64,000 nucleotides of DNA, taken from contig SHYZ01000001.1 in the NCBI GenBank assembly GCA_009692535.1, positions 15,360-79,359 of the forward strand, written 5' to 3'. This DNA comes from Myxococcales bacterium. Its GTDB lineage: Bacteria; Myxococcota_A; Polyangia; Haliangiales; SHYZ01. The position numbers and the translations under genes are program-made. Below the pieces are notes generated by a model. That model was not told where the DNA came from, ran no database searches, and saw only the letters and a program-made list of their open reading frames with translations. Below, piece by piece: positions 1 through 64,000 of this stretch. Every line of letters starts with the position of its first letter. The stretch's first letter is position 1.

Positions 1-65
1 CCTAGGCTGCCAAAGAGAAATGGGGTTGCGAGGACTGCAGCGAGGCGCTTGGACCGGTTCTTCAT
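1..65 (-). CDS. 5' end of an exported-protein gene that runs out of the window (partial)
   Basis: The reverse strand reads GAGGAG-N8-ATG, then MKNRSKRLAAVLATPFLFGSL. That is an RBS followed by a basic n-region and hydrophobic core typical of a signal peptide. Only 21 codons lie inside the window. Confidence 0.4.
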   Translation of the reverse strand, partial: MKNRSKRLAAVLATPFLFGSL

Positions 66-164
66 GATGACATCTCCTCTGTCTGGTTCGGGGGTGGGGT
101 CGGGCTGTGAACGACCGAGGAGCGGAAACGATCTGTTCGCCGTGCGCCGCGGTACGCTCGCGGC

Positions 165-1799
165 ATGCTCCGTCGAGTCGGCGTCCTCGCCACGCTGGCC
201 GCACTCAGCGCCGTCGCCGCGACGGTTCACGCCGCACCTCGCGGCGCGCGGCTCACTTGGTACGACGACCCACGCACCACCGTCGCGATCGGCTGGAACA
301 GCGACGACGCCAGCGACGGCACCGTGGTCTACGGCACCGCCCCCGCAGCGCTCGACCTCGGCGCGGTCGCGATCGCCACGACACAGGCCGCACCACTGGG
401 CACCTCGTTCACCGCGCGCCTCGCCGGCCTCGCGCCCGGCACGACCTATTTCTACCGGGTCGGCGGCGCGGGCGGCCGCTACCACCCACCGGCGACCGAC
501 CCACCGCTCGAGCTCCGCACGCGCAACGCCGATCCCTGCGCGCGGATGCGCTTCGTGCTCGCCGGCGACAATCGCGCCGACAGCGACAACATCGGACCGA
601 ACGACATCTGGCGCGAGATCCTCATCGAGACGCTGGCGCACTCGCCCGACTTCTTCGTCAACACCGGCGACATGGTGAAAAATGGCGAGCGCCCGGTCGA
701 GTGGTCGAACTTCATCGACGCCTCCGCACCGGGCTGGGCGCTGGTGCCGTCGCTGCTCACGATGGGGAACCACGATCAGGACGACGTGAACGGCGACGGC
801 GCGCTCTACAACCAGCTCTTCGAGTTGCCGCGCAACCCGCGCACCGGCACCGAGGACTACTACTCGCTCGACGTCGGGCCGATCCACTTCGTCTCGCTAA
901 ACACGCAGGTGACGAGCCCCGGCTCCTCCGAGCTCACCGACATGGTCGCGTGGCTCGGCGAGGATCTCGCCGCGACGACGCAGCCGTGGAAGATCGTCTT
1001 CTTCCACAAGGCGATCTACACGCGCGGTAACCACCGTACCGGCGAGGAGAACGGCGGCGCGATCAACCGCGTGTTGGTGCCGCTGTTCGACGCGCATGAC
1101 GTCGACCTCGTGTTCAACGGTCACTCGCACGACTACGAGCGGTACGCGCCGTCACTCGGCGTCGACCGCGCGTTCGGTGGCACAGGACGCACGCTCCCCG
1201 CCGGTGCGGGCGGCACGCTGCCGGCTGAGGTGCCCGACGGCGCGACCGGCACGACGTACATGGTCTCCGGCGGCGCGGGCGCACTCACCACCGACGTGTT
1301 CGGCTTCACCTGCCTCGATGCCGCCTGCACCTACTGCACCGCGGTCAACCTGTCGTGCGACAGCGCCGTGCTCGAGCTCGACCGCACAGCCACGGTGGTC
1401 TACGACGGACGGCACAACTTCGCGATGTTCGACGTCGAAGGCGATCGACTCAGCGCGCGGGTCTACGTCACCGTCGCCGGGAACAGCGACGGCGGCGAGT
1501 TGATCGACGCGTTCACGATGACGAAAACCGCGTTCGGCCTCGCGTGCGGCGAGCCGGCGCCCGATGCCGGCGTGCCTGCGCCGGCGATCGACGCCAGCGT
1601 GCCGACGGTCGACGCCAGCGCCCCGCTCGCGACCGATGCGCGGCCGGTCGGTGCGCCCGATGCCGGCGGCGGCAAAGCGCCCGACGGGTGTGACTGCCGG
1701 GCGGTGCGAGCACCACGCGCCGGCGGAGGATGGCCGACCCTGGTCGGTGCGTTTGTCTGCGCGCTCGCACTCGGCGCGCGACGCAGAGCTCAGAAGTAG
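165..1799 (+). CDS. Secreted purple-acid-phosphatase-like metallophosphoesterase with a MYXO-CTERM-type tail
   Basis: 544-aa ORF with a signal peptide (LATLAALSAVAATVHA/AP). It has a PAP-type N-terminal domain (GTTYFYRVGG) and the metallophosphoesterase motifs GDNR, GDMV, GNHD and GHSHDYER. The C-terminus is GCDC...WPTLVGAFVCALALGARRR. Confidence 0.85.
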   Translation: MLRRVGVLATLAALSAVAATVHAAPRGARLTWYDDPRTTVAIGWNSDDASDGTVVYGTAPAALDLGAVAIATTQAAPLGTSFTARLAGLAPGTTYFYRVGGAGGRYHPPATDPPLELRTRNADPCARMRFVLAGDNRADSDNIGPNDIWREILIETLAHSPDFFVNTGDMVKNGERPVEWSNFIDASAPGWALVPSLLTMGNHDQDDVNGDGALYNQLFELPRNPRTGTEDYYSLDVGPIHFVSLNTQVTSPGSSELTDMVAWLGEDLAATTQPWKIVFFHKAIYTRGNHRTGEENGGAINRVLVPLFDAHDVDLVFNGHSHDYERYAPSLGVDRAFGGTGRTLPAGAGGTLPAEVPDGATGTTYMVSGGAGALTTDVFGFTCLDAACTYCTAVNLSCDSAVLELDRTATVVYDGRHNFAMFDVEGDRLSARVYVTVAGNSDGGELIDAFTMTKTAFGLACGEPAPDAGVPAPAIDASVPTVDASAPLATDARPVGAPDAGGGKAPDGCDCRAVRAPRAGGGWPTLVGAFVCALALGARRRAQK

Positions 1800-2317
1800 T
1801 AGCGGCCGCCGACGCCGACGTTCAGATCGAGGCCGAAGCCCCCGTGGCCGCGCTCATCGCCAACGCGGAAGTCGAGCACGAGCGCACTCTCGGCGAAGAC
1901 CTCGAGCGGGAGCTCCTTGAAGTCGAAGAGCAGTCCAGCCGGCACCCGGGCGCCGACGTGGAAATCGTCGTCGCCGTCGATGCGGCTGCGGTCGTGGTCG
2001 AGGAGGCGGGCGCCGATGCCGACGTAGACCGGAAGATCGAAGGCGCGCTCGCGCAGCACGACCGCCGGATGCCAGAGGTAGTCGGCATGCACGAGGATGC
2101 CGCGCGCCCCGGCCACCGCGTCGCCGATGACAAAGTCGACCGCGTGCCCCGACCGGCCGAGGTAGTACTTGAGCGCGATCCCGAACGGCGAGCCGACGAC
2201 AAGTCCGACTCCGAACGGCCCGCCATCGTCTGCCGCGCGCGTCGGCGCTGGCGCGAGGAGCAGACCGGCTGCGATGGTGGCCGCGACGCCAAGCCGAAGC
2301 ACGGAACCTGAGCGCAT
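1790..2317 (-). CDS. Small outer-membrane beta-barrel protein
   Basis: Track ORF is 1790..2353. The internal ATG at 2317 gives the signal peptide MRSGSVLRLGVAATIAAGLLLAPAPTRA/ADD. The sequence shows alternating amphipathic strands and ends GGRYYF, with a C-terminal Phe. Confidence 0.6.
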   Translation of the reverse strand: MRSGSVLRLGVAATIAAGLLLAPAPTRAADDGGPFGVGLVVGSPFGIALKYYLGRSGHAVDFVIGDAVAGARGILVHADYLWHPAVVLRERAFDLPVYVGIGARLLDHDRSRIDGDDDFHVGARVPAGLLFDFKELPLEVFAESALVLDFRVGDERGHGGFGLDLNVGVGGRYYF

Positions 2318-2377
2318 CACGGCGCGCAACGTATCACCGGGGCGAGGCAGCACCCAACAGGTGTAGGCTGCCTTTGC

Positions 2378-3463
2378 ATGAGGTCAAGACTCGCCGCGAG
2401 TTTCGTCCCGCATGCACTCGCTGCCGCGACGATGGCCGCGCTGGTCGCGACGTTGATCGCAGCGTGCGGACCGGGACGCGCCCCGGTCAGCTCCACGACC
2501 ACCGCGCACCGACTGCCCGACCGCGCACCGACCGCGCCGACGAGCTCGGCCAGCGACACCACCGGCGCGGCTGCGCTGCCCGCGGCCACCGACGCGCGTG
2601 AGGGCGTCGTCTTCGTGCGCGCCGGCTCCATCCACTTGCGCCGCGCGGTCGGCGGCGAGCTCATCCGCCTGACCTTCCGCACCGCCGCATCTCCCGATGC
2701 CGCACCCGCGCTCTCCCCCGACGGCACGCGCATCGCGTACGCCTCGCGGCGCGACGGCGTCTCGCAGATCCACGTCGCCCGCATCGACGGCAGCGAGACG
2801 CGTGCGCTCACCGACGGCGTCGGCGGCGGCGACGGCGAGCCGACCTGGTCCTCCGACGGCGCCCGGATCGTGTTCGTGCGCGGCGCGACCGACTCGCCGC
2901 ACGACCTCCACATCGTGAGCGCGAGCGGCGGTCCGACGACGCTGCTCCTCGCGGGCGCCGACGACACCCCCGCCCTCGTCGGCGCGCCCACTTGGTCACC
3001 CGACGGCCGCGTGATCATCTTCGCCGCGGATCGTCGCGAAGGACTCGGCACCGGACTGTTCTCGATCGCGCCCGACGGCAGCGGGCTCCGGCGGCTCACT
3101 CGGCCGGCCCGCCCGAACGACTGGGCGCGCGACCTTCGCCCCGCCTGGTCACCAGATGGCGCACGGCTCGCGTTCGCCTCCAACCGTCACGCCGCGTCGG
3201 CCGACGACGCCGACGACTTCGATCTCTACACGCTCGAGGTCGCATCGGGAACGCTGGCAAGACTCACGCGCGATCCCGGCGTGGCTGACGACCCCGCGTT
3301 CTCGCCCGACGGGCGACGCCTCTACTTCACCTCGACACGCGATGCGCCGCGGCCGGCCTCGATCGAGCTCTTCGTGATGCCGGCGACGGGCGGCGAACAG
3401 CGGCGGCTCACGCGCGACGAGTTGCCGGAAAATAGCGCGCCGCACGCCGGCCTCGTGCCGTAG
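2378..3463 (+). CDS. TolB-like (PD40/WD40-like) beta-propeller lipoprotein
   Basis: Has a lipobox (LIAACG). Six repeats of the (W/F)SPDG...(I/L)xF(A/T)S type are present: SPDGTRIAYAS, WSSDGARIVFV, WSPDGRVIIFAA, APDGSGLRRLT, WSPDGARLAFAS and FSPDGRRLYFTS. Confidence 0.8.
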   Translation: MRSRLAASFVPHALAAATMAALVATLIAACGPGRAPVSSTTTAHRLPDRAPTAPTSSASDTTGAAALPAATDAREGVVFVRAGSIHLRRAVGGELIRLTFRTAASPDAAPALSPDGTRIAYASRRDGVSQIHVARIDGSETRALTDGVGGGDGEPTWSSDGARIVFVRGATDSPHDLHIVSASGGPTTLLLAGADDTPALVGAPTWSPDGRVIIFAADRREGLGTGLFSIAPDGSGLRRLTRPARPNDWARDLRPAWSPDGARLAFASNRHAASADDADDFDLYTLEVASGTLARLTRDPGVADDPAFSPDGRRLYFTSTRDAPRPASIELFVMPATGGEQRRLTRDELPENSAPHAGLVP

Positions 3464-3518
3464 CGGCGACTGCCGGTCGGTTTCCTTCGCGGCGTCATGC
3501 GCGCACAATCGCGGGCGC

Positions 3519-4616
3519 ATGGCGGTGAAGCGGCGGGGGAGCGGCGGCGGAGCGCGGAAGGCCGAACGGCCCGCAGCGCCACGCGCCAGCGACGATCGCA
3601 GCAAGCGACTCCTCGACCTCGTCGTGCTCCTGCTCGGCGCGCGTTCGCCGGTCTCCTTTCGCGAGCTCCGCGCACAGTTCCGCGCGTACCGCACCGAGAA
3701 CGAGGAGGCCGGGCTGCGCGCGTTCGAGCGCGACAAAGTCGAGCTCCTCGAGCTCGGCGTCCCGGTCAGGTACGTCACGCCCGAGGACGACGACACCTTC
3801 GAGGAGGCCGGCTACGTCGTCGACCTCCGTCGCTACCGGCTGCCCGAGCTGGCCTTCACCCCCGACGAGGTCGCCGCGCTGGTGCTCGCGAGCTCGATGG
3901 CGCGCGCGGCCCACGGCACCACCTACGCCGAGGTGGTCGACCTCGCGGTGAAGAAGCTCGCGTTCGACGCGCCGCCCGCGCCCGACACGCCGGGCACGCC
4001 GGTGCGGCAACGTGAGCCGGTGCTGGTGCACTTCCCTCGGCCCGCCGACGCCGAGCGGCTCGCCGAGCGGCTCGCGCTGATCGAGCAGGCGGTGGTGAGC
4101 CGGAAGCGACTCACGCTCGACTACGTCGCGGCGAGCGGCAAGTCGGCGCGGCGCGAGGTCGACCCGTACGGCCTCGCCTACCGGCAGGGCGTCTGGCTCG
4201 TCGTCGGGCACTGCCGGCTGCGCGAGGACGTGCGCTCATTCCGACTCGATCGGATCGCCGGCCTCGAGGTCGCGCCCCGCCCGCGCTCGCCCGACTTTCA
4301 GCGGCCCGCCGAGTTCGATCTCCGACGCTACGCGAGCCGATCGCCCTGGACCTTCGAGCTTGGCGCCGCCGTCGCGATCGAGCTCGAGCTCCATCCACCG
4401 GCGACCGCGGTGGGCGCCGAGGACTTCGGTGACGGTGCGCGACGCGAGCCGATCGCGGGCGGCCCTGCCCTGCTCGTGCAGTTCGAGAGCTCGAACCTCG
4501 ACTATGTCGTCTCGCGTGTGCTCGCGAGCAAAGGCGCGATCGTGGTGCGCTCGCCCGCCGCGCTCGCCCGCCGCGTGCGCGACGAACTCGACTCCATCCT
4601 GGCGCTCTACGCATGA
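3519..4616 (+). CDS. HTH + WYL domain transcriptional regulator (PafB/PafC-like), first of a pair
   Basis: N-terminal wHTH-like segment RLLDLVVLLLGARSPVSFRELRAQF. WYL core reads RREVDPYGLAYRQGVWLVVGHCRLREDVRSFRLDRI. The stop overlaps the next start (ATGA at 4613-4616). Confidence 0.8.
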   Translation: MAVKRRGSGGGARKAERPAAPRASDDRSKRLLDLVVLLLGARSPVSFRELRAQFRAYRTENEEAGLRAFERDKVELLELGVPVRYVTPEDDDTFEEAGYVVDLRRYRLPELAFTPDEVAALVLASSMARAAHGTTYAEVVDLAVKKLAFDAPPAPDTPGTPVRQREPVLVHFPRPADAERLAERLALIEQAVVSRKRLTLDYVAASGKSARREVDPYGLAYRQGVWLVVGHCRLREDVRSFRLDRIAGLEVAPRPRSPDFQRPAEFDLRRYASRSPWTFELGAAVAIELELHPPATAVGAEDFGDGARREPIAGGPALLVQFESSNLDYVVSRVLASKGAIVVRSPAALARRVRDELDSILALYA

Positions 4617-5584
4617 ACACCAGCTCGGCCCGCCTCCGTCGGCTCCTCTACCTCGTGCCTCACGTCGCACGAAGAGCTGGCGGCGTACGGCTCGACGAGC
4701 TTGCGCGCGAGCTCAACGTCGACCGCGAGGAGTTGCTTGCCGACCTCGACCTCCTCGCGCAGGTCGGTCCGCCCGGCGGCGATCCCGGCGAGTACCTCCT
4801 CATCACCGTCGAGAAAGGGCGCGTGTTCGTCGAACTCGCGCAGCGCCTCACACGCCCCTTGCGGCTCACCCCGGCGGAGGGTTGCTCACTGCTGCTCGGG
4901 CTGCGCGCGCTCCGGCGCAGCGGCATCGCGCCCTACGACGACGCGCTCGCCTCCGCCGAGCACAAGCTCCTGCGCGCGCTCGGCGCCGACGCACGCGCCG
5001 CACAAGACCTCGCCGACGGCACCGTCGTGGACGACGCCACCCAAGTCTCCGCGCGTCACCTGCGCTCGTTGCTACTCGCCGCACGCGAGCGGCACGCCGT
5101 CGAGATCGACTACGAAGCCACGTCGACCGGACGCGCGGATCGCCGCGGGCTCGAGCCGTACGGCATCGTCCACCACGGCGGCACCTGGTACGTGATCGGC
5201 CGCTGCCGGCGCAAACAGGACACGCGCACATTTCGCGTCGATCGGATCGCGAGCCTCCGCGCGCTCGACGATCGCTTCGTGGTTCCGCCCGACTTCGACC
5301 TCGAGGCGTATCGGCGCGAGCGGCTCTTCGTGCCGAGCGCCGATGCCGCCCACGTCCGCATCCGCCTCGACGCCGAGGGTGCCGCGCGCGTCGGCACCGC
5401 ATGGCCCGGCGGTACCGTCTCCGACGCCGGCGATGGCGCACGCCTGCTCGAAATCGACTGTGAGGGGTTCGAGTGGCTCGTCGGATGGGTGCTGCCGTTC
5501 GGACGCCACGCGGAGATCCTCGCGCCGCCCGAAGCGCGCGCCGCGCTCGTCGCCCGCGTGCGCGAGCTGCGCGCGCGGCAGTGA
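4613..5584 (+). CDS. HTH + WYL domain transcriptional regulator (PafB/PafC-like), second of a pair
   Basis: N-terminal segment RLRRLLYLVPHVARRAGGVRLDELARELNV. WYL core reads GLEPYGIVHHGGTWYVIGRCRRKQDTRTFRVDRI. There is a 4-nt overlap with the upstream paralogue. Confidence 0.8.
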   Translation: MNTSSARLRRLLYLVPHVARRAGGVRLDELARELNVDREELLADLDLLAQVGPPGGDPGEYLLITVEKGRVFVELAQRLTRPLRLTPAEGCSLLLGLRALRRSGIAPYDDALASAEHKLLRALGADARAAQDLADGTVVDDATQVSARHLRSLLLAARERHAVEIDYEATSTGRADRRGLEPYGIVHHGGTWYVIGRCRRKQDTRTFRVDRIASLRALDDRFVVPPDFDLEAYRRERLFVPSADAAHVRIRLDAEGAARVGTAWPGGTVSDAGDGARLLEIDCEGFEWLVGWVLPFGRHAEILAPPEARAALVARVRELRARQ

Positions 5585-5589
5585 GCCGC

Positions 5590-5991
5590 TCAGGTCACGA
5601 GATCCATCCCGAGCGCGAGCACGGTCAGCACGCGGCGCATCGCCGGCAGCTCGAGGTTCGCGTGCAGGTAGTCGGCGAGCGCGGGCTGGCGCGCGGCGAG
5701 CGTGGCCTCGCGATCCCCCCCCGCGACGGCATCGAGCTCACGGAACAGCATCGTGCGCACGCTGCGACCGAGCTGGCGACGGAAGCAAGCGGCGAGCAAG
5801 GCCGCGTGAAACACGACGCTCACCACGCCTGTGGCCCCGCCAAGCTCGTCGGCGTGCGCGGCCACGTAGCGCGACGCATCGGGTTGCAGCCGCACCCACT
5901 CATCGACGAGTCCGGATGCATAGCGTCCGTCAGCCATTTTCGCGCCGGCCTCGGCGACCACCTCAGCGACGATCTCTTCGGGAATCGCCAC
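5590..5991 (-). CDS. Hypothetical protein, paralogous to the N-terminal part of the SEC-C protein at 17145..17777
   Basis: 133-aa ORF convergent with the WYL pair. It shares the pattern QPxxxxxxA..G...VF(H/Y)..L..A.F.R...R.V and RQPxxxxxLxxxLE with the 17145..17777 product. Confidence 0.5.
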   Translation of the reverse strand: MAIPEEIVAEVVAEAGAKMADGRYASGLVDEWVRLQPDASRYVAAHADELGGATGVVSVVFHAALLAACFRRQLGRSVRTMLFRELDAVAGGDREATLAARQPALADYLHANLELPAMRRVLTVLALGMDLVT

Positions 5992-6097
5992 GTCACCTCC
6001 AGACCTGCGAGCCGCGTGTCACCTGCCTTAGCGAGCGCCGCGGAGCGTAGCCGCCAGTCTAGCCCCGGCACCTGTCCCGGACCATACTGCCTCGAGG

Positions 6098-7525
<1,428 letters not shown>

Positions 7526-7592
7526 CCGGCTTGGTTGCGTCGAGGGCGAGCCGCTTTGAATCCACGCCGGGCGCGGAGCAAGCTCGTCGGGC

Positions 7593-8630
7593 ATGACGAT
7601 CGTCGGCATCCTTCCCCGCCTGCTCGCGCTTGCCGTCGGCCTCATCGCCGGCCTCGCATGCGGTGCAGCGACCATGCCCCGGTCACGCCCGCACGACGGC
7701 AGCGATGGCGCGCTGGCGCGGTGGGCCCGCGGCGAAGGTGGAGCCTCACGGATTGACGGCGGCGGTGCGTACGGCGGGGACGCATACGGCGGCGGCGCAT
7801 ACGGCGGCGGCGCATACGGCGGCGGCGCATACGGCGGCGGCGCATACGGCGGCGGCGCATACGGCGGATACGGCGGCGGCGGATACGGCGGCGGCGCGTA
7901 CGGCAACAGCTACACCGGCGAGGAGGACTTCGCCTACGGCGGCCTGCTCTACGGCAACGTCCCCGGCGTCGAGTTCGGCCGCGTGGGCGACTTCACTCCG
8001 CCGCCGCGTCGTCCGCGCCCAGCGCCGACGCTGCCTGACTACACCGCCGGACCGGTGACCGACGGCGGCACGATCGAAGGGCTGCTCATCGGTCGCGCAC
8101 CGGCCGACCTCGCGCACCCAGAACCGATCGGGGTCGTCTGGCTCGAGGGTATCCGGCGCGGGGTCGATGCGGTCCCGCAAGGCGGCACGCTCGAGCTGCG
8201 TGCGGGGCGCGCATGGCCTCGGGTTCAAGTGGTGGCGCCGATCGGCGCAGCGGTCCGCTTCATCAACGGTGACGACGCCCCGCACACGCTCGCGCTGGTC
8301 GAGCAAGCTCGCGAACCGCACGCGCGCGCGTTCGCGCTGCCGCCACGCGCCCAACGCGAGCTCCCACTCGACCACCCCGGAATCCACGCGGTCACCGAGA
8401 CCGGCCACGCACGCGCACTAGCGTGGCTCGTCGTCGCCGCGCACCCGTACCACGTGATCACCGACGCGCTCGGCGCGTTCCGTCTCACCGACGTGCCGCC
8501 CGGCGCCTACACGCTCGTGGCCTGGCGACCCCCGGCAAGCGGTGCCGCGCCAAAGTTTGTGCGCACACGCATCGTCGTCGCGCCCCACGGCCTGCTCCGG
8601 GTGCGGGTCGTCCACGCCGCTGCGCCATAG
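7593..8630 (+). CDS. Putative lipoprotein with a (GGGAY)n Gly/Tyr-rich tract and a C-terminal beta-sandwich-like domain
   Basis: N-terminus is MTIVGILPRLLALAVGLIAGLAC. It has a GGGAYGGDAYGGGAYGGGAY... tract. The C-terminal FRLTDVPPGAYTLVAWRP resembles carboxypeptidase-regulatory or cupredoxin-like folds, but this assignment is weak. Confidence 0.6.
   Translation: MTIVGILPRLLALAVGLIAGLACGAATMPRSRPHDGSDGALARWARGEGGASRIDGGGAYGGDAYGGGAYGGGAYGGGAYGGGAYGGGAYGGYGGGGYGGGAYGNSYTGEEDFAYGGLLYGNVPGVEFGRVGDFTPPPRRPRPAPTLPDYTAGPVTDGGTIEGLLIGRAPADLAHPEPIGVVWLEGIRRGVDAVPQGGTLELRAGRAWPRVQVVAPIGAAVRFINGDDAPHTLALVEQAREPHARAFALPPRAQRELPLDHPGIHAVTETGHARALAWLVVAAHPYHVITDALGAFRLTDVPPGAYTLVAWRPPASGAAPKFVRTRIVVAPHGLLRVRVVHAAAP
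7756..7905 (+). repeat. Coding 15-bp tandem repeat (GCATACGGCGGCGGC)
   Basis: Five perfect head-to-tail copies at about 7782-7856, with degenerate copies on both sides. Confidence 0.9.
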
Positions 8631-8636
8631 CCGCGC

Positions 8637-10106
8637 TCAGCTCGTCGGCCACGCGCGGTGGTGGCGGCGCGTCGGCGCGGAGAGTCGCCCGAGCACGAGC
8701 TGCCAGGTCCGCTCGGGGACCAGCACGAGACCGTTCGGCTCGAGCAAGTGCAGATCCACGAGCGGCGCCACGCCAGGCATCGGCGCCGCGCGCAGCGCCG
8801 AGAACGCCGCGCGCAGCTCGAGCCGCATCGAGTCGCGCGGGATGAGGCGGAAGGTGCGCTCCACGTCGAGCCGCGCGGGAGGATGCAACCGCATCGGCTG
8901 CCGCGCGTGGTAGCGCGCCATGAACGCGACCTTGCGATCCGGCGTGATCACCGTCGAGCCGACCGGCACCTTCCCCGCGAGAGCGCGCACCGCGGCCACC
9001 AGCGTGGGGTGCGTGCGTGCGACGCCTTCGTGGAGCGCGGTCGGCCGTGAGAGCAGCAGGCCGAGCGCGACGCCCGCGACGAACGGGGCACGGACGCGCT
9101 GCGGTGCATGCTCGAGGAGCCGTGCGGTGACGAGACCGACGAGCAGCGCGAGCGGCAGGTGCGCGAGCAGGCGCAGGCGAAAGCCGAGCCCCTTCGGGTC
9201 GCGCACGTCGAGCCATGGCCAGCAGACGATGAGCGCGAGCAGGAGCAGGCCGAGCGCCTCACGCGGCAGCCGGCCGCTCGCGGGGCGACGGAGCTCGAGG
9301 ACGAGCAGCGCCGCCACGACGAGCGCGAGGAGCACCGGTTCGTGCCCGAGCCGCAGCGGCGCACCGGCGGTAAGCGTCGGGAGCGTGAGGTCGAGCGGCC
9401 CGCGCGCCACGGCGGCGAGACTCGCGAGATCAGCCGCACCAATGAAGCGCGTGGGCGCGAGCGCGCCGCCAAGCACACAGAGCGCGGCGAGCGCGCCGAC
9501 GGCGACGACGACGACGAGCGTCCTGCGTTGCGTGCGCAGCGCGAAGGCGGTGGCCGGCGCGACCCCGACGAACACGATGGCGAGCGAGGTCTTGTGCGTG
9601 AATGCGGCGATCAGGACGAGGAGGAGCGCTCCGCCGATGCGCGCGCGGGTCGGCACGTCGAGCGCGGCGAAGAGCGCGACCAACGCAAACGCAGCGACGG
9701 TGACGCCGAGTCCCTCCTTGACGAACTCGGCCGACAGCAGGAATCCCTGCAGGCTGGTCGCGGCGAACGCGCACCCGACGAGCGCCGGCGCGCGCTGCCC
9801 GGTGAAGCGCTTGCCGAGCAGGTAGACCGGCACGACGAGGAGCGCGGTGCCGGCCGCCGCGCCGAGCTTCGCGCCCGCGATCGGTCCGGCGAACCAGGCG
9901 AACGGCGCGAGGAAGTAGAAGGAGAGGGGCGCCGTCGGGTAGTTCAGCGCGCCGCTCTCGCAGAGCGACCGCACCTGCACCGCGTAGTAGTAGCCGTCGA
10001 GCCCGAAGGGATACGGGTCGCCCAACAAGAACCGGGCGCGCACCGCCAACGCAAAGGCAGCGAGGCCGACCACGGCCGCAGCGACGGCGAGCCCGCGCTT
10101 TCGCAC
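8637..10106 (-). CDS. Polytopic membrane protein, GT-C-like (ArnT/PMT-type glycosyltransferase family 39-like)
   Basis: 489 aa with at least 10 hydrophobic helices. The N-terminal periplasmic-loop segment DPYPFGLDGYYYAVQVRS resembles GT-C enzymes. The family assignment is tentative. Confidence 0.5.
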   Translation of the reverse strand: MRKRGLAVAAAVVGLAAFALAVRARFLLGDPYPFGLDGYYYAVQVRSLCESGALNYPTAPLSFYFLAPFAWFAGPIAGAKLGAAAGTALLVVPVYLLGKRFTGQRAPALVGCAFAATSLQGFLLSAEFVKEGLGVTVAAFALVALFAALDVPTRARIGGALLLVLIAAFTHKTSLAIVFVGVAPATAFALRTQRRTLVVVVAVGALAALCVLGGALAPTRFIGAADLASLAAVARGPLDLTLPTLTAGAPLRLGHEPVLLALVVAALLVLELRRPASGRLPREALGLLLLALIVCWPWLDVRDPKGLGFRLRLLAHLPLALLVGLVTARLLEHAPQRVRAPFVAGVALGLLLSRPTALHEGVARTHPTLVAAVRALAGKVPVGSTVITPDRKVAFMARYHARQPMRLHPPARLDVERTFRLIPRDSMRLELRAAFSALRAAPMPGVAPLVDLHLLEPNGLVLVPERTWQLVLGRLSAPTRRHHRAWPTS

Positions 10107-10134
10107 CGCGGCAGTCTAGGCTAAAAGCCGCGAC

Positions 10135-10827
10135 ATGCCGAAGCGCGCGGTCCTGCTCCTCTCGGGCGGCCTCGACTCCACGACGACCGCGGCGATCGCG
10201 CGCTCCGAGGGGTACGAGCTCTACGCGCTCACGGTGCGCTATGGCCAGCGACACGCGTCCGAGGTCGAGGCCGCGCGACGCGTCGCCGCTGCACTCGGCC
10301 TTGCGGCGCACCACGTGCTCGACCTCGACCTCGCCAGTCTCGGCGGCTCGGCGCTGACCGACGCGCACGCAACGATCCCGAAGGACCGCTCGCTCGACGA
10401 GATCGGCGCGCCCGGCGACGTGCCGTCGACCTACGTGCCGGCGCGGAACACCGTGCTCCTCGCGCTCGCGCTCGCGTGGGCGGAGACGCTCGGTGCAGAG
10501 GCGATCTTCCTTGGGGTGAACGTGCTCGACGCCTCGGGCTACCCCGACTGTCGCGCTGAGTTCGTCGCTGCGTTCGAGGCGCTCGCACGCACGGCGACCC
10601 GCGCTGCTGTCACCGGCGCGAGCATCGCGATCCGTGCGCCGCTGATCACGCTCACCAAGGCGGAGATCATTCGGCGCGGCGTCGCGCTCGGGATCGACTT
10701 CGGCCTCACCGAGTCCTGCTACGACCCGCCGGCGGCGCAGTTCGCGTGCGGCCGGTGCGATGCCTGCGCCCTGCGCCGGAAGGGCTTCGCCGAGGCTGGC
10801 GTCGTCGATCCGACACGCTACGGCTAG
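10135..10827 (+). CDS. queC: 7-cyano-7-deazaguanine (preQ0) synthase
   Basis: PP-loop LLSGGLDSTT, YVPARNTVLL, and the C-terminal zinc cluster SCY...CGRCDACALRRKGF. Confidence 0.93.
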   Translation: MPKRAVLLLSGGLDSTTTAAIARSEGYELYALTVRYGQRHASEVEAARRVAAALGLAAHHVLDLDLASLGGSALTDAHATIPKDRSLDEIGAPGDVPSTYVPARNTVLLALALAWAETLGAEAIFLGVNVLDASGYPDCRAEFVAAFEALARTATRAAVTGASIAIRAPLITLTKAEIIRRGVALGIDFGLTESCYDPPAAQFACGRCDACALRRKGFAEAGVVDPTRYG

Positions 10828-10866
10828 TCGGCGGTAGCCGGCCAGCGTGGTGGTATCCTCGCGCCG

Positions 10867-11787
10867 ATGACGATGGTCCGTCGCAAGCAGCTGACGAGTC
10901 TCCTTGTGGGTACGCTTCTTGGCACCGCTGCCGCGCTCGCGTCACCGGCGGAGGCTGGCAAAGTGTCCGGCGTGGCGAAGGACGCCACCGCCAGCACCAC
11001 CTACGGCACCGCCGAGCGTCGCGCGGTCGGCCGGCTCTTCGACGGTGACCCGGCGACCACATGGTGCGGCTCACGCAAGGTGAAGGACACCGTCACGCTC
11101 GCACTCGGCGAGAGCATGCCGCTCACGGTGCTCACGCTCTCGCTCGGCAACGCCTCGGCCTGGAAGGACTCGCCGCGCGTAAAGCAGGTGATCGTCACCG
11201 TGCGCGAAGGCGACCGCACGGTGAAGAAGATTCGGCACAAATGGCCCGACCACGACGAGCCGAGCGACGGCACGGTGAACCTCGGCGCACCCGGCGACAA
11301 CGTGCTGGTCGAGTTCGACAAGGTCTATGCGGGGGCGACGCCGCGTGCGCTCTGCGTCGGCGAGTTCGGGCTCGAGGGCGTCGACACCGCGGCGGTCGCG
11401 CTCGCTGGGATGTCCGACGAAGAACGGCTCGGCGCCGTGATGCGCAGCTTCACGAGCGTGCGCGAGGGAGACGGTGCGAACGCGACGCTGGCGATCAAGC
11501 GGGGCGGAATGTTTACCTTCGAGGCCAGCGACCTTCGCGTGTCGGGCCGGTGGTCTTTCGCGGCCGCACCAGGGACCGGGACGACGGCGAAGACGATGCT
11601 CCGCTTCACGCCGCAGTCCGCGGTGGACGGCTCAAAGCGACTCACGGTGCCGGCGGGGCTGGCCACGCATTACGTGCCGATGCGCCACGGCGCCGGCACA
11701 CCGCCCGTGCCGGTTCCATGGCTCTCCTACGCTAACGAAGCCGGTGCGCTCGCGCTCGCGCAGCCGGTCGAAGTTCAGCCGGAGTGA
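10867..11787 (+). CDS. Secreted protein with an N-terminal discoidin/glycan-binding-like domain
   Basis: Signal peptide LLVGTLLGTAAALASPAEA. The FDGDPATTWC motif resembles F5/8 type C or NADase-type glycan-binding domains. The rest is unassigned. Confidence 0.5.
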   Translation: MTMVRRKQLTSLLVGTLLGTAAALASPAEAGKVSGVAKDATASTTYGTAERRAVGRLFDGDPATTWCGSRKVKDTVTLALGESMPLTVLTLSLGNASAWKDSPRVKQVIVTVREGDRTVKKIRHKWPDHDEPSDGTVNLGAPGDNVLVEFDKVYAGATPRALCVGEFGLEGVDTAAVALAGMSDEERLGAVMRSFTSVREGDGANATLAIKRGGMFTFEASDLRVSGRWSFAAAPGTGTTAKTMLRFTPQSAVDGSKRLTVPAGLATHYVPMRHGAGTPPVPVPWLSYANEAGALALAQPVEVQPE

Positions 11788-12350
11788 GCCGCGCGCCGCG
11801 GAGCGCGCTTCGCTACTTTTGCGACAGTCGCACGCTTCGCCACGGTCGCACGCTTCGCCACGGCCGCGCGCTTCGCAACGGCCGCACGCTTCGCAACGGC
11901 CGCACGCTTCGCAACGGCCGCGCGCTTCGCAACGGCCGCACGCTTCGCAACGGCCGCACGCCCCGGGTACTCGTCGTACTTCTCCGCCCGGCCACGCACG
12001 AGCTCGATCGGGTAGCGCCGTCCGGTCGCAGCGAGCTTGCGCACCACTGCGCTCGACAGATCCACGTCGACGACGTTGCACAGGTTGAGCAGGCAGATCG
12101 CCACATCGGCCAGCTCCGCCTCGAGCCGCTTCCGCCGCGCCGGGGTCCGCGCCGCGCGACGCGACTCCGGCCCCTCCATCCAGAGAAATAGCTCCATGAG
12201 CTCGGCCGCCTCGCACGCCACGGCCATCGCGACGTTTTTCGGCGAGTGGTACCGCGCCCAGTCGCGCTCGGCGACGAACTCGGCGACGCGTGCCCGCAGC
12301 GCGGCGATCGTGACCGCGGCATCGGCCACCAAAGGACGCCCGCGACTCAC
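11775..12350 (-). CDS. DCTPP1/RS21-C6-type all-alpha dCTP pyrophosphatase (MazG-like) with a C-terminal (AAVAKR)n basic tail
   Basis: ERDWARYHSPKNVAMAVACEAAELMELFLW, ELADVAICLLNL and VDLSSAVVRKLAATGRRYP match the RDW..FH.P.N......E.GEL.ELFQW / LSDVLIYL / RYP signature of RS21-C6/DCTPP1. The GTG start overlaps the methyltransferase stop (GTGA). Confidence 0.8.
   Translation of the reverse strand: MSRGRPLVADAAVTIAALRARVAEFVAERDWARYHSPKNVAMAVACEAAELMELFLWMEGPESRRAARTPARRKRLEAELADVAICLLNLCNVVDVDLSSAVVRKLAATGRRYPIELVRGRAEKYDEYPGRAAVAKRAAVAKRAAVAKRAAVAKRAAVAKRAAVAKRATVAKRATVAKVAKRAPRRAAHSG
11815..11960 (-). repeat. Coding 18-bp tandem repeat (about 8 near-identical units; AAVAKR/ATVAKR)
   Basis: Plus-strand unit is cgcttcgcaacggccgca, with wobble-position variants. 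Confidence 0.9.
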
Positions 12351-13648
12351 GAACGGTGGAGCAGGATGAGGTGCTCGCGCTTGGGGCGCACGGAGAACGC
12401 CTGCCGCTCGGGTGGGTGGATGCGCCGCTCCTGCCCGGCGCGAGCCATCACGCGAAATCCCGCGGTCGGTGCGAGGCGCGTGATGAGGTCGTCAGCGTGA
12501 ACCGCGACCGCGCGGGGCCCGTCGCCGGCAAGCGAGTCGCCGAGGAGCAGGACCGCCGCACCGTCGGGGCGGAGCACGCGCGCGAGCTCCGAAAGCACCG
12601 CCGCAAGGTCGGCATGCCACGCCGCCATCCCCGCGCGCAGGTCAGCGAACCCGCGCCGCGAGCCGATCTCGGCGTCGAAAAACGTGCTGTCGTCGAGACT
12701 GAGAAACGCGAGCCGAAGCTCGTGGTGGCCGACGTAGTCATAGGTGCCGGCATACGGCGGCGAGGTCACGACGACGTCGACCGAGCCCGGCGCGATCCCG
12801 GCGAGGTCGAGCCGGCGCGCGTCGCCCGCCACGAAGCGGGGCGCCGCGGTGCCCGTCGGTACCTTGGCCGCGAGCGCGGTGAGGCCTTGCACCAGCTCCT
12901 CGGCACGCGCTGCGAAGAGCCGTGCCGGCATGCCGCGCCCGATCCGGCGCTCGACGAGACCGCGTGCGGAGTCCGCCTCCCGGCGCGAGACCTTGACCAG
13001 AATCGACGAGAGCAGCGCCTCGAGCAGCACCCGCAGCTCGAGGTCGGACTCGCGCGCGACGAGCGCGGCGATGGTCTCTAGCTCGCGCCGCACATGGGGC
13101 GCGAACATTCCCTTGAGCGCGGTGTCCCGTCGCTCTGCCGCACGGCTGCCCCCCGGCTGCCGCGCCGCTGGCGCCTCGTACCCGCTGCGTCGCGACGCCT
13201 TGCCCTCGTCGACCGCGAGTGCGGCCAGTCGGCGGGCACGCGTGACCAACTCGGTCCGCCGCGCCTGCGGCCGCAGCCAAATCTTGGCGCGCGTCACCAG
13301 CGACGCAAGCGGGCTGGCGTCGATACCGATCGCGCTGGCACCGACACGCACCGCCTCGACGAGCACGGTGCCCGAGCCGCAAAATGGATCGAGCACCACG
13401 CGGCCGCGAATCGCGCCCGCCACGACCAGCGCGCGCCGCGCCGTGAGCGGGTGCATGCGCGCCGGGTAGGAGTGAAACCCATGGGTGAACTCGTGGGCAC
13501 GGTCAGCGGAGATCTCCGCCACGTCGAGCGCACGTGCGAGCAGGTCGGCGGTGCGCCGGTCACCTTGGCGATCGATCGGCGCCGCCCGAGTCGCCTGCGA
13601 GAGCGCGCGCCGCAACCTGGGCCGGCGCTGTTCGGGTCGATCCATCAT
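12347..13648 (-). CDS. Orphan SAM-dependent DNA (N4-C/N6-A type) methyltransferase
   Basis: FHSYPARMHP...VLDPFCGSGT (AdoMet motif I) lies near the N-terminus. VVVTSPPYAGTYDY (motif IV, SPPY) follows about 200 aa later. No endonuclease gene is adjacent. Confidence 0.75.
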   Translation of the reverse strand: MMDRPEQRRPRLRRALSQATRAAPIDRQGDRRTADLLARALDVAEISADRAHEFTHGFHSYPARMHPLTARRALVVAGAIRGRVVLDPFCGSGTVLVEAVRVGASAIGIDASPLASLVTRAKIWLRPQARRTELVTRARRLAALAVDEGKASRRSGYEAPAARQPGGSRAAERRDTALKGMFAPHVRRELETIAALVARESDLELRVLLEALLSSILVKVSRREADSARGLVERRIGRGMPARLFAARAEELVQGLTALAAKVPTGTAAPRFVAGDARRLDLAGIAPGSVDVVVTSPPYAGTYDYVGHHELRLAFLSLDDSTFFDAEIGSRRGFADLRAGMAAWHADLAAVLSELARVLRPDGAAVLLLGDSLAGDGPRAVAVHADDLITRLAPTAGFRVMARAGQERRIHPPERQAFSVRPKREHLILLHRS

Positions 13649-13732
13649 CGGCAGTCATACACCGATGCCGTGGCGCGCGCGCGCGGATGATGCGCACCGT
13701 TCTCGGGTATTCTTCGGGACGGTCTCGCCCAG

Positions 13733-15253
13733 ATGCCCCGCCCCTGTCGCCTGCTCGTCTCGAGCTTGACGCTGCTCCTCTTCCTCGCGCACCCGATCGG
13801 GGCCCGCGGCGATGGCCGCGCGCTCGACGAAGCCCGGGTCCACTTCGAGGCCGGACAGAGCCTGTTCGAGAAGGGCGAGTACGGGCTCGCCTCGTCGGCG
13901 TTCCTCGCCGCCTACGCCGCGCGACCGTTCGCGGCATTTCTATTCAACGCCGCCGTCGCCGAGGAGCGAAAGGGCGATCTCGCAAAAGCGGTCGACCTGT
14001 TCCGTCGCTACCTCACCGAGGAGTCGGCCGCTACCGACGGCGTGGAAATCGCCGCGCGCATCAAGTCCCTCGAGGACCGACTCGCGGTGCCCGCGACCAC
14101 GCCGCCGCCCGACACCACGCCGCCGCCCGACACCACGCCGCCGCCCGACACCACGCCGCCGCCCGACACCACGCCGCCGCCCGACACCACGCCGCCGCCC
14201 GACACCACGCCGCCGCCCGACACCACGCCGCCGTTGCCGCAACTGCCGCCGTTGCCCGACGTTGGGATCAAGGGCCTCATCGCCGTCGAGACCGAGCCCG
14301 CCGGCGCGATGATCTACCTCGACCGCAAGGAGCCCTCCGCGCTCCTCGGCGCTGCGCCGTGGCACGGCTCGCTCTCCGGGCAGCACACGCTGATCGTGGA
14401 GCTGCGCGGCCACCAGCAGGTGCGCCGTGCCGTCAATCACTTAAGAAACACCTTCTACGTCTACTCGTTTGGGCTCAAGCGCGACGCGATCCTCGGCTTC
14501 GTCGAGATCCGCTCAAACATCCCGCACGCCGACGTCTTCATCGATCGCAAGGAGGACGGCGCCGTCGGTCGTACGCCCTACCTCGGCAACCTTCCGCGTG
14601 GCCTGCACACGATCTGGGTTCGGAAGGAGGGGTACGTCGAGGCGAAGCGCACGATCTTCGTGCAAGCCGAAGGCGCGCAGAGCATCGCGGTCCCGCTCGA
14701 GCTCGCACCATCGGGCTTCATCCGCATCGGCGGCGATGCCTCGACCGAGGGCGCGCAGGTGCTCCTCGACGGGCACCGCGTCGCCGCCTGTCCACAAATC
14801 CCCTGCCGCTTCGAAGCGCCCGAGGGAACCCATACACTGTCGATCCGAAAGGGCGGCAAGAAGCCGGTCGACCGCTCGCTCGCGGTGACGCCCGCTACTG
14901 AGCAGTCGGTGGCCGTAAAGCTCGCGGCGAAGCCGAGCCGCTCCGACGCCATCCTCCCGATCCTCATCTCGGCCGGCGTGGCCACCGGCGCCGTGTTCCT
15001 GCTGCGTGAGGCCGACGCGCGCGCGGCCGCGTACACCGATCCCTCGACGCCGCAGCCCGACGAGATCCGCGTCTTCCGCATCGGCGCGGCGGTCGCGTTC
15101 GGCCTCTCCGGCCTCTCGCTCGCGCAAGGGCTTTACTACCTCGTGCGCGACAAGGGACCGCCATCGTCCGCGGTCGTCGAGACCTCGCGGCTCAGCTTCG
15201 CGCCGGCGCTCGGTCCCGGACTGCTCGGACTCGCGGCCCAGGGCGTCTTCTGA
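13733..15253 (+). CDS. TPR + (PPPDTT)n + triple PEGA-domain membrane protein
   Basis: Has a signal peptide and a TPR-like segment (FEAGQSLFEKGEYGLASSAFLAAY). Three PEGA-like modules are present (EPAGAMIYLD, HADVFIDRKEDG...GYVEAKRTIFV, GAQVLLDGHRV). There is a C-terminal TM helix. Confidence 0.75.
   Translation: MPRPCRLLVSSLTLLLFLAHPIGARGDGRALDEARVHFEAGQSLFEKGEYGLASSAFLAAYAARPFAAFLFNAAVAEERKGDLAKAVDLFRRYLTEESAATDGVEIAARIKSLEDRLAVPATTPPPDTTPPPDTTPPPDTTPPPDTTPPPDTTPPPDTTPPPDTTPPLPQLPPLPDVGIKGLIAVETEPAGAMIYLDRKEPSALLGAAPWHGSLSGQHTLIVELRGHQQVRRAVNHLRNTFYVYSFGLKRDAILGFVEIRSNIPHADVFIDRKEDGAVGRTPYLGNLPRGLHTIWVRKEGYVEAKRTIFVQAEGAQSIAVPLELAPSGFIRIGGDASTEGAQVLLDGHRVAACPQIPCRFEAPEGTHTLSIRKGGKKPVDRSLAVTPATEQSVAVKLAAKPSRSDAILPILISAGVATGAVFLLREADARAAAYTDPSTPQPDEIRVFRIGAAVAFGLSGLSLAQGLYYLVRDKGPPSSAVVETSRLSFAPALGPGLLGLAAQGVF
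14096..14233 (+). repeat. Coding 18-bp perfect tandem repeat (about 7.7 copies; TTPPPD)
   Basis: The unit accacgccgccgcccgac is repeated head to tail with no mismatches that I could see. Confidence 0.92.
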
Positions 15254-15290
15254 GCATGACTCACGCGGCGGCTGTCCGAAGGACCGACCT

Positions 15291-17108
15291 ATGCCGCACG
15301 TAAGGATTTGCCCGCGGTGCCAGGGGGCGTTCGACGAGGGCACTGAGTTCTGCCCACGCCACGGGCTCGCGCTCGTCACGCAAGGGGCGACCATGGTCGC
15401 GCCGGCGCGCGCGCCGATCGCCGAGACCCTCGAGGGACTCACGCTCGATGGCCGCTACCAAATCGAGGCGCGCATCGGCGAGGGCGGCATGGGCGTCGTC
15501 TACCGCGCGCACCACCGCATCCTCGAGAAGAAGGTCGCGATCAAGGTGCTGCGCCCGCAGGTGGCGCGCGACACGACGCTGCTCGAGCGCTTCGTGACGG
15601 AGGCGAAGGCGGCCTCGCGCATCCGCCACCCGAGCATCGTCGACATCCACGACTTTGGCACGCTGCCGGATGGCGGCGCGTACTTCGTGATGGACTACTT
15701 CGCCGGCCCGACGCTGGCGCAGGCGCTACGCCAGTCGGGACCGATGCCAGCCGCGCGCGCCGTGGGCATCATGATGCAGCTCGGCCGCGCGCTCGCCGCC
15801 GCACACGAGCGACAGGTCGTGCATCGCGACCTCAAGCCCGACAACATCTTCGTGCTCGACGAGGATGGTCGCGCCGATGTCGTAAAGATCGTCGACTTCG
15901 GCATCGCGAAGCTGCTCTCCGATGACGAGTCGTCTCGGCGCCTGACCATGGCGGGCGCGGTCTTCGGCACGCCGGAGTACATGGCGCCGGAGCAAGCGAG
16001 CGGCCTGCCCGATCTCGATCACCGCGTAGACATCCATGCTCTCGGCGCGATTTTCTACGAGCTCGTCGTCGGCAAAGTGCCGCTCCAGGGCAGGTCGCCG
16101 CTCGAGACGCTCGCGATGCAGCTACGCGATCCGATCGTGCCACCGCTGACGCGACGGCCGGAGATCGACCTCTCGCCGGCGCTCGAAGCGATCATCATGA
16201 AGGCCCTCGCGCGCGACCGGAACGCACGCCACGCGACGATGAACGAGTTCATCGCGGAGCTCATGGAGGTCACGCACTGGGGCGAGACCAGCGCGGTGCA
16301 TGTCACCGCGGGCGCACGCACGGGCGCGATTGCCGCGGGGCCTGTGGCGTTTGCGCCGTCTGTCGTGAGGGCCCCGGCGCCCAAGTGGTCGCCGATGGCG
16401 CGCACGATCATGCCGGAGCCCGCGTGGGCCGCGCGCCTGGGCGGACTCGACGCGGCACCCGAGACACCCGTCAAGGCGAGTCCCCGGATGACACCGAGCG
16501 ACAACGACGTGGGCGGCACGACGCGGGTCGCCCCTGCGCCGAGTCGATTCGGGTTGCTCGCGCTCGTACTCGCGCTCGCCGTACTCGGAGCTGCCAGCGT
16601 CGTGGTGTTTCGGCGAGTGAGCCGACCGGCAAGCAACCTCGTCGACGCCGCGCCGCCCGCGCCCCGCGGGGACGACCGACTCGACGCAAGCCCCGCGACG
16701 CTCCCCGACGCTGCGCCGTCCCTCTCGGCGCGCGATGCGGCCGTCACCCGCCGCCCGCCCGACGCCCGCGCTGCGTCCCCGCGCCCACCAGTGCGCGACC
16801 CGGTGGACGCCGCGCCGCGCGTTGTCGCCCCGCCACGACTGCTCACGATCGCCGTCGCTACGGAGCCCGCGGGCGCCAAGGTTACGCTCGACGGCCGCGA
16901 CACAGTAGACGGCGCTGCGGCCACGCGCCCACTCGGCGCAACCCTGTCGGCCACCTGCGAGCTCGGCGGCCACGAACCCGGCCGCGTCACGCTCCTGTTC
17001 GATGGGAGCGCCAACACGGTCGTCTGCCGGATGAACAAGCGCGTGCGCTGCGTGCCCGGGCTAAAGGATCCCTTCGGCAACTGGTGCCCCGACGCTGGCG
17101 TGCCGTAA
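15291..17108 (+). CDS. Ser/Thr protein kinase with an N-terminal zinc ribbon and a C-terminal PEGA-like domain
   Basis: The ATG at 15291 (track ORF starts at 15006) gives MPHVRICPRCQGAFDEGTEFCPRHG. Kinase motifs present are GEGGMGVVY, VAIK, HRDLKPDN, DFG and GTPEYMAPE. It also has a TM helix and a C-terminal EPAGAKVTLDG. Confidence 0.92.
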   Translation: MPHVRICPRCQGAFDEGTEFCPRHGLALVTQGATMVAPARAPIAETLEGLTLDGRYQIEARIGEGGMGVVYRAHHRILEKKVAIKVLRPQVARDTTLLERFVTEAKAASRIRHPSIVDIHDFGTLPDGGAYFVMDYFAGPTLAQALRQSGPMPAARAVGIMMQLGRALAAAHERQVVHRDLKPDNIFVLDEDGRADVVKIVDFGIAKLLSDDESSRRLTMAGAVFGTPEYMAPEQASGLPDLDHRVDIHALGAIFYELVVGKVPLQGRSPLETLAMQLRDPIVPPLTRRPEIDLSPALEAIIMKALARDRNARHATMNEFIAELMEVTHWGETSAVHVTAGARTGAIAAGPVAFAPSVVRAPAPKWSPMARTIMPEPAWAARLGGLDAAPETPVKASPRMTPSDNDVGGTTRVAPAPSRFGLLALVLALAVLGAASVVVFRRVSRPASNLVDAAPPAPRGDDRLDASPATLPDAAPSLSARDAAVTRRPPDARAASPRPPVRDPVDAAPRVVAPPRLLTIAVATEPAGAKVTLDGRDTVDGAAATRPLGATLSATCELGGHEPGRVTLLFDGSANTVVCRMNKRVRCVPGLKDPFGNWCPDAGVP

Positions 17109-17144
17109 TAGACCGTCAGGCTACGCGCCCGCGGCGGCAGAACG

Positions 17145-17777
17145 CTACGCCGCGCCGTGGCAGCGCTTGAACTTCGTCCCGCTGCCGCAGTGACACGGAT
17201 CGTTGCGGCCAATCTTCGGCTCAGTACGCACGACCGGGTGCAGGCTCTGCGCGGGCAGGCGACCGGCCAGCGCCGCGTCGAACGCCTCGACGAAAACCTG
17301 CGTGGGCCGCATGAGCGCCGCCGCGACCTCGGCGGTGATCGCGCTCTCGCGCACGTCCTCTTCGACGAGCTCCTGCAGCTTGGCGACGATATGCGGCTGC
17401 CGCTCCTTCAGGCCCGGCGCGACCCGCTCGTGAATAGCGAGCTCCTCGCCGCCGGCGAGCCGACCGAGCTCCTCGTCGATGAGCGCAGCCGCCGCGGTGA
17501 GCGTCTCAGGCAGCAGGCGCGGCACGGTACGCGGAAACGCACGATCGAACATCGCCCAGACCAGCGTGCCGTAAAAGACCGCCGCCTCGCTGGCCGGCGC
17601 CCCGTCGGCGCCCTTGGTGCCGGCTGCGAACTGAAGCAGCGCCGGCTGATCCTTGCCGAGGCGTCGCGCCAGCTCGTTCATCGTCCGACGGTCGCCCGCC
17701 TGGTCGAGTCCGGTGAAGTGATCGATCGTGCCGGTTACCGCCTCGGCGGAGACCATCGTGCTCTCGTTGTCGCTCAT
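17145..17777 (-). CDS. SEC-C motif (zinc-binding tail) protein
   Basis: The C-terminus is [17 protein letters not shown]. Confidence 0.75.
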
Positions 17778-17852
17778 CGTCGCCCGGCAGTTTGCCGACG
17801 GCGCGGGGCGAGATCAAGCACCACGCGCGGCCCGCTGCGTTATCTTCGCGCC

Positions 17853-19067
<1,215 letters not shown>

Positions 19068-19074
19068 CCGCTGC

Positions 19075-20511
19075 TCAGACGATGACGAGGATCGCCACCA
19101 GCCCGCCCTGCTGGCCGACGTTCACCACGCGCTTCTTCGACGCGCGCCCGAGGATGCCGACGCCACGCGGTGTCGCGAGCACGCCGCACACGACGTAGTA
19201 CTCCTCGAGCGAGATCGCGCCGTCTGCGTCCTGCGCCGGAAAGTCCTTCACCCGCACGTCGACGTACCGCTGCGCCACGACCCCGCCGGTCTCGCGCTCT
19301 GCGGCGAGCGCGTCCTCGAGCTGTTCGCCCCACTGATGCAGGTCGCAGTGCGGACCGATCACTATCCCCTCGCCGCCGCAGGCGCGGTTCGGCTTGAGCA
19401 CCAGCCGGTCCTTGTTGCGCCGCAGCCAAGGGAGCAGATCGATCTCCTCGCCGTCGGGCCCGGTGGTGCGGGCCTCGCGCACGATGCGTGTCCAGAGCAC
19501 GTGCCGACGGAAGATCCGCTGCTGCCGCAGCGTGAAGTGCTCGGAAAATTCGGGGGAGGTCAGCACCTCGAAGGTCGACTTGTGATCGAACTCGCCGGCG
19601 AGCGACGAGACCACCTGGTTGCCGAGGAACGCGCTCTTGAGCGGCCCGAGGTCCACGCCCTCGTCCTCATATTCGAGGTACTCGCCGATCTCAGCGTCGC
19701 GATAGACGAGATCGATCGGCAGGTCTCCGACCATGAGCTCCTCGCCACGCATCCTGAGCTCGGTCGGATCGGCGTGTACCGCGGGAATCCCCTGCGCGCG
19801 GAAATACTCCACGAGGTAGGGGAACTCGGTCGGTCCGCCGACCAGCGACTTGTCCTGCAGGAACGCCGTGTGGAGTCGGCGCTTGCCGATCGCCCGCGCG
19901 TGCGACGTGATCTGCTCGAGCAGCAACTGGCGCATGTCGGCCTGCGGCTTGAGCAGCAGCGCCGGCGCGATCTTCTGCATCGCCGGAACGACGGTGCGCT
20001 GCAGGATCTCGGCGACCGCCGGCGCGTAGTACATGCCGCCGACGCCGACGCTGTTGGTCTCGAAGAAGTGAAAGCTCTGGTCCCAGTCGACCGCCGAGAA
20101 GTCGGTGTTCGCGTCGAGCCGGGCGACCACCGTCTGCGGCGCGCGTGCGACTTTTTTCCAGACGTCGCGCAGCCAGCGATCCTCGCGCTCGGTGAATGGC
20201 AGCAGCGCCTTTACGCGCGCATCCTCGACGTATAGCCGCGCGAGCTTCTGGATCGCCCGCGTCACCTCGAGGCAGACGCTGTGGAAATACTTCTCCTGCT
20301 CGGGGCTGATCACCCGCGGACGCATCATGACCGGCACCGCATGCATCGCGCCGTCGTCGTCTTGGTAAAGGAGGCCCGCGCGCTCGGACTCCTCGCGCAC
20401 GCGGTCGAAGAGCTTTCGCGCCTCGCGGCTCGGGATCTTGAGAAAGATCTCGTTGATCGTGTGGCCGAGCCGGATGTCCACCCGGTCGGCATAGCGCTCG
20501 CGCCTCGCCAC
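19075..20511 (-). CDS. ATP-grasp-fold amidoligase-like protein (circularly permuted ATP-grasp / glutathionylspermidine-synthase-like; family uncertain)
   Basis: LVLKPNRACGGEGIVIG and the C-terminal NVGQQGG are ATP-grasp-like. The track ORF (to 20958) overlaps the divergent gene, so GTG starts at 20511 or 20481 are more plausible. Confidence 0.55.
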   Translation of the reverse strand: MARRERYADRVDIRLGHTINEIFLKIPSREARKLFDRVREESERAGLLYQDDDGAMHAVPVMMRPRVISPEQEKYFHSVCLEVTRAIQKLARLYVEDARVKALLPFTEREDRWLRDVWKKVARAPQTVVARLDANTDFSAVDWDQSFHFFETNSVGVGGMYYAPAVAEILQRTVVPAMQKIAPALLLKPQADMRQLLLEQITSHARAIGKRRLHTAFLQDKSLVGGPTEFPYLVEYFRAQGIPAVHADPTELRMRGEELMVGDLPIDLVYRDAEIGEYLEYEDEGVDLGPLKSAFLGNQVVSSLAGEFDHKSTFEVLTSPEFSEHFTLRQQRIFRRHVLWTRIVREARTTGPDGEEIDLLPWLRRNKDRLVLKPNRACGGEGIVIGPHCDLHQWGEQLEDALAAERETGGVVAQRYVDVRVKDFPAQDADGAISLEEYYVVCGVLATPRGVGILGRASKKRVVNVGQQGGLVAILVIV

Positions 20512-20674
20512 CCTCGCCTCCAGCGGCGAGCCTACCCCTCGGGTTGGTGCTGCGCTACATCCCGGCGCGCCGCGACCAAGTGGTGACCGCCCCCACGCTC
20601 CTTCCCGAGCGCCTCCCTCGCCCGGCAGTCGTGCGCTAGGATGCGACCCCGTTGACTGGCCCTGCCCTGAGGAG

Positions 20675-22036
20675 ATGCTGATGCGCCGAACCCTATCCTG
20701 CTCGTTGCTCGCTGCTGTTACCGCTCTCGCCGCGTGCGGCGGCCCTGACGTCAATGACGTCGACCCGGTGGTGCTCGCCGGCGGCGGCGTCGGCTCGGGC
20801 GCGATCCTCGGTGAGCTCAACGTGTACGTGATCGACTCGGCGACCGCCGCGCCGCTCGTCGGTGCGACCGTCACCGTCGGTGCGCTCGGCGGCATCACCG
20901 ACGCGACTGGGCTCGTCGTGCTCACCGGCGACGCGATCTCGGGCCCGCAGGACGTCACCGCGAGCGCGGTCGGCTACGCGGTCTCCACCTGGTTCGGTGC
21001 CAACGGCGCGAACGTGACCATCCCGCTCGACCCCACCGGTGACGGCCCCGACGTCCCGACCGCCACGGCGAGCGGATCGATCGAAGGCTGGAACCAGCTC
21101 AACCCGGGCCAAGGGCGCTACCTCGTCGCGTTCGTCGCCTACTCGTCCACCAGGGACTTCGGCGCGCCGGAGAACCAGCTTCCCCAGCCGATGGGGCAGG
21201 TCGCGCCGAAGAACATCTGTCTCAAGGCGCCCCCGTTCATTGACGGACCTTGTGAGTGGGAAATGAACGTGCGCGTCGGCGCGCAGACCCACTACGCGTT
21301 CATTGCCGAGGGCGATCCCAACGGCACGCTCATGGATCAGTCGGACGACACCTACGAGATCCTCGGCTTCGCGCTGAAGACCGGCATCACGCTTGCCGAC
21401 GGCGATTTGGCCGAAGGGGAGTTGCTCGAGCGGCTCGATAACAGCGACGCGCAGGACCTCACCGTCGGCTTCGGCGCGGCGTCGCCCGGCCTGACCGAGT
21501 TCACCGCAATCCCGATGATCGACCTCGGCGACCAGCTGATGCTCTTCCCGTTTCCGCCCGTCACTGGCGATTCTCCGACGACGACCGTGCCCAAGACCAC
21601 GGGCGACCTCTCGGCCGGCAGCTACATGATCGTCGGCAGCGCGGCCACCGCCGAGGGCGGACTCCCAAGCTCGACCGTGATCGCGCGCGGCGTGAACCCG
21701 GGCGCGGGCGCAATCGTCCTCCCCGCGTTCCTCGCGACGGCGACCAACATCACCGCAGCGGCCGGCACGTACTCATTCACGCCGACCCTCGAGGCGAGCC
21801 TGCACACTGGGAGCTTCTCCGGCGCCGACGGCGCGGTCTGGAACCTCGCCTTCCTCGACGGCCGCACGAGCTTCACGCTGCCGATGCTCGCAGCCGATCC
21901 GCTCCCCGCCGGCACGGTAAGGCTCAAAATCAGCGGCATCGAGATCCCCGCCTTCGACGCGTTGAACTTTCAGCTCGAGGGGATCTTCGATCAACTGAAT
22001 CGGATCGCGGAGAACGAGCTCGAGTTCAGCCACTAG
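20675..22036 (+). CDS. Lipoprotein with a carboxypeptidase-regulatory-like N-terminal domain
   Basis: GAGGAG RBS upstream. Lipobox is LAACGG. LNVYVIDSATAAPLVGATVTVG...TDATGLVVL is a CarboxypepD_reg-like beta-sandwich motif. Confidence 0.65.
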   Translation: MLMRRTLSCSLLAAVTALAACGGPDVNDVDPVVLAGGGVGSGAILGELNVYVIDSATAAPLVGATVTVGALGGITDATGLVVLTGDAISGPQDVTASAVGYAVSTWFGANGANVTIPLDPTGDGPDVPTATASGSIEGWNQLNPGQGRYLVAFVAYSSTRDFGAPENQLPQPMGQVAPKNICLKAPPFIDGPCEWEMNVRVGAQTHYAFIAEGDPNGTLMDQSDDTYEILGFALKTGITLADGDLAEGELLERLDNSDAQDLTVGFGAASPGLTEFTAIPMIDLGDQLMLFPFPPVTGDSPTTTVPKTTGDLSAGSYMIVGSAATAEGGLPSSTVIARGVNPGAGAIVLPAFLATATNITAAAGTYSFTPTLEASLHTGSFSGADGAVWNLAFLDGRTSFTLPMLAADPLPAGTVRLKISGIEIPAFDALNFQLEGIFDQLNRIAENELEFSH

Positions 22037-22054
22037 CACGGAGCGATAGCGGCT

Positions 22055-22095
22055 CCGAACGCCAGCCGAACGCCAGCCGAACGCCAGCCGAACGC
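22055..22095 (+). repeat. Intergenic 11-bp tandem repeat (CCGAACGCCAG, 3.6 copies)
   Basis: The sequence is ccgaacgccag ccgaacgccag ccgaacgccag ccgaacgct. It sits immediately 5' of a TTGACA hexamer. Confidence 0.9.
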
Positions 22096-22101
22096 TACTG
22101 C

Positions 22102-22130
22102 TTGACACGTGCCCGCGACCGCCAAACACT
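22102..22130 (+). promoter_or_regulatory. Candidate sigma70-type promoter of the response-regulator gene
   Basis: TTGACA (22102-22107), a 17-nt spacer, then AACACT (22125-22130). The -10 element is weak. Confidence 0.35.
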
Positions 22131-22163
22131 CCTTTGCAATCGCGGCCGATCCACTCTGGGGAG

Positions 22164-22580
22164 ATGGGTAAGACGCGCGATCCATTGCGTATGGAACCTC
22201 AATCCACCGCATCAGCCGCAGCACGTCCCGACGTCCTCGTCGTCGAGGACGACTTTGACGTGCGCGACATCATCTCGATGATCCTCGAGCGCGCCGGGAT
22301 GACTGTCGCCACCGCCAAGAATGGGCGGGACGCGCTCGACCAACTCGGGAGCGCGCCGCTGCCGCGACTGATCCTGCTCGATCTCATGATGCCGGTCATG
22401 ACCGGGCAGGAATTCCTGGTCGAATATCGGAAGGACGAGCGGCTCGCCCAGATTCCGGTGGTGGTCGTAACCGCCTATGCCGACGGGCTCACCGACGCCA
22501 CCGGGGTTGCCGCAATCATGTGCAAGCCGGTCGACATGCGCCAGCTCCTCGGGCTCGTGCAGCAGCACTGCCGACCGTAG
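22164..22580 (+). CDS. Stand-alone CheY-like response regulator receiver protein
   Basis: VLVVEDDFDVRD, ILLDLMMPVMTG (phospho-acceptor Asp) and the downstream conserved K (MCKP). No output domain is present. The start is ambiguous (22134, 22164 or 22191). Confidence 0.8.
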   Translation: MGKTRDPLRMEPQSTASAAARPDVLVVEDDFDVRDIISMILERAGMTVATAKNGRDALDQLGSAPLPRLILLDLMMPVMTGQEFLVEYRKDERLAQIPVVVVTAYADGLTDATGVAAIMCKPVDMRQLLGLVQQHCRP

Positions 22581-22651
22581 CGCCCGGCGCATGCAATGCG
22601 CATGGCCGGCGGGGCTATTGCGCTCGGCTGCGCCTTTGCGGGCGCGCTCCG

Positions 22652-23380
22652 CTACTCGCGGACGGCGAAGCAGAGCCCGAGGTCTTCGCGGCAGCCTTCC
22701 CCTTCGGGGCAGTCCCCGACAGCGACACAGCCGGTGCGCGGTGTGCATATCTCGCGCAGGAGATCACATGCCTCGACGGTGGGGCACCCGGCGTCGGTCA
22801 GGCAGGAACGCGCAGTGACCAGGCAGATGCGAGGAGTGCGGTCGACTGCGCAGGCCGTGCCGTCGGGGCAGGTGTCGCCGGGACCGTCGCACACGCCGGC
22901 GAACTCGCGGCACGCGCCGTCGGCGCAGATCTCCGCGCCGGGTGTGCAGTCGCTGTCGGCGCGACAAGCGCCCTCGCGCGCGAGTACGCGGAACGAGTAG
23001 AGACGCTCGGGACCAGCGTCGCCACCGGGGGGATCTTGCGCGATGACTTCGCCGTCGCGGATGACCGCGACGAGGAACTGCACCGTCGAGCCGGCGCGCT
23101 GGCCGGGGAGGCCGATGAGGAAGAGCTCGCCATCGTCGGAAGCGCGAGCGCCTTCGACGGTGCGCAGCGCGGTGGCGCCGTCGCGGGACCAGTGGGCCTC
23201 GACGCGGTCGGCGCGGGTGACGCCACGGATGGCGGTGGAGATGATGTAGGGGCCGAACGGATCGCGCGTGTCGCCGGGGAGCGAGACGCCGAGGATGCGA
23301 GGCGACTCGGGGGCGCAGGCCGACGCAACGAGCACGACGGCGAGCACGAGGAGCATCAGGCCGCGGCCGGTGGTGCGCAC
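22652..23380 (-). CDS. Cys-rich lipoprotein
   Basis: The GTG at 23380 gives VRTTGRGLMLLVLAVVLVASAC (lipobox). The C-terminal ~100 aa contains about 16 Cys in CxxxxxC-type spacing. The longer track ORF would overlap gatC. Confidence 0.6.
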   Translation of the reverse strand: MRTTGRGLMLLVLAVVLVASACAPESPRILGVSLPGDTRDPFGPYIISTAIRGVTRADRVEAHWSRDGATALRTVEGARASDDGELFLIGLPGQRAGSTVQFLVAVIRDGEVIAQDPPGGDAGPERLYSFRVLAREGACRADSDCTPGAEICADGACREFAGVCDGPGDTCPDGTACAVDRTPRICLVTARSCLTDAGCPTVEACDLLREICTPRTGCVAVGDCPEGEGCREDLGLCFAVRE

Positions 23381-23501
23381 GGCGGCATCGTACCACCGGG
23401 GCGCGACGGGAAAGTGACCGTCGTCGCCACGACAGCCCCGACACGACAGTCCCGCCGACGGTCCGCACGCCTCGCGCAAAATGCGGTACACCTCGCGCCG
23501 C

Positions 23502-23801
23502 ATGGCGTCGATCACCAGCGATGAGGTGCGGCAGACTGCGCTCCTCGCACGGCTCGCGCTCACCGACGACGAGGTGGCCAGGCTCACGCTCGAGCTCTCG
23601 CACCTGCTCGGCTACATCGAGCAGCTCACCGCGCTCGACACGGCCGGCGTCGAACCGATGACCCACGCGGTCCCGATGGACTGCCCGCTGAGGCTCGACA
23701 CGCCCGCGCCTTCGCTTGCCGCCGACGACGCGCTCGCCGCCGCGCCGCGCCGCGCCGACGACTACTTCGAGGTGCCGAAGATCATCGAGGCCGGCTCGTG
23801 A
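23502..23801 (+). CDS. gatC: Asp/Glu-tRNA amidotransferase subunit C
   Basis: [25 protein letters not shown]...[11 protein letters not shown]. The stop overlaps the gatA GTG start. Confidence 0.9.
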
Positions 23802-25278
23802 CCGAACTTTCGCACCTGCCGGCGTGGCGACTGGCCGAGCTCGTGGCCGCGCGCGAAGTCTCCGCCCGCGAGCTCGCCACGCTACACCTCGCTCGCATCG
23901 CGCGCGCCGACGCTGCGCTCGGCGCCTTCCTGCTGGTCGACGAGGCCGGCGCCCTTGGCCGCGCCGATCGGATCGACGCCGCCCTCGCGCGCGGCGAGCA
24001 GCCCGGTCCGCTTGCCGGGGTGCCGCTCGCGCTCAAGGACATCTTCGTCACGCGCGGCATCGCCACCACCGTCGCGTCACGCATCCTCGCCGGCTGGATC
24101 CCGCCGTACGACGGCACGGCGGTCGCGCGCCTGTACGCCGCCGGCGCGAACCTGCTCGGCAAGCTGAACATGGACGAGTTCGCGATGGGCTCGTCGAACG
24201 AGAACTCGTCGGTCAAACCGTGCCGCAATCCGTGGGACCTCACGCGCGTCCCCGGCGGCTCGTCGGGCGGCTCGGCGGCGGCGGTCGCGGCCGGACTCTG
24301 CGCCGGCTCGCTCGGCACCGACACCGGCGGCTCGATTCGGCAGCCGGCCGCGTTCTGCGGTCTCGTCGGGATGAAGCCGACCTACGGCCGCGTCTCGCGC
24401 TACGGCGTGGTCGCCTTTGCATCGTCGCTCGATCAGGTCGGCCCGATGACGCGGAACGTACGCGACGCCGCGCTGCTGCTCCAGGCGATCGCTGGCCACG
24501 ATCCGCACGACGCGACGTCGATCGATGCGCCGGTGCCCGACTACCGCGCCGCCTGCGAGCGTGGCGCGCGTGGGCTCGGCGGCTTGAAGATCGGCCTCCC
24601 CGCCGAGTACTTCGTCGATGGCGGCGGGATCAACCCCGAGGTCGAGCGTGCGGTCCGCGCCGGCATCGCCCGACTCGAAGACGCGGGGGCGACCGTCGTG
24701 CCGGTCTCGCTGCCGCACACAAAGTACGCCGTCGCTTGCTACTACCTCGTCGCGACCGCCGAGGCCTCGTCGAACCTCGCGCGTTACGACGGCGTGCGCT
24801 TCGGGCACCGCGCGGAAGGGACGGGCTCGCTGCTCGAGCTCTACTGCAAGTCACGCGGCGAGGGCTTCGGTCCCGAGGTGAAGCGCCGCATCATGCTCGG
24901 CACCTTCGCGCTCCGCTCGGGCCACTACGACGCCTACTACCGCAAGGCGCAGCAGGTGCGCGCGCTCATCAAGCGCGACTTTGACGAGGCGTTCACGCAG
25001 GTCGACCTCATCGCCACGCCGGCAACTCCTACGGCCGCGTTCCGCCTCGGCGAGAAGGCCGCCGATCCGCTCGCGATGTACCTCGCCGACATCTTCACGA
25101 TCAGCTGCAACCTCGCCGGGCTGCCCGGGGTCAGCGTGCCGTGCGGCTTCACCGAAGCGGGGCTGCCGATCGGCCTGCAGCTGATCGCGCCGCCACTTTG
25201 CGAGGAGCAGCTCTTCACCGCGGCCGCGGCGCATGAGCTGGCGACCGACTTCCACACGCGCCGCCCGCCGGAGCTCGC

Positions 25279-25282
<4 letters not shown>
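23798..25282 (+). CDS. gatA: Asp/Glu-tRNA amidotransferase subunit A
   Basis: Amidase signature [30 protein letters not shown], and KDIF upstream. Confidence 0.95.
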
Positions 25283-26708
<1,426 letters not shown>

Positions 26709-26712
<4 letters not shown>

Positions 26713-27764
26713 TGCCGGTGGACGGCATGCGCCCGCCGTCGACCGCGCTGCTCACGCCGCTCCGCTGGGAGGACGGGCGCCTCCTGCTCCTTGATCAGCT
26801 GCGCCTTCCCGCCGAAGCGCGTTGGCTCGCGTGCGACGACGAGCTCGCCGTGGCCGACGCCATCCGCACGATGGTCGTGCGCGGTGCACCCGCGATCGGC
26901 TGTGTGGCCGCATTCGGCGTTGCGCTCGCCGTGCGCCGACGCGCCGACGCTGGTGGGAACTCGGCTGAGCTCATCGCCGCCGGGGAAGCCGCGATCACGC
27001 AACTCGGCGCCACACGTCCGACCGCGGTCAACCTCTTCTGGGCCCTCGCCGAGATGCGCGCCGTGCTGCCGCTCGGCGCCGACGCTGTCACGCAACGCGC
27101 GCTCGCGATCTGGCACGACGACATCGACCGCTGCCAAAAGATCGGCCGCGCCGGCGCCGAGCTCATCCCCGACGGCGCTACGATTCTCACGCACTGCAAC
27201 GCCGGTGCGCTCGCGACCGGCGGCTACGGCACCGCGCTCGGCGTGGTGCGTGCCGCCGTCGCCGCCGGAAAGCGCGTGCGGGTGCTCGCCGACGAGACGC
27301 GCCCGTTCCTGCAAGGCGCGCGGCTCACCGCATGGGAGCTCGCGCGCGACGGCATCGACGTCACGATCCTCCCCGATGTCGCCGCCGGCTGGCTGATGCG
27401 CCGCGGCGAGGTCACCTGCGTGGTCGTCGGCGCCGACCGGATCGCGCGCTCGGGCGATGTGGCGAACAAGATCGGCACCTACACGCTCGCGGTCCTCGCA
27501 CGCGAACACGGCGTGCCGTTCTACGTCGCCGCCCCGCGCTCGACGATCGACCTGGCAACGCCGGACGGCGCGGCGATCCCGATCGAAGAGCGCTCCGGCG
27601 ACGAGGTGCTCTCGTTCGCGGGCGTTCGCATCGCGCCCGCCGGCGTCCCGGCGCGCTACCCCGCGTTCGACGTCACCCCCGCCGCGCTGGTCACCGCGCT
27701 GATCACGGAGCGCGGCGTGAGCTTGCCGCTGCCTCCCGACCTCTCGGTGCTGTTCGACACCTAG
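26709..27764 (+). CDS. mtnA: S-methyl-5-thioribose-1-phosphate isomerase
   Basis: [64 protein letters not shown] and AFDVTP. Confidence 0.9.
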
Positions 27765-27815
27765 CCCACATCGGCCCCCGCCCTGCGCCCAGAACAGACC
27801 CCCTAAAAGATCAAC

Positions 27816-27843
27816 TTGACGAAATGACGCGCCTGACTAGGAT
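27816..27843 (+). promoter_or_regulatory. Candidate sigma70-type promoter for rplU-rpmA-obg
   Basis: TTGACG (27816-27821), a 16-nt spacer, then TAGGAT (27838-27843). This lies in the lowest-GC intergenic stretch, 30 nt upstream of rplU. Confidence 0.5.
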
Positions 27844-27873
27844 GCGGCTCCGCATTTTCAAGGACCAATCCCC

Positions 27874-28185
27874 ATGTATGCCGTGATCCGCACAGGTGGA
27901 AAGCAGTACCGAGTCGAACAGGGAAGCTCCCTTCGCGTGGAGCTGCTGCCCGGCGAGAAGGGGACCAGCGTCGAGTTTACCGACGTGCTCCTTGTCGCCG
28001 ACGGTGACAACGTGAAGATTGGCACCCCGGTCGTCGCGGGCGCGCGCGTGACTGCCGAGATCCTCGGCGAGGTCAAAGGCGAAAAGCTGGTCGTCTACAA
28101 GTTCAAGCGCCGCAAGGGCTACCGTAGAAAGACCGGTCACCGCCAGCACTACACGGCGCTCAAGATCACCGAAATCCGCGCCTAA
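27874..28185 (+). CDS. rplU: 50S ribosomal protein L21
   Basis: MYAVIRTGGKQYRV...KFKRRKGYRRKTGHRQ. Confidence 0.97.
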   Translation: MYAVIRTGGKQYRVEQGSSLRVELLPGEKGTSVEFTDVLLVADGDNVKIGTPVVAGARVTAEILGEVKGEKLVVYKFKRRKGYRRKTGHRQHYTALKITEIRA

Positions 28186-28199
28186 CGGCCGGACCGCGG

Positions 28200-28242
28200 T
28201 AGCGAACACCAGTCGAGAACCAGTAGCGAACCAGTCGAGAAC
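28200..28242 (+). repeat. Direct repeat (about 20 nt, 2 copies) in the rplU-rpmA spacer
   Basis: tagcgaacaccagtcgagaac, then cag, then tagcgaaccagtcgagaac. Confidence 0.8.
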
Positions 28243-28253
28243 AGGACAGCGCC

Positions 28254-28544
28254 ATGGCTCACAAAAAAGGACAGGGCTCGTCACAAAACGGCCGCGATTC
28301 TCACGGCCAGCGCCGTGGCGTCAAGCGGTTCGGTGGCGAGAAGGTACGAGCGGGCAGCGTGATCGTCCGCCAGGTCGGCACGGTCGTGCACCCCGGCAAC
28401 AACGTCGGCCGCGGGCGTGACTTCACGCTGTTCGCGCTCATCGACGGAGTGGTCAAGTTCGAGCGCAAGGGTCGGGACAAGAAGAAGGTCTCGGTTTACC
28501 CGGCCGTCGCTGTCGCTGTCGCCGCAGCCGCCACCGCGGCGTAG
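28254..28544 (+). CDS. rpmA: 50S ribosomal protein L27
   Basis: [26 protein letters not shown]...RQVGT. It has a short Ala/Val-rich C-terminal extension. Confidence 0.97.
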
Positions 28545-28588
28545 CCTCACCGTCGGCGATCCGCTGATCGCCCCACGTAGTTCGCCCA

Positions 28589-29587
28589 ATGCAGTTCATT
28601 GACGAGGCTAAGATCTACGTTTTCGCCGGCCACGGTGGAGACGGGTCGATCTCGTTCCGCCGCGAGGCCCACGTCGCCCACGGCGGCCCGTCGGGCGGCG
28701 ATGGCGGCAACGGTGCCGACGTCGTGCTGGTCGCGACCGATCGGGCGACCACGCTGCTCGACTTCAAGTACCAGCAGCACTACCGCGCGCTCTCCGGCGA
28801 GGGCGGGCGCAACCGGGACCAGTACGGCAAGTCGCGCGAGGACTTGGTCGTCCCGGTGCCGGTCGGCACGCTCGTGCTCGATGAGACGACCGGCGCCACG
28901 ATCGCCGATCTGACCGAGGCCGGGCAGCGTGTCGTGATCTGCCATGGCGGCAAAGGGGGCCGCGGCAACATCCACTTCAAGACCCCGTGGAACCAGGCCC
29001 CGCGGATCGCCGAGCCAGGCACGCGCGGCGAGTCGCTCACGATCCGGCTCCAGCTGAAGCTGCTCGCCGACGCCGGCCTGCTCGGCTACCCCAACGTCGG
29101 CAAATCCACCTTCCTCTCGACCGTCTCGCGGGCGCGCCCCAAGGTGGCCGACTACCCGTTCACCACCCTCACGCCGCACCTCGGCGTGGTCGCACTCAGC
29201 GACACGCGCAGCTTCGTGCTCGCCGACATCCCGGGACTGATCGAGGGCGCGGCCGATGGCGCGGGGCTCGGGCACCGGTTCCTGCGGCACGTCGAGCGGA
29301 CCCGGGTGCTGCTCCACCTGCTCGAGCTGTCGCACGATCCCGAGCGCGAGCCGCTCACCGACTTCGACGTGATCTGCCGCGAGCTGGTTCGCTACGACGA
29401 GACCCTCGCGACGCGTCCGCAGGTCGTTGCGCTCACCAAGCTCGACCTGCCCGAAGTACGCGAGGCGTACCCCGAGCTGGCGCGGCGCTTCGCCAAGCGC
29501 GGCATCGAGCTGCTCGCGCTCTCGGCTGCGACCGGCGAGGGCGTGAAGCCGGCACTCGAGCGGCTTTGGCTCGCGCTCGGACGCTAG
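28589..29587 (+). CDS. obg: GTPase Obg/CgtA
   Basis: MQFIDEAKIYVFAGHGGDGSISFRRE, the Gly-rich Obg fold, G1 GYPNVGKST, G3 DIPGLIEGA and G4 TKLD. Confidence 0.96.
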   Translation: MQFIDEAKIYVFAGHGGDGSISFRREAHVAHGGPSGGDGGNGADVVLVATDRATTLLDFKYQQHYRALSGEGGRNRDQYGKSREDLVVPVPVGTLVLDETTGATIADLTEAGQRVVICHGGKGGRGNIHFKTPWNQAPRIAEPGTRGESLTIRLQLKLLADAGLLGYPNVGKSTFLSTVSRARPKVADYPFTTLTPHLGVVALSDTRSFVLADIPGLIEGAADGAGLGHRFLRHVERTRVLLHLLELSHDPEREPLTDFDVICRELVRYDETLATRPQVVALTKLDLPEVREAYPELARRFAKRGIELLALSAATGEGVKPALERLWLALGR

Positions 29588-29626
29588 CCGGTCGCGCCTG
29601 CGAAGTGCACGATTTCGCCGCGTGCG

Positions 29627-29673
29627 CCGCTCGATGGGGCCGCTCGATGGGGCCGCTCGATGGGGGCCGCTCG
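29627..29673 (+). repeat. Intergenic 13-bp tandem repeat (CCGCTCGATGGGG, about 3.5 copies)
   Basis: ccgctcgatgggg ccgctcgatgggg ccgctcgatggggg ccgctcg. It lies between obg and the first gene of the Glt/Nfs-like operon. Confidence 0.9.
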
Positions 29674-29675
29674 TC

Positions 29676-29704
29676 TTGCTGCCTCCAAGTGTGCGTGCTA
29701 GCCT
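29676..29704 (+). promoter_or_regulatory. Candidate promoter of the Glt/Nfs-like operon
   Basis: TTGCTG (29676-29681), a 17-nt spacer, then TAGCCT (29699-29704). Confidence 0.3.
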
Positions 29705-29786
29705 CGTTTCCCGTTGAATTCCATGATGCCGGCGCACATCACCACGTGCGCTTGCATCACTCGTCCGTGACGCTTTCGGGGGTCCC

Positions 29787-30518
29787 ATGACCGCCTCGCT
29801 CAGTCTTGTTGGCCAGTCCGGCCGCCTTATGGCGGCACTGCTCTTTGCCTTCGCGGTCGCGCTCCTCCCGGCCTCCGCTTCGGCGCAACCTGTGGAGCCC
29901 CCGACCGGCGCCAAGGCTCCCGAAGCCGACCCGCCAGAGGTGGCGTCGGCCGACACGACCGCGCCGGCCGGTGCCCCCGAGACAGCGTCGGCGAACATCC
30001 GGTTGCGTCGGCTCGAGCAGCGGGTGCAGGCGCTCAAGGAGCAGGCTTGGCGCATCAAGGCCCGCGTCGGCATGCTCAAGGAGGCGGTCCTCGGCGGCAG
30101 CATCGGCGCGCGCGCATCGATCGCGCATGAGAACAAAATGGGCGGCTCGTTCCGTCTCGTGAAGCTCGTCTACGCGCTCGACGGCACCCAGATCTTCTCG
30201 CGCACCGATGACAGCGGGAAGCTGCACGACCAAAAGCGCTTCGACATTCTCTCGGGGCCGATCGCGCCGGGCAACCACACGTTGTCGGTGCTGCTGCTCT
30301 ACCGCGGCCACGGCTACGGCGTGTTCGAGTACCTCAAGCAGTACAAGTTCACGGTGCGCTCGAGCCACACCGTCGTCATCGCCGAGGGGAAGCAGACCCA
30401 GGTGACCGTCGTCGGCTATGAGCGCGGCGGCGTCACGACTCCGCTCGAAAAGCGCCCCGCCGTCGACTTCAAGGTCAACTACGCGACCGACCGTCCCGCC
30501 GGCGCCAAGGGGAGGTAG
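29787..30518 (+). CDS. Secreted protein (coiled-coil segment + beta-rich domain), first gene of the Glt/Nfs-like operon
   Basis: Signal peptide MAALLFAFAVALLPASASA/QP and a heptad-like segment RLRRLEQRVQALKEQAWRIKARV. The stop overlaps the next GTG start by 1 nt. Confidence 0.65.
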   Translation: MTASLSLVGQSGRLMAALLFAFAVALLPASASAQPVEPPTGAKAPEADPPEVASADTTAPAGAPETASANIRLRRLEQRVQALKEQAWRIKARVGMLKEAVLGGSIGARASIAHENKMGGSFRLVKLVYALDGTQIFSRTDDSGKLHDQKRFDILSGPIAPGNHTLSVLLLYRGHGYGVFEYLKQYKFTVRSSHTVVIAEGKQTQVTVVGYERGGVTTPLEKRPAVDFKVNYATDRPAGAKGR

Positions 30519-33019
30519 TGCAGGCGCGACCCCACGTACGCACCGTCGCGCAGTCGACGGGCTTCGCGACCTTGGTCGCGACGGGCGGCGTGACGCGCCT
30601 TGCATCGTTGGGCGCGACGGGCCTCGCGACGCTGGTCGCCTTTGGGCTCGCCACGCTTTTCGCCGGCACCGCGCATGGCGACGCTTCCAACGCGATCGCC
30701 CGCAAGGTGCTCGCGCTCGAAGCCGACGCGCAAAACCTCGAGGACGGACTCTCCGCGCCGCTGGTCGACCGCTCCGGCGAGGACGAGGTGTCGCGGCGCT
30801 TCATCGAGGCCGAGGTCGCGTACGAGACCGGCAACTACGAGGACGCGTCGCTGCTGCTGTTCGACATCGTCGAGAAGCACAAGGGCTACCGCCGCTACCG
30901 ACAGGCGGTGTTCTATCTCGCCGACTCGCTGTTCCAGAAGCGGGACTACATCACTGCGCGCGAGGGCTTTCGTCGCCTGGTCTACGAGCGCGGTCCCGAG
31001 GACGTGCTCTATGCGCGCGCGCTTGAGCGATTGCTCGAGCTGTCGCTCGCGCTCAAGGACGACACCGACGTGCCCGACGTGCTCACACGACTCGGGCGGA
31101 TTCCCGAGGGGCAACAGCTGCCCTCGGCGCCGTACATCCGCGGCAAGTACGAGTATTTCCGCGGCAACCATGACACCGCGATCACCTCGCTCGAGCTCAT
31201 CCCGCGCTCGTCGCAGTACTACATCCGGGCGCGTTACTTTCTCGGCGGCAGCCATGTCGCCAAGGCGTACGACGCGAGTCGCGACAACCTGATCGCGCCG
31301 GAGTCGCTCGCCGCCGCCGCCAAGATCTTCCACGAGCTGGTGCAGGAGTCGGCGAAGACCAAGAACGATCAGCACATCCTCGAGCTGGCGCACCTCACGC
31401 TCGGCGAGATTCACTACGCGCGAGAGCAGCCGGCGGAGGCGATTCAGGAGTACCTCGCGATCTCCCGGCGCTCGCCGCTGTTCCCGACCGCGCTGATCGA
31501 GGTCACGCACGTCTACGTGCAGGCGCGGGACTTCGCCAAGGCGCTGCGCGCGCTCGAGTTACTCGAGATGGCCACCGGCTCGGCCTGCGACAAGAAGGAC
31601 GACAAGATCCCGGCCGCGCTGGTGCAACCCGACCTCTGCATCCTCAAGGGGAACCTCTCGATCCGGAAGGCGCAGGCACAAGCGCAGATCGCCGAGTCGG
31701 GCATCGAGGCGTACCGCAACGCGATGGCGATCTTCTCGACCACGCGCGACGTGTTCGAGAAGCCGCGCAAGCACCTCGAGGAGCTGCTCGCGAAGAACCA
31801 CGACCCGAAGCAGTTTTTCGCCCAGGTCACCGATGAGAATCCGACGGTCTTCGATGTCGACAGCGACCTGTTTCAGGTGGCGCGACGGTATGTGCGCGAG
31901 GAGGCCGAGGTCGGTCGCGTCGTGCATGTGACGACCGACCTCGTGAAGATCCGCGCCGAGCTGACCGAGGCCCGGCTGATGCTCGATCGACTCGACCGCA
32001 CGGTGCAGTCGGAGTCGCGCGTGCAAGTCTTCCCGAGCCTCGCGCGGCTGCGTGAGCGCGCGAACGACCTCGTCTCGTCGGCAGTCGGCCTGCGGCAGCA
32101 GGTGGTGGTCGCGACCAGCGCGCTCATCGCGAAGTACGCAGATGCGGCCGAGCGCGCCGAGCACGCCAAGCTGCTCGCCGCGCGGCAGACGATCACGAAG
32201 GAGCTCGGGCTCATCCGTGGCGACACGGCCTCGTCGGCCGACCGGATCAAGAAGGCGCGCTCGCGCTACTCGACCCTCGACAGCCACGCCAACGAGCTGG
32301 AGGTCTTCGTCGGCAGCCTCGAGGCGGAGATCGTCGCGATCGACAAGTTCTACCGCGACACCAAGGGAAACGAGCGCTACCCACAGGATCAGTTCGACCG
32401 CGACCTGCACGACATCCGCGAGCTCGTCGTCGCGTTGCAGAAGGAACTCGAGACGCTCCGCCGCGAGTCCGCGATGGGCGCCGATCAAGCCGGCACCGGC
32501 GACGAACTCGCCGCCGAGGACCGGAACCTCGAGGGCCGGCTCGACCGCACGCTGCGCGAGGAGGGCGCTCTCACGCGACGGCTGCTCGGGCGCATGAGAT
32601 CCAGCGATCGCGCGCGCGCCGAGCAACTGCTCGAATTGCTCGACCGGCTCGACGGTGTCGACGCGATCGTCGCGCGGGCGAACACCCGGATCGATCGCGT
32701 GCTCGACTCCGAATTGGCCGAGGTCAAGACGCTCATCGTCGAGGAGCAGGCGCGCGTGACGACCTACCAGAAGGAACTCGCGGCCACTGAGGCGGAGAAC
32801 CTCGACCTCGGCTCGCGCGTGATCTACTCGTCGTTCCAGAGCGTGTCGAAGCGCTTCTACGACATCACGGTGCGCGCCGATGTCGGCATGGTCGACGTGG
32901 GCTGGGCGCGACGCGAAGAGGCGGAGGGCGCGTACACGAAGGTGCAGTCGGACTCGGCGCGCGAGAAGCGGCTGCTGCGAAATGACTTCAAGGACGTGCT
33001 CGAGGAGGTGGGCCAGTGA
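30518..33019 (+). CDS. Periplasmic TPR + long coiled-coil protein (GltC/NfsC-like position)
   Basis: 833 aa with an N-terminal hydrophobic segment. TPR-like repeats include YETGNYEDASLLLFDIV and YYIRARYFLGGSHVAK. The C-terminal ~450 aa is heptad-rich. There is a GTGA overlap with the next gene. Confidence 0.7.
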   Translation: MQARPHVRTVAQSTGFATLVATGGVTRLASLGATGLATLVAFGLATLFAGTAHGDASNAIARKVLALEADAQNLEDGLSAPLVDRSGEDEVSRRFIEAEVAYETGNYEDASLLLFDIVEKHKGYRRYRQAVFYLADSLFQKRDYITAREGFRRLVYERGPEDVLYARALERLLELSLALKDDTDVPDVLTRLGRIPEGQQLPSAPYIRGKYEYFRGNHDTAITSLELIPRSSQYYIRARYFLGGSHVAKAYDASRDNLIAPESLAAAAKIFHELVQESAKTKNDQHILELAHLTLGEIHYAREQPAEAIQEYLAISRRSPLFPTALIEVTHVYVQARDFAKALRALELLEMATGSACDKKDDKIPAALVQPDLCILKGNLSIRKAQAQAQIAESGIEAYRNAMAIFSTTRDVFEKPRKHLEELLAKNHDPKQFFAQVTDENPTVFDVDSDLFQVARRYVREEAEVGRVVHVTTDLVKIRAELTEARLMLDRLDRTVQSESRVQVFPSLARLRERANDLVSSAVGLRQQVVVATSALIAKYADAAERAEHAKLLAARQTITKELGLIRGDTASSADRIKKARSRYSTLDSHANELEVFVGSLEAEIVAIDKFYRDTKGNERYPQDQFDRDLHDIRELVVALQKELETLRRESAMGADQAGTGDELAAEDRNLEGRLDRTLREEGALTRRLLGRMRSSDRARAEQLLELLDRLDGVDAIVARANTRIDRVLDSELAEVKTLIVEEQARVTTYQKELAATEAENLDLGSRVIYSSFQSVSKRFYDITVRADVGMVDVGWARREEAEGAYTKVQSDSAREKRLLRNDFKDVLEEVGQ

Positions 33020-36000
33020 GCCGCGCGCACAGGCTTCCCGTCGCGCTGCTCACGCTCGCGCTCACCGCCGGCGGCGCGCTGATGTCGTCACGCGGCCCGC
33101 ACGCCAACCCGCTGCCGCCGCGCGCCCCGGCCGACTCGGACGCGCTGCTCCAGCAACTCAACGAGCACGAGGCCGACGCGCTCCGCTACGAGACGCTCTC
33201 CGTCGAGCACCTGGCGCGGCTGCGCGAGCTCCTCGCCCGCGAGTACACCAAACGCAACCGCGCGATCAACGAACGGCACCGCAAGACGTGCGGACTCTCC
33301 AACGACGACTACCGCAAGCGGCACACCGAGGGGATGGCGCTGCTCGAGGACTTCCTCGTGCGCTATCCCGACGACGCCAAGTGGACTCCCGACGTAATGT
33401 TCCGGCTCGCGGAGCTGCACACCGACGAAGCGGGCATCAAATACGACCTCGCCGTTGGCCAGCGCCCCTGCTCCGATCTCGAGGAGGCCGCTGCCGCCGA
33501 GCCTGCCGAGGGCGACGGGCCGAGTGGGCCGGACTACACCAAGGCGATCGACCTCTACCGCGAGATCGTACGGCGCTGGCCGAGCTACCGACAGATCGAC
33601 TTTGTGCTCTACGCGCTGGCGTACTACCAGGGCAAGCAGCCGAGCGACGACAGCATCGTGCAGGAACGGAACGCTGCGCGCGCCGAGCTCGCGCACCAGG
33701 CGCTCATCTGTTTCAACAAGTCGGTGCGGACGTGCCGCGTCTACCGCGGGGCCCCCCTGACCTGCTCACAGACGAGCTGGTTCAGCGGTGTCTTGGTGAT
33801 GGAGCAGGACGGCGCGTTCCGGCAGTGCCGCGTGAACACCGGGGATCCGACGACCTGCGGCATGCCACTGACCGGGCAGGCCGTAGCGCTGCACGACGGG
33901 CGCTATCGCAACTGTCAATTCGTCGACGGCAAGCCGATGAGCTGCGACGGTGGCGCGTCGGGATCCTTCCCGGTGTCGCTCGACGCAATCGCCGAGCCGC
34001 CGCTCGACCTCGACGTCTGCTCGTCGCGCCAACTCGCGCGCGGTGCGCTGGTCGACGACTACCTCGCGGTCGACGAGGCCGGGGACCCGGTCTGCCTCAA
34101 GCAGAACCCCTGCTCGACAAACAACCCGTTTGCGCCGCTTGCGGACATCTACGCCGGCTGCACGCCCGCCCGCGCCGGCTCGACGCTGGTCGACGAGGTC
34201 TGGCTGCGCGTGGGCGAGTCGCACTTCTTCGGACGCTGCGAGCTGCCGCAGGCCGCGGCCGCCTACGGGCGCGTTGCGCGTGAGGACTCGGAGTACTTCG
34301 ACGCCGCGCTCTATCCGCTCGGCTGGACCTACTACCGCCTGAACCGCTACGCGAAGGCGCTCGAGTACTTCGATCGCTACGTTAAACTCTCCGACAAGCT
34401 CGAGACCGAGACGGGGGAGGGCTTCGCCTTCCGCGACCAGGCGGTGAAGTACCTCGCGATCTCGTTCTCGGATGCCTGGCCGGATCCCGATCCGGCACGC
34501 TCCGAGTCGAGCCCCAACCCGGCGAGCGCGCTTCGGCGCATCCAGCCATTCTACGCGGCGCGGCTCACAGAACGGCACGTGCGCGATGTCTACGAGGAGC
34601 TCGGCGACACGATCCTCTCGAACTCGGGACGGCCGGCCTCGGACAACATCATGACGTCGGACATGGAGTTCGGCTTCCGCAAGTCGGTTGAGTCCTGGCG
34701 CGTCGCGCTCACCAATTGGCCAATCCACAAGCGCAACCCGATCGTCCACAAGAAGGTCGTCGACGCGCTCGGCACGATCGTCGCCGCCGCACGCAAGGAC
34801 GAGCAGACCGCCACCGAGACGCTGGCCACGGCGACGACGCCAGCCGGGCGCGCCACCGCGCAGGAGGAACTCACCGCCGCGCAGGCCAAGGTGCGCAGCG
34901 CCACCGACGACGAGGTCGGCGAGCGGCAGCGGATCGCCGACCTCTATCGCGAGGGGGGCACCTGGTACGCGTCGAACGTGATGGACCGCGAGGCGATGGC
35001 GATCGCGCGCTCGCTCGCAGAAGACTCGCTCAAGCAGGCCGCCCTCGAGGTGAACCGCAAGGCCAAGGGCGAGCGCGAGGCGTGGGAAGCGCCGATCCGT
35101 GCGCGGCTCGAGCAGGCGGTGACCCTCGCAGCGGGTGGGCAGGCTGCGCTGCGCGCGATGAGTGGCGGGGAGATCGCTGCGCTCAAGGAGACCGTCGAGG
35201 AGCAGTTCGACAGCGAGCGGATGCGGCTGCAGGATGACCCGGGTCGCCGTGCCTACCAGAAGACCTATCTCGCGGCGGCTTCGATGTACCAGCGCTTCGT
35301 CGAGACCTACCCGACCTCGGCCGACGTGGCGCAGTTCACGTTCAACATGGCCGGCTGCTTCTTCTTTGCCGACAAATTCGACGACGCGATCGCCAACTAC
35401 CGCTGGGTGCGCGATGCGCGCGCGCTGGTCGAGCCGGCGGTCTGGGAGGACGCGGTGCGCCGCGTCGTCGAGTCGCGCCGGCTCGCCGTGGCGCAGCAAC
35501 TCGCGCGACGCCGCGACTGCGAGCAGACGCTCACGTCGCAAGGCGCGACCGCCGCGATCGCGGGCGAGCGTTGCGCGGGCTTCCTCGAGCAGCCGGCCGA
35601 TCTCACCGCGACCAGCCTGAAGGAGTGCCCGAGCGCGGTAGCCAACGCGATCACCTCGGTCGCCGAGACCGCCGACGGTGTCGAGGTCACGGTCCGCGCG
35701 CCCGATGACCAGGGTGCAGACGACATTCGGGTGCGGTCGCGCAAGCTCGCCGATCGGGCGTCGACCAGCGACCTGCAGGCGCAGGATCCCGCGACCACCG
35801 GCAAGTGCCCCATCGTGGTGGCCGGCACCACCGTCACCGTTACCGACATCGAGGGCGGCGCCACGCTTGCCGTCAGGCCGCTCGATCCGACCAAACTCGG
35901 GCTGCTCCGGCTGGTCTCGCGTCCGCTCGCGATCCCGCAGGAGGTGCCGCCGCTCTACGCCGACCTGCAGGGCGCGTATGACGAGTACGCGCAGTTCGTC

Positions 36001-38037
36001 CCGAACAATCCGGCCGCGGCCGAGTTCGCGCTCAAGGCGGCGATGATCGCCTACCGCCATATGCACCTCGACGGTCCCGGCGGCGCGGTCGAGCGCTTCC
36101 GCAAGATTGTCGGGCCGGCCGAGGCAGGCGGGTTCTGCAAGAGCGAAGAGGCCGTGCAGGCGAAGGAGGGTCTCCTCGTCGTCTACGCCTCGCGCGGCCA
36201 GAATGATCTCTACTTCAAGACCAACGAGGCGTTCGCTTCCGCCGCGTGCGGCGCGAGCGAAGACGACGCGCGCGTCGCACGTCAGGACAACGCGTCGCGT
36301 GAGTTCAACCTCGCGGTCGATCAACTCGACGAGGCGCTCACGATCAAGGAAGCAGGCAACGCGCTCTTGCGTCAGGGGATGCAGACCGAGGCGCAGGAAA
36401 AGTTCAAGGCGTCGCAGGAGCGCTTCCTCGCCGCAGCGCAGGCGTTCTACACGCTCTACGCCTGCCAGCGTCGCGAGGCCGGGAAGTGCCTGCCAATGTC
36501 GAACGACGATCCCGGCAAGGCGTACGCGCTCTACGCCTCGGCGACCGCGTACACCGAGGGCGGTCGGCCCAAGACCGGCATCGCGCTCTACCAGGTGCTG
36601 CTCACCGAGCAGCGCGCCTCCACGTTCTACGTCGAGTCGGTCTTCTATGTAGCGAAGGCGCACGAGGCCTCGTTCGACTTTAAGCGCGCCGGCGATCTCT
36701 ACCTCGAGTTCTTCAAGATCGCGTCCGGCCCGTCGCCAAACTTCCGCCGTCGCAACATGCGCGGCGAGCCCAGCTACGATCAGGACAAGCGCTCCGACCC
36801 CGGCTTCGACCTGCCGACCTTCAAGCTCGACTCGCTCTACAACGCCGCGCTGATGCGCGAGCTCGATCGCGACTATCGCGGCGCCGTGGACCTCTACCGC
36901 CAGTACGCGAGCGCGCCCGGCTCCGATCAGACCCGTGGCAGCGAGGCCTTCCTCCGCATCGCCGGCATCTACGAAAAGAACGGCGCGTACGACGACATGG
37001 TGAACGCCTTCGCCGCGTGGCGCCGGAACTACGTCCCCGATCCGGCCGACGGCAAGGTGCGCCTCAACTGGGTGCGCTCCTTCCACCTCGTCTCCACCGG
37101 CGTCGGCGGCAAGAAGGCCAAGGACCAGGCCGCAGCACAGCGCCGCACGATCGACGCGTTCTTCGAGGCGTACGGCCGCAAGCCCGACGGCGACGCCGAC
37201 GAGGAGAACGACGAGCCCGGGACGGTCCCGACCGGCGCCGAGCGCCTCGCGCGCGAGTGGGCCGGCGAGGCGCAGTACCGCCTCTCGACACGGGCGGCCG
37301 CGGGCGGCATCGCAAAGTTCAAGTTCAAGTGGGCCGGGAAGATCATCCCCGACGGCAAGCGCGTCACGCCCGAGCTCGCACGCGCCAACTACGACGCCTC
37401 CATCTCCGCGCTCATGGCGACGAACGCCACGACCCTCAGGGAGTACTTCAAGGTGCTCCGCTTCTCGAGCACCTGGGGCCTCTCGGCCAAGGTCGCGATT
37501 GGCGACACCTCGTTCATGGCGGGCCAGAAGCTGGTCGACACGCCGCTGCCTGACGAGGTCGTGCGCTTCGCGAAAGAGAACCCCGACGTCGACGTCGAGG
37601 CGCTGTTCCGTGAGCGCTTCGAGTGCGTCGCGTCGACAGACTTCTGGGACCCCGACGACCTCGAGCGCCAAAAGTTTTGCGGCTGCTCGAACGAGCGATT
37701 CCAGGGGCGCGGCGACACTTGCGAGGCCGAGCTCGGCGTCCTCACCGAGCAGGATCGCGACGGCGACAAGCGGGTCGACTACCTCGATGACGACGCCGAC
37801 GGCAACGGCGAGAACGACGTGGCCGGCGCGCTCTCACGTGGCGAGCCGAAGCCGCGGCGCAAGGGTTACTATCCGTACGGTGCCAAGCGGTTCTGGTCGG
37901 AGGTCGTCGCCGACGCCAAAGAGGTCGGCATCGCCAACGAGTTCACGCGCCACGCGGAAGAGCAGCTGAACCTGCTCGACCCGGAGAAGTACCCGGTCCA
38001 GCGTGCGGTGATCACCGAGCCGGTGCTCGAGCCGTAA
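33016..38037 (+). CDS. Giant periplasmic TPR-repeat protein (GltD/AgmU / NfsD-like)
   Basis: 1673 aa with signal peptide LLTLALTAGGALMS. TPR-like helical repeats run throughout (YALAYYQG, WTYYRLNRYAKALEYFDRYV, FNMAGCFFFADKFDDAIANYRWV, YNAALMRELDRDYRGAVDLYRQY). The antisense 1301-aa ORF is low-complexity R/G/A/V. Confidence 0.75.
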   Translation: MSRAHRLPVALLTLALTAGGALMSSRGPHANPLPPRAPADSDALLQQLNEHEADALRYETLSVEHLARLRELLAREYTKRNRAINERHRKTCGLSNDDYRKRHTEGMALLEDFLVRYPDDAKWTPDVMFRLAELHTDEAGIKYDLAVGQRPCSDLEEAAAAEPAEGDGPSGPDYTKAIDLYREIVRRWPSYRQIDFVLYALAYYQGKQPSDDSIVQERNAARAELAHQALICFNKSVRTCRVYRGAPLTCSQTSWFSGVLVMEQDGAFRQCRVNTGDPTTCGMPLTGQAVALHDGRYRNCQFVDGKPMSCDGGASGSFPVSLDAIAEPPLDLDVCSSRQLARGALVDDYLAVDEAGDPVCLKQNPCSTNNPFAPLADIYAGCTPARAGSTLVDEVWLRVGESHFFGRCELPQAAAAYGRVAREDSEYFDAALYPLGWTYYRLNRYAKALEYFDRYVKLSDKLETETGEGFAFRDQAVKYLAISFSDAWPDPDPARSESSPNPASALRRIQPFYAARLTERHVRDVYEELGDTILSNSGRPASDNIMTSDMEFGFRKSVESWRVALTNWPIHKRNPIVHKKVVDALGTIVAAARKDEQTATETLATATTPAGRATAQEELTAAQAKVRSATDDEVGERQRIADLYREGGTWYASNVMDREAMAIARSLAEDSLKQAALEVNRKAKGEREAWEAPIRARLEQAVTLAAGGQAALRAMSGGEIAALKETVEEQFDSERMRLQDDPGRRAYQKTYLAAASMYQRFVETYPTSADVAQFTFNMAGCFFFADKFDDAIANYRWVRDARALVEPAVWEDAVRRVVESRRLAVAQQLARRRDCEQTLTSQGATAAIAGERCAGFLEQPADLTATSLKECPSAVANAITSVAETADGVEVTVRAPDDQGADDIRVRSRKLADRASTSDLQAQDPATTGKCPIVVAGTTVTVTDIEGGATLAVRPLDPTKLGLLRLVSRPLAIPQEVPPLYADLQGAYDEYAQFVPNNPAAAEFALKAAMIAYRHMHLDGPGGAVERFRKIVGPAEAGGFCKSEEAVQAKEGLLVVYASRGQNDLYFKTNEAFASAACGASEDDARVARQDNASREFNLAVDQLDEALTIKEAGNALLRQGMQTEAQEKFKASQERFLAAAQAFYTLYACQRREAGKCLPMSNDDPGKAYALYASATAYTEGGRPKTGIALYQVLLTEQRASTFYVESVFYVAKAHEASFDFKRAGDLYLEFFKIASGPSPNFRRRNMRGEPSYDQDKRSDPGFDLPTFKLDSLYNAALMRELDRDYRGAVDLYRQYASAPGSDQTRGSEAFLRIAGIYEKNGAYDDMVNAFAAWRRNYVPDPADGKVRLNWVRSFHLVSTGVGGKKAKDQAAAQRRTIDAFFEAYGRKPDGDADEENDEPGTVPTGAERLAREWAGEAQYRLSTRAAAGGIAKFKFKWAGKIIPDGKRVTPELARANYDASISALMATNATTLREYFKVLRFSSTWGLSAKVAIGDTSFMAGQKLVDTPLPDEVVRFAKENPDVDVEALFRERFECVASTDFWDPDDLERQKFCGCSNERFQGRGDTCEAELGVLTEQDRDGDKRVDYLDDDADGNGENDVAGALSRGEPKPRRKGYYPYGAKRFWSEVVADAKEVGIANEFTRHAEEQLNLLDPEKYPVQRAVITEPVLEP

Positions 38038-38066
38038 CGAGGCCGTAACGAAGCCATGACCAAGCC

Positions 38067-39419
38067 ATGACGACCTTTCCCATAATCACCAACGGCGCCC
38101 CACGAGATCGCAGCTCGCGGTCGTGCGTTCCCAACGCCGTGCCCCGCGCCTGCTTCGCCGCCCTGCTCGGAGCGCTGCTCGCCAGCGGCGGCAGCGTCGT
38201 CGGCACCGGCTGCGGCGGCAGCGGCGCAAAGGCCAAGCAGGCCCCGACCACGCCGGAGTCGTCGGGTGAGGTCACCTACGGGACGCTGCCCGACAAGGAC
38301 TCTGAAGCGGGCACCGACAAGCCCGCGCTGCCCGACCCGAGCGATGCCGTCGCCGAGGCGCCCGCCGAGCAGCCCGAGGCCGAACCCGCGGTCCCGGTCG
38401 AACCGCCCAAGCCCCCAGGCGAGGACCTCTCGGACGAAGAGAAGCAACAGCGCGTGACGCGCCACCTCGCCGAGGCGCGCCAGCACCTTCGACAGAAGAA
38501 CGCCGACGGGATGATCAGCGCCGCGCTCGCCACGCTCGATGTCGACCAGACCAGCGTCGAGGCGATGATCCTGCTCGGCCACGGCTACTTCCTCAAAGGG
38601 TGGGACGACAAGTCGCGCGCGGTCCTCGAGGAGGCGCTGCGCCGCCAGCCGGACCTCGCGGGCAACGACGCCAAGCTTTGGATGATCTTTGGCCTGCTCA
38701 TGAGCCGCGCCGGCCGTGAGGAGGAGTCGCTGCAGCTCTATGGCCGCGCGACGGAGAAGAACCCCGACTACACCGAGGCGTGGATCAACCGCGGCGTGAT
38801 CTACCTGCGGCGGAACGCCTTCCTCTACGTCGAGAACGGCGAGACGATCGGCGCGCTGCCGTCGTTCGAGCGTGCGAACGGGCTGCAGCTCGGCGCCGCG
38901 ATGACCGACGACGATCGCGCAGGCTGCCGCTGCAAGCAGGCCGCGACCTGCGCGCACCTCGGCGCGGCGTATCGCGGGGTATCGAGCCTGTCGGGCCAGC
39001 CGCGCGACGAGCTGCTGTTGCGCGCGGAGCGTTGCTTCAAGAACGCGATGACCGTGCGCTCGAACTACGCGCCAGCGTACTACGACGCTGGGCTGCTCTA
39101 CCTCGACGCCGAGCCGTACCCGGGGCTCGAGAAGAAGCCGCGGCTCGAGCGCGCGATGACGTACCTCAAACGCTACCGGGAGCTCGCCGGCATCACGACC
39201 GATGCCGCGCTGGTCGCCCGCGCAGACGAGTACCTCGTGACCGCGCAAAAGGAATGGGACAAGGAAGACAAGCTCGAGAAGCGCAAGAAGGAGCGCGACG
39301 AGAAGAAGCGCCAGCGCGATCTCAAGGACCAGGAGAAGGCGCGAGCGAAGGCGGCGGAGACGGCGCCTGAACCCTCTGGTGACGAGCCCGCCCCCGCGCC
39401 GGAAGGAACCGTTCAATGA
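38067..39419 (+). CDS. TPR lipoprotein with a charged K/E/R tail (GltE/AglT / NfsE-like)
   Basis: Lipobox VVGTGCGG. TPR repeats include ILLGHGYFLKGWDDKSRAVLEEAL, NPDYTEAWINRGVIYL and YYDAGLLYLD. The tail reads KEWDKEDKLEKRKKERDEKKRQRDLKDQEK. Confidence 0.75.
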   Translation: MTTFPIITNGAPRDRSSRSCVPNAVPRACFAALLGALLASGGSVVGTGCGGSGAKAKQAPTTPESSGEVTYGTLPDKDSEAGTDKPALPDPSDAVAEAPAEQPEAEPAVPVEPPKPPGEDLSDEEKQQRVTRHLAEARQHLRQKNADGMISAALATLDVDQTSVEAMILLGHGYFLKGWDDKSRAVLEEALRRQPDLAGNDAKLWMIFGLLMSRAGREEESLQLYGRATEKNPDYTEAWINRGVIYLRRNAFLYVENGETIGALPSFERANGLQLGAAMTDDDRAGCRCKQAATCAHLGAAYRGVSSLSGQPRDELLLRAERCFKNAMTVRSNYAPAYYDAGLLYLDAEPYPGLEKKPRLERAMTYLKRYRELAGITTDAALVARADEYLVTAQKEWDKEDKLEKRKKERDEKKRQRDLKDQEKARAKAAETAPEPSGDEPAPAPEGTVQ

Positions 39420-39763
39420 GGCAGCCCATGAACCGTCCCATGACAACGAAGCTGCTCTTTGCGCTCGCACTCACCGCGTCGCTCACCGTCGGGCTGGCGC
39501 TCATGGCACCGCGCGCTCACGCTCAGGCTGGCGACGGTGGCTGCAGCGACAATGCCGACACCGGCGGCAAGCGCAAGCTGCGGCAGGTGCGCATGGCCGA
39601 CGGCACCATCAAGATCCTCGACGCGCTGGCGATTTGTGGCAAGGCGCCCAAGCCTTCGGTGCTCTCGTACCTTCAGTCCGAATCGTTAAACTACGAGTGG
39701 GAGAACACCCGCCCGAACTTTCTGAAGAAGGTGCACGAGCACCTCTCGAAGAGCCCGTTCTAG
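39416..39763 (+). CDS. Small secreted protein (GltF/NfsF-like position)
   Basis: 115 aa. ATGA overlap with the upstream gene. Signal peptide LLFALALTASLTVGLALMAPRAHA/QA. Confidence 0.6.
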   Translation: MRQPMNRPMTTKLLFALALTASLTVGLALMAPRAHAQAGDGGCSDNADTGGKRKLRQVRMADGTIKILDALAICGKAPKPSVLSYLQSESLNYEWENTRPNFLKKVHEHLSKSPF

Positions 39764-39772
39764 GAGATCCGC

Positions 39773-41137
39773 ATGGCCGCTCGACCCAATCAATCCCCAG
39801 GCGCCCCCCGCCCCAAGATCCTGCGCATCGGCATCCTGCTCGGCGGCAAGATCGTCGAGGAGCGCCTCGTCCGCGAGCGGACGAACGTAACCATCGGCCA
39901 GTCGTCCAAGAACACGTTCTGCATCCCGGCGCCCGAGATCGGCCGTGTCTGGCCGCTCTTCCGGCTGATCAACGGCCGCTACGCACTCTGCCTGACCGAG
40001 ACGATGGACGGGCGCCTCTCCGACGGCGGCCAGGTGCTTCCGCTCGCGCAGGCGCGCGTCGCCCCTGGCGTGCAGCGCTCGGGCAACGCCTTCCTCATCC
40101 CGCTCTCCGACACCGCGCGCGGCAAGGTCATCGTCGGCGACATGACGCTGCTCTTCCAGTTCGTCGTCGCACCGCCACTCCAGCCGCGACCGCAGCTGCC
40201 TCCGTCCGTGCGCGGCACGCTCGCCGACCGCATCGACCCGCACTTGGCGATCGTGCTGGCGCTGTCGCTCCTCTTCCACATGGGCTCGACGCTCTACGTG
40301 TATCGACTGGATCCTCCCAAAGAGGTGGATCCGGCGGAGATTCCCGAGCACCTGCGCGACCTCGTGGTGCAGGAGCCACCCAAGCCGCCCGCACCGAAGG
40401 ACACCGGCGCCAGCGAAGAGAAGAAGGCCGACGAGAAGAAGCCCGACGAGAAGAAGCCCGACAAGGCGGGCAAACCCGACGAGAAGAAACCCGATTCCTC
40501 CACCGATGCGTCCGCTGGCGCAAAGCAAAAGGCGCGCGTCTCGGGCGCCCTCGCGATCCTCGGGTCAGAGGGGGACGGCTCGAACAGCAGCGCGTACGCC
40601 GACGTGACCGGCGGCAAGACCGTCGGTGGCGACTCGGTCAAGAGCGCGCTCCAGGACGCGCGCGACGGTGGCGGGCTCGCGATGAACGAAGGGGGCACCG
40701 GCTCGAAGGGCACCGGCTCCGGGCGCATCGGCGGCGTGGACGGCTCGGGCGGCACCGGGCCGGTCGAGACGGGTGGCAAGGGGGGCTCCGGCTTGGTGGA
40801 GACCATCAAGGGCGATGTGAAGTCGTCGGGGCAGGAAGAGATCGACAACGAGGGGCTCGACGCGGAGGGGATCTTCCGCAAGATCCGCTCGACCTACATG
40901 AAGAATTTGGAGAAGTGCTACAACGACGCGCTCAAGGCCAACCAGAGCCTGCGCGGGGCCGTCGAGGTGACGATCAGCATTGGCCCGAACGGCAACGTGC
41001 AGAGCGCGGCCGTGGACGGGTTCGACCCGACGATGGACAGCTGCGTCAAGGAGAAGGCCAGAAACTGGCGCTTCGACAACCCGGACAAGTTCAAGGGGAC
41101 CTTCGCGTACACCTTCAGCTTCAGCCCGAACCGCTAG
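39773..41137 (+). CDS. FHA-like / TM(SxxxH) / KP-rich linker / TonB_C-like (AgmX-PglI-type) protein (GltG/NfsG-like)
   Basis: The N-terminal 130 aa resembles FHA (VTIGQSSKNTFCIP ... KVIVGDMTLLFQF). TM helix LAIVLALSLLFHMGSTLYVY carries SxxxH. The linker reads EEKKADEKKPDEKKPDKAGKPDEKKPD. The C-terminal GAVEVTISIGPNGNVQSAAVDGFDPTMDSCVKEKARNWRF has the TonB_C pattern. Confidence 0.75.
   Translation: MAARPNQSPGAPRPKILRIGILLGGKIVEERLVRERTNVTIGQSSKNTFCIPAPEIGRVWPLFRLINGRYALCLTETMDGRLSDGGQVLPLAQARVAPGVQRSGNAFLIPLSDTARGKVIVGDMTLLFQFVVAPPLQPRPQLPPSVRGTLADRIDPHLAIVLALSLLFHMGSTLYVYRLDPPKEVDPAEIPEHLRDLVVQEPPKPPAPKDTGASEEKKADEKKPDEKKPDKAGKPDEKKPDSSTDASAGAKQKARVSGALAILGSEGDGSNSSAYADVTGGKTVGGDSVKSALQDARDGGGLAMNEGGTGSKGTGSGRIGGVDGSGGTGPVETGGKGGSGLVETIKGDVKSSGQEEIDNEGLDAEGIFRKIRSTYMKNLEKCYNDALKANQSLRGAVEVTISIGPNGNVQSAAVDGFDPTMDSCVKEKARNWRFDNPDKFKGTFAYTFSFSPNR
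40415..40492 (+). repeat. Coding 15-bp repeat (GACGAGAAGAAGCCC; DEKKP)
   Basis: Two perfect copies, one near-perfect copy, and related flanking units. Confidence 0.8.
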
Positions 41138-41205
41138 TCCGTTGTCACCACTTCGGGCGGGCGAGCGACCCCTGCATGAACGTCCGGTAGCCCTCCGGCC
41201 ACTAA

Positions 41206-41234
41206 TTGACACTGCCCGGACCGCTTCGTAAGAT
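41206..41234 (+). promoter_or_regulatory. Near-consensus sigma70-type promoter between the Glt-like and polysaccharide gene sets
   Basis: TTGACA (41206-41211), a 17-nt spacer, then TAAGAT (41229-41234). A GGAGG sequence lies about 7 nt before the TTG start at 41275. Confidence 0.55.
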
Positions 41235-41274
41235 GGCGACCTCTTTCGGGAGAGAACGACCCGGAGGCTTTTGA

Positions 41275-41871
41275 TTGTCCTACATTTTCTGGTCTAGAAC
41301 CCACTCCACGCTGTTCGTCGCCACGCTACTTTGCGGAGGCGGTTTTGTGTTCGCCCAGGAAGCGCCGAAAGCGACAACCGTCGGCGACCAACCGGTCGAG
41401 GCGGTGGACGTGCCGCTTCGCAAGCGCGCCGAAATCTCGTCGCGCGACATGGCCAAGCAGGCGACCTCGATCCTGTCGGGCATGAAAGAGACGCTCCAGC
41501 ACGTCGTAAAACAGCAGGAGCAGGCCAAGAAGCTCCGCGATGTCATCAAGGTGAACTGCGTCGCCGACAAGCTCCTCCAGATCAAGCAGCTCGTGAACAT
41601 TGGCGAGTCCGCCAACACGAACCTGCAAGAGGCGACCGCTCGCGAGGACGAGGAGTCGCGGTACCACGAGTTCGGTCGCATCACGATCGCTGGCCAACAG
41701 GTGGCGGTCCTTCGCTCCGAGGCTGACAACTGCATCGGGGTCGACCTGACGTTCATGGGTCCGACTCAGGTGGTGGTTGAGACGCCGAATGAGCCGGAAG
41801 ACCCGACCCTGCCGAGTGAGCCGACGTTCCCTGTGGTGGAGCCACCGCCAGTCGCCAGTCCGTTCGTCTGA
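41275..41871 (+). CDS. Secreted coiled-coil protein of unknown function
   Basis: TTG start preceded by GGAGG. Signal peptide STLFVATLLCGGGFVFA/QE. The central region is helical and heptad-like. Confidence 0.6.
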   Translation: MSYIFWSRTHSTLFVATLLCGGGFVFAQEAPKATTVGDQPVEAVDVPLRKRAEISSRDMAKQATSILSGMKETLQHVVKQQEQAKKLRDVIKVNCVADKLLQIKQLVNIGESANTNLQEATAREDEESRYHEFGRITIAGQQVAVLRSEADNCIGVDLTFMGPTQVVVETPNEPEDPTLPSEPTFPVVEPPPVASPFV

Positions 41872-41893
41872 GCGAAGCGCCGCGCCCTCTCCC

Positions 41894-43270
41894 ATGACCG
41901 ACTCGTTCCGTCGCCCGCTGCTGTGCGCTGCGCTCTTCGTGACCGCGACGCCTGCGTTCGCGCTCGCGCAGTCGGCGCGTGGCGAAGGCGGCGCGAGTGC
42001 CGACTCGGTGGGCGAGGCCAGCGGAGACCCACCCGGGCTGCTCGAGGGCGGCGGGATCCTCGTCGGTGAGGGCATCACGTTTCACCCGACGCTCGAGCTC
42101 CACGGCGGCTACCAGTCCAACGTGTTCTTCGAGGACGACAACGATCGCGGCAACCAGGGGCAGATCGGCTCGCCGATCATCAGGTTCGCGGTCGGTGGCG
42201 GACTCGGCACCCGGCCGCTCCAGCGCCTCGAGGTCGAAGCCGGCGACGGCGAGCCTCCGTCGCGCAAGCTCGCACTCCGCGGCGACGTCCTGCTCACCTG
42301 GAACCAGTACCTCGCCGAGCATTGGGGCGTCTCGGAGCAGAGCGATCTCGGCGTCGGCCTGCTGCTTGACGCCCACTTCAACCCCGACGCACCGCTCTCG
42401 GTCCGCGTTCGCGAGGGGTTCACGCGCGCGGTCACGCCACCGACGGCCCTCTCCATCGAGGGCGCCGACCGCGACAAGAACGACCTCGTGCTCGGAATCG
42501 TCTACAAGCCGGGCGGCGGCGCGATCGAGGGCTACGCGCACTACACGTTCGGCGTGGACCTCTTCGAGCGCAATGCACTCCAGTTCTCAAATCGCGCCTC
42601 GCACATGGGCACGGTCGGCGGGCGGTGGCAGTGGCTGCCGAAAACGCAGTTCAACACCGAGGCAAACGTCGGTCTCGTCAGCGGCACGTCGCTCAAGAGC
42701 GACTCGATGCCGATGCGTTTCTGGGCCGGCACCTCGACGCTGATCACGCCCACCGTCGGGCTGGTGCTGCGCGGCGGGTACGGCATGGGCAACTACACCA
42801 CCGGCGAGACGTTCGACAGCTACCTCGCGCAGGCCGAGGGGCGCATCGCGGTCGGCCCGGTGTTCCGGCTCGCGTTCGGCTACTCGCACGACTTCACCGA
42901 CACGCTGATCGCGAACTTCTACACCGACCACGCGGTCTACGGTCGCATGAGCACGCAGGTCGCAGGGCGACTCCAGCTGCGCGCGCGCGGCGAGCTGCGC
43001 TTCCGCGACTACTCGGGCATCCCGATGACGGCGCAGGGCGTCGTATTTTGCTCCGGCGGCGCGGCCTCCTGCTCGTCGAGCGACCGCACCGACATCGTGG
43101 CGCGCGTCGACACCACGCTCGACTACCAGTTCAACCCCTGGCTGGTCCTCGGCGGCGCGTTCACGCTGCTCAGCGACACGACCGACTTCTTCATCGTGGC
43201 GGGCTCGCAGAGCGACTCCGCCGGCTTCGTCTGGACCGAGTTCCTGGCGAAGGCGTCAGCTCACTTCTAA
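41894..43270 (+). CDS. Outer-membrane beta-barrel (Wzp/ExoB-type porin partner of the short OPX; alternative: GltH/NfsH-like)
   Basis: The ATG at 41894 gives the signal peptide MTDSFRRPLLCAALFVTATPAFALA/QS. There are many short amphipathic strands with aromatic ends. The sequence terminates ...FLAKASAHF. It lies 15 nt upstream of the OPX gene. Confidence 0.6.
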   Translation: MTDSFRRPLLCAALFVTATPAFALAQSARGEGGASADSVGEASGDPPGLLEGGGILVGEGITFHPTLELHGGYQSNVFFEDDNDRGNQGQIGSPIIRFAVGGGLGTRPLQRLEVEAGDGEPPSRKLALRGDVLLTWNQYLAEHWGVSEQSDLGVGLLLDAHFNPDAPLSVRVREGFTRAVTPPTALSIEGADRDKNDLVLGIVYKPGGGAIEGYAHYTFGVDLFERNALQFSNRASHMGTVGGRWQWLPKTQFNTEANVGLVSGTSLKSDSMPMRFWAGTSTLITPTVGLVLRGGYGMGNYTTGETFDSYLAQAEGRIAVGPVFRLAFGYSHDFTDTLIANFYTDHAVYGRMSTQVAGRLQLRARGELRFRDYSGIPMTAQGVVFCSGGAASCSSSDRTDIVARVDTTLDYQFNPWLVLGGAFTLLSDTTDFFIVAGSQSDSAGFVWTEFLAKASAHF

Positions 43271-43285
43271 ATCTTGAGGTTTCGC

Positions 43286-43927
43286 ATGCCGCGTGCAGCG
43301 CTCAACCCGCACGCGAGCCTCCGGGTACGTCGCTCCGTCGGCGTCGTGCTCGCGTTGCTCGCAGCCCTCTCCACCGCCGCGTGCATTCGCGACGTCCCGG
43401 TCGCGCCGTATCCCGACCTGCCCGAGCCGCCCGCCTCCGACCTCGCCGTCGGCCCCGGCGACGCTTTCGACGTACGCGTGTTCGATGAGGCCGCGCTGTC
43501 GAACACCTACGTCGTGGCGGCGGACGGCATGATCAACTTTCCGCTCATCGGCCTCGTCGCGGTGGGGACCCTGGTGCCGTCGGAGATCGAGAAGGAGCTC
43601 GCGCGCCGCCTGTCCGACGGCTTCGTGCGCAGCCCGCAGGTCTCGGTGCTGATGAAGGAGTACCGCTCGAAGACGGTCACGGTCACCGGCCAGGTGCGCG
43701 CCCCTGGCACGTTCGGCTATGTGCGCCACATGTCGATCGTCGAAGCAGTCGCGCGCGCCGGTGGCTTCACCGCGCTCGCGAAGAAGAACAGCGTCAAGGT
43801 CACACGCACCGCCGAGGGGCCGCGGCAAATCCTCTTCGTGGCCGTCGACGACATCGGCAAGGGCAAGTCGCCCGACTTCATCCTGCGGCCGGGCGACAAG
43901 ATTCTCGTCGAAGAGCGGCCGTTCTAG
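43286..43927 (+). CDS. Short outer-membrane polysaccharide export (OPX, Wza-like) lipoprotein lacking the C-terminal OM helix
   Basis: Lipobox LSTAAC. Poly_export motif GPGDAFDVRVFDE...YVVAADGMINFPLIG.V.V.G....EIEKELARRL. One SLBB-like module (VTVTGQVRAPGTF ... ILRPGDKILV). The protein ends after only 213 aa. Confidence 0.8.
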   Translation: MPRAALNPHASLRVRRSVGVVLALLAALSTAACIRDVPVAPYPDLPEPPASDLAVGPGDAFDVRVFDEAALSNTYVVAADGMINFPLIGLVAVGTLVPSEIEKELARRLSDGFVRSPQVSVLMKEYRSKTVTVTGQVRAPGTFGYVRHMSIVEAVARAGGFTALAKKNSVKVTRTAEGPRQILFVAVDDIGKGKSPDFILRPGDKILVEERPF

Positions 43928-43931
43928 CGAC

Positions 43932-45077
43932 GTGACGGCGGGCGCGGTCAAGCTGGCGCATGTCTGGTCCTCGGACATGGGCATCGTGCTGTCGCTGCCG
44001 CAGCTGCGTCACTTCGTCGCGCGAGGCTGGGAGGTATTTGCGATCTGCCCCGACGGGCCACGGCTCGACGAGGTGCGCCGCGCGGGCGTGACCTGGCTGC
44101 CGATTCCGCTCTCCCGACGACTCGTCGATCCCGCCGGCGACTTGCGGTCGGCCGCGCGCATCGCAACGTACTGTCGGCGCCATCGCTTCGATCTGGTGCA
44201 CACGCACAACGTGAAGACCGGCTTCATCGGTCGCCTGTTCGCGCGCGCCGGCGGTGCGCCCCGCGTGCTCCACACGATGCACGGCATGCCGTTCGGCGCC
44301 GAGACGCCGGCCATGCGCCGCCTCGGCCACGCGGGGCTCGAGTGGCTCGCGTGCCGGTTCGTGGACCGCGTGCTGGTGCAGAGCGAAGAGGATCTGCGCA
44401 CGATGCAGGCGCATCGGCTGCTCCCGGCAGGCCGACTCACGCGCATCGGCAACGGCGTGCCGCTCGACCGCTTCGATCCGGCGCGGGCCGACGGCGCCGC
44501 GGTTCGGGCCGAGCTTGGGATCGCGCCGCACGAGCTGCTCGTCGTGTCGGCGGGCCGGCTGGTGCGATCCAAGGGGTTCGTCGAGCTCGCTGAGGCGACG
44601 CGGCTCGCGCGCATCGAGGAGCCGCGCTTGCGGGTCGCGATCGTCGGCCCCCGTGACCTCGACAAGGCCGACGCGCTCACCGACCGCGAGCTCGACGCGG
44701 TACGCGCGGCCGGTGTGCTGCTGCCGGGCGAGCGGGCCGACATGCCCGACGTGCTCGCCGCGGCCGACATCGTCACGCTGCCGTCGTGGCACGAGGGCAT
44801 GCCGCGCGTGCTCATCGAGGGCGCAGCGCTTGGCAAGCCGCTCGTCGCCACCAACGTGCGCGGCTGTCGCGAGGTGGTCGTCGATCCCGACGGCGGCGCG
44901 CTGACGCCGGTACGCGACGCGCATGCACTCGCACACGCGCTCGTCGCGCTCGCTCGCGATCCTGCACGCAGGAAGGCGGCGGGGGCATTCAACCGGGCGC
45001 GCGCGCTCGCCGAGTACGACGTCAGCGCGGTGATCCGCCGCGTCGAGACTGTGTACGAGGAGCTACTCGGGGCATGA
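43932..45077 (+). CDS. Glycosyltransferase family 4 (GT-B)
   Basis: The GTG at 43932 lies 4 nt after the OPX stop. N-terminus is KLAHVWSSDMG. EX7E region is PSWHEGMPRVLIEGAALGKPLVATNVRGCREVV. Confidence 0.85.
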   Translation: MTAGAVKLAHVWSSDMGIVLSLPQLRHFVARGWEVFAICPDGPRLDEVRRAGVTWLPIPLSRRLVDPAGDLRSAARIATYCRRHRFDLVHTHNVKTGFIGRLFARAGGAPRVLHTMHGMPFGAETPAMRRLGHAGLEWLACRFVDRVLVQSEEDLRTMQAHRLLPAGRLTRIGNGVPLDRFDPARADGAAVRAELGIAPHELLVVSAGRLVRSKGFVELAEATRLARIEEPRLRVAIVGPRDLDKADALTDRELDAVRAAGVLLPGERADMPDVLAAADIVTLPSWHEGMPRVLIEGAALGKPLVATNVRGCREVVVDPDGGALTPVRDAHALAHALVALARDPARRKAAGAFNRARALAEYDVSAVIRRVETVYEELLGA

Positions 45078-46057
45078 CGGCGGCCCCCCTCCTCTTCGTC
45101 ACGGGCGCCACCGGCTGCGTCGGTCGCGCGGTCATCGCGCGCGCTCTCGCGGCCGGCTGGCGCGTGCGCGGCCTCGCACGCCACGCGCTCCCGAGTGGCG
45201 ATCCGCTGCTCGTGGGCCTCGACCTCCGCGTTGGCAGCGTCACCGACGAGCACGCCGTGCGCGAGTCGGCCGCCGGCGCGCGCGCAATCGTGCACCTCGC
45301 GGCATGGGTGCACGCGGAGCCGCGCGACTCGGCAGAGCACGACGAGCTTCACCGCACGATCGTCGACGGCACAGCCCACGTCGCCCGCGCCGCCGCCGCC
45401 GAAGGAGCGCGACTCGTAAACGCCTCGACGGTCGCGGTCTACGGCAGTTGGCTCCCCTCGCCCTGCGACGAGGCGACGCCGCCCGCCGCCGAGTCCCCGT
45501 ACGCCCGCGCCAAACTCGCGGCCGAAGCTGCCGCCGCGCTGGTGCCGGGCGCCACGTCGCTCCGCATCGCGCTGGTCCATGGGCCGCACGACCGCGGTAA
45601 CCTGCTGCGGCTGCTCCGCGCGATCGATCGCGGCCTCGCCTTCGTCGTCGGAGACGGCACGAATCGCAAATCGCTGGTCTACGTCGAGCACCTCGCTGCG
45701 CGCGTTCTTCGCTTGATCGAAGCGGATCGCGCCGGCGGCATCTTCATCGCGGCCGACGCGCCAGCGCCGACACAGCATGAACTCGTCGTCGCACTCTCCC
45801 GCGCGCTCGGCCGGCGCCCGCCGCCGCGCTTGCCCCGCGCGCCGCTCGAGTGGGCCGGCGCTGCGGTCGACCTCGCGCGTCGAGCGGTCCGCGCCCAGGG
45901 CGGCTCGTGGCGGCAGCGCGTCAAGAAGTTGGCCGCGCCGACTGAGTTTCGCGGCGACCGACTCGACGCGCTGCTCGGCTACCAGCCCGAGCTGACGCTA
46001 GACGAGTCACTTCAGCGCACGGTCGCGTGGTGGAAACACCAGGAACTCCGGCCATGA
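45074..46057 (+). CDS. NAD-dependent epimerase/dehydratase (extended SDR)
   Basis: ATGA overlap with the upstream gene. Motifs are FVTGATGCVGRAV and the YxxxK element YARAKLAAE. Confidence 0.85.
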   Translation: MTAAPLLFVTGATGCVGRAVIARALAAGWRVRGLARHALPSGDPLLVGLDLRVGSVTDEHAVRESAAGARAIVHLAAWVHAEPRDSAEHDELHRTIVDGTAHVARAAAAEGARLVNASTVAVYGSWLPSPCDEATPPAAESPYARAKLAAEAAAALVPGATSLRIALVHGPHDRGNLLRLLRAIDRGLAFVVGDGTNRKSLVYVEHLAARVLRLIEADRAGGIFIAADAPAPTQHELVVALSRALGRRPPPRLPRAPLEWAGAAVDLARRAVRAQGGSWRQRVKKLAAPTEFRGDRLDALLGYQPELTLDESLQRTVAWWKHQELRP

Positions 46058-47160
46058 CGGCCCCGCTCACCCTCCTGCTTCTGGTGGCGACCACCGTCGG
46101 CGCCCTGCTCGGTCTCGGCGGCGCCGCGCTCATGCTCTCGCGCGCCGGCCGTGGCCGCATTACCGTCGACGAGCCCGACCTGCGCCGGCTCCACACCACC
46201 CCCACGCCGCGCGGTGGCGGCCTCGGCATCGTCGTCGCCGGCCTCCTCGCCAGCCTCGTCGCCCTCTGCCTCGCACCATCGTCGGCCGACGCGCGACTCG
46301 TCGCGATCGTGGTCTGGGCGTGGGCATTGCCGAACGGCCTCCTCGGCATCCTCGACGACCGCCGCCCACTGCCCGCGCGCGCCAAGCTCACGGTGCAAGT
46401 AGCGGCCGCGCTCTGCGCGACGGGACTCGGGCTCCGACTCGACCTGCTCGCACTGCCGCCGTTTCCCGCGCTCGCGTTGCCGGTCGCACTCGCCTGGTTC
46501 GCCAGCGTCGTCTGGCTGATCTGGATCGCCAACGGCTTCAACTTCATGGACGGCATGGACGCACTCGCGGCTCCGTCGGGCGCGCTCTTCGCCAGCGGCC
46601 TCACCCTGCTCGCGCTCGCCGCGAACCTGCCGCTCCTCGCCATCACGACCGCATGCACCGGCGGCGCCCTGCTCGGCTTCCTTCGCTACAACTGGCCGCC
46701 CGCGCGCATCTTCATGGGCGACGGCGGGAGCCTCTTCGCCGGAGCACTCTTCGGCGGCAGCGCGCTCGCGCTCGCAACACCCGCCGCCGGCTCGATGCCA
46801 CTCGCCGCGCCGCTGCTGCTGCTCGGCCCGTTCATCTGGGACACCACGTTCACCCTGCTCCGTCGCGCCGTGCGCCGAGAGCCGCTCATGACCGCGCACC
46901 GCACGCACCTCTACCAGCGGCTCGTGCTCGCCGGCTGGCCGCAGTCACGCGTCCGCGCGCTCTACCTCCTGCTCGCCCTCGCCGGCCTCGCCGCCGCGCT
47001 CGCCCTCGCCGTGCCCCAAGCCAACTCTCGTCCGCACGGACTCCACCTGCTCGTCCTCCTCGGCGCCGTCACCGCAGCCGGCGCGCTCGCAATCGGCACG
47101 CACCTCGTCGAGCGGCGCGCCGTCGCGTCCTCCCCCACGTCCCTCGAGCCGCGCCGATGA
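46054..47160 (+). CDS. Polyprenyl-phosphate N-acetylhexosamine-1-phosphate transferase (MraY/WecA family initiating enzyme)
   Basis: ATGA overlap with the upstream gene. About 10 TM helices. Motifs are LGILDD, NGFNFMDGMDALA and FMGDGGSLFAG. Confidence 0.85.
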   Translation: MTAPLTLLLLVATTVGALLGLGGAALMLSRAGRGRITVDEPDLRRLHTTPTPRGGGLGIVVAGLLASLVALCLAPSSADARLVAIVVWAWALPNGLLGILDDRRPLPARAKLTVQVAAALCATGLGLRLDLLALPPFPALALPVALAWFASVVWLIWIANGFNFMDGMDALAAPSGALFASGLTLLALAANLPLLAITTACTGGALLGFLRYNWPPARIFMGDGGSLFAGALFGGSALALATPAAGSMPLAAPLLLLGPFIWDTTFTLLRRAVRREPLMTAHRTHLYQRLVLAGWPQSRVRALYLLLALAGLAAALALAVPQANSRPHGLHLLVLLGAVTAAGALAIGTHLVERRAVASSPTSLEPRR

Positions 47161-49484
47161 GCTCGCCCCCGCCCGGCCGCAGCCTCCGCATTGCCGCCGG
47201 CGTCGTGCTCATCGTGCTCGTGGTCGGTGCGCCACTCGCCATCGGCACCGTGCACGACGTCACCCGCGCCGTCGCGTTCTCCCTCTGCGCACTCGCGCTC
47301 GCGCTCACGCTGCTCGAGCGTCTCGTCGCCGGCAAACGCTTCCCGGTCACCATCCCGCTCGTCGCACTCGGTGCCGCGCTGCTCTTCACCGCGCTGCAGC
47401 TCGTGCCGCTCCCCCGCGACACGCTCGCGTGGCTCTCCCCCGCCGCGCACGACATCTTCCAAGCGACGCTCGCCGACCGCGGCGCCCACGCGATCTCACT
47501 CGACCCCTCGGCGACGCTCCGCGAGCTCATCAAGCTCGGCGCCTACGTCGCCTTCTTCGCCGCCGCCTGCACCTACGCCTCACGCCCGCACCGGCGCCGA
47601 CAGCTGCTCCTCGCCGTCGCTGGCGTCTCCGCCCTCGTCGCGACCATCGGCCTCATCCAGGCCGCCACCGGCACGCCGCGCATTCTCTTTTTCTACGAGC
47701 CGGTCGCCGCATGGGAAGCGCTCGTGCGCGGCACCTTCGTCAACTCCAACCACTTCGCCGCACTCATGTGCCTCGGCGCGCCCTGCGCACTCGTGCTCGG
47801 CTTGCGCGAGCCGCGCCTGCGCTTCTTCGCGTTCGCCGCGACACTCGTCATCAACGTCGCCGTCGTGCTCTCACTCTCGCGCGCCGGCATCGTCGCTGCG
47901 CTGCTTGGTCAAGCGATGCTCTTCACGCTCGACCGCTTGCAGCTCTCGCGCGGCGCCGACTGGGTGCGCGACCGACAGAGCGCACGCGCGGCACTCGCGA
48001 TCGTCGTCGTCCTCGGCCTCGGCATCAGCGCCGTCGTCGGCGCGAGCCGTCTGCGCCCCGAGCTCGCTCGCTCACAATCGGAGCTCGCCAACCCCTACTC
48101 CAAGATCAACGTGTGGAAGCGGGGCGCCGAGGTCGTCTGGCAGTACCCGTGGACCGGCGTAGGACGCGGCGCATTCGAGCACGCCTTTACGCAAGTCGAC
48201 GACCGTGGCGGACAGCAGCGTCATCCCTGGATCGAGAACGGCTACCTTCAGAGCGCGGCCGACTTCGGCGTGCCGGCGGCGGTGCTGCTGTTCCTCCTCG
48301 CAGGATGGGGCGCGGTGCTCGCCTTCCGCCGTCTCGACGACGACCCGCTCGCGGTTGGGGCGCTCACCGGCATCGTCGCGCTCGGGCTGCAGCAAGGAGC
48401 CGACTTCGCCGTCGAGCTGCCCGGCGTCGCACTCCCCGCGCTCGCGGTGCTCGCCACCCTCTTCGGCAAGCGCACGAGCGAGGTCGAGTCCGGTCGGCGT
48501 CGTCTCGCGGTACCGCGCGTCGCCCTCGCGCTGCCGGTCGCGCTCGTCATCGGCGTCTTCCTCGTGCAGCGCGTCCCGAGTGCGGACGAGGATCTCGCCA
48601 CACTCATGCGCGCCGTGCGCGACCCCAGCGTCTCCACCGCCGAGGTGCTCCGCCTCGGCGTCGCCGCACGCGAGCGCCACCCCGCACACGCCTTCCTCCA
48701 CGCAGTCGTTGGCGAGCGACTCGCGCGCGAGCGCCACCCCGACACGATGGCGTGGCTCTCCGACGCCATGTTCCTCAACCCGTCCCACCCGGCCGCGCAC
48801 CTCATGGCCGCCGAGGTCCTCGCCGCCACCGGGCGAAAGACGCAAGCGCTCGTCGAGTACAAAGCCGCCGCCGTCGGCGCGCGCGACCCCGCCGAGATCT
48901 GGCAGGTCGCACGCCGCCGCTTTCCTGACGTCGCGGAGCTCCTGCTCGCCACCCCTGCCACGCCACGCCATCGACGAATTCTCGCCGGCTGGCTCGCCGA
49001 GACCGGCAAGCCCGAGCAGGCGGAGCGCGCCTTCCTCGCGCTGCTCGAGCTTGCCCCCGGCGACGTGCGCGCCCACCGCCAGCTCGCGCTCCTGGCGCTC
49101 GCGCGCAACGACGCCGCAGCCGCCGCGACCCGTGTCGACCAGCTGCTCGCACTCGACCAGACCCCACCCTCGCTCCACATCGCCGTGCGGCAGCGCACCA
49201 CGGCCGGCGATCATGCTGGTGCGGCTAAGCTCCTCGACGAGACCGGCCTCACCTTCTCGCGCGAGACCTTCGACCTCGAGCTCGCCCTCGCCACAGCCCT
49301 CGCTACGGCCGCCCGCCCCGACGACGCCCGCGTGCGCCTCGACGCCCTCGCCCGCACCCACCCGCTCGACCGCCCCGCACGAGTCCGACTGCACGAGACC
49401 CTCGCCGAGCTTGAACGCGGCGCGGGCCACGAACACCAATCCAAGTGGCACCTCGAGCAAGCGGCGCGGCTGCGCTCGCCATGA
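47157..49484 (+). CDS. O-antigen-ligase/Wzy_C-family membrane protein fused to a C-terminal TPR domain
   Basis: ATGA overlap with the upstream gene. The first ~480 aa are polytopic, with NSNHFAALM and LSLSRAGIVAALLG. The last ~290 aa are TPR-like (AHLMAAEVLAATGRKTQALVEYKAA, AERAFLALLELAPGDVRAHRQLALLAL). Confidence 0.7.
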   Translation: MSSPPPGRSLRIAAGVVLIVLVVGAPLAIGTVHDVTRAVAFSLCALALALTLLERLVAGKRFPVTIPLVALGAALLFTALQLVPLPRDTLAWLSPAAHDIFQATLADRGAHAISLDPSATLRELIKLGAYVAFFAAACTYASRPHRRRQLLLAVAGVSALVATIGLIQAATGTPRILFFYEPVAAWEALVRGTFVNSNHFAALMCLGAPCALVLGLREPRLRFFAFAATLVINVAVVLSLSRAGIVAALLGQAMLFTLDRLQLSRGADWVRDRQSARAALAIVVVLGLGISAVVGASRLRPELARSQSELANPYSKINVWKRGAEVVWQYPWTGVGRGAFEHAFTQVDDRGGQQRHPWIENGYLQSAADFGVPAAVLLFLLAGWGAVLAFRRLDDDPLAVGALTGIVALGLQQGADFAVELPGVALPALAVLATLFGKRTSEVESGRRRLAVPRVALALPVALVIGVFLVQRVPSADEDLATLMRAVRDPSVSTAEVLRLGVAARERHPAHAFLHAVVGERLARERHPDTMAWLSDAMFLNPSHPAAHLMAAEVLAATGRKTQALVEYKAAAVGARDPAEIWQVARRRFPDVAELLLATPATPRHRRILAGWLAETGKPEQAERAFLALLELAPGDVRAHRQLALLALARNDAAAAATRVDQLLALDQTPPSLHIAVRQRTTAGDHAGAAKLLDETGLTFSRETFDLELALATALATAARPDDARVRLDALARTHPLDRPARVRLHETLAELERGAGHEHQSKWHLEQAARLRSP

Positions 49485-49503
49485 GGGCCAAGGATGGCGC
49501 CCA

Positions 49504-51405
49504 ATGACCTCTGCTAGGCTCTCGCACGCGATGTGGCACTGGCTCGGCTCGCACCGGGCACCGCTCTCGGCGGTGGCCAACATCCTCATCCTCACCGCCG
49601 CGTACGTCGGCGCGTTCCTGCTGCGCTTTGACTTCGCGCTGCCGCGTTATTTTCAGGGGCTGCTGCTCGTCACGCTCCCCGCGAGCGTCGGCATCCACTA
49701 CCTCTCCTTCCTCACCTTCAACATCACGCGGGGCTGGTGGCGCTATGTCGGCGTCGGCGACTTCCTCTCCGCGGTCAAGGCCGCCGGTGCCGGTGCGCTG
49801 GCGATGTCGGCGTGGGTGCTGGTGCTGCACCGCGGCGCCAACTTCCCGCGCTCGGTCATCCTGCTGAACTTCATCCTCGTCGTGGGACTCACGATCGGCG
49901 TGCGCCTCGCCGTGCGCCTCTGGCGTCAGGTGCCGCACGCGCACGCTCCGGGCGATCGCAAGCGGCTGCTCATCGTCGGCGCGGGCGACACCGGCGAGGC
50001 GCTGCTGCGCGAAATCCGCCAGAGCCCCCGCCTCGCCTACCAAGTCGTCGCGTTCGTCGACGACGAACCCTCCAAGCGGGGCGCGTACATCAACGGCGTG
50101 CCGGTAGCCGACACTTCCGAGGCAATTCCCGACGTCGTGCGCCGCCTGCGCATCGCCGAGATCGTCGTCGCGACCCCGTCAGCCGCCGGCAACGAGATGC
50201 GCCGCATCACCGCGCGCTGCCGCGAGAGCGGCGTGCCGTTCCGCGTGATGCCCGCGACCTGGGAGGTGCTCTCGGGCAAAGCCGGCCTCGGCGCGGCGCG
50301 CGAAGTGGACATCCACGATCTCCTGCGCCGCCCGCGCGTCGAGCTCGACACCGTCGGCATCGGCCGCTTCCTCCTCGGCAAGCGCGTGCTCGTCACTGGC
50401 GCCGCGGGTTCGATCGGCGCCGAGATCTGCCGCCAGGTGCTCCGCTTTTCCCCCGCGCAGCTCGTCTGCCTCGACCACGACGAGAACGCGCTCTTCTACC
50501 TCGGCCGCGCGCTCGAGCCGGTCACCGGCAACCACGAGGTCCGCTACCGCCTCGCCGACATCACCGACGAGCCGCGCCTCGACGCGATCTTCCGCACCTT
50601 CCAACCCGAGGTCGTGTTCCACGCCGCTGCGCACAAGCACGTGCCGATGATCGAGGCCAACGCCGTCGAGGGGATGCGCAACAACGTCTTCGGCACGCAG
50701 CTCGTCGCCACGCTCGCCGGTCGACACGAGGCCGAGGCGTTCGTGCTGATCTCGACCGACAAGGCGGTGAACCCGTCGTCGCTGATGGGCGCGTCGAAGC
50801 GGATCGCCGAGCTCGTGGTTCGCACGCTGCCGTTCACCACGCGCTACACCACCGTGCGCTTCGGCAACGTGCTCGGCTCGCAGGGGAGCGTCGTGCCGCT
50901 GCTCAAGGAGCAGATCGCGCAGGGCGGTCCGGTCACGATCACCCACCCCGAGATGCGCCGCTATTTCATGACCATCCCCGAGGCGGTCGAGCTCGTGATC
51001 CAGGCCGCCGCGATGGGAAAGAAGGACGAGATCTTCCTGCTCGACATGGGCGAGCCGGTGAAAATCGTCGACCTCGCGACCGACCTCATTCAGCTCTCGG
51101 GGCTGCGCCCCGGCATCGACATCGAGCTTCGTTTCACCGGCATCCGCCCCGGCGAGAAGCTCTACGAGGAGCTCTACACCGACGCTGAGGAGTCCGACCG
51201 CACCACGCACCCGAAGATCCTCGCGGCGCGGCACGCCCACCTCGACCCCGCGCGATTCTCAACGCAGCTCGCCGAGCTCGCCGCCGCAGTGGCCGCTTGC
51301 GATGACGCGTGGGTGCGCCGGCTCGTGCCGCAGCTCGTCCCCGAGTACCGCTTGCGCGATCCGGCGGACAACGTGATCCCAATCTCCGCCGCGCGCAGCT
51401 TGTGA
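49504..51405 (+). CDS. Membrane-anchored nucleotide-sugar 4,6-dehydratase/epimerase (CapD/WbpM/PglF family)
   Basis: Four N-terminal TM helices. Motifs are LIVGAGDTGEAL, VLVTGAAGSIGAEI, FHAAAHKHVPM and STDKAVNPSSLMGASKR. Confidence 0.9.
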   Translation: MTSARLSHAMWHWLGSHRAPLSAVANILILTAAYVGAFLLRFDFALPRYFQGLLLVTLPASVGIHYLSFLTFNITRGWWRYVGVGDFLSAVKAAGAGALAMSAWVLVLHRGANFPRSVILLNFILVVGLTIGVRLAVRLWRQVPHAHAPGDRKRLLIVGAGDTGEALLREIRQSPRLAYQVVAFVDDEPSKRGAYINGVPVADTSEAIPDVVRRLRIAEIVVATPSAAGNEMRRITARCRESGVPFRVMPATWEVLSGKAGLGAAREVDIHDLLRRPRVELDTVGIGRFLLGKRVLVTGAAGSIGAEICRQVLRFSPAQLVCLDHDENALFYLGRALEPVTGNHEVRYRLADITDEPRLDAIFRTFQPEVVFHAAAHKHVPMIEANAVEGMRNNVFGTQLVATLAGRHEAEAFVLISTDKAVNPSSLMGASKRIAELVVRTLPFTTRYTTVRFGNVLGSQGSVVPLLKEQIAQGGPVTITHPEMRRYFMTIPEAVELVIQAAAMGKKDEIFLLDMGEPVKIVDLATDLIQLSGLRPGIDIELRFTGIRPGEKLYEELYTDAEESDRTTHPKILAARHAHLDPARFSTQLAELAAAVAACDDAWVRRLVPQLVPEYRLRDPADNVIPISAARSL

Positions 51406-52613
51406 AGGTCCTCTGCTTCGTCGACGCGCCCCACCGACTCGCGGGCGCCCAGCGGAGCCTGCTCGCTGCGCTGTCGGGTCTGCCGGCCGAAGGCGTCACG
51501 CCGCGCGTGGTCTTTCCCGCCGAGGGCCGCTGCGTCGACGCCTATCGTGCCGCGGGCGTCGACTGCGTCGTGCTCCCCGCGCCCGCCGCGCTGCTCGAGT
51601 TCGGCAAGGCGCACCTGCGCGCCGGCAAGCTCGCGCAAGCTCGCGTGCTCGTCACCGCCTGCGTGCCCTACGCGCGCGCCCTCGCGCGGCTCGCCCGGGC
51701 GTGGGGCGCCGACCTCCTCCACTTCAACACGCCCCGCGGCATCCTCGCCGCCGGCCTCGCCGCGCGGCTCGTGCAACGCCCGACTGTGTTGCACCTGCGC
51801 GGCGCGGTGCCGTTCGGCGGGCCGCTCTGGTTCGCGGCGCAGGCACTCGCCGATCGCATCGTGCTGGTGGCGCACGCACTCGAGCCGGAAGTCGGGCGTC
51901 CCTTCCGACGACGCACGCGCGTCGTCTACAACGGCGTGACGATCCCCGAGCTGTCCACGCACGCCAACGCCCGCACCGACGCCCGCGCCGCGCTCACCGC
52001 CAGGTTCGGCGTGCCGCGTGAAGGCGCTCTCTTCGTCGCGCTCTCCTCGCTGGTGCCGTTCAAGGGCCTGCACCACCTGCTCGACGCCGCCTGCCGCACT
52101 CGCGACGCTGGCCTCGACGCGCACTACCTCCTCGCCGGCTCGAGCGACGACGCGCGCTACACCGACTGGCTCACGCGACGCCGCGACACGCTTGGCCTCG
52201 GCAGCGCCGTGACCTTCGCTGGCTTCGTCGGCGAGCCGGCCACACTCCTCGCCGGCGCCGACGCGCTGGTGCTCCCCTCCATCGAGCGCGAACAACTCGA
52301 CCTCGACGGCACCACAGTCGACGTGCGCGGTAACGAGGGCTTGCCGCGAAGCGTGCTCGAAGCGATGGCGCACCGGCTCCCGGTCATCGCCTCACGCCTC
52401 GCCGGCGCAGTCGAAGAGGTCGAGGAGGGCGAGAGCGGACTGCTGGTTCCGCCCGGCGATCCACGCGCGCTCGCCGACGCGCTGCTCACGCTGGCGCGCG
52501 ATGCGAGCTTCCGCACTCGGGCCGGCGCGCGCGGCCGCGAGCTCGCCGAGACCCGCTTTAGCGTCGGAGCTTCCGCGCGCGGCCTCGCAGCCGTATTCCG
52601 CGAGCTCCATTGA
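51402..52613 (+). CDS. Glycosyltransferase family 4
   Basis: GTGA overlap with the upstream gene. The EX7E region NEGLPRSVLEAMAHRLPVIASRLAGAVEEVEEGESGLLV carries an unusual insertion (EREQLDLDGTTVDVRG) just before it. Confidence 0.8.
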   Translation: MKVLCFVDAPHRLAGAQRSLLAALSGLPAEGVTPRVVFPAEGRCVDAYRAAGVDCVVLPAPAALLEFGKAHLRAGKLAQARVLVTACVPYARALARLARAWGADLLHFNTPRGILAAGLAARLVQRPTVLHLRGAVPFGGPLWFAAQALADRIVLVAHALEPEVGRPFRRRTRVVYNGVTIPELSTHANARTDARAALTARFGVPREGALFVALSSLVPFKGLHHLLDAACRTRDAGLDAHYLLAGSSDDARYTDWLTRRRDTLGLGSAVTFAGFVGEPATLLAGADALVLPSIEREQLDLDGTTVDVRGNEGLPRSVLEAMAHRLPVIASRLAGAVEEVEEGESGLLVPPGDPRALADALLTLARDASFRTRAGARGRELAETRFSVGASARGLAAVFRELH

Positions 52614-52661
52614 ACCTCACGAGCGACGCCGCGCGAGCGACGCTGCTCCTGCCCACGCACG

Positions 52662-53864
52662 TCAGGGCGCGGCGGTGAGTTCGCGATAGACGCCGGCGAT
52701 CTCGGTGACGTTACGCTCCAGCGAGAAGTTCGCGCGCACATGCGCCTCCGCTGCCGCGCCCATCCGTGCACGCAGTGCCGCATCCTTCGCCAGTCGAATC
52801 ATCGGCTCGGCCAGCTCCTCGATCCGATCGTTCGGCACGAGGAACCCGGTCTCGCCGTGCTTCACCGCCTCGACGGTGCCGACGACCGCGGTCGCCGCCA
52901 TCGGCAGACCGAACGCGTGCGCCTCCACCCCACAGCGCGGCAGCCCCTCGCGCTCCGACGGCAGCACCGCGAAGTCCGCGCCCTGGTACCAGCGATAGAC
53001 CTCCTGCTGCGGCAGGTAGCCGCCGAAGACGAAGTGGTCCGTAAGCCCGAGGCGCGCGAGCGCCGCCCGACACGCCGCCTCATACGCCTCGTCCTTCACC
53101 CCGCCGAGGCAGGTCACGCGCAACGTCGGCACCTGGGCCACCACGCGCGGCAGCACGCGCTCGATGAAGCGAAGCTGCCCCTTGTCGACGAACACGCTGC
53201 CGACGAGCAGCACGCTCACCCGCTCCGCGCCCGGTCCGGTCGACGCCCGACACGCCGCACGCGGCTCAGCCGCACGAAAGGCGTCGATCTCGTGAAAGTC
53301 GAAGCCGTTGTAGATCGCCTGCAGTTTCGGCCCGAGGATCGGTCGCAGCAGGCGGTGCCCCGATCCGAGCAGCTGCTCTCGCAGCGACCGCGAGACCGTG
53401 ATGGTTCGGTCGGAGAGCAGGATCGCCAGCTCCTCCGGCCAGCGCATTTTCTGGTCGCGACTCGCGGTGCGCACGTGGAAGACCACCTGCGCGCCGGCGA
53501 GCTTGCCGCCGAGCCAGCTCGAGAAGAACCCCGGCACCGCCGCGGCATGGACCACCCGCACGCCGTCGTCACGCACCTGGCGGTAGACCGCGCGGTTCAG
53601 CAGGAAGAGATCGCGAAGCTTCGCGGCCCGCCCGCGCCACGTCGCCGCGCGGATCCCGGCGATCGGATCGGGCACCTCGACCAGCTCATACGGCAGCTCC
53701 GCCTCGTCGAGCAGCGGCAGCAGTTGGTCGCGCGCGGTCACGAGGAACGACGACCGGAACCCCTTGGCCCGCAGGCCATTCGCCGTGGCGATGGTGCTCT
53801 TCTCGCCGCCGTAAACCTCTTGGACCGGCGTGCGCACCAGAATGAAGAGGACGTCAGCCACCAC
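52662..53864 (-). CDS. Glycosyltransferase family 4
   Basis: PSEREGLPRCGVEAHAFGLPMAATAVVGTVEAVKHGETGFLV. The GTG starts at 53864/53861 avoid overlap with the upstream gene (track start 53888). Confidence 0.8.
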   Translation of the reverse strand: MVADVLFILVRTPVQEVYGGEKSTIATANGLRAKGFRSSFLVTARDQLLPLLDEAELPYELVEVPDPIAGIRAATWRGRAAKLRDLFLLNRAVYRQVRDDGVRVVHAAAVPGFFSSWLGGKLAGAQVVFHVRTASRDQKMRWPEELAILLSDRTITVSRSLREQLLGSGHRLLRPILGPKLQAIYNGFDFHEIDAFRAAEPRAACRASTGPGAERVSVLLVGSVFVDKGQLRFIERVLPRVVAQVPTLRVTCLGGVKDEAYEAACRAALARLGLTDHFVFGGYLPQQEVYRWYQGADFAVLPSEREGLPRCGVEAHAFGLPMAATAVVGTVEAVKHGETGFLVPNDRIEELAEPMIRLAKDAALRARMGAAAEAHVRANFSLERNVTEIAGVYRELTAAP

Positions 53865-54960
53865 GCCTCCCGACGGTGGCGTGCGCAACCTCGGCGGCCG
53901 CGCAGGAGAGCAGCCACGCGGCCGCGCGCGCCGGGTGATCGGTCAACCGAGTGAGTCGTACAAAGCGACTGCCGCGCCGCGGCGAGTCCCCGCGCGAGAA
54001 CGGCGCCGCTGCAACGAGTGCCGCGAGCCCGCCAGCCCCAGCCGTCACGACCGCGCCCTCGTCGGCCGTCACGACCGCGCCCCCGCCGAGCGCACGCGCC
54101 GCCTCGCGCCACCCCGCGCCCGCGAGCCCGAACCGGAGCAGCAGCGCGATCCACGCCGCCGTCGCGCGCCGCGCCCGCCACTCGGTGGCCCGCGTGACGA
54201 CCACCGCCGGATCGAGCGCAGCGCGTTTCGCAAGCACCAGCCCATCGACGAGGCAGCGCGCGCTCACGTCGAGCGTGTGCTTTGCCGCGTGCACCGCGAG
54301 CGCGACGAAATGATCGTGCGCCTCGGGCACCGACACCCGGTCCGCCTGCATGACGGCGCGCGCAAAGAGGCTGTCGTAGCGCGGCGCGTAGAGCGGCCAC
54401 GGCGCCAGCGCGCGGTGCAGGTCGACGACCGTGCCGCTGCCCGGCAACCGCAGCTCCACCGCATACGCCGGCCACGCGGTGAACGGCCGATGCCAAGTCA
54501 CGAAGCGCGTCGCGCCGAGCGACTCCGCAGCAGCCACAGCGTCCTGCCACCGCTTCGCCGGCACCAGCAGGTCGATGTCAGTCATCCCCCGCTCGCCCGC
54601 GCCATAGACCGTCCGGGCCAACGCCGCCCCCTTGAGCAGCACCGCCGCGATGCCCCGCTCGCGCAGCACCGCCATGAGTGGCACGAGCGCGCGCTCCGCG
54701 ACGAGCCCCCGCCCCACACACTCCGCACGCAGCCGCTCGAGCCGCCGGCGCGTCGCTTCGTCCGCCACCGCGAGAGTCCCTTCCGCCACACGCGCCGCGA
54801 GCAGCGGGCCGAGCTGTTCCTCCGTCGCACGAATAGCGAGCGCCGCGTCGAGTGGTCCTTCCGGTCCGCCCGCGAAGCCCGCGGCACGCACGAGCGCCAT
54901 GAGCACCCGCGCGTCGCCATCGCCGTCGCCCGCGGGCCACACACCGCCCGCGACGGGCGT
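53854..54960 (-). CDS. Uncharacterised nucleotidyltransferase-family protein (NTP_transf_5-like)
   Basis: VLLKGAALARTVYGAGERGMTDIDLLVP matches the polymerase-beta-like nucleotidyltransferase motif of this family. The start is uncertain (54996, 54960 or 54900). Confidence 0.55.
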   Translation of the reverse strand, partial: TPVAGGVWPAGDGDGDARVLMALVRAAGFAGGPEGPLDAALAIRATEEQLGPLLAARVAEGTLAVADEATRRRLERLRAECVGRGLVAERALVPLMAVLRERGIAAVLLKGAALARTVYGAGERGMTDIDLLVPAKRWQDAVAAAESLGATRFVTWHRPFTAWPAYAVELRLPGSGTVVDLHRALAPWPLYAPRYDSLFARAVMQADRVSVPEAHDHFVALAVHAAKHTLDVSARCLVDGLVLAKRAALDPAVVVTRATEWRARRATAAWIALLLRFGLAGAGWREAARALGGGAVVTADEGAVVTAGAGGLAALVAAAPFSRGDSPRRGSRFVRLTRLTDHPARAAAWLLSCAAAEVAHATVGRRGG

Positions 54961-54964
54961 CACG

Positions 54965-57238
54965 CTAGCCGTTCTGCGGCGGCTCGCCGCCCGCAACCAC
55001 CGCGGCGGTCGCCGGCGCCACCGCAGCGTCGTGATATTTGTAGTGGTAGTACTGATAGTAGTTCGCGTAGTGCGGGTTCTTCAGGTTCACGTCGTTGAGC
55101 ACCACGCCGACGATTTGCGTATTCACCGCCTGCATGAGCCGCTTCGCCCGCGCCACCGCATCGCGCGTCGTCCGGTTCGCGCGCACCACGAAGATCGTGC
55201 CGTCGGTCACCCGCGAGAGCACCACCGCATCGGTGACCGCGTTCACCGGCGGCGAGTCGAAGATCACGCGATCGAACTTCTCCGACAGCTTCTCGACCAG
55301 CGCCGCAAAACTCTCGGTCTGGAGCAGCTCGGCCGGGTTGGGCGGAATCGGCCCGCACGGCAGCAGGAACAGCCCCGGCACGTCGGTGTGCTTCACCGCG
55401 CTGTCGATGTCGCTCTCGCCCACGATCAGCCGCGAGACCCCGTTCTCGTTCGACGTGCCAAACGCCTTGTGGAGCCGCGGCCGCCGCATGTCGGTGTCGA
55501 CGAGCAGCGTGCGATGCCCGCTCTGCGCCATCACGATGCCGAGATTCACGACCGTCATCGTCTTCCCCTCGACCGGGTTCGACGACGTGACGACGAGCCG
55601 CTTGAGCGGGCGATCCGCCGATGCGAAGAGCAGGTTCGTCCGCAGCACGCGGCAGCACTCCGCCACGGTCGACGTCGGGTTCCGCAGGATGTACGTCTCC
55701 TGCTTCTCCCCCTTCCCGGTGGCCGTCGCGTCGTCGAGCGTCGGCACAAAGCCGAGGAACGGCAGGCCGAGCGTCACCTCGATGTCGACCTGGCTCTTGA
55801 CCGTGCGGTCCACCAGCTCGATGAAGAACGCCAGCGCGAAGGCAAAGAGCAACCCGCCGGCGAGCCCAAGAACCCCCGCCGTGCGCAGGTTCGGCTCGAC
55901 CGGCGACCGCGGCTGCTGCGCGGTGTCGAGCAGCCGAAGGTTGTTCGCCTCGTCCTTGCCCTGCAGCCCGCTGTCGTTGAGCCGCTTGAGCAGGCCGGTG
56001 TAGACCTCGCTCGCGTTCGTCGCATCACGCTGCCGCCTGCGATACACGAGCTCCTTGCCGTTCACGTCGAGCGCCTCGGTGGTCAGCCGCTTCACCTCGG
56101 CGGCGTACTTCCCCTCCGCCACGCCGAGCGCCTTGAGCTCGGCATCGATCGCGGACTTGAGGCTCTGCCCCTCGGCGGCGAGCGCGGTGAGCGCCGACAT
56201 GACGCGCTGCTCCTGGTACAGCACCTCCGGGTGCTTGTCGCCGTAGCGCTGCGCGAGCTGATCGAGCTTCTGCTGCTCTTCGCGGTACCGCGTGCGCACC
56301 AGCGCGATCCCATCTGCCTCAATCACATACGACGTCGGCAGCCGCAGAATCCCCTGCGCTCCGTCATTGAGCAGACCGGCGATCGCGTTGCGCCGCGCCT
56401 CGAGCTCGATCCGCTTCTGGCGCGTGGTCGTGAGCGCCGTCGAGAAATCCTCGAGCGCCTTGGTGATCATGTTCTGCCGATCCTCGAGCGCGACCGACAG
56501 AATGTTCTCGTCCTTCTTGTACGAATAGAGCGCCGTCTCCGAGCGATCGAGCTCGCTGCGTGCCTCGTCGAGCTGCTTGGCGACGAAGCGCGTCGCGTCC
56601 TCGGTGGCGTCCCGCTTCACCGCCACGTTCTGCGCGATGTAGACCGCCGCGAGTTGGTTGGCGAGCTGCATACAGAGCGCGGGATCGCGCCCGCGGATGC
56701 CGATGCCGACCACGCGGCTGTTCTTGACCGGAAGAATGCGGATGCTGCCGAGCACGAAGCTGGTCGCCCGATCGATTCGAGTCTCCTCGTCGCGATCATC
56801 GCCGACCGCACCGCCCACTCCACCCTTGGGCGGCGGCACGACGCGCGGATCCGCCTGCAGGCGATAGCGCCGCACGACCTCTTCCGCCAGCGAGCGGCTG
56901 CGTAGAATGCGGAACTGCGTGTTGTAGTACTCGCTGTTGTCCCAGAGGTTGCCCGAGCCGAGCTCGACCACGTTCTCCGACTGCCCGCCGAGCGAGCGCG
57001 GCGCGTGCGGGTTCATGATCACCGACGCGATCGCCTCGTAGATCTTGGGGCGACGCGCGGTCCCGGCGACGACGGCCGCGAGCACCATCGTGGTCACCGC
57101 GAGCATCAACCACTTCCGCTTCTTGAGGACGGTGAAGTAGTAGTGAACGTCGGTCCCGCCGTCGCCCATGCCAGGCGACGGGGCGTCAATGCTCTGCGCG
57201 CGCTCGTTCATCAGCTTGGGTAGGACGCCGCCAGACAC
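54965..57238 (-). CDS. wzc: Polysaccharide co-polymerase / tyrosine autokinase (Wzc, PCP-2a BY-kinase)
   Basis: It has an N-terminal TM helix, a long periplasmic coiled-coil and a second TM helix. Walker A is SSNPVEGKTMTV, followed by LLVDTDMRRP and Walker B VIFDSPP. The C-terminal tail NPHYANYYQYYHYKYHD is Tyr-rich. Confidence 0.92.
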   Translation of the reverse strand: MSGGVLPKLMNERAQSIDAPSPGMGDGGTDVHYYFTVLKKRKWLMLAVTTMVLAAVVAGTARRPKIYEAIASVIMNPHAPRSLGGQSENVVELGSGNLWDNSEYYNTQFRILRSRSLAEEVVRRYRLQADPRVVPPPKGGVGGAVGDDRDEETRIDRATSFVLGSIRILPVKNSRVVGIGIRGRDPALCMQLANQLAAVYIAQNVAVKRDATEDATRFVAKQLDEARSELDRSETALYSYKKDENILSVALEDRQNMITKALEDFSTALTTTRQKRIELEARRNAIAGLLNDGAQGILRLPTSYVIEADGIALVRTRYREEQQKLDQLAQRYGDKHPEVLYQEQRVMSALTALAAEGQSLKSAIDAELKALGVAEGKYAAEVKRLTTEALDVNGKELVYRRRQRDATNASEVYTGLLKRLNDSGLQGKDEANNLRLLDTAQQPRSPVEPNLRTAGVLGLAGGLLFAFALAFFIELVDRTVKSQVDIEVTLGLPFLGFVPTLDDATATGKGEKQETYILRNPTSTVAECCRVLRTNLLFASADRPLKRLVVTSSNPVEGKTMTVVNLGIVMAQSGHRTLLVDTDMRRPRLHKAFGTSNENGVSRLIVGESDIDSAVKHTDVPGLFLLPCGPIPPNPAELLQTESFAALVEKLSEKFDRVIFDSPPVNAVTDAVVLSRVTDGTIFVVRANRTTRDAVARAKRLMQAVNTQIVGVVLNDVNLKNPHYANYYQYYHYKYHDAAVAPATAAVVAGGEPPQNG

Positions 57239-57327
57239 CGATGCGTTCAGGCGGTTGCCCGCGATCTTCTACCAGCTTGGCCAAGGGCCCGCAACGCGCG
57301 TGCTAGCCTGCCCGGACGGAACCCCGC

Positions 57328-58815
57328 GTGAACGCTTCCGCCCCGCCCCCGCACCAACCCGCCGTGGCCGCCGTCCGCCCGACTTCCCCCCCCGTCCGCG
57401 CGGTCGCGGTCCGGGTCGGCTCGCTGCTCGCGCTCGTCGCCGCGCTGGTCCTGCTGCCGGGGTTCACCGACTCCGACGCGCTCAAGGCCGTGATCCCGCT
57501 CTTCTGCGTGCTCCTCTACCTCCAGCTCGCGCCGCTCATCTGGCCCCCACGCGCAGACATCTTCTCGCCCGTCGCCTTCAACGGGCTGATGGGCTCACTC
57601 GCCACCACCGCAACCCTCGCCACGTTTCTCACGGCCAATGACGTGGAGATCGGCGCGCTAATCCGCGGCCTGGCCCCGAGCGAAGCCCAGGCCCTGGCCG
57701 AGAAAGTGCTCTGGGCCTCGATCCTCGGACTCAGCTGCTTCTATGTCGGCTACTACGCGCGCTTCGGGATTCCGACCAAGAGCTGGTTCCCCAACGTAGC
57801 TCGGCTCGAGTGGAACCCCGGCCGGCTGCGCCTGCTCTCGGGGCTCGCCCTCATCATTTTCATCGTCGCCTATGGCGCGTTCCAGAGCCGCCTCGGCGTC
57901 TCGCTCAGCGACCTCACGCAACTCGGGGCCGGCAAGGCGGTCTGGCGCGACGACCCGCGTCTGTCGTGGATCCTTCGTGGCGTCCAGTTCTGCTTCCTGC
58001 CGGTGCTCTTCTACATCACCTGGGGCGCGTCCCGCCGCGGCAAGGCCCCGCTGATCGCGAGCGCGCTGCTGCTCGTCGTCGCCTCGGCGCTGGTCGCACG
58101 CATGGGGCAGCGCGGCATGTTCATGTACGTCTTCCTCTGCGTGCTCGTGCTGGTGCACTACCTGCGCGTGCGCATCCCGGTGGCGGTCTTCGCGGGCCTG
58201 CTCTTCTCGGCGATCGTCCTGTCGAACCTGCTCTACGAGGTCCGCACGCAGGTCCGCACCGGGGACGCCACGCTCCGCACGCGCGCCTCGAACCCGGTCG
58301 CCGCGCTCGTCAGCCACGAGTCGGAGCGCCAGCGCTTCTCGGCCAACGCGCTCATCCTGCGCGAGTTCCCCGACCACCACCCCTACCTCCTCGGCGAGAG
58401 CTGGCTCGGCATGCTCGCCGCGCCGATTCCGCGCTGGGTCTGGCCGGCCAAGGTCGAGCACTTCGCGTGGCGCGATACGCGCATCGTCGACAAGCTCGGC
58501 GGCGGTCCGATCCCGGCGTCGTTCCTCGGCACGCTCTACGCGAACTTCTCCTGGATCGGCATCATCCTCGGCATGCTGGTCTGGGGCGCGGTGCAGCGCG
58601 GCATGTACGAGTGGCTGCTCGAACACCCGAGCGACAAGAGCACGGTGCTCCTCTACACCGTGCTGCTGATCTTCTTTGGCCCGACGCTGCTGCAGCTCTC
58701 GTCGACAATGCAGTACGTGATCCCGATCTGGCTCGGCCTGCGCTTCATCGGCACGCGCAGGCCGCCAGGGGCTGAGCGGACGCCGGTGCTCGCGCCCACG
58801 CCCGCCCCCGGGTAG
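57328..58815 (+). CDS. Oligosaccharide repeat-unit polymerase (Wzy-like)
   Basis: GTG start and about 11 TM helices. The large loop with HPYLLGESWLGMLAAPIPRWVWPAK matches the liPr.lwp.KP motif I associate with Wzy-type polymerases. Confidence 0.6.
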   Translation: MNASAPPPHQPAVAAVRPTSPPVRAVAVRVGSLLALVAALVLLPGFTDSDALKAVIPLFCVLLYLQLAPLIWPPRADIFSPVAFNGLMGSLATTATLATFLTANDVEIGALIRGLAPSEAQALAEKVLWASILGLSCFYVGYYARFGIPTKSWFPNVARLEWNPGRLRLLSGLALIIFIVAYGAFQSRLGVSLSDLTQLGAGKAVWRDDPRLSWILRGVQFCFLPVLFYITWGASRRGKAPLIASALLLVVASALVARMGQRGMFMYVFLCVLVLVHYLRVRIPVAVFAGLLFSAIVLSNLLYEVRTQVRTGDATLRTRASNPVAALVSHESERQRFSANALILREFPDHHPYLLGESWLGMLAAPIPRWVWPAKVEHFAWRDTRIVDKLGGGPIPASFLGTLYANFSWIGIILGMLVWGAVQRGMYEWLLEHPSDKSTVLLYTVLLIFFGPTLLQLSSTMQYVIPIWLGLRFIGTRRPPGAERTPVLAPTPAPG

Positions 58816-58818
58816 TCG

Positions 58819-59823
58819 CTACAGCGCGACGGGGGCGCCGTCGCCCTCGAGCGAACGCTGCGCCGCTTCGAGCACGCTCACGACGCGGAGCGCGCCCTCG
58901 CCGTCGGTGAGCGGCGTGCGGTTCTCCTGCACGCACTCGATAAAGTGGCGGCACTCGGACTCGAGCGGCTCGGTCATCGGCACGGCGGGGATGTGGATGT
59001 CGCCGTTCCTGATCGACAGGTACTGCGCGTACTCGGTGAACTGCGGCGGGCGATCGACGCCCTTGTCGTAGATGCGCAACTTCTCGACCGGATGCGCGTC
59101 GTCGAACTCGACCATCTTCTGCGCGCCGACGACGGTGAGCCGGCGCTCCTTGCGCGGGTCAAGCCAGGAGAGCTGGATCTGCGCGAGCACGCCGGATGGA
59201 AAGCGGAGGTTGACGAACGCGACGTCGGCGATGCCGGGCTGGAGGTAGCAGCCGCCGCGCGCGCTCACGCTCTCGGGTGCCTCGTCGAGCAGGTGGAGGA
59301 TCATCGAGATGTCGTGCGGCGCGAGGCTCCACATCGCGTTCTCGTCGCGGCGCACGCGGCCAAGGTTGACGCGGAGCGCGTACATGTAGAGCACCTTGCC
59401 GAGCTCGCCAGCGACGATCATCTGGCGCAGGCGCAGCACGGCGGGGTGGTAGAGCATCAGGTGGCCGACCATCAGCACGCGACCGGCGGCCTTTGCTGCG
59501 TCGACGACCGAGCGCGCGTCGGCGGCGGAGAGCGCGAGCGGCTTCTCGACGAAGACGTGCTTGCCGGCAGCGAGGGCGGCCTTCGCTTGCGCCGCGTGAA
59601 GCACCGCGGGCGTGGCGAGGACAACGGCGTCCACGTCGGGCGCGGCGAGCGCGTCCTCGAGATCGCGACCGCCCCGTGCACGCGGCGCGAGGGCGAGCGC
59701 ACGGGCCAGCGAGGCCTCCGACGCGTCGGCGACCATCACCAACTCGGCGCCCTTGAGACGCGCGAACGAGCGGACGTGGTTGATGCCCCACGCGCCCGCG
59801 CCGACGACGGCGACGCGGGTCAC
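58819..59823 (-). CDS. Gfo/Idh/MocA-family NAD-dependent sugar-nucleotide oxidoreductase (WbpB-like)
   Basis: The GTG at 59823 overlaps the upstream stop (GTGA). N-terminus is VTRVAVVGAGAWGINHVRSF, with EKPLA also present. Confidence 0.85.
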   Translation of the reverse strand: MTRVAVVGAGAWGINHVRSFARLKGAELVMVADASEASLARALALAPRARGGRDLEDALAAPDVDAVVLATPAVLHAAQAKAALAAGKHVFVEKPLALSAADARSVVDAAKAAGRVLMVGHLMLYHPAVLRLRQMIVAGELGKVLYMYALRVNLGRVRRDENAMWSLAPHDISMILHLLDEAPESVSARGGCYLQPGIADVAFVNLRFPSGVLAQIQLSWLDPRKERRLTVVGAQKMVEFDDAHPVEKLRIYDKGVDRPPQFTEYAQYLSIRNGDIHIPAVPMTEPLESECRHFIECVQENRTPLTDGEGALRVVSVLEAAQRSLEGDGAPVAL

Positions 59824-60923
59824 GCTGCACCGCCCGCGTAGAACGCTGCGATGCGCGAGACGACCCACTCCTGCTGCGCGGGGGAAATCTCGGGGTAGAT
59901 CGGTAGCGCGAGCGCCTCGCGTGCGGCGGCCTCTGCCTCGGGAAACGCACCGTCGGCGTAACCGAGCTCGCGGAAGCAGGGCTGCTGGTGGAACGGCAAC
60001 GGGTAGTAGACCTCGGTGGCGATGCCGCTCTTGGTGAGGAAGGCGCGGAGGTCGTCGCGGCGTGGCGCACGCACGACGAACTGGTTGTAGATGTGCGCCG
60101 GGACGTCGGTGGGAATGACGAGCTCGGCGGGCAGCCCCGACGCGCTCGCGAGCAGGCCCCGGTAGCGGTCGGCGTTCTTGCGGCGCGCGGCAGTCCAGCC
60201 GGCGAGCCGCGGCAGCTTCACGCGCAGCACCGCCGCCTGCACGGCGTCGAGCCGGAAGTTCCCGCCGACCGCGTGGTGTACGTACTTGGGGCGACCGCCG
60301 TGGGTGCGCAGGAGGCGCACGCGGTCGGCGAAGGCGTCATCGTCGGCGTAGACCGCGCCCGCGTCGCCGAACGCGCCGAGGTTCTTCGACGGGAAGAATG
60401 ACAGGCAGCCCGCGCGTCCTGCGAGCGGCGTTGAACCGATCGACTGCGCGGAGTCCTCGATGATCGGCACCGTGGTCATCGGCAGCGTCGCCGGGCGACC
60501 GAAGAGATGAACCGGGATGATCGCCTTGGTGCGCGGGCCGCACGCGGCAGCAGCAGCGGCCGGCGCGAGGTTGAAGGTGTCGCGCTCGATGTCGACGAAC
60601 ACCGGTCGCGCGCCGAGACGGCTTACAACGCCGGCGGTGGCGAAGAAGGAGAACGGCGTGGTCACCACGTCGTCACCGGGGCCCACACCGAGCGCCATCA
60701 GGGCGACCAGCAGCGCGTCGGTGCCCGACGAGACGCCGAGCGCGTGCTTGACGCCGAGCGACTGTGCGAGCTCGCGCTCGAAGCCCTCCACCTCGGGGCC
60801 CATGATGAACGCGCCCGAGTCGACGACGCGCGCGATGGCGGCGAGCACCTCCTCGCGCAGCGGTCCGTTCTGGGCGGCGAGATCGAGCAGCGGGACCGCT
60901 TGCGGGACCATCGGGCGGTTCAT
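59820..60923 (-). CDS. DegT/DnrJ/EryC1/StrS-family PLP aminotransferase (WbpE-like)
   Basis: VPLLDL, FERELA, GVSSGTDALLVAL, IIPVHLFG, and FFPSKNLGAFGDAG with the catalytic Lys. Confidence 0.9.
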   Translation of the reverse strand: MNRPMVPQAVPLLDLAAQNGPLREEVLAAIARVVDSGAFIMGPEVEGFERELAQSLGVKHALGVSSGTDALLVALMALGVGPGDDVVTTPFSFFATAGVVSRLGARPVFVDIERDTFNLAPAAAAAACGPRTKAIIPVHLFGRPATLPMTTVPIIEDSAQSIGSTPLAGRAGCLSFFPSKNLGAFGDAGAVYADDDAFADRVRLLRTHGGRPKYVHHAVGGNFRLDAVQAAVLRVKLPRLAGWTAARRKNADRYRGLLASASGLPAELVIPTDVPAHIYNQFVVRAPRRDDLRAFLTKSGIATEVYYPLPFHQQPCFRELGYADGAFPEAEAAAREALALPIYPEISPAQQEWVVSRIAAFYAGGAA

Positions 60924-62161
60924 AGCACTCCCTCCTTTGCGACACCATGTGGCGGCGCGACGGCGGCGTTGTCGTCGGGCGCGTCACGCGCGTCGGGCTC
61001 GCGACGACCGGCGAGCTCGCGATAGAGCGCGGCGAGCGCAGCGACATGCCGGCCGAGCTCGAAGCGCTCCTCGGCCATTCGGCGCGACTCCTGCCCCATC
61101 CGCTCGAGCCGCGCGGGATCTGCGAGCGCGGCGGCGAGCGCGTCAACCGCGCGCTCGAGCTCGAAGGTGCGCACGAAGCAGCCGTTCCGCGCCTCGTCGC
61201 AGGTGTCGACCGCCATCCGCTCTTCGTCCTCGCTGTCGACGATGGTGGCGATCGGGCGACCGACCGCCATCGCCTCGATCGACGAGATGCCGTTGAGCGG
61301 GTTGTGTGTGGTCTGCAGCACGATGTCGCACGCGCTCATGAGGCGCGTCGAGTCCGGGCGCGAGCCGGCGAAGAGGACGGCGTGCGCGATGCCGAGCTCG
61401 CGCGCGAGCACCTCGAACGCGACGCGCTGCGGCCCGTCGCCGACGTTGAGCAGGCGCGCCTGTGGCATCCGCGCGAGCAGCGCCGCGAAGACGCGCAGGC
61501 CACGTGCGATCCCCTTCACCGGCACCTGCCGCGCGACGATGCCGACGATCGGCGCGGCGTCCGGGAGCCCGAGCTCGCGCCGCACCTCGCCGCGCGTCTC
61601 GGCGCCGACCTGGAACTCCTCGAGGTCGAGGCCGATGTAGTTCAGCACGATCTTGTCGCGCGGGATCTTCCAGCGCGTGATCTGGTCGTCGGCGTAGTAG
61701 CTGCCGAGCGCGACGTAGCGGTCGGTGATGCCGTAGACGAGGCGACGCAGCGGGGCAAACCGGATGGTGAGATCCTCGGTGCGCGAGCGGTTGCCGTAGG
61801 GGCGCTGGATCGTGTGGATCACCGGGCGACCGGTCACGAACGCGGCCGCCTTGGCGGCGAGCACCGGCAGCCCCGAGCCGTGCGTGGTCACGACGTCGAT
61901 CTGCTCGGCGCGCAACAGACGCGCCATGCGCGGCACGGCGCGTAGGTCGGCGGGATGCCGCACGGTCGGCACCGCCGCGCCGAGCGTGCGGAACCGCACC
62001 TGCGGCCCAAACTCGCGACGGAGCGCGTCCTCGCCGCTGTAGACGACGAGCTGCTCGAACACGGCGGGATCGAGCCGGTTCGCCAGCCGCACGAGGTAGC
62101 GCTGCTCGCCGCCCATCTCCAGGCTGGCGATCACATGGAGAACGCGGATCGGCCGCGTCAC
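60920..62161 (-). CDS. Glycosyltransferase family 4
   Basis: The GTG at 62161 overlaps the upstream stop. N-terminus is IRVLHVIASLEMGGEQ. The donor-binding half includes NGISSIEAMAVGRPIAT. Confidence 0.75.
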   Translation of the reverse strand: MTRPIRVLHVIASLEMGGEQRYLVRLANRLDPAVFEQLVVYSGEDALRREFGPQVRFRTLGAAVPTVRHPADLRAVPRMARLLRAEQIDVVTTHGSGLPVLAAKAAAFVTGRPVIHTIQRPYGNRSRTEDLTIRFAPLRRLVYGITDRYVALGSYYADDQITRWKIPRDKIVLNYIGLDLEEFQVGAETRGEVRRELGLPDAAPIVGIVARQVPVKGIARGLRVFAALLARMPQARLLNVGDGPQRVAFEVLARELGIAHAVLFAGSRPDSTRLMSACDIVLQTTHNPLNGISSIEAMAVGRPIATIVDSEDEERMAVDTCDEARNGCFVRTFELERAVDALAAALADPARLERMGQESRRMAEERFELGRHVAALAALYRELAGRREPDARDAPDDNAAVAPPHGVAKEGVL

Positions 62162-63141
62162 GGCCCGGCGGTCTTGGCCGAGGTCATCCACTCGTAGGTG
62201 CGGCGGAGACCGTTCTCGACGGTGACTCGGGGCACCCAGCGGAGCTCGCGACGCAGCTTCTCGATGTTCACGACGCGGCGACGGATGTTGTCGATGTCGC
62301 GCCGGTCGACCCACTGCGGCTCCATGCTCGCGCCGGTGACTGCAATGATGGTCCGCGCGAGTTGGTTCACCGTGGTCTCGCGCCCGGTGCCGACGTTGTA
62401 GACCTGCCCGTCGGCCTTCGGCAGCATGCCGGCGAGGATCGTCGCCTCGACGACATCGTCGATGTACGTGTAGTCGCGCGTCTGCTCGCCGTCGCCGTGG
62501 ATGCGCGGTGCCTCGCCGGCCATCGCCGCCTCGAAGAACTTGGCGATGACGCCGCAGTACGGATTGTCGGCGCGCTGCCCGGGACCGTAGACGTTCGAGT
62601 AGCGCACCGACGACGACGACAGCCCGTAGCTCTCGTAGAACGCCTTGCAGTAGCTCTCGCCGGCGTACTTTGACACCGAGTACGGCGAGAGCATGTTGGT
62701 CGCGTCGTCCTCGTTGATCGGCAGGTAGCGCGGGTTGCCGTAGACCGATGCCGACGAGGCGTAGACGGTGCGGCGCAGGCCCGGCGTCTCACGCGCGGCG
62801 AGGAGCACGTTGAGCGTGCCGCCGATGTTCACCTCGTAGTCCTGCCGCGGGTCCTTGGTGGAGACGATGATGTTGCGCGCCGCCTCGTGGAAGACGATCG
62901 CCGCGCCGCGCAGCACGTCCTTCACTAGCGCAAAGTCGGTCACGCTGCCGAGCACGAACTCGAGGCGCGCGTGGCCGAGCGGGAGGTTGTCCTTGCGGCC
63001 GGTGAAGAGATCGTCGAGCACGACGACGTGGTGTCCGTCGTCGAGCAGGCGCGCGACAAGGCGCGAGCCGACGAAGCCGGCACCGCCGGTGACGACGATC
63101 CGCTCGGGCTTGGTGCTGCTGGCTGATTGGGATTGGGTCAC
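62158..63141 (-). CDS. NAD-dependent epimerase/dehydratase (UDP-sugar 4-epimerase / decarboxylase-like extended SDR)
   Basis: IVVTGGAGFVGSRLV, the YxxxK element YSVSKYAGE, and DGEQTRDYTYIDDVV. The GTG at 63141 is chosen because the track ORF (to 63522) overlaps the upstream gene. Confidence 0.85.
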   Translation of the reverse strand: MTQSQSASSTKPERIVVTGGAGFVGSRLVARLLDDGHHVVVLDDLFTGRKDNLPLGHARLEFVLGSVTDFALVKDVLRGAAIVFHEAARNIIVSTKDPRQDYEVNIGGTLNVLLAARETPGLRRTVYASSASVYGNPRYLPINEDDATNMLSPYSVSKYAGESYCKAFYESYGLSSSSVRYSNVYGPGQRADNPYCGVIAKFFEAAMAGEAPRIHGDGEQTRDYTYIDDVVEATILAGMLPKADGQVYNVGTGRETTVNQLARTIIAVTGASMEPQWVDRRDIDNIRRRVVNIEKLRRELRWVPRVTVENGLRRTYEWMTSAKTAGP

Positions 63142-63178
63142 GATTTCACGTGAGACTAGTAAGGAGGGTTTGGGTCGG

Positions 63179-64000
63179 TCAAGCGCGGGCGCGACGGCGC
63201 CCGATGGTGACCGTGAGGGCGACCGCGAGCAGCGAGAGGGAGAGCAAGCCAAGCGGCGTGCCGGGACCGCGGCCACCGCCGGCAGCACGACAGGAGCAAC
63301 CGCCAGGCTCGGGCGTCGGGATCGGCGGCGCGACGGCGAGCTCAATGATGAGCTCCGCGCGGGTCTGCTTGCCGGCGACGTCGAGCACCTCCGCGAGGAT
63401 GCGGTGCCTGCCCGGCGCAAGCTGGGAGGACGACGCCTCGACTGTGGCGGTGAGGCCCGAGACGGGACCGCCGCCGAGGACCAGCACGGGGGAACGCTCA
63501 GGACAGCCATCGTCGTCGACAACGCCGCAGCGCAGGATCGTGAGCGAGAGCAGGCCGGTCGCGTCCGCGGCCTCGGCGACGAGGCGATCCCCGAGCAGAC
63601 GCAGCGTCACCTGTGGCGGCGAGCGGTCGACGCGCCGAAATCCGTCGGAGCGCCGCTCAAAGGAGCGCTCACCGCCCGCGCCGACTGCGCGCACGAGCGT
63701 GTAGTAGGTCGCGCCGAGCTCGAGTGGCACGCCGGTGAGCACCGCCTCGTCGCCCGGTCCGACCGCGACGAACTCGGGCTCGGTGACCACCGCGCCGACG
63801 CCGTCCAAAATCGCGACCTCGTAGCCCGTCGCGCCGTCGACCGGCTCCCAGTGCACCGTGATGCGATCGAGCGTCTCGATCTCGTCGAACTCGACCGGGA
63901 TGCCGTGCGGTCCCTCGCCCACGCCGAGCGGTCCTGCGAGCGGCTCGTGGTCGATGACATAGAGGTGGCCGTCCTTCACGGAGACGAGGATCTCGAGATC
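63179..64000 (-). CDS. Secreted FN3/Ig-like-domain protein with a MYXO-CTERM-type tail (5' end outside the window)
   Basis: The frame stays open to the window edge. LDRITVHWEPVDGATGYEVAI is FN3-like. The C-terminus is PEPGGCSCRAAGGG...LGLLSLSLLAVALTVTIGRRRARA. Confidence 0.7.
   Translation of the reverse strand, partial: DLEILVSVKDGHLYVIDHEPLAGPLGVGEGPHGIPVEFDEIETLDRITVHWEPVDGATGYEVAILDGVGAVVTEPEFVAVGPGDEAVLTGVPLELGATYYTLVRAVGAGGERSFERRSDGFRRVDRSPPQVTLRLLGDRLVAEAADATGLLSLTILRCGVVDDDGCPERSPVLVLGGGPVSGLTATVEASSSQLAPGRHRILAEVLDVAGKQTRAELIIELAVAPPIPTPEPGGCSCRAAGGGRGPGTPLGLLSLSLLAVALTVTIGRRRARA

Follow-up and report, generated by a model that had tools for sequence, protein, structure and literature searches.

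A G4-type Glt/Nfs paralogue cluster beside putative polysaccharide export genes in an uncultured myxobacterium

What kind of machine is encoded by a row of genes for periplasmic TPR proteins and a TonB-like inner-membrane protein when neither a motor gene nor a barrel gene of the Glt type lies beside them? The question is raised by six genes at positions 29787–41137 of the window, the 64,000-nucleotide stretch of myxobacterial DNA that we analysed. An earlier note had described them as linked by overlaps of 1, 4 and 4 nt and gaps of 29 and 9 nt; the ORF listing agrees exactly and places all six on the plus strand. The codon bias of all six is of the coding type (GC3 0.85–0.91 and GC2 0.41–0.49, in a window of ≈ 69% GC), and they are also called as genes in independent metagenome assemblies. 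The proposed end of the unit at 41137 did not hold: the conserved block runs on into g7, g8 (a candidate barrel gene at the WzpB position) and g9 (a WzaB-like OPX gene; Table 1).

Table 1. Coordinates of the conserved block and of the features that follow it in the window
Feature	Position	Strand	Description
g1	29787-30518	+	243 aa (ORF listing); MXAN_1924 position
g2	30518-33019	+	833 aa (ORF listing); MXAN_1923 position
g3	33016-38037	+	1673 aa (ORF listing); MXAN_1922 position
g4	38067-39419	+	450 aa (ORF listing); MXAN_1921 position
g5	39416-39763	+	115 aa; alternative gene call from 39428 = 111 aa; MXAN_1920 position
g6	39773-41137	+	454 aa (ORF listing); MXAN_1919 position
Sigma-70-like promoter match	41206-41234	+	TTGACA-17-TAAGAT in the 137-nt g6–g7 spacer; consensus match only
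g7	41275-41871	+	conserved 198-aa exported protein; MXAN_1917 position
g8	41894-43270	+	458 aa, candidate outer-membrane beta-barrel; WzpB (MXAN_1916) position; ORF open from 41777
g9	43274-43927	+	WzaB-like Class-3 OPX lipoprotein; MXAN_1915 position
Wzx/Wzy-type polysaccharide locus	43932-63522	.	directly after g9
Wzc tyrosine kinase co-polymerase	54965-57238	-	in polysaccharide locus
Wzy-like polymerase	57328-58815		in polysaccharide locus

Luciano et al. 2011 (PLoS Genet, PMC3169522) described two additional Glt/Nfs paralogue clusters of unknown function in Myxococcus xanthus, G4 and G5. G4 comprises MXAN_1919–1923, which encode proteins of 447, 91, 490, 1111 and 809 residues, and MXAN_1922 is a gltD homologue (PMC3169522). 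The window has the same order and similar sizes (833, 1673, 450, 115 and 454 residues for g2–g6, against 809, 1111, 490, 91 and 447). Using tblastn, we found g1–g9 to be collinear, for all nine genes, with Archangium loci of the layout mglB-mglA-252-788-1097-434-89-453-(cNMP)-188-423-204(OPX). This gene count fits MXAN_1925 (mglA) through MXAN_1915 (wzaB), which identifies the locus as one of G4 type. The M. xanthus flanks (MXAN_1924 on one side; MXAN_1917, wzpB and wzaB on the other) were matched via the Archangium genes and locus-tag arithmetic; our scan of genome contigs returned G4-type loci only, and M. xanthus was not among them. Collinearity of g1, g2, g3 and g6 was seen in 62 of the 63 myxobacterial genome loci with enough upstream flank. 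On these sequence comparisons, the six genes are the orthologue of M. xanthus G4 (MXAN_1919–1923) in an uncultured Polyangia/Haliangiales-like myxobacterium, and what the earlier note had taken for a third, reduced flavour of the Glt/Nfs family has the order of the cluster published in 2011.

M. xanthus G4 likewise has no motor gene and no GltA/B/H/K gene, and genes at the WzpB position and of the WzaB type lie downstream of it. The two loci differ in that mglBA lies upstream in M. xanthus whereas rplU-rpmA-obg does so in the window; the module usually lies 3′ of these housekeeping genes. The cNMP-binding gene found between the g6 and g7 counterparts in Archangium is absent from the window, the GltD-like protein of the window is ≈ 500 residues longer, and identity is only 23–49%. 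Moreover, a polysaccharide locus adjoins the block in the window, whereas the remaining BPS genes of M. xanthus lie > 1 Mbp away (PMC9603273). In the literature on MXAN_1917–1924 (RS-type locus tags included), we found only Luciano 2011 and no functional study.

The best-conserved member of the G4 block is its first gene, which appears never to have been counted within G4. Its tblastn identity to other loci was 39–71%, and a Pfam domain was present in none of 1785 homologues. The product has a signal peptide, a disordered P/A linker, a helix (residues 69–101) and an eight-stranded β domain (residues 108–233; AlphaFold, pLDDT > 90 over the β domain). It had been called a secreted coiled-coil protein; the secretion stands, but coiled coil is only partly apt for one long helix followed by a β domain. 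Pfam and NCBIfam searches gave no family for g1, PDB sequences searched by profile yielded no match, and a fold search of the PDB with the model returned only generic β-sandwich matches, none at E ≤ 0.001. A GltA/GltB-type barrel was considered for g1 and rejected, the helix and soluble-looking β domain having neither a family match nor a specific PDB fold.

The next three proteins, g2–g4, all have signal peptides and TPR repeats. The TPR region of g2 is N-terminal (Pfam TPR/ARM_TT21), and its C-terminal half looks coiled-coil-like on reading the sequence. It matched the NCBIfam model gliding_GltC (E = 3.5 × 10−16, 59 bits; cutoff 450) and also the TPR model tol_pal_ybgF, and it is 25–40% identical to its collinear counterparts in other loci. 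The description of g3 as a 1673-residue all-TPR protein was right as to the repeats, of which Pfam finds a few, but the protein is also interrupted by roughly twelve non-TPR insertions peculiar to the lineage, certain of them Cys-rich, which add ≈ 500 residues in total. The remark that the GltD-like protein is much larger than expected likewise holds for this protein, but the length is peculiar to this lineage (orthologues have 1097–1191 residues). Orthologues of 1166–1191 residues aligned with g3 in three collinear tblastn segments. An assembly fusion was rejected because the same 1673-residue product is called in independent assemblies. Itself excepted, g3 had no relative of > 35% identity among 5.8 billion proteins; the nearest are TPR proteins of ≈ 1100 residues from Archangium and Vitiosangium, and the top named ones (P0004 and P0015; Archangium) are both placed in G4-type mglBA-...-OPX loci. 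No Glt model of NCBIfam matched g3 itself, which is called GltD-like because of synteny and Luciano's table. Besides its TPR repeats (Pfam TPR_11/14/17), g4 carries a K/E-rich tail and the letters VGTGC, a possible lipobox that makes it a probable lipoprotein. It matched gliding_GltE weakly (E = 3 × 10−4, 19.7 bits; cutoff 225) and is 24–41% identical to collinear counterparts. The small secreted protein g5, also with a signal peptide, is GltF/CglF-like: NCBIfam gliding_CglF, which we take to be GltF, is matched by 19 of the 55 members of its family (best E = 9 × 10−11), the window copy itself not matching.

The last of the six proteins, g6, had been described as FHA-TM-TonB_C-like, and all three parts were found, the FHA domain by predicted fold and not by Pfam. 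Its plan is a cytoplasmic FHA-fold domain (residues 15–132), a conserved PPLQPRPQLP segment, one TM helix (residues 156–179), a disordered linker rich in G/K/A/D/S/P/E and, C-terminally, a TonB_C/AgmX-PglI domain in which two Cys are invariant. The top Foldseek matches of residues 15–132 (model pLDDT > 90) were all FHA domains (E = 4 × 10−4, probability 1.0). In the g6 alignment, with residues mapped by eye, the usual GR of FHA domains is an invariant GQ, and the canonical phosphothreonine-binding residues appear not to be kept. The C-terminus superimposed on TonB (1u07) with a TM-score of 0.63 and an rmsd of 2.1 Å (Foldseek), and a profile search of the PDB found TonB chains at E = 7 × 10−5. 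Among NCBIfam models, myxo_SS_tail (the AgmX/PglI C-terminal domain) passed its cutoff of 40 with 60.9 bits; tonB_Cterm scored 24.5 (cutoff 27.1) and gliding_GltG 95 bits (cutoff 650). The GltG alignment covers model positions 205–632; the N-terminal ≈ 200 residues of the model, where M. xanthus GltG has its Pfam FHA domain (residues 26–90), are missing from g6. Within the TM helix, S165 and H169 are invariant in both an 11-sequence and a 44-sequence alignment, and this SxxxH is the SHLS-type motif of TonB (S16/H20) and TolA. An exhaustive profile search gave 994 representative clusters at E ≤ 1 × 10−30, and the best 150 were, without exception, G4-type proteins of full length. Among genome copies of g6, the nearest has 44% identity.

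The TonB and TolA transducers, which work with ExbBD and TolQR, thus resemble g6 in their single N-proximal TM helix, SxxxH, extended charged/Pro-rich linker and TonB_C fold. Unlike them, g6 bears an FHA-fold domain in the cytoplasm, its C-terminal domain contains two conserved Cys, and its partners are TPR proteins instead of TonB-dependent receptors. The combination of an SxxxH TM helix, a TonB C-terminal fold and an FHA-like fold leads us to expect a proton-driven motor encoded elsewhere. There is indeed no stator gene in the window, as had been noted: Pfam found MotA, TolQ, ExbB or ExbD in none of the ≈ 50 ORFs scanned, and there is no three-TM protein of TolQ size. Nor did a recurrent TolQ-sized multi-TM protein emerge in the flanks of 82 loci, by a heuristic that would miss an ExbD-like single-TM protein. 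The absence of a motor gene is not a distinguishing trait, however. It is normal in Myxococcales: aglRQS and the M2 cluster are located at other sites, and Nfs makes use of the AglRQS motor. AglR binds NfsG as well as GltG, and the Exo polymer exported through Wza is moved by Agl-Nfs; in M. xanthus, the AglR homologue of M2 bound neither of these two proteins when assayed (PMC3858216).

How close is the block to Glt and Nfs themselves? The proposed parallel between g2–g6 and gltC-D-E-F-G was borne out by the NCBIfam matches (GltC for g2, weakly GltE for g4, CglF for part of the g5 family, and GltG with the AgmX/PglI tail for g6). Every match of a window protein to a Glt model was below the equivalog cutoff. 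The Archangium counterparts scored higher, again below cutoff (GltC 80, GltE 126, CglF 42 and GltG 165 bits). Scores so far below the equivalog cutoffs indicate paralogues and not Glt itself. The Agl-Glt machinery (gltA-K, aglRQS and cglB) and the locus have homologues of the GltC to GltG types in common, as well as the same logic, a TonB-like inner-membrane protein with a periplasmic TPR scaffold. The machinery differs in having GltI, GltJ, CglB and the GltA/B/H/K barrels; among the window ORFs, neither GltI, GltJ nor, again as had been noted, a GltA/B/H/K-type barrel was found with Pfam or NCBIfam. According to Luciano 2011 (PMC3169522), G4 stands further from Glt than does Nfs, its closest paralogue. 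The best functional analogy is nevertheless Agl-Nfs (nfsA-H; Exo/MASC polysaccharide), a Glt paralogue with a Wza/Wzp-exported cargo and a motor encoded elsewhere. Nfs has the outer-membrane proteins NfsA, B and H, whereas in the window no H-type gene follows g6 and g1 is not barrel-like; the Nfs locus is not adjacent to exo genes, and G4 has no known tie to sporulation.

Downstream of g6, the block continues, in what appears to be an undescribed extension, into g7, a candidate barrel at the WzpB position and a WzaB-like Class-3 OPX lipoprotein. This continuation supplies a possible outer-membrane partner for g1–g6. In 34 loci, Archangium included, the corresponding position is occupied by a counterpart of g7 (31–50% identity); g7 has no Pfam or NCBIfam match. 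The g8 product has a signal peptide and a terminal Phe and is 22–45% identical to the product of the same-position gene in 25 loci, and its Archangium counterpart matched EpsL, a polysaccharide outer-membrane protein, weakly. WzpB (MXAN_1916) is an 18-strand porin (PMC9603273). For g9, Pfam found only Poly_export and SLBB, with no Wza_C helix; NCBIfam matched EpsY/pepcterm_export, and the lipobox is TAAC. It aligned with PDB 9n9a_A at E = 8.8 × 10−38 over 176 residues, an entry that we take, by its length and the position of RR, as the crystal structure of M. xanthus sWzaB. WzaB Arg106-Arg107, which contact WzcB, read R-S in g9 and K/R-H in the Archangium orthologues; Phe203-Phe204, which contact WzpB, read P-F in g9 and F-F in Archangium, the last Phe alone being invariant. 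Of 55 loci, 38 have an OPX homologue no more than 10 kb downstream and the other 17 have none there; g7, g8 and g9 are all present in 22 of the 55.

In this window, a large polysaccharide-synthesis locus follows the block directly, an arrangement that also appears to be undescribed. It encodes GT4 enzymes, epimerases, a WecA-like initiating transferase, a Wzy_C/TPR protein, a CapD-like dehydratase, a DegT aminotransferase and a GFO/IDH/MocA oxidoreductase, in addition to the Wzc and Wzy-like proteins; no Wzx flippase was seen in it. The promoter-like match in the g6–g7 spacer points to separate transcription, and could be an internal start for g7–g9 and the polysaccharide genes. The promoter scan of the region found two sites against 0.7 expected, and the terminator scan was uninformative (10 sites against 9.5 expected). 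The obvious comparison is the Class-3 OPX translocon WzcB-WzaB-WzpB of the BPS pathway (Saidi et al. 2022; Mellouk et al. 2026), with which the window shares the g9 match, g8 at the WzpB position and a Wzc-type co-polymerase. An export complex that spans the envelope is built from WzaB, WzpB and WzcB (PMC12819527); the published model includes no G4 protein.

We infer that the locus, as a G4 orthologue, encodes an envelope transducer with its motor in trans that acts on exported polysaccharide, a reading on which our judgement is evenly balanced. In such a machine, g6 would draw its energy from a proton channel of the TolQR/AglRQS type, with genes at another site in the genome, and would pass work on to the outer membrane through the TPR scaffold of the periplasm. 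The cargo or partner of the machine would be the polysaccharide that leaves by the Wzc-OPX-Wzp pathway encoded next to it; on the model of Agl-Nfs and the Exo polymer of the spore coat, this polymer would be spread, anchored or pulled during or after export, not synthesised. A broader proposal is more tentative: G4-type modules may be an ancient, widespread machine of Myxococcota, its native partner Class-3 OPX/Wzp export, in which a TonB-like, proton-driven TPR complex pulls, spreads or gates a secreted BPS-like polymer, the window, with module, g7, barrel, OPX and synthesis locus side by side, keeping the ancestral arrangement from which Glt and Nfs arose. The findings on the locus bear on the proposal that the gliding and spore-coat machines derived from a polysaccharide-handling core. 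G4 has been an orphan since 2011, its sole reported test being a polar mutant with normal movement. Its phylum-wide conservation, its larger extent and the polysaccharide locus adjoining it in some lineages now raise a testable question, that of a G4 role in BPS export or surface distribution. Set against the polysaccharide reading are the 17 of 55 loci with no OPX gene ≤ 10 kb downstream, the promoter-like site of g7's own and the description of WzaB-WzpB-WzcB as a complete secretion route with no Glt-like parts (PMC12819527).

The same loci lacking a nearby OPX gene fit a different function, envelope maintenance of the Tol-Pal/CpoB type, in which TolA/TonB-like and YbgF/BamD-type TPR proteins tether or organise the outer membrane and the adjacency to polysaccharide genes is historical. 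Such a role would suit the unusually high conservation of g1, the usual place of the module after rplU-rpmA-obg and its presence in 994 representative clusters that include lineages not known to glide. G4-type GltD-like proteins also exceed the cutoffs of the tol_pal_ybgF and BamD TPR models, and g2 matches ybgF, but such TPR matches are generic. Moreover, M. xanthus has its bona fide Tol-Pal elsewhere (MXAN_5753–5757), and behind the module the g7-Wzp-OPX trio is found all the way from Myxococcaceae to Polyangia. Chance retention of the trio across a divergence to 25–45% identity is hard to accept, and we consider envelope maintenance rather unlikely.

Improbable, in our view, is a motor-free scaffold or regulator of the export pore, in which g6, an FHA-like signalling anchor under the control of, for instance, MglA or Ser/Thr kinases, would gate or position the OPX/Wzp translocon. 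The FHA-fold cytoplasmic domain of g6 invites this view, as do the lack of a motor gene near any examined locus and the Archangium arrangement of mglBA directly upstream and a cNMP-binding gene within the block. Instead of an OPX gene downstream, many Kofleriaceae-type loci have a Ser/Thr kinase gene after g6, and such a gene comes directly after g6 in at least 13 loci; kinase-domain matches are common in myxobacteria, so this adjacency may be unspecific. Against a static role, the invariant SxxxH motif and the TonB_C fold are hallmarks of motor-coupled transducers, and the domain that would bind phosphothreonine has GQ for GR and goes undetected by Pfam FHA.

A gliding machine equivalent to Agl-Glt, which homology and the gene order common to gltC-G might suggest, is very improbable: each Glt score is far below its equivalog cutoff, GltA/B/H/K, GltI and GltJ are missing from the locus, gliding and twitching both stayed normal after a polar insertion into MXAN_1922 (G4), and G4 cannot stand in for glt (PMC3169522). 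No more credible is an unrecognised third flavour of the Glt/Nfs family, for the great divergence of the window proteins, as in g3 and g6, reflects an unsampled lineage and not a new system, the six-gene order and sizes being those of published G4. By itself, then, the window holds the orthologue of a known, uncharacterised cluster from such a lineage.

Six ORFs (g1 to g6) that overlap by 1, 4 and 4 nt or are spaced by 29 and 9 nt had been reported in the earlier note, and the ORF listing returned them as described, all on the plus strand (see the table). The coding-type codon bias of each gene is strong (GC3 of 0.85-0.91; G+C of the window, ~69%), and all six were likewise called in independent metagenome assemblies. 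Every protein of the block except g6 bears an export signal.

Features of the window, with protein lengths
Feature	Position (strand)	Length	Description
WYL-domain gene pair	3519-5584		two neighbouring genes similar to a PafBC-like regulator pair; one of them has WCX and PafC-type HTH domains
Protein without Pfam match	8637-10106 (-)	489 aa	9-10 hydrophobic segments; far upstream of the polysaccharide locus
TPR/PEGA protein and Ser/Thr kinase	13733-17108		12 kb upstream
Genes upstream of g1			gatCAB, IF-2B-family gene, rplU, rpmA, obg
Tandem repeat	29626-29673		13-nt unit GCCGCTCGATGGG, 3.6 copies, 97% matches; obg-g1 intergenic, ~115 nt 5' of the g1 start
g1	29787-30518 (+)	243 aa	signal peptide, disordered Pro/Ala stretch, single long helix, 8-strand beta domain modelled with confidence
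g2	30518-33019 (+)	833 aa	N-terminal half TPR
g3	33016-38037 (+)	1673 aa	TPR repeats
g4	38067-39419 (+)	450 aa	TPR repeats, probable lipobox, Lys/Glu tail
g5	39416-39763 (+)	115 aa	small, exported
g6	39773-41137 (+)	454 aa	transducer-like protein (see text)
Sigma-70-like match	41206-41234		TTGACA-17 nt-TAAGAT, inside the 137-nt g6-g7 spacer
g7	41275-41871 (+)	198 aa	exported
g8	41894-43270 (+)	458 aa	signal peptide and terminal Phe; WzpB position
g9	43274-43927 (+)	217 aa	lipoprotein with Poly_export and SLBB domains only
Wzx/Wzy-type polysaccharide locus	43932-63522		to ~63.5 kb; GT4 enzymes, epimerases, WecA-like transferase, Wzy_C/TPR protein, CapD-like dehydratase, Wzc tyrosine-kinase co-polymerase, Wzy-like polymerase, aminotransferase, oxidoreductase

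The best-conserved protein of the set is g1, with 1785 relatives (57-84% identity among the best 120 listed) and no family match in Pfam, NCBIfam or PDB. g2 matched the NCBIfam model gliding_GltC (E 3.5e-16; 59 bits, cutoff 450), and its C-terminal half reads as a coiled coil. No relative of g3 exceeded 35% identity except itself; among named proteins, the closest to it are TPR proteins of ~1100 aa from Archangium and Vitiosangium. The gliding_GltE match of g4 was weak, and the NCBIfam model CglF, which we take to be GltF, was matched by 19 of the 55 members of the g5 family.

g6 matched gliding_GltG with 95 bits (cutoff 650) and exceeded the cutoff for the AgmX/PglI C-terminal domain. In the NCBIfam alignment, g6 spans GltG model positions 205-632 and is therefore without the first ~200 residues of GltG, a region that contains the Pfam FHA domain in M. 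xanthus GltG. A structure model of g6, built from 44 homologues, has three structured parts, kept apart by a disordered linker rich in G/K/A/D/S/P/E. The best PDB matches of the modelled N-terminal domain were all FHA domains. Because Pfam does not detect FHA in g6, and because an invariant Gly-Gln occupies the place where FHA domains usually have Gly-Arg, we describe this predicted domain as an FHA fold that lacks the canonical phosphothreonine site. g6 also shows TonB-like features. The C-terminal domain of the model superposes on that of TonB at 2.1 A, and the single modelled transmembrane helix carries a Ser165-x3-His169 pair that is invariant in alignments and has the spacing of the motif by which TonB and TolA are coupled to their ExbB/TolQ channels. 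g6 has more than 550 full-length relatives (37-50% identity), most of them metagenomic or encoded in Kofleriaceae, Haliangiales and 'Myxococcales' MAGs, and an exhaustive profile search gave 994 representative clusters at E<=1e-30. Three much longer proteins (P0323, P0324 and P0348; 922-937 aa) each matched three distinct stretches of sequence to the g6 profile, the best of which covers profile positions ~10-142, the FHA-fold domain.

The Archangium loci that hold the nearest named relatives of g3 encode, in order, MglB (159 aa), MglA (195 aa) and proteins of 252, 788, 1097, 434, 89 and 453 aa, followed by a cNMP-binding protein, proteins of 188 and 423 aa, and a 204-aa Poly_export/SLBB protein. 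The nine window proteins g1-g9 all match genes of these loci in order. In M. xanthus, MglA is MXAN_1925 (PMC3983030), and WzaB and WzpB are MXAN_1915 and MXAN_1916 (PMC12819527, PMC9603273). MXAN_1922 is the gltD homologue of the paralogue cluster 'G4', and a supplementary table lists as glt homologues MXAN_1919 (447 aa), 1920 (91), 1921 (490), 1922 (1111) and 1923 (809) (Luciano et al. 2011, PMC3169522). The number of genes between mglA and wzaB in Archangium agrees exactly with the M. xanthus locus tags, which makes the window locus, judged from gene order, the counterpart of G4. By the same comparison, this counterpart reaches further than G4, with a MXAN_1924-like gene on its upstream side and MXAN_1917-, 1916- and 1915-like genes on its downstream side. 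The Archangium counterparts gave sub-cutoff yet stronger matches than the window proteins (GltC 80 bits, GltE 126, CglF 42, GltG 165). The GltE and CglF matches, together with those within the g5 family, complete the line of homology for g4 and g5, and by profile matches and, for g3, by synteny the block shows homology to GltC-G.

The Glt homology proposed in the earlier note holds; the "third flavour" of Glt/Nfs is not new, the family having been known as G4 since 2011, and the window contributes a further member. The 2011 description included a polar mutant with normal movement (Luciano et al. 2011, PMC3169522). Beyond the supplementary table of that paper, the searchable literature makes no mention of MXAN_1917-1921 or MXAN_1923-1924, and MXAN_1917, 1918 and 1924 appear in none of its papers. 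Nor does it contain a link between G4 and WzaB or BPS, the polysaccharide of the WzcB-WzaB-WzpB pathway; a 2015 review of capsule biogenesis and motility falls outside this scope. Our contribution is to extend the block and to show that, across the phylum, it is syntenic with a Class-3 OPX translocon.

Scanning a single genome for each species gave 80 loci, which belong to Kofleriaceae, Haliangiales, Polyangia, Myxococcaceae, Archangium, Vitiosangium and one Bradymonadia MAG. The best g6 match there had just 44% identity, which indicates that the source lineage is absent from the species representatives. Around g6 relatives of a Kofleriaceae, a Haliangiales and a groundwater MAG, the six genes kept their order, with obg upstream and polysaccharide genes downstream in two of the three. 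Of the 63 loci whose upstream flank was long enough, 62 had g1, g2, g3 and g6 in collinear order. Outside the Myxococcaceae/Archangium group, the gene that precedes the block is usually obg. Adjacency of the block to the Class-3 OPX gene, and to the gene that partners it, is conserved: among 55 loci with enough downstream flank, 38 had an OPX homologue within 10 kb downstream and 22 had g7, g8 and g9 together. In many Kofleriaceae-type loci, a Ser/Thr kinase gene lies directly 3' of the FHA-fold g6 homologue and replaces g7-g9 (L009-L013, L015-L017, L019, L021, L022, L038 and L063; ~11.4-12.8 kb). Kinase-domain matches are common in myxobacteria, so this adjacency may lack specificity.

g9 matched PDB entry 9n9a with an E of 8.8e-38. 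Of the WzaB residues reported as contacts, Arg106-Arg107 (to WzcB) are Arg-Ser in g9 and Phe203-Phe204 (to WzpB) are Pro-Phe; among four orthologues, only the last Phe is invariant. No Wzx flippase was recognisable in the window. Given the sigma-70-like match in the g6-g7 spacer, g7-g9 and the polysaccharide genes may be transcribed apart from g1-g6. The absence of stator genes from the window, as claimed earlier, was confirmed: no scanned ORF had a MotA/TolQ/ExbB or ExbD domain, and no TolQ-sized three-helix protein was found. In the flanks of the loci, a heuristic search likewise found no recurrent TolQ-sized membrane protein.

In M. xanthus, AglR contacts GltG and NfsG, and the proton-driven AglRQS motor moves Nfs, along with the Exo polymer that Wza exports, around the spore; Agl-Glt/Nfs acts after export and has no role in synthesis (PMC3858216). 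WzaB bridges WzcB and WzpB in a trans-envelope export route (PMC12819527). We infer that a TolQR/AglRQS-type channel encoded elsewhere would drive g6, that g6 would pass force through a periplasmic assembly of g1-g5, and that the polysaccharide of the neighbouring pathway would be cargo or partner of the module. The strongest competing explanation is an envelope function like that of Tol-Pal/CpoB, with no relation to the polysaccharide genes; it is favoured by YbgF/BamD-type TPR matches, by housekeeping genes as neighbours and by the loci that have no OPX gene nearby.

The large size of the GltD-like protein, also remarked on in the earlier note, is real for g3 but is peculiar to its lineage and does not characterise the family, the orthologues being 1097-1191 aa long. 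Its ~500 extra residues are scattered over about a dozen insertions, absent from every orthologue seen elsewhere; the largest are residues 236-353, 831-973 and 1537-1621. The first of these is Cys-rich, with three Cys-bounded loops of 11 residues (C-x-[VF]-x-x-G-x-P-x-x-C).

In Archangium, the block begins ~46 nt after mglB-mglA (L005 5740-6818; L006 5720-6798), and the cNMP-binding protein is encoded between the g6 and g7 homologues (L005 16300-16749; L006 16463-16912). This adjacency and the inserted gene may point to a regulatory link with the polarity GTPase in the Archangium group. PEGA/CarboxypepD_reg and kinase genes lie upstream of mglBA-G4 in Archangium; compared with the TPR/PEGA and kinase genes of the window, the kinase domain alone is similar (~34%).

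Follow-up and report, generated by a model that had tools for sequence, protein, structure and literature searches.

A 23-kb array of plus-strand genes in an uncultured member of the Myxococcota joins a Glt/Nfs-like module (G1-G6) to a polysaccharide export and synthesis set (G7-G15), and the same arrangement recurs in related genomes. The physical linkage of the two halves is real and old, because 11 of 12 contexts anchored on homologs of G7 or G8 keep the Glt-like genes upstream despite insertions. The recurrence of the Glt-like/export-pore pairing in many relatives suggests that the halves work together. We give an even chance to the reading that the array represents a conserved supercluster of uncultured Haliangiales/Kofleriaceae-related Myxococcota, in which a Glt-like transducer is functionally coupled to a barrel/OPX translocon or to its polymer.

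We called genes in the whole 64-kb stretch that was analysed (the window) by third-position GC frame analysis. Between 29787 and 52613 this yields exactly 15 genes, all on the plus strand, and no credible minus-strand gene, in agreement with the number and strand reported in a first-pass annotation of this DNA. The 14 junctions, whose values depend on the start codons called here, measure in order -1, -4, +29, -4, +9, +137, +22, +15, +4, -4, -4, -4, +19 and -4 nt. Seven of them are start/stop overlaps of 1 or 4 nt, a pattern typical of translational coupling. The recalculated range of -4 to +29 nt with one exception of +137 nt matches the earlier statement that all junctions but that between G6 and G7 are overlaps or gaps of 30 nt or less. 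A promoter had been placed in this gap, and we indeed find a sigma-70-like match there (TTGACA-17-TAAGAT at 41206-41234, 10/12 matches), the only one in the 29.4-44 kb region, against a background of 0.6 matches per region in shuffled sequence. The gap contains no plus-strand terminator-like site. G7 begins with a TTG codon, and a GGAGG sequence is located 7 nt 5' of it. In relatives, the position of the gap is taken by a second G6 paralog, by rml genes or by inserted genes. Probably each half has its own promoter, and the array is a supercluster, not a single obligate operon. Scanning the window against Rfam and for tRNA genes gave no matches. The features are listed in the table.

Features of the array and its flanks in the 64-kb window (coordinates counted from the first nucleotide of the window)
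Feature	Position	Strand	Length (aa)	Assignment	Basis or remarks
obg	28589-29587	+		Housekeeping GTPase	Pfam GTP1_OBG; upstream neighbour of module, synteny-by-descent control
G1	29787-30518	+	243	Secreted protein	Signal peptide, coiled coil, beta-rich C-terminal domain
G2	30518-33019	+	833	TPR protein with N-terminal signal or anchor	Pfam TPR; GltC-like
G3	33016-38037	+	1673	Secreted TPR protein	Pfam TPR_6/TPR_14; GltD/NfsD position
G4	38067-39419	+	450	TPR protein	Pfam TPR_11/14/17; GltE/NfsE position
G5	39416-39763	+	115	Secreted protein	Signal peptide; GltF/NfsF position
G6	39773-41137	+	454	GltG/GltJ-type bitopic inner-membrane protein	GltG and AgmX/PglI matches
G6-G7 gap	41138-41274	+		137-nt intergenic gap	Sigma-70-like promoter match, G7 RBS
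G7	41275-41871	+	198	Secreted protein, partner of barrel/OPX pair	AF2 three-helix bundle
G8	41894-43270	+	458	Outer-membrane 18-strand beta-barrel, Wzp/EpsX/ExoB type	AF2, Foldseek
G9	43286-43927	+	213	Class-3 (D1D2) OPX lipoprotein	Pfam Poly_export and one SLBB, no Wza_C
G10	43932-45077	+		GT4 glycosyltransferase	Pfam
G11	45074-46057	+		NAD-dependent epimerase/dehydratase	Pfam
G12	46054-47160	+		WecA/WbpL-type polyprenyl-phosphate N-acetylhexosamine-1-P transferase (PNPT)	Glycos_transf_4 PF00953, 115 bits
G13	47157-49484	+	775	Polytopic Wzy_C protein (O-antigen ligase/polymerase superfamily)	C-terminal periplasmic TPR domain
G14	49504-51405	+		Membrane-anchored PglF/WbpM-type UDP-sugar 4,6-dehydratase	Polysacc_synt_2, E 6e-110
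G15	51402-52613	+		GT1/GT4 glycosyltransferase	Pfam
GT	52662-53888	-		Glycosyltransferase	Continuation of polysaccharide locus
NTP_transf_5	53854-54996	-		NTP_transf_5 protein	Continuation of polysaccharide locus
Wzc	54965-57238	-		PCP-2a/BY-kinase, single fused protein	Wzz, GNVR and BY-kinase domains
D4	57307-58815	+		Wzy-like polymerase	NF033860, E 4e-5, sub-cutoff
Oxidoreductase	58819-59868	-		Gfo/Idh/MocA-like	Identified by eye from translation
DegT	59820-60983	-		Aminotransferase	Continuation of polysaccharide locus
GT	60920-62314	-		Glycosyltransferase	Identified by eye from translation
Epimerase	62158-63606	-		Epimerase/dehydratase	Continuation of polysaccharide locus

The first six genes form a module in GltC-D-E-F-G order, which is also the order of nfsC-G and gltD-G, with TPR proteins encoded by G2-G4 and small secreted proteins by G1 and G5. 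G6 is composed of a cytoplasmic N-domain, a single TM helix, a periplasmic spacer rich in Pro/Lys and Gly, and a C-terminal domain of the TonB type. It matches the NCBIfam model gliding_GltG with an E value of 3.6e-27 and 95 bits (equivalog cutoff 650), and the match spans nearly the whole protein (residues 18-438, corresponding to model positions 205-632). The AgmX/PglI C-terminal domain model NF033768 scores 60.9 bits, above its cutoff of 40, and a G6 family profile retrieves TonB C-terminal domains from the PDB (E 8e-5); the Pfam FHA domain is not detected in G6. The TM helix contains an S165-x3-H169 motif, which is invariant in 33 homologs. An SHLS motif is known from the TonB/TolA literature, and S-x3-H is a hallmark of stator-coupled transducers. 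G2, which is colinear in related loci, matches gliding_GltC (E 3.5e-16, 59 bits, cutoff 450) and represents a candidate GltC-like connector to the outer membrane. G3, G4 and G5 are equated with GltD, GltE and GltF by position only, although the sizes of the TPR proteins G2-G4 would also suit GltC, GltD and GltE. G3 gives no Glt model match in NCBIfam even at E<=10; its homologs in relatives occupy the same gene position at about 1200-1300 aa, and the one in locus L083 has a Tol-Pal YbgF/CpoB repeat as its best match. G4 matches the GltE model very weakly (E 3.3e-4, 19.7 bits, cutoff 225), its L083 homolog at E 5.9e-6. No family is found for G5 in Pfam or, to E<=10, in NCBIfam; its C-terminus is a near-invariant [AS]-P-F-COOH, which reads KAPF in 72 of 87 homologs.

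G1 belongs to no Pfam or NCBIfam family and has no relative among PDB sequences in a profile search. It opens the conserved module, always directly 3' of obg, and its median identity across genome loci is 57%, versus 63% for obg. The family comprises 1383 representatives at 50% clustering, some of which are repeats fused to TPR domains. We considered G1 as a hidden outer-membrane barrel, which is unlikely: its beta-rich part covers ~130 residues and recurs elsewhere as a repeated soluble-type domain. No array protein matches the GltA/B/H(/K) or NfsA/B/H models in NCBIfam scans carried to E<=10 for G1, G3, G5, G7 and G8 and to E<=0.01 for the others. Genes of the GltI or CglB type are not detected at the locus, and the scanned genes of the 64-kb window include no AglRQS, MotA_ExbB/TolQ or ExbD-type motor (stator) gene. 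Motor genes are also unlinked in M. xanthus, so an unlinked motor does not disqualify a Glt-type assignment. Taken together, the sub-cutoff GltG match, the AgmX/PglI match above cutoff, the weak G2-GltC match and the gene order bear out the previous description of this half as Glt/Nfs-like. This half has no outer-membrane barrel of its own, as had been proposed: no GltA/B/H/K-type barrel is matched, and the lone barrel is G8, which is of the BBP2_2/Wzp type.

The second half contains a Wzp/OPX pair, again as annotated before, formed by the 18-strand Wzp-type barrel G8 and the short OPX protein G9, with G8 stopping 15 nt 5' of G9. The AF2 model of G8 (pLDDT 86, pTM 0.81) contains 18 long strands, and Foldseek matches it to 18-strand porins and to PgaA (4y25). 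G8 has a signal peptide, its N-terminal extension is disordered and its last residue is Phe; PF10082 (BBP2_2) is found on its distant homologs. G9 has a cysteine (Cys33) after a lipobox-like ...STAA/C sequence, also ends in Phe, and gives sub-cutoff matches to the NCBIfam models EpsY and pepcterm_export; among PDB entries it best matches a class-3 OPX protein of 186 aa, 9n9a (E 8.6e-38). We make no claim for a WzaB-type Arg-Arg motif in G9: the alignment puts Arg-Ser at WzaB Arg106-Arg107, and the Arg107-Arg108 pair of G9 itself is located 7 residues upstream of that position. The pair is preceded by G7, predicted to fold into a three-helix bundle (residues 56-154; AF2 pLDDT 80 overall and about 97 in the bundle) with two conserved cysteines and to carry a tail that is rich in Pro and terminates in SPF[VI]. 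All 219 members of the G7 family are annotated as 'hypothetical', and in each of the 13 related loci where G7 is found, it lies directly 5' of the barrel gene. Fold and PDB-sequence profile searches with G7 returned only generic helical-bundle/coiled-coil noise, the same as obtained with the G1 profile. G5 and G7 have conserved C-terminal [AS]-P-[FY] tails in common.

Behind the OPX gene, the G10-G12 block is lineage-variable. It is missing between OPX and G13 in relatives, and a G13 homolog directly follows OPX in L082, L083 and L084. G13 (about 10 TM segments; Pfam Wzy_C at 53.8 bits, cutoff 31.7, and TPR_19/16) is the most constant OPX neighbour, occurring in L004, L005, L012, L028, L038, L042, L082-84, L088 and L091. 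Homologs of G14 in related clusters share 62-74% identity. The first-pass annotation needs correction here. Past 52613, both strands carry further genes of the polysaccharide locus, up to at least about 63.6 kb, and Wzc is encoded outside the array on the minus strand, in an NTP_transf_5 - Wzc - DegT block that is kept in relatives. Of the Wzx/Wzy pathway proposed at the same time, a Wzy protein (the sub-cutoff D4 or G13), an initiating transferase (G12), a PCP (Wzc) and an OPX protein (G9) are all present. No Wzx flippase of the Polysacc_synt/MOP type is encoded in the 64-kb window; it may be located beyond position 64000, and in one relative (L081) the locus ends with a Polysacc_synt gene. 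The term 'Exo-like' fits the OPX/barrel part only, as the initiating enzyme is a PNPT and Wzc is fused, unlike the split ExoC/ExoD. ExoE of M. xanthus is a PHPT.

We compared the locus with its counterparts in other Myxococcota. G1-G6 follow in colinear order after obg in 51 of 51 species-level genomes, and obg itself is found upstream in 49. Where contexts are anchored on G7 or G8 homologs, the gene directly upstream on the same strand is G6-like in 11 of 12, TPR genes also lie upstream where visible, and this holds with G8 identity down to 25-29%. Anchoring on G6 orthologs instead, we find homologs of G8, G9, G13 or Wzc within 10 kb downstream in 13 of 38 species-level genomes, which by a rough estimate of our own far exceeds chance from a few OPX loci per genome; 21 of the 38 show no polysaccharide marker within 10 kb. 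The synteny check suggested earlier is thus positive in 11/12 contexts from the export side and in 13-17 of 38 from the G6 side. Relatives also carry a GltG/GltJ-like tandem pair, that is, a second G6 paralog. Between the halves, L081 has acquired toxin-antitoxin genes, L085 FG-GAP/cNMP genes, and L086, L087 and L090 rmlA/C plus an epimerase. Most Kofleriaceae have no export gene within 10 kb, with cysC/N/D, a hydrolase and a Ser/Thr kinase intervening. A Ser/Thr kinase encoded in the window (14919-17108) was considered as the orthologue of the latter and dropped, its similarity being generic to kinase domains. Next to the Glt-like genes, L082 and L083 have only G7-barrel-OPX-G13-G14, and L085 only G7-barrel-OPX, with no further polysaccharide gene in the vicinity. 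The most distant G7-barrel-OPX trio, in L089, occurs without Glt-like genes.

These comparisons bear on the main alternative, in which G1-G6 and the polysaccharide locus are independent, became neighbours of each other and of obg by chance in the ancestor of this lineage and have stayed close because rearrangement is slow, the Glt-like role being unrelated to the polymer. The obg-G1-G6 order shows neighbours retained regardless of function, and obg is an even more constant neighbour; therefore, descent alone can keep neighbours at this locus. The separate promoter-like site between the halves, the unrelated genes that intervene in most Kofleriaceae, the 21 genomes with no nearby marker and the free-standing L089 trio all fit this explanation. 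So does a mirror-tree comparison: the suggested co-variation is there, G6 distances correlating with those of G7, G8, G9 and Wzc at r 0.76-0.89, yet it is no better than with obg (0.82). We consequently dropped this correlation as functional evidence and read it as co-inheritance only. Against mere descent, repeated remodelling of the stretch between the halves (by toxin-antitoxin, rml, FG-GAP and cys genes and by paralog loss) has left order and strand intact in 11/12 contexts. In addition, the barrel/OPX genes of L085 stay with the Glt-like genes although no further polysaccharide gene does, and sugar-nucleotide genes have entered between G6 and G7 in three lineages, mixing the halves. We regard inheritance of neighbours as possible, if rather unlikely. 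The two halves may form a single functional unit, as the first-pass annotation had it. Its linkage component holds; the promoter-like site between the halves, the genes intervening in relatives and the greater constancy of obg speak against the rest.

If the Glt-like module and the translocon are coupled, the following route may be proposed, in which polymer synthesis and release rest on family assignments. A polymer would be started on undecaprenyl phosphate by the PNPT G12, extended by the glycosyltransferases and sugar-modifying enzymes, polymerised by the Wzy-like D4 and/or G13 under control of Wzc, and released through a composite G9/G8 translocon, as demonstrated for WzaB/WzpB/WzcB of M. 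xanthus. G6, as a TonB/TolA/GltG-type protein, could be energised by a proton-driven stator of the Tol/Exb/Agl type whose genes would lie at another site in the genome. In the periplasm, the TPR proteins G2-G4 would then act as shaft and connector, on which G5 and G7 might dock via their C-terminal [AS]-P-F tails. GltC-like G2 and/or G7 may join this shaft to G8, the sole outer-membrane barrel encoded here, which with its disordered N-terminal extension would stand in for the GltA/B/H barrels of the gliding machine. The output could be energy-dependent gating of the translocon, its positioning or movement, or spreading of the polymer over the cell surface, analogous to the handling of Exo polymer by Agl-Nfs.

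Several reports are relevant to this mechanism. Agl-Nfs moves the Exo polymer, and Glt and Nfs both associate with secreted polysaccharides (PMC3858216). GltC links the disordered N-terminal segments of outer-membrane barrels with the complex in the periplasm, the C-terminus of GltF docks in GltC, and it has been proposed that GltG/J pull on a TonB-box of GltA/B. Counting against coupling, class-3 OPX/barrel/PCP systems of M. xanthus are described as three-part only. A more specific and more tentative version, which we consider doubtful, assigns to the barrel/OPX translocon, joined through the adaptor G7, the part of outer-membrane module in a pmf-driven Glt-type machine, whose TonB/TolA-like transducer would actively power, gate or move a Wzy-pathway pore for polysaccharide secretion. 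Such a coupled arrangement would lie near the ancestral state that gave rise to the slime-associated gliding machine and the Exo-handling Nfs machine of Myxococcus.

Coupling could also run through motility rather than export mechanics, with G1-G6 as the gliding transducer of this lineage and the adjacent pathway making adhesive slime. Glt binds a still undefined slime polysaccharide (PMC3858216), relatives have the GltG/GltJ-like tandem pair, and the lineage falls, by record names, within gliding Myxococcota. We find this improbable: core genes alone are insufficient for motility (Luciano 2011, PMC3169522), and GltA/B/H/K, GltI and CglB-type genes are not detected here. All Glt scores, moreover, are far below the equivalog cutoffs (GltG 95 versus 650). 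Least probable, and by our reckoning very much so, is a passive scaffold, in which G2-G4 and the G13 TPR domain serve to guide or protect the periplasmic polymer and to assemble the barrel in the manner of AlgK, PelB or BcsC/PgaA, with G6 as a TolA-like tether that transduces no energy; G8 does resemble PgaA/AlgE-type barrels, which normally work with TPR partners, the L083 homolog at the GltD position best matches a YbgF/CpoB repeat and no stator gene is found nearby, but the invariant S-x3-H and TonB-type C-terminal domain of G6 are hallmarks of a stator-coupled transducer, and the GltG model match spans nearly all of G6.

The functional coupling of Glt-like transducer and translocon would matter in several respects. 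What the ancestral Glt core complex does has been in question since 2011 (PMC3169522). The physical engagement of Glt/Nfs machines with their polysaccharides is a second question, the slime still being called 'undefined' (PMC3858216). A core-like module tied to a defined OPX/barrel translocon provides a concrete, testable partner. It also offers three candidate coupling parts, namely GltC-like G2, the G7 protein and the C-terminal [AS]-P-F tails that G5 and G7 share. The analysis also flags two widespread uncharacterised protein families: G1, which is nearly as conserved as obg, and G7, a putative third part of the class-3 OPX translocons of one subfamily. Should the coupling be real, energy-dependent control would be added to models of Wzy-pathway export, which now contain PCP, OPX and porin only.

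We finally compared the array with known systems. Synthase-dependent secretion by AlgK/AlgE, PelB, BcsC and PgaA likewise combines periplasmic TPR scaffolds with a 16-18-strand polysaccharide barrel; here, in contrast, there is no synthase, the TPR proteins are separate Glt-type genes, and a TonB-like protein is added. The class-3 OPX translocons EpsY-EpsX, ExoA-ExoB and WzaB-WzpB-WzcB (PMC9601211, PMC9603273, PMC12819527) share the OPX protein, the adjacent barrel and a nearby Wzc-type PCP, but in our loci the barrel gene invariably follows G7, a Glt-like module is linked to the pair, and G9 has Arg-Ser where WzaB has Arg-Arg. The Agl-Nfs machine of M. xanthus with its Exo polysaccharide (Wartel 2013, PMC3858216) resembles the array in its nfs-order C-D-E-F-G set, its GltG/NfsG-type TonB-like protein and an associated Wzc/OPX-exported polysaccharide with a short OPX protein paired with an 18-strand barrel. 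It differs in that the nfs and exo sets occupy different loci in M. xanthus and are contiguous here, as the first-pass annotation had pointed out. In addition, our array has the extra conserved genes G1 and G7 and no NfsA/B/H-type barrels, the similarity is far below equivalog cutoffs, and a PNPT initiating enzyme and a fused Wzc are found instead of an arrangement with split ExoC/ExoD (PMC3858216). In the literature searched, an incomplete set that includes PMC9601211, PMC9603273 and PMC9946355, a Glt/Nfs-OPX supercluster is not described. The Agl-Glt core complex (GltC, D, E and G with AglRQS), which has been proposed as a basal transport machine (Luciano 2011, PMC3169522), shares with our module the minimal TPR set, a single GltG-type TM protein and the lack of the motility-specific GltA/B/H/I/K. 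Its described clusters link AglRQS-like motor genes, of which there are none within 64 kb here, whereas the present module includes a gene at the GltF position, G1 and the OPX/barrel unit, together with a second GltG/J-like paralog in relatives.

Raw ORF lists are useless at the ~70% G+C of the window, and genes were therefore called from third-position GC and reading frame, then from start-codon context. These calls place exactly 15 genes, G1 to G15, in the array, with successive junctions of -1, -4, +29, -4, +9, +137, +22, +15, +4, -4, -4, -4, +19 and -4 nt. The tight co-directional array described by the first-pass annotation is thus borne out, and its internal gap does hold a promoter-like site. 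The only sigma-70-like match between 29.4 and 44 kb (0.6 expected) lies in the 137-nt gap upstream of G7, which contains no plus-strand terminator-like site. The polysaccharide locus does not stop with the array at 52613 but runs on, on both strands, to ~63.6 kb. For G7 we prefer a 198-aa protein starting at TTG 41275, because GGAGG is found 7 nt upstream and G7 homologs align through the N-terminal hydrophobic segment. The public gene call P0163 (174 aa) begins at GTG 41347 and corresponds to G7 without its signal peptide.

Features of the window and of related loci (L numbers; positions within each locus)
Feature	Position	Strand	Description
WYL-domain protein	3378-4616
Several genes	8637-10115, 10828-11787, 19075-23611		300-630 aa, without Pfam family
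DNA methyltransferase-like gene	12347-13654	-
TPR + PEGA-domain protein, then Ser/Thr protein kinase	13691-17108		overlapping ORFs
gatA, gatB, MtnA-like gene, obg	upstream of G1		obg (28589-29587), housekeeping GTPase
Array G1-G15	29787-52613	+	15 genes
G1	29787-30518	+	243 aa, secreted; coiled coil + beta-rich domain; without family
G2, G3, G4		+	TPR proteins, 833, 1673 and 450 aa
G5		+	115 aa, small, secreted
G5 C-terminus	39740-39763	+	x-[AS]-P-F-COOH
G6		+	454 aa; cytoplasmic N-domain, one TM helix, Pro/Lys/Gly-rich spacer, TonB-like C-terminal domain
Gap before G7	41138-41274		TTGACA-17-TAAGAT
G7	41275-41871	+	three-helix bundle, two conserved Cys, Pro-rich tail ending SPFV
G7 C-terminus	41850-41871	+	[AS]-S-P-[FY]-[VI]
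G8		+	18-strand barrel (pLDDT 86, pTM 0.81)
G9		+	213-aa OPX lipoprotein; Poly_export + one SLBB domain
G10, G11, G12		+	GT4; epimerase; WecA/WbpL-type PNPT
G13		+	Wzy_C protein with C-terminal TPR domain
G14, G15		+	PglF/WbpM-like dehydratase; GT
Downstream genes	beyond 52613		GT, NTP_transf_5, Wzc (PCP-2a + kinase), Wzy-like gene, oxidoreductase, DegT, GT, epimerase
G6 paralog	L081:7880-9205; L084:7870-9153; L039:13487-14761		L039, example of Kofleriaceae cluster C2
G6 paralog remnant	L082:8717-9124		135-aa C-terminal part
Toxin-antitoxin-type insertion	L081:5029-7482	opposite	PIN/VapC, HTH_17, DUF433, DUF2442
G7-like, barrel, OPX trio	L089:3526-6058		flanked by ptsH/ptsI and peptide deformylase gene

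G6 matches the NCBIfam gliding_GltG model over nearly its full length (E 3.6e-27; 95 bits, cutoff 650) and exceeds the cutoff of the AgmX/PglI C-terminal domain model (60.9 bits, cutoff 40), and a PDB search with its family profile picks up the C-terminal domain of TonB proteins (E 8e-5). S165-x3-H169 in its TM helix is invariant and resembles the SHLS motif with which TonB/TolA couples to ExbB/TolQ. G2 scores 59 bits against the GltC model (cutoff 450) and G4 matches GltE weakly (19.7 bits), while G1, G3 and G5 have no NCBIfam match even at E<=10. The three TPR proteins are therefore putative counterparts of those in Glt machines. The order TPR-TPR-TPR-small-GltG-like is that of nfsC-D-E-F-G and gltD-E-F-G, and together with the GltG-type protein it places this half among Glt/Nfs systems. 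GltA/B/H barrels are absent from the array, in agreement with the earlier view that this half has no outer membrane barrel of its own, and no Tol/Exb/Mot-type stator was found in the 64-kb window. G1, itself unannotated, belongs to a large family, with 1383 representatives when clustered at 50%. Longer proteins contain five copies of its beta-rich domain; among these, P0420 (1636 aa) also has TPR repeats, and P0378 has FecR and PEGA domains.

In the second half, the fold of G8 matches 18-strand porins and PgaA, and PF10082 is present in distant G8 homologs. The closest solved relative of G9 is 9n9a, a class-3 OPX of 186 aa (E 8.6e-38). Features of class-3 OPX proteins and of their barrels are thus present in G9 and G8, and the proposed Wzp/OPX pair stands. 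The Wzx/Wzy pathway is retained in part: Wzy_C/Wzy-like, PNPT and Wzc genes are present, but Wzx was not found in the 64-kb window. A protein 97% identical to G8 (P0121, ENA contig, 24.7 kb) occurs in another public assembly, so the same or a sister population was sampled independently.

We compared the array with related genomes, starting from G6, which has >550 full-length homologs at 36-50% identity; named sources are Kofleriaceae, Haliangiales or Myxococcales MAGs. A scan limited to one genome per species yielded 218 relatives, from which 80 loci were retained and compared with the window proteins by tblastn. Wherever a locus extends 9 kb or more upstream (51 loci), the order obg-G1-G2-G3-G4-G5-G6 is colinear on one strand, with obg itself found in 49. 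Median identity is 63% for obg and 57% for G1, and 27-32% for the TPR proteins. The obg/G1 junction, 199 nt wide in the window, is an unusually stable pairing of a housekeeping gene with an envelope machine. The region 3' of G6 varies. In Kofleriaceae it often holds the sulfate-activation genes cysC, cysN and cysD together with a second G6 paralog, a hydrolase gene and a Ser/Thr kinase gene (all but the paralog identified by eye from translations), followed in many loci by OPX-Wzy_C/TPR-Wzc or by PglF-like and DegT genes. The cys genes sit between G6 and the paralog in L010, L013, L015, L023, L025-L027, L057, L069-L071 and L077, where an alpha/beta hydrolase and a Ser/Thr kinase with TPR lie 3' of the paralog; the cys genes could conceivably supply PAPS for a sulfated polymer. 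The sequence continues for 9 kb or more beyond G6 in 38 genomes. Of these, 17 have any polysaccharide marker downstream, 13 have a homolog of G8, G9, G13 or Wzc no more than 10 kb away, and four have G7, G8 or G9 within 2.5 kb. The full G3-G6 arrangement also occurs in L063 (JBLMXA010000109.1), labeled 'Acidobacteriota bacterium'; this is probably a binning error, since all other loci are from Myxococcota or undetermined (Delta)proteobacteria.

Seen from the export side, the association is tighter. The G7 family comprises 219 proteins, none of them named, and only 40 G8 homologs are detectable, many sharing contigs with best G6 matches. Twelve contexts of G7 or G8 homologs on long contigs were compared. 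In 11 of them the G7-like, barrel and OPX genes are immediately preceded, on the same strand, by a G6-like gene; in these the small gene and TPR genes are also seen wherever the flank extends far enough. Synteny of Glt-like and OPX genes in other Myxococcota, which the first-pass annotation had suggested checking, is therefore found from both anchors. The exception, L089, holds the most distant trio (27-30% identity) with ptsH/ptsI upstream, and other polysaccharide or Glt-like genes are not seen within its visible context; the G7-barrel-OPX trio may be a self-contained unit.

The junction between the halves has been remodelled repeatedly. Some lineages contain a second G6 paralog there (~430 aa, ~30% identical to G6, AgmX/PglI C-terminal domain above cutoff). 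G6 and this paralog form a GltG/GltJ-like tandem pair, and the window has lost the paralog entirely from its gap. The L081 insertion parts the Glt-like module from paralog-G7-barrel-OPX; rmlA/rmlC and an epimerase intervene in L086, L087 and L090, and cNMP-binding and FG-GAP proteins in L085. The attached polysaccharide genes are only G7-barrel-OPX-G13-G14 in L082 and L083, and only G7-barrel-OPX in L085. From these contexts we define the supercluster core as G1, GltC/D/E/F/G-like genes, (the G6 paralog), G7, barrel, OPX, Wzy_C-TPR and PglF-like genes. GT and sugar genes are variable, and the G10-G12 block is a lineage-specific insertion.

A conceptual problem with such synteny is that descent alone can keep genes adjacent here, because obg is the most constant neighbor of all and remains beside the module. 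When pairwise-identity matrices are compared, that of G6 is correlated with the matrices for G7, G8, G9 and Wzc (r 0.76-0.89), but equally well with that of obg (0.82); the correlation shows co-inheritance, not functional co-evolution. Two observations argue for more than descent: order and strand persist through the repeated remodelling, and G7/G8-type genes almost always accompany G1-G6, whereas the module often has no G7/G8 nearby. We regard a purely inherited neighborhood as a possible but rather unlikely explanation.

How might the halves work together? GltG is TonB/TolA-like and binds the AglR stator (PMC3169522). In the published model, GltC docks on disordered N-termini of the barrels GltA/B, the GltF C-terminus inserts in GltC, and GltD forms the shaft; GltG/J are proposed to pull on the barrels' TonB box (PMC9946355). 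Exo polymer, secreted at fixed sites, is transported by Agl-Nfs (PMC3858216), and a class-3 OPX, a barrel and a PCP form the export conduit (PMC9601211, PMC9603273, PMC12819527). G8 is the only barrel here available to a GltC-like protein, and disorder is predicted for the first ~50 residues of its mature form. The C-terminal motif of G5 is present in nearly all of 87 homologs (KAPF in 72), and that of G7 in 8 of 12; these similar tails, borne by one small secreted protein from each half, are candidate ligands of TPR grooves. Drawing on these published parts, on G8 as sole barrel and on the tails, we favor, with confidence evenly poised, a model in which a stator would energize G6, and G6 in turn would use G2-G5 to act on either the G7/G8/G9 translocon or the polymer of that translocon. 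A gliding motor plus slime is an improbable reading of the same genes, and a passive AlgK/PelB-like scaffold is more improbable still.

Exo-specific features of the M. xanthus pathway are not present in the window locus, in contrast to its class-3 OPX and barrel; the 'Exo-like' secretion and synthesis set should thus be read only as a class-3 OPX pathway. In the literature searched, which covers the field incompletely, a Glt/Nfs-like module linked with an OPX/barrel unit is not described. Term searches of the two OPX classification papers (PMC9601211, PMC9603273) gave no hit for Nfs, Glt or TonB, and in the CglB paper (PMC9946355) OPX came up only in passing. Each half is of a known kind, and their recurrent, ancient supercluster is real; functional coupling of the two is a plausible prediction from sequence.
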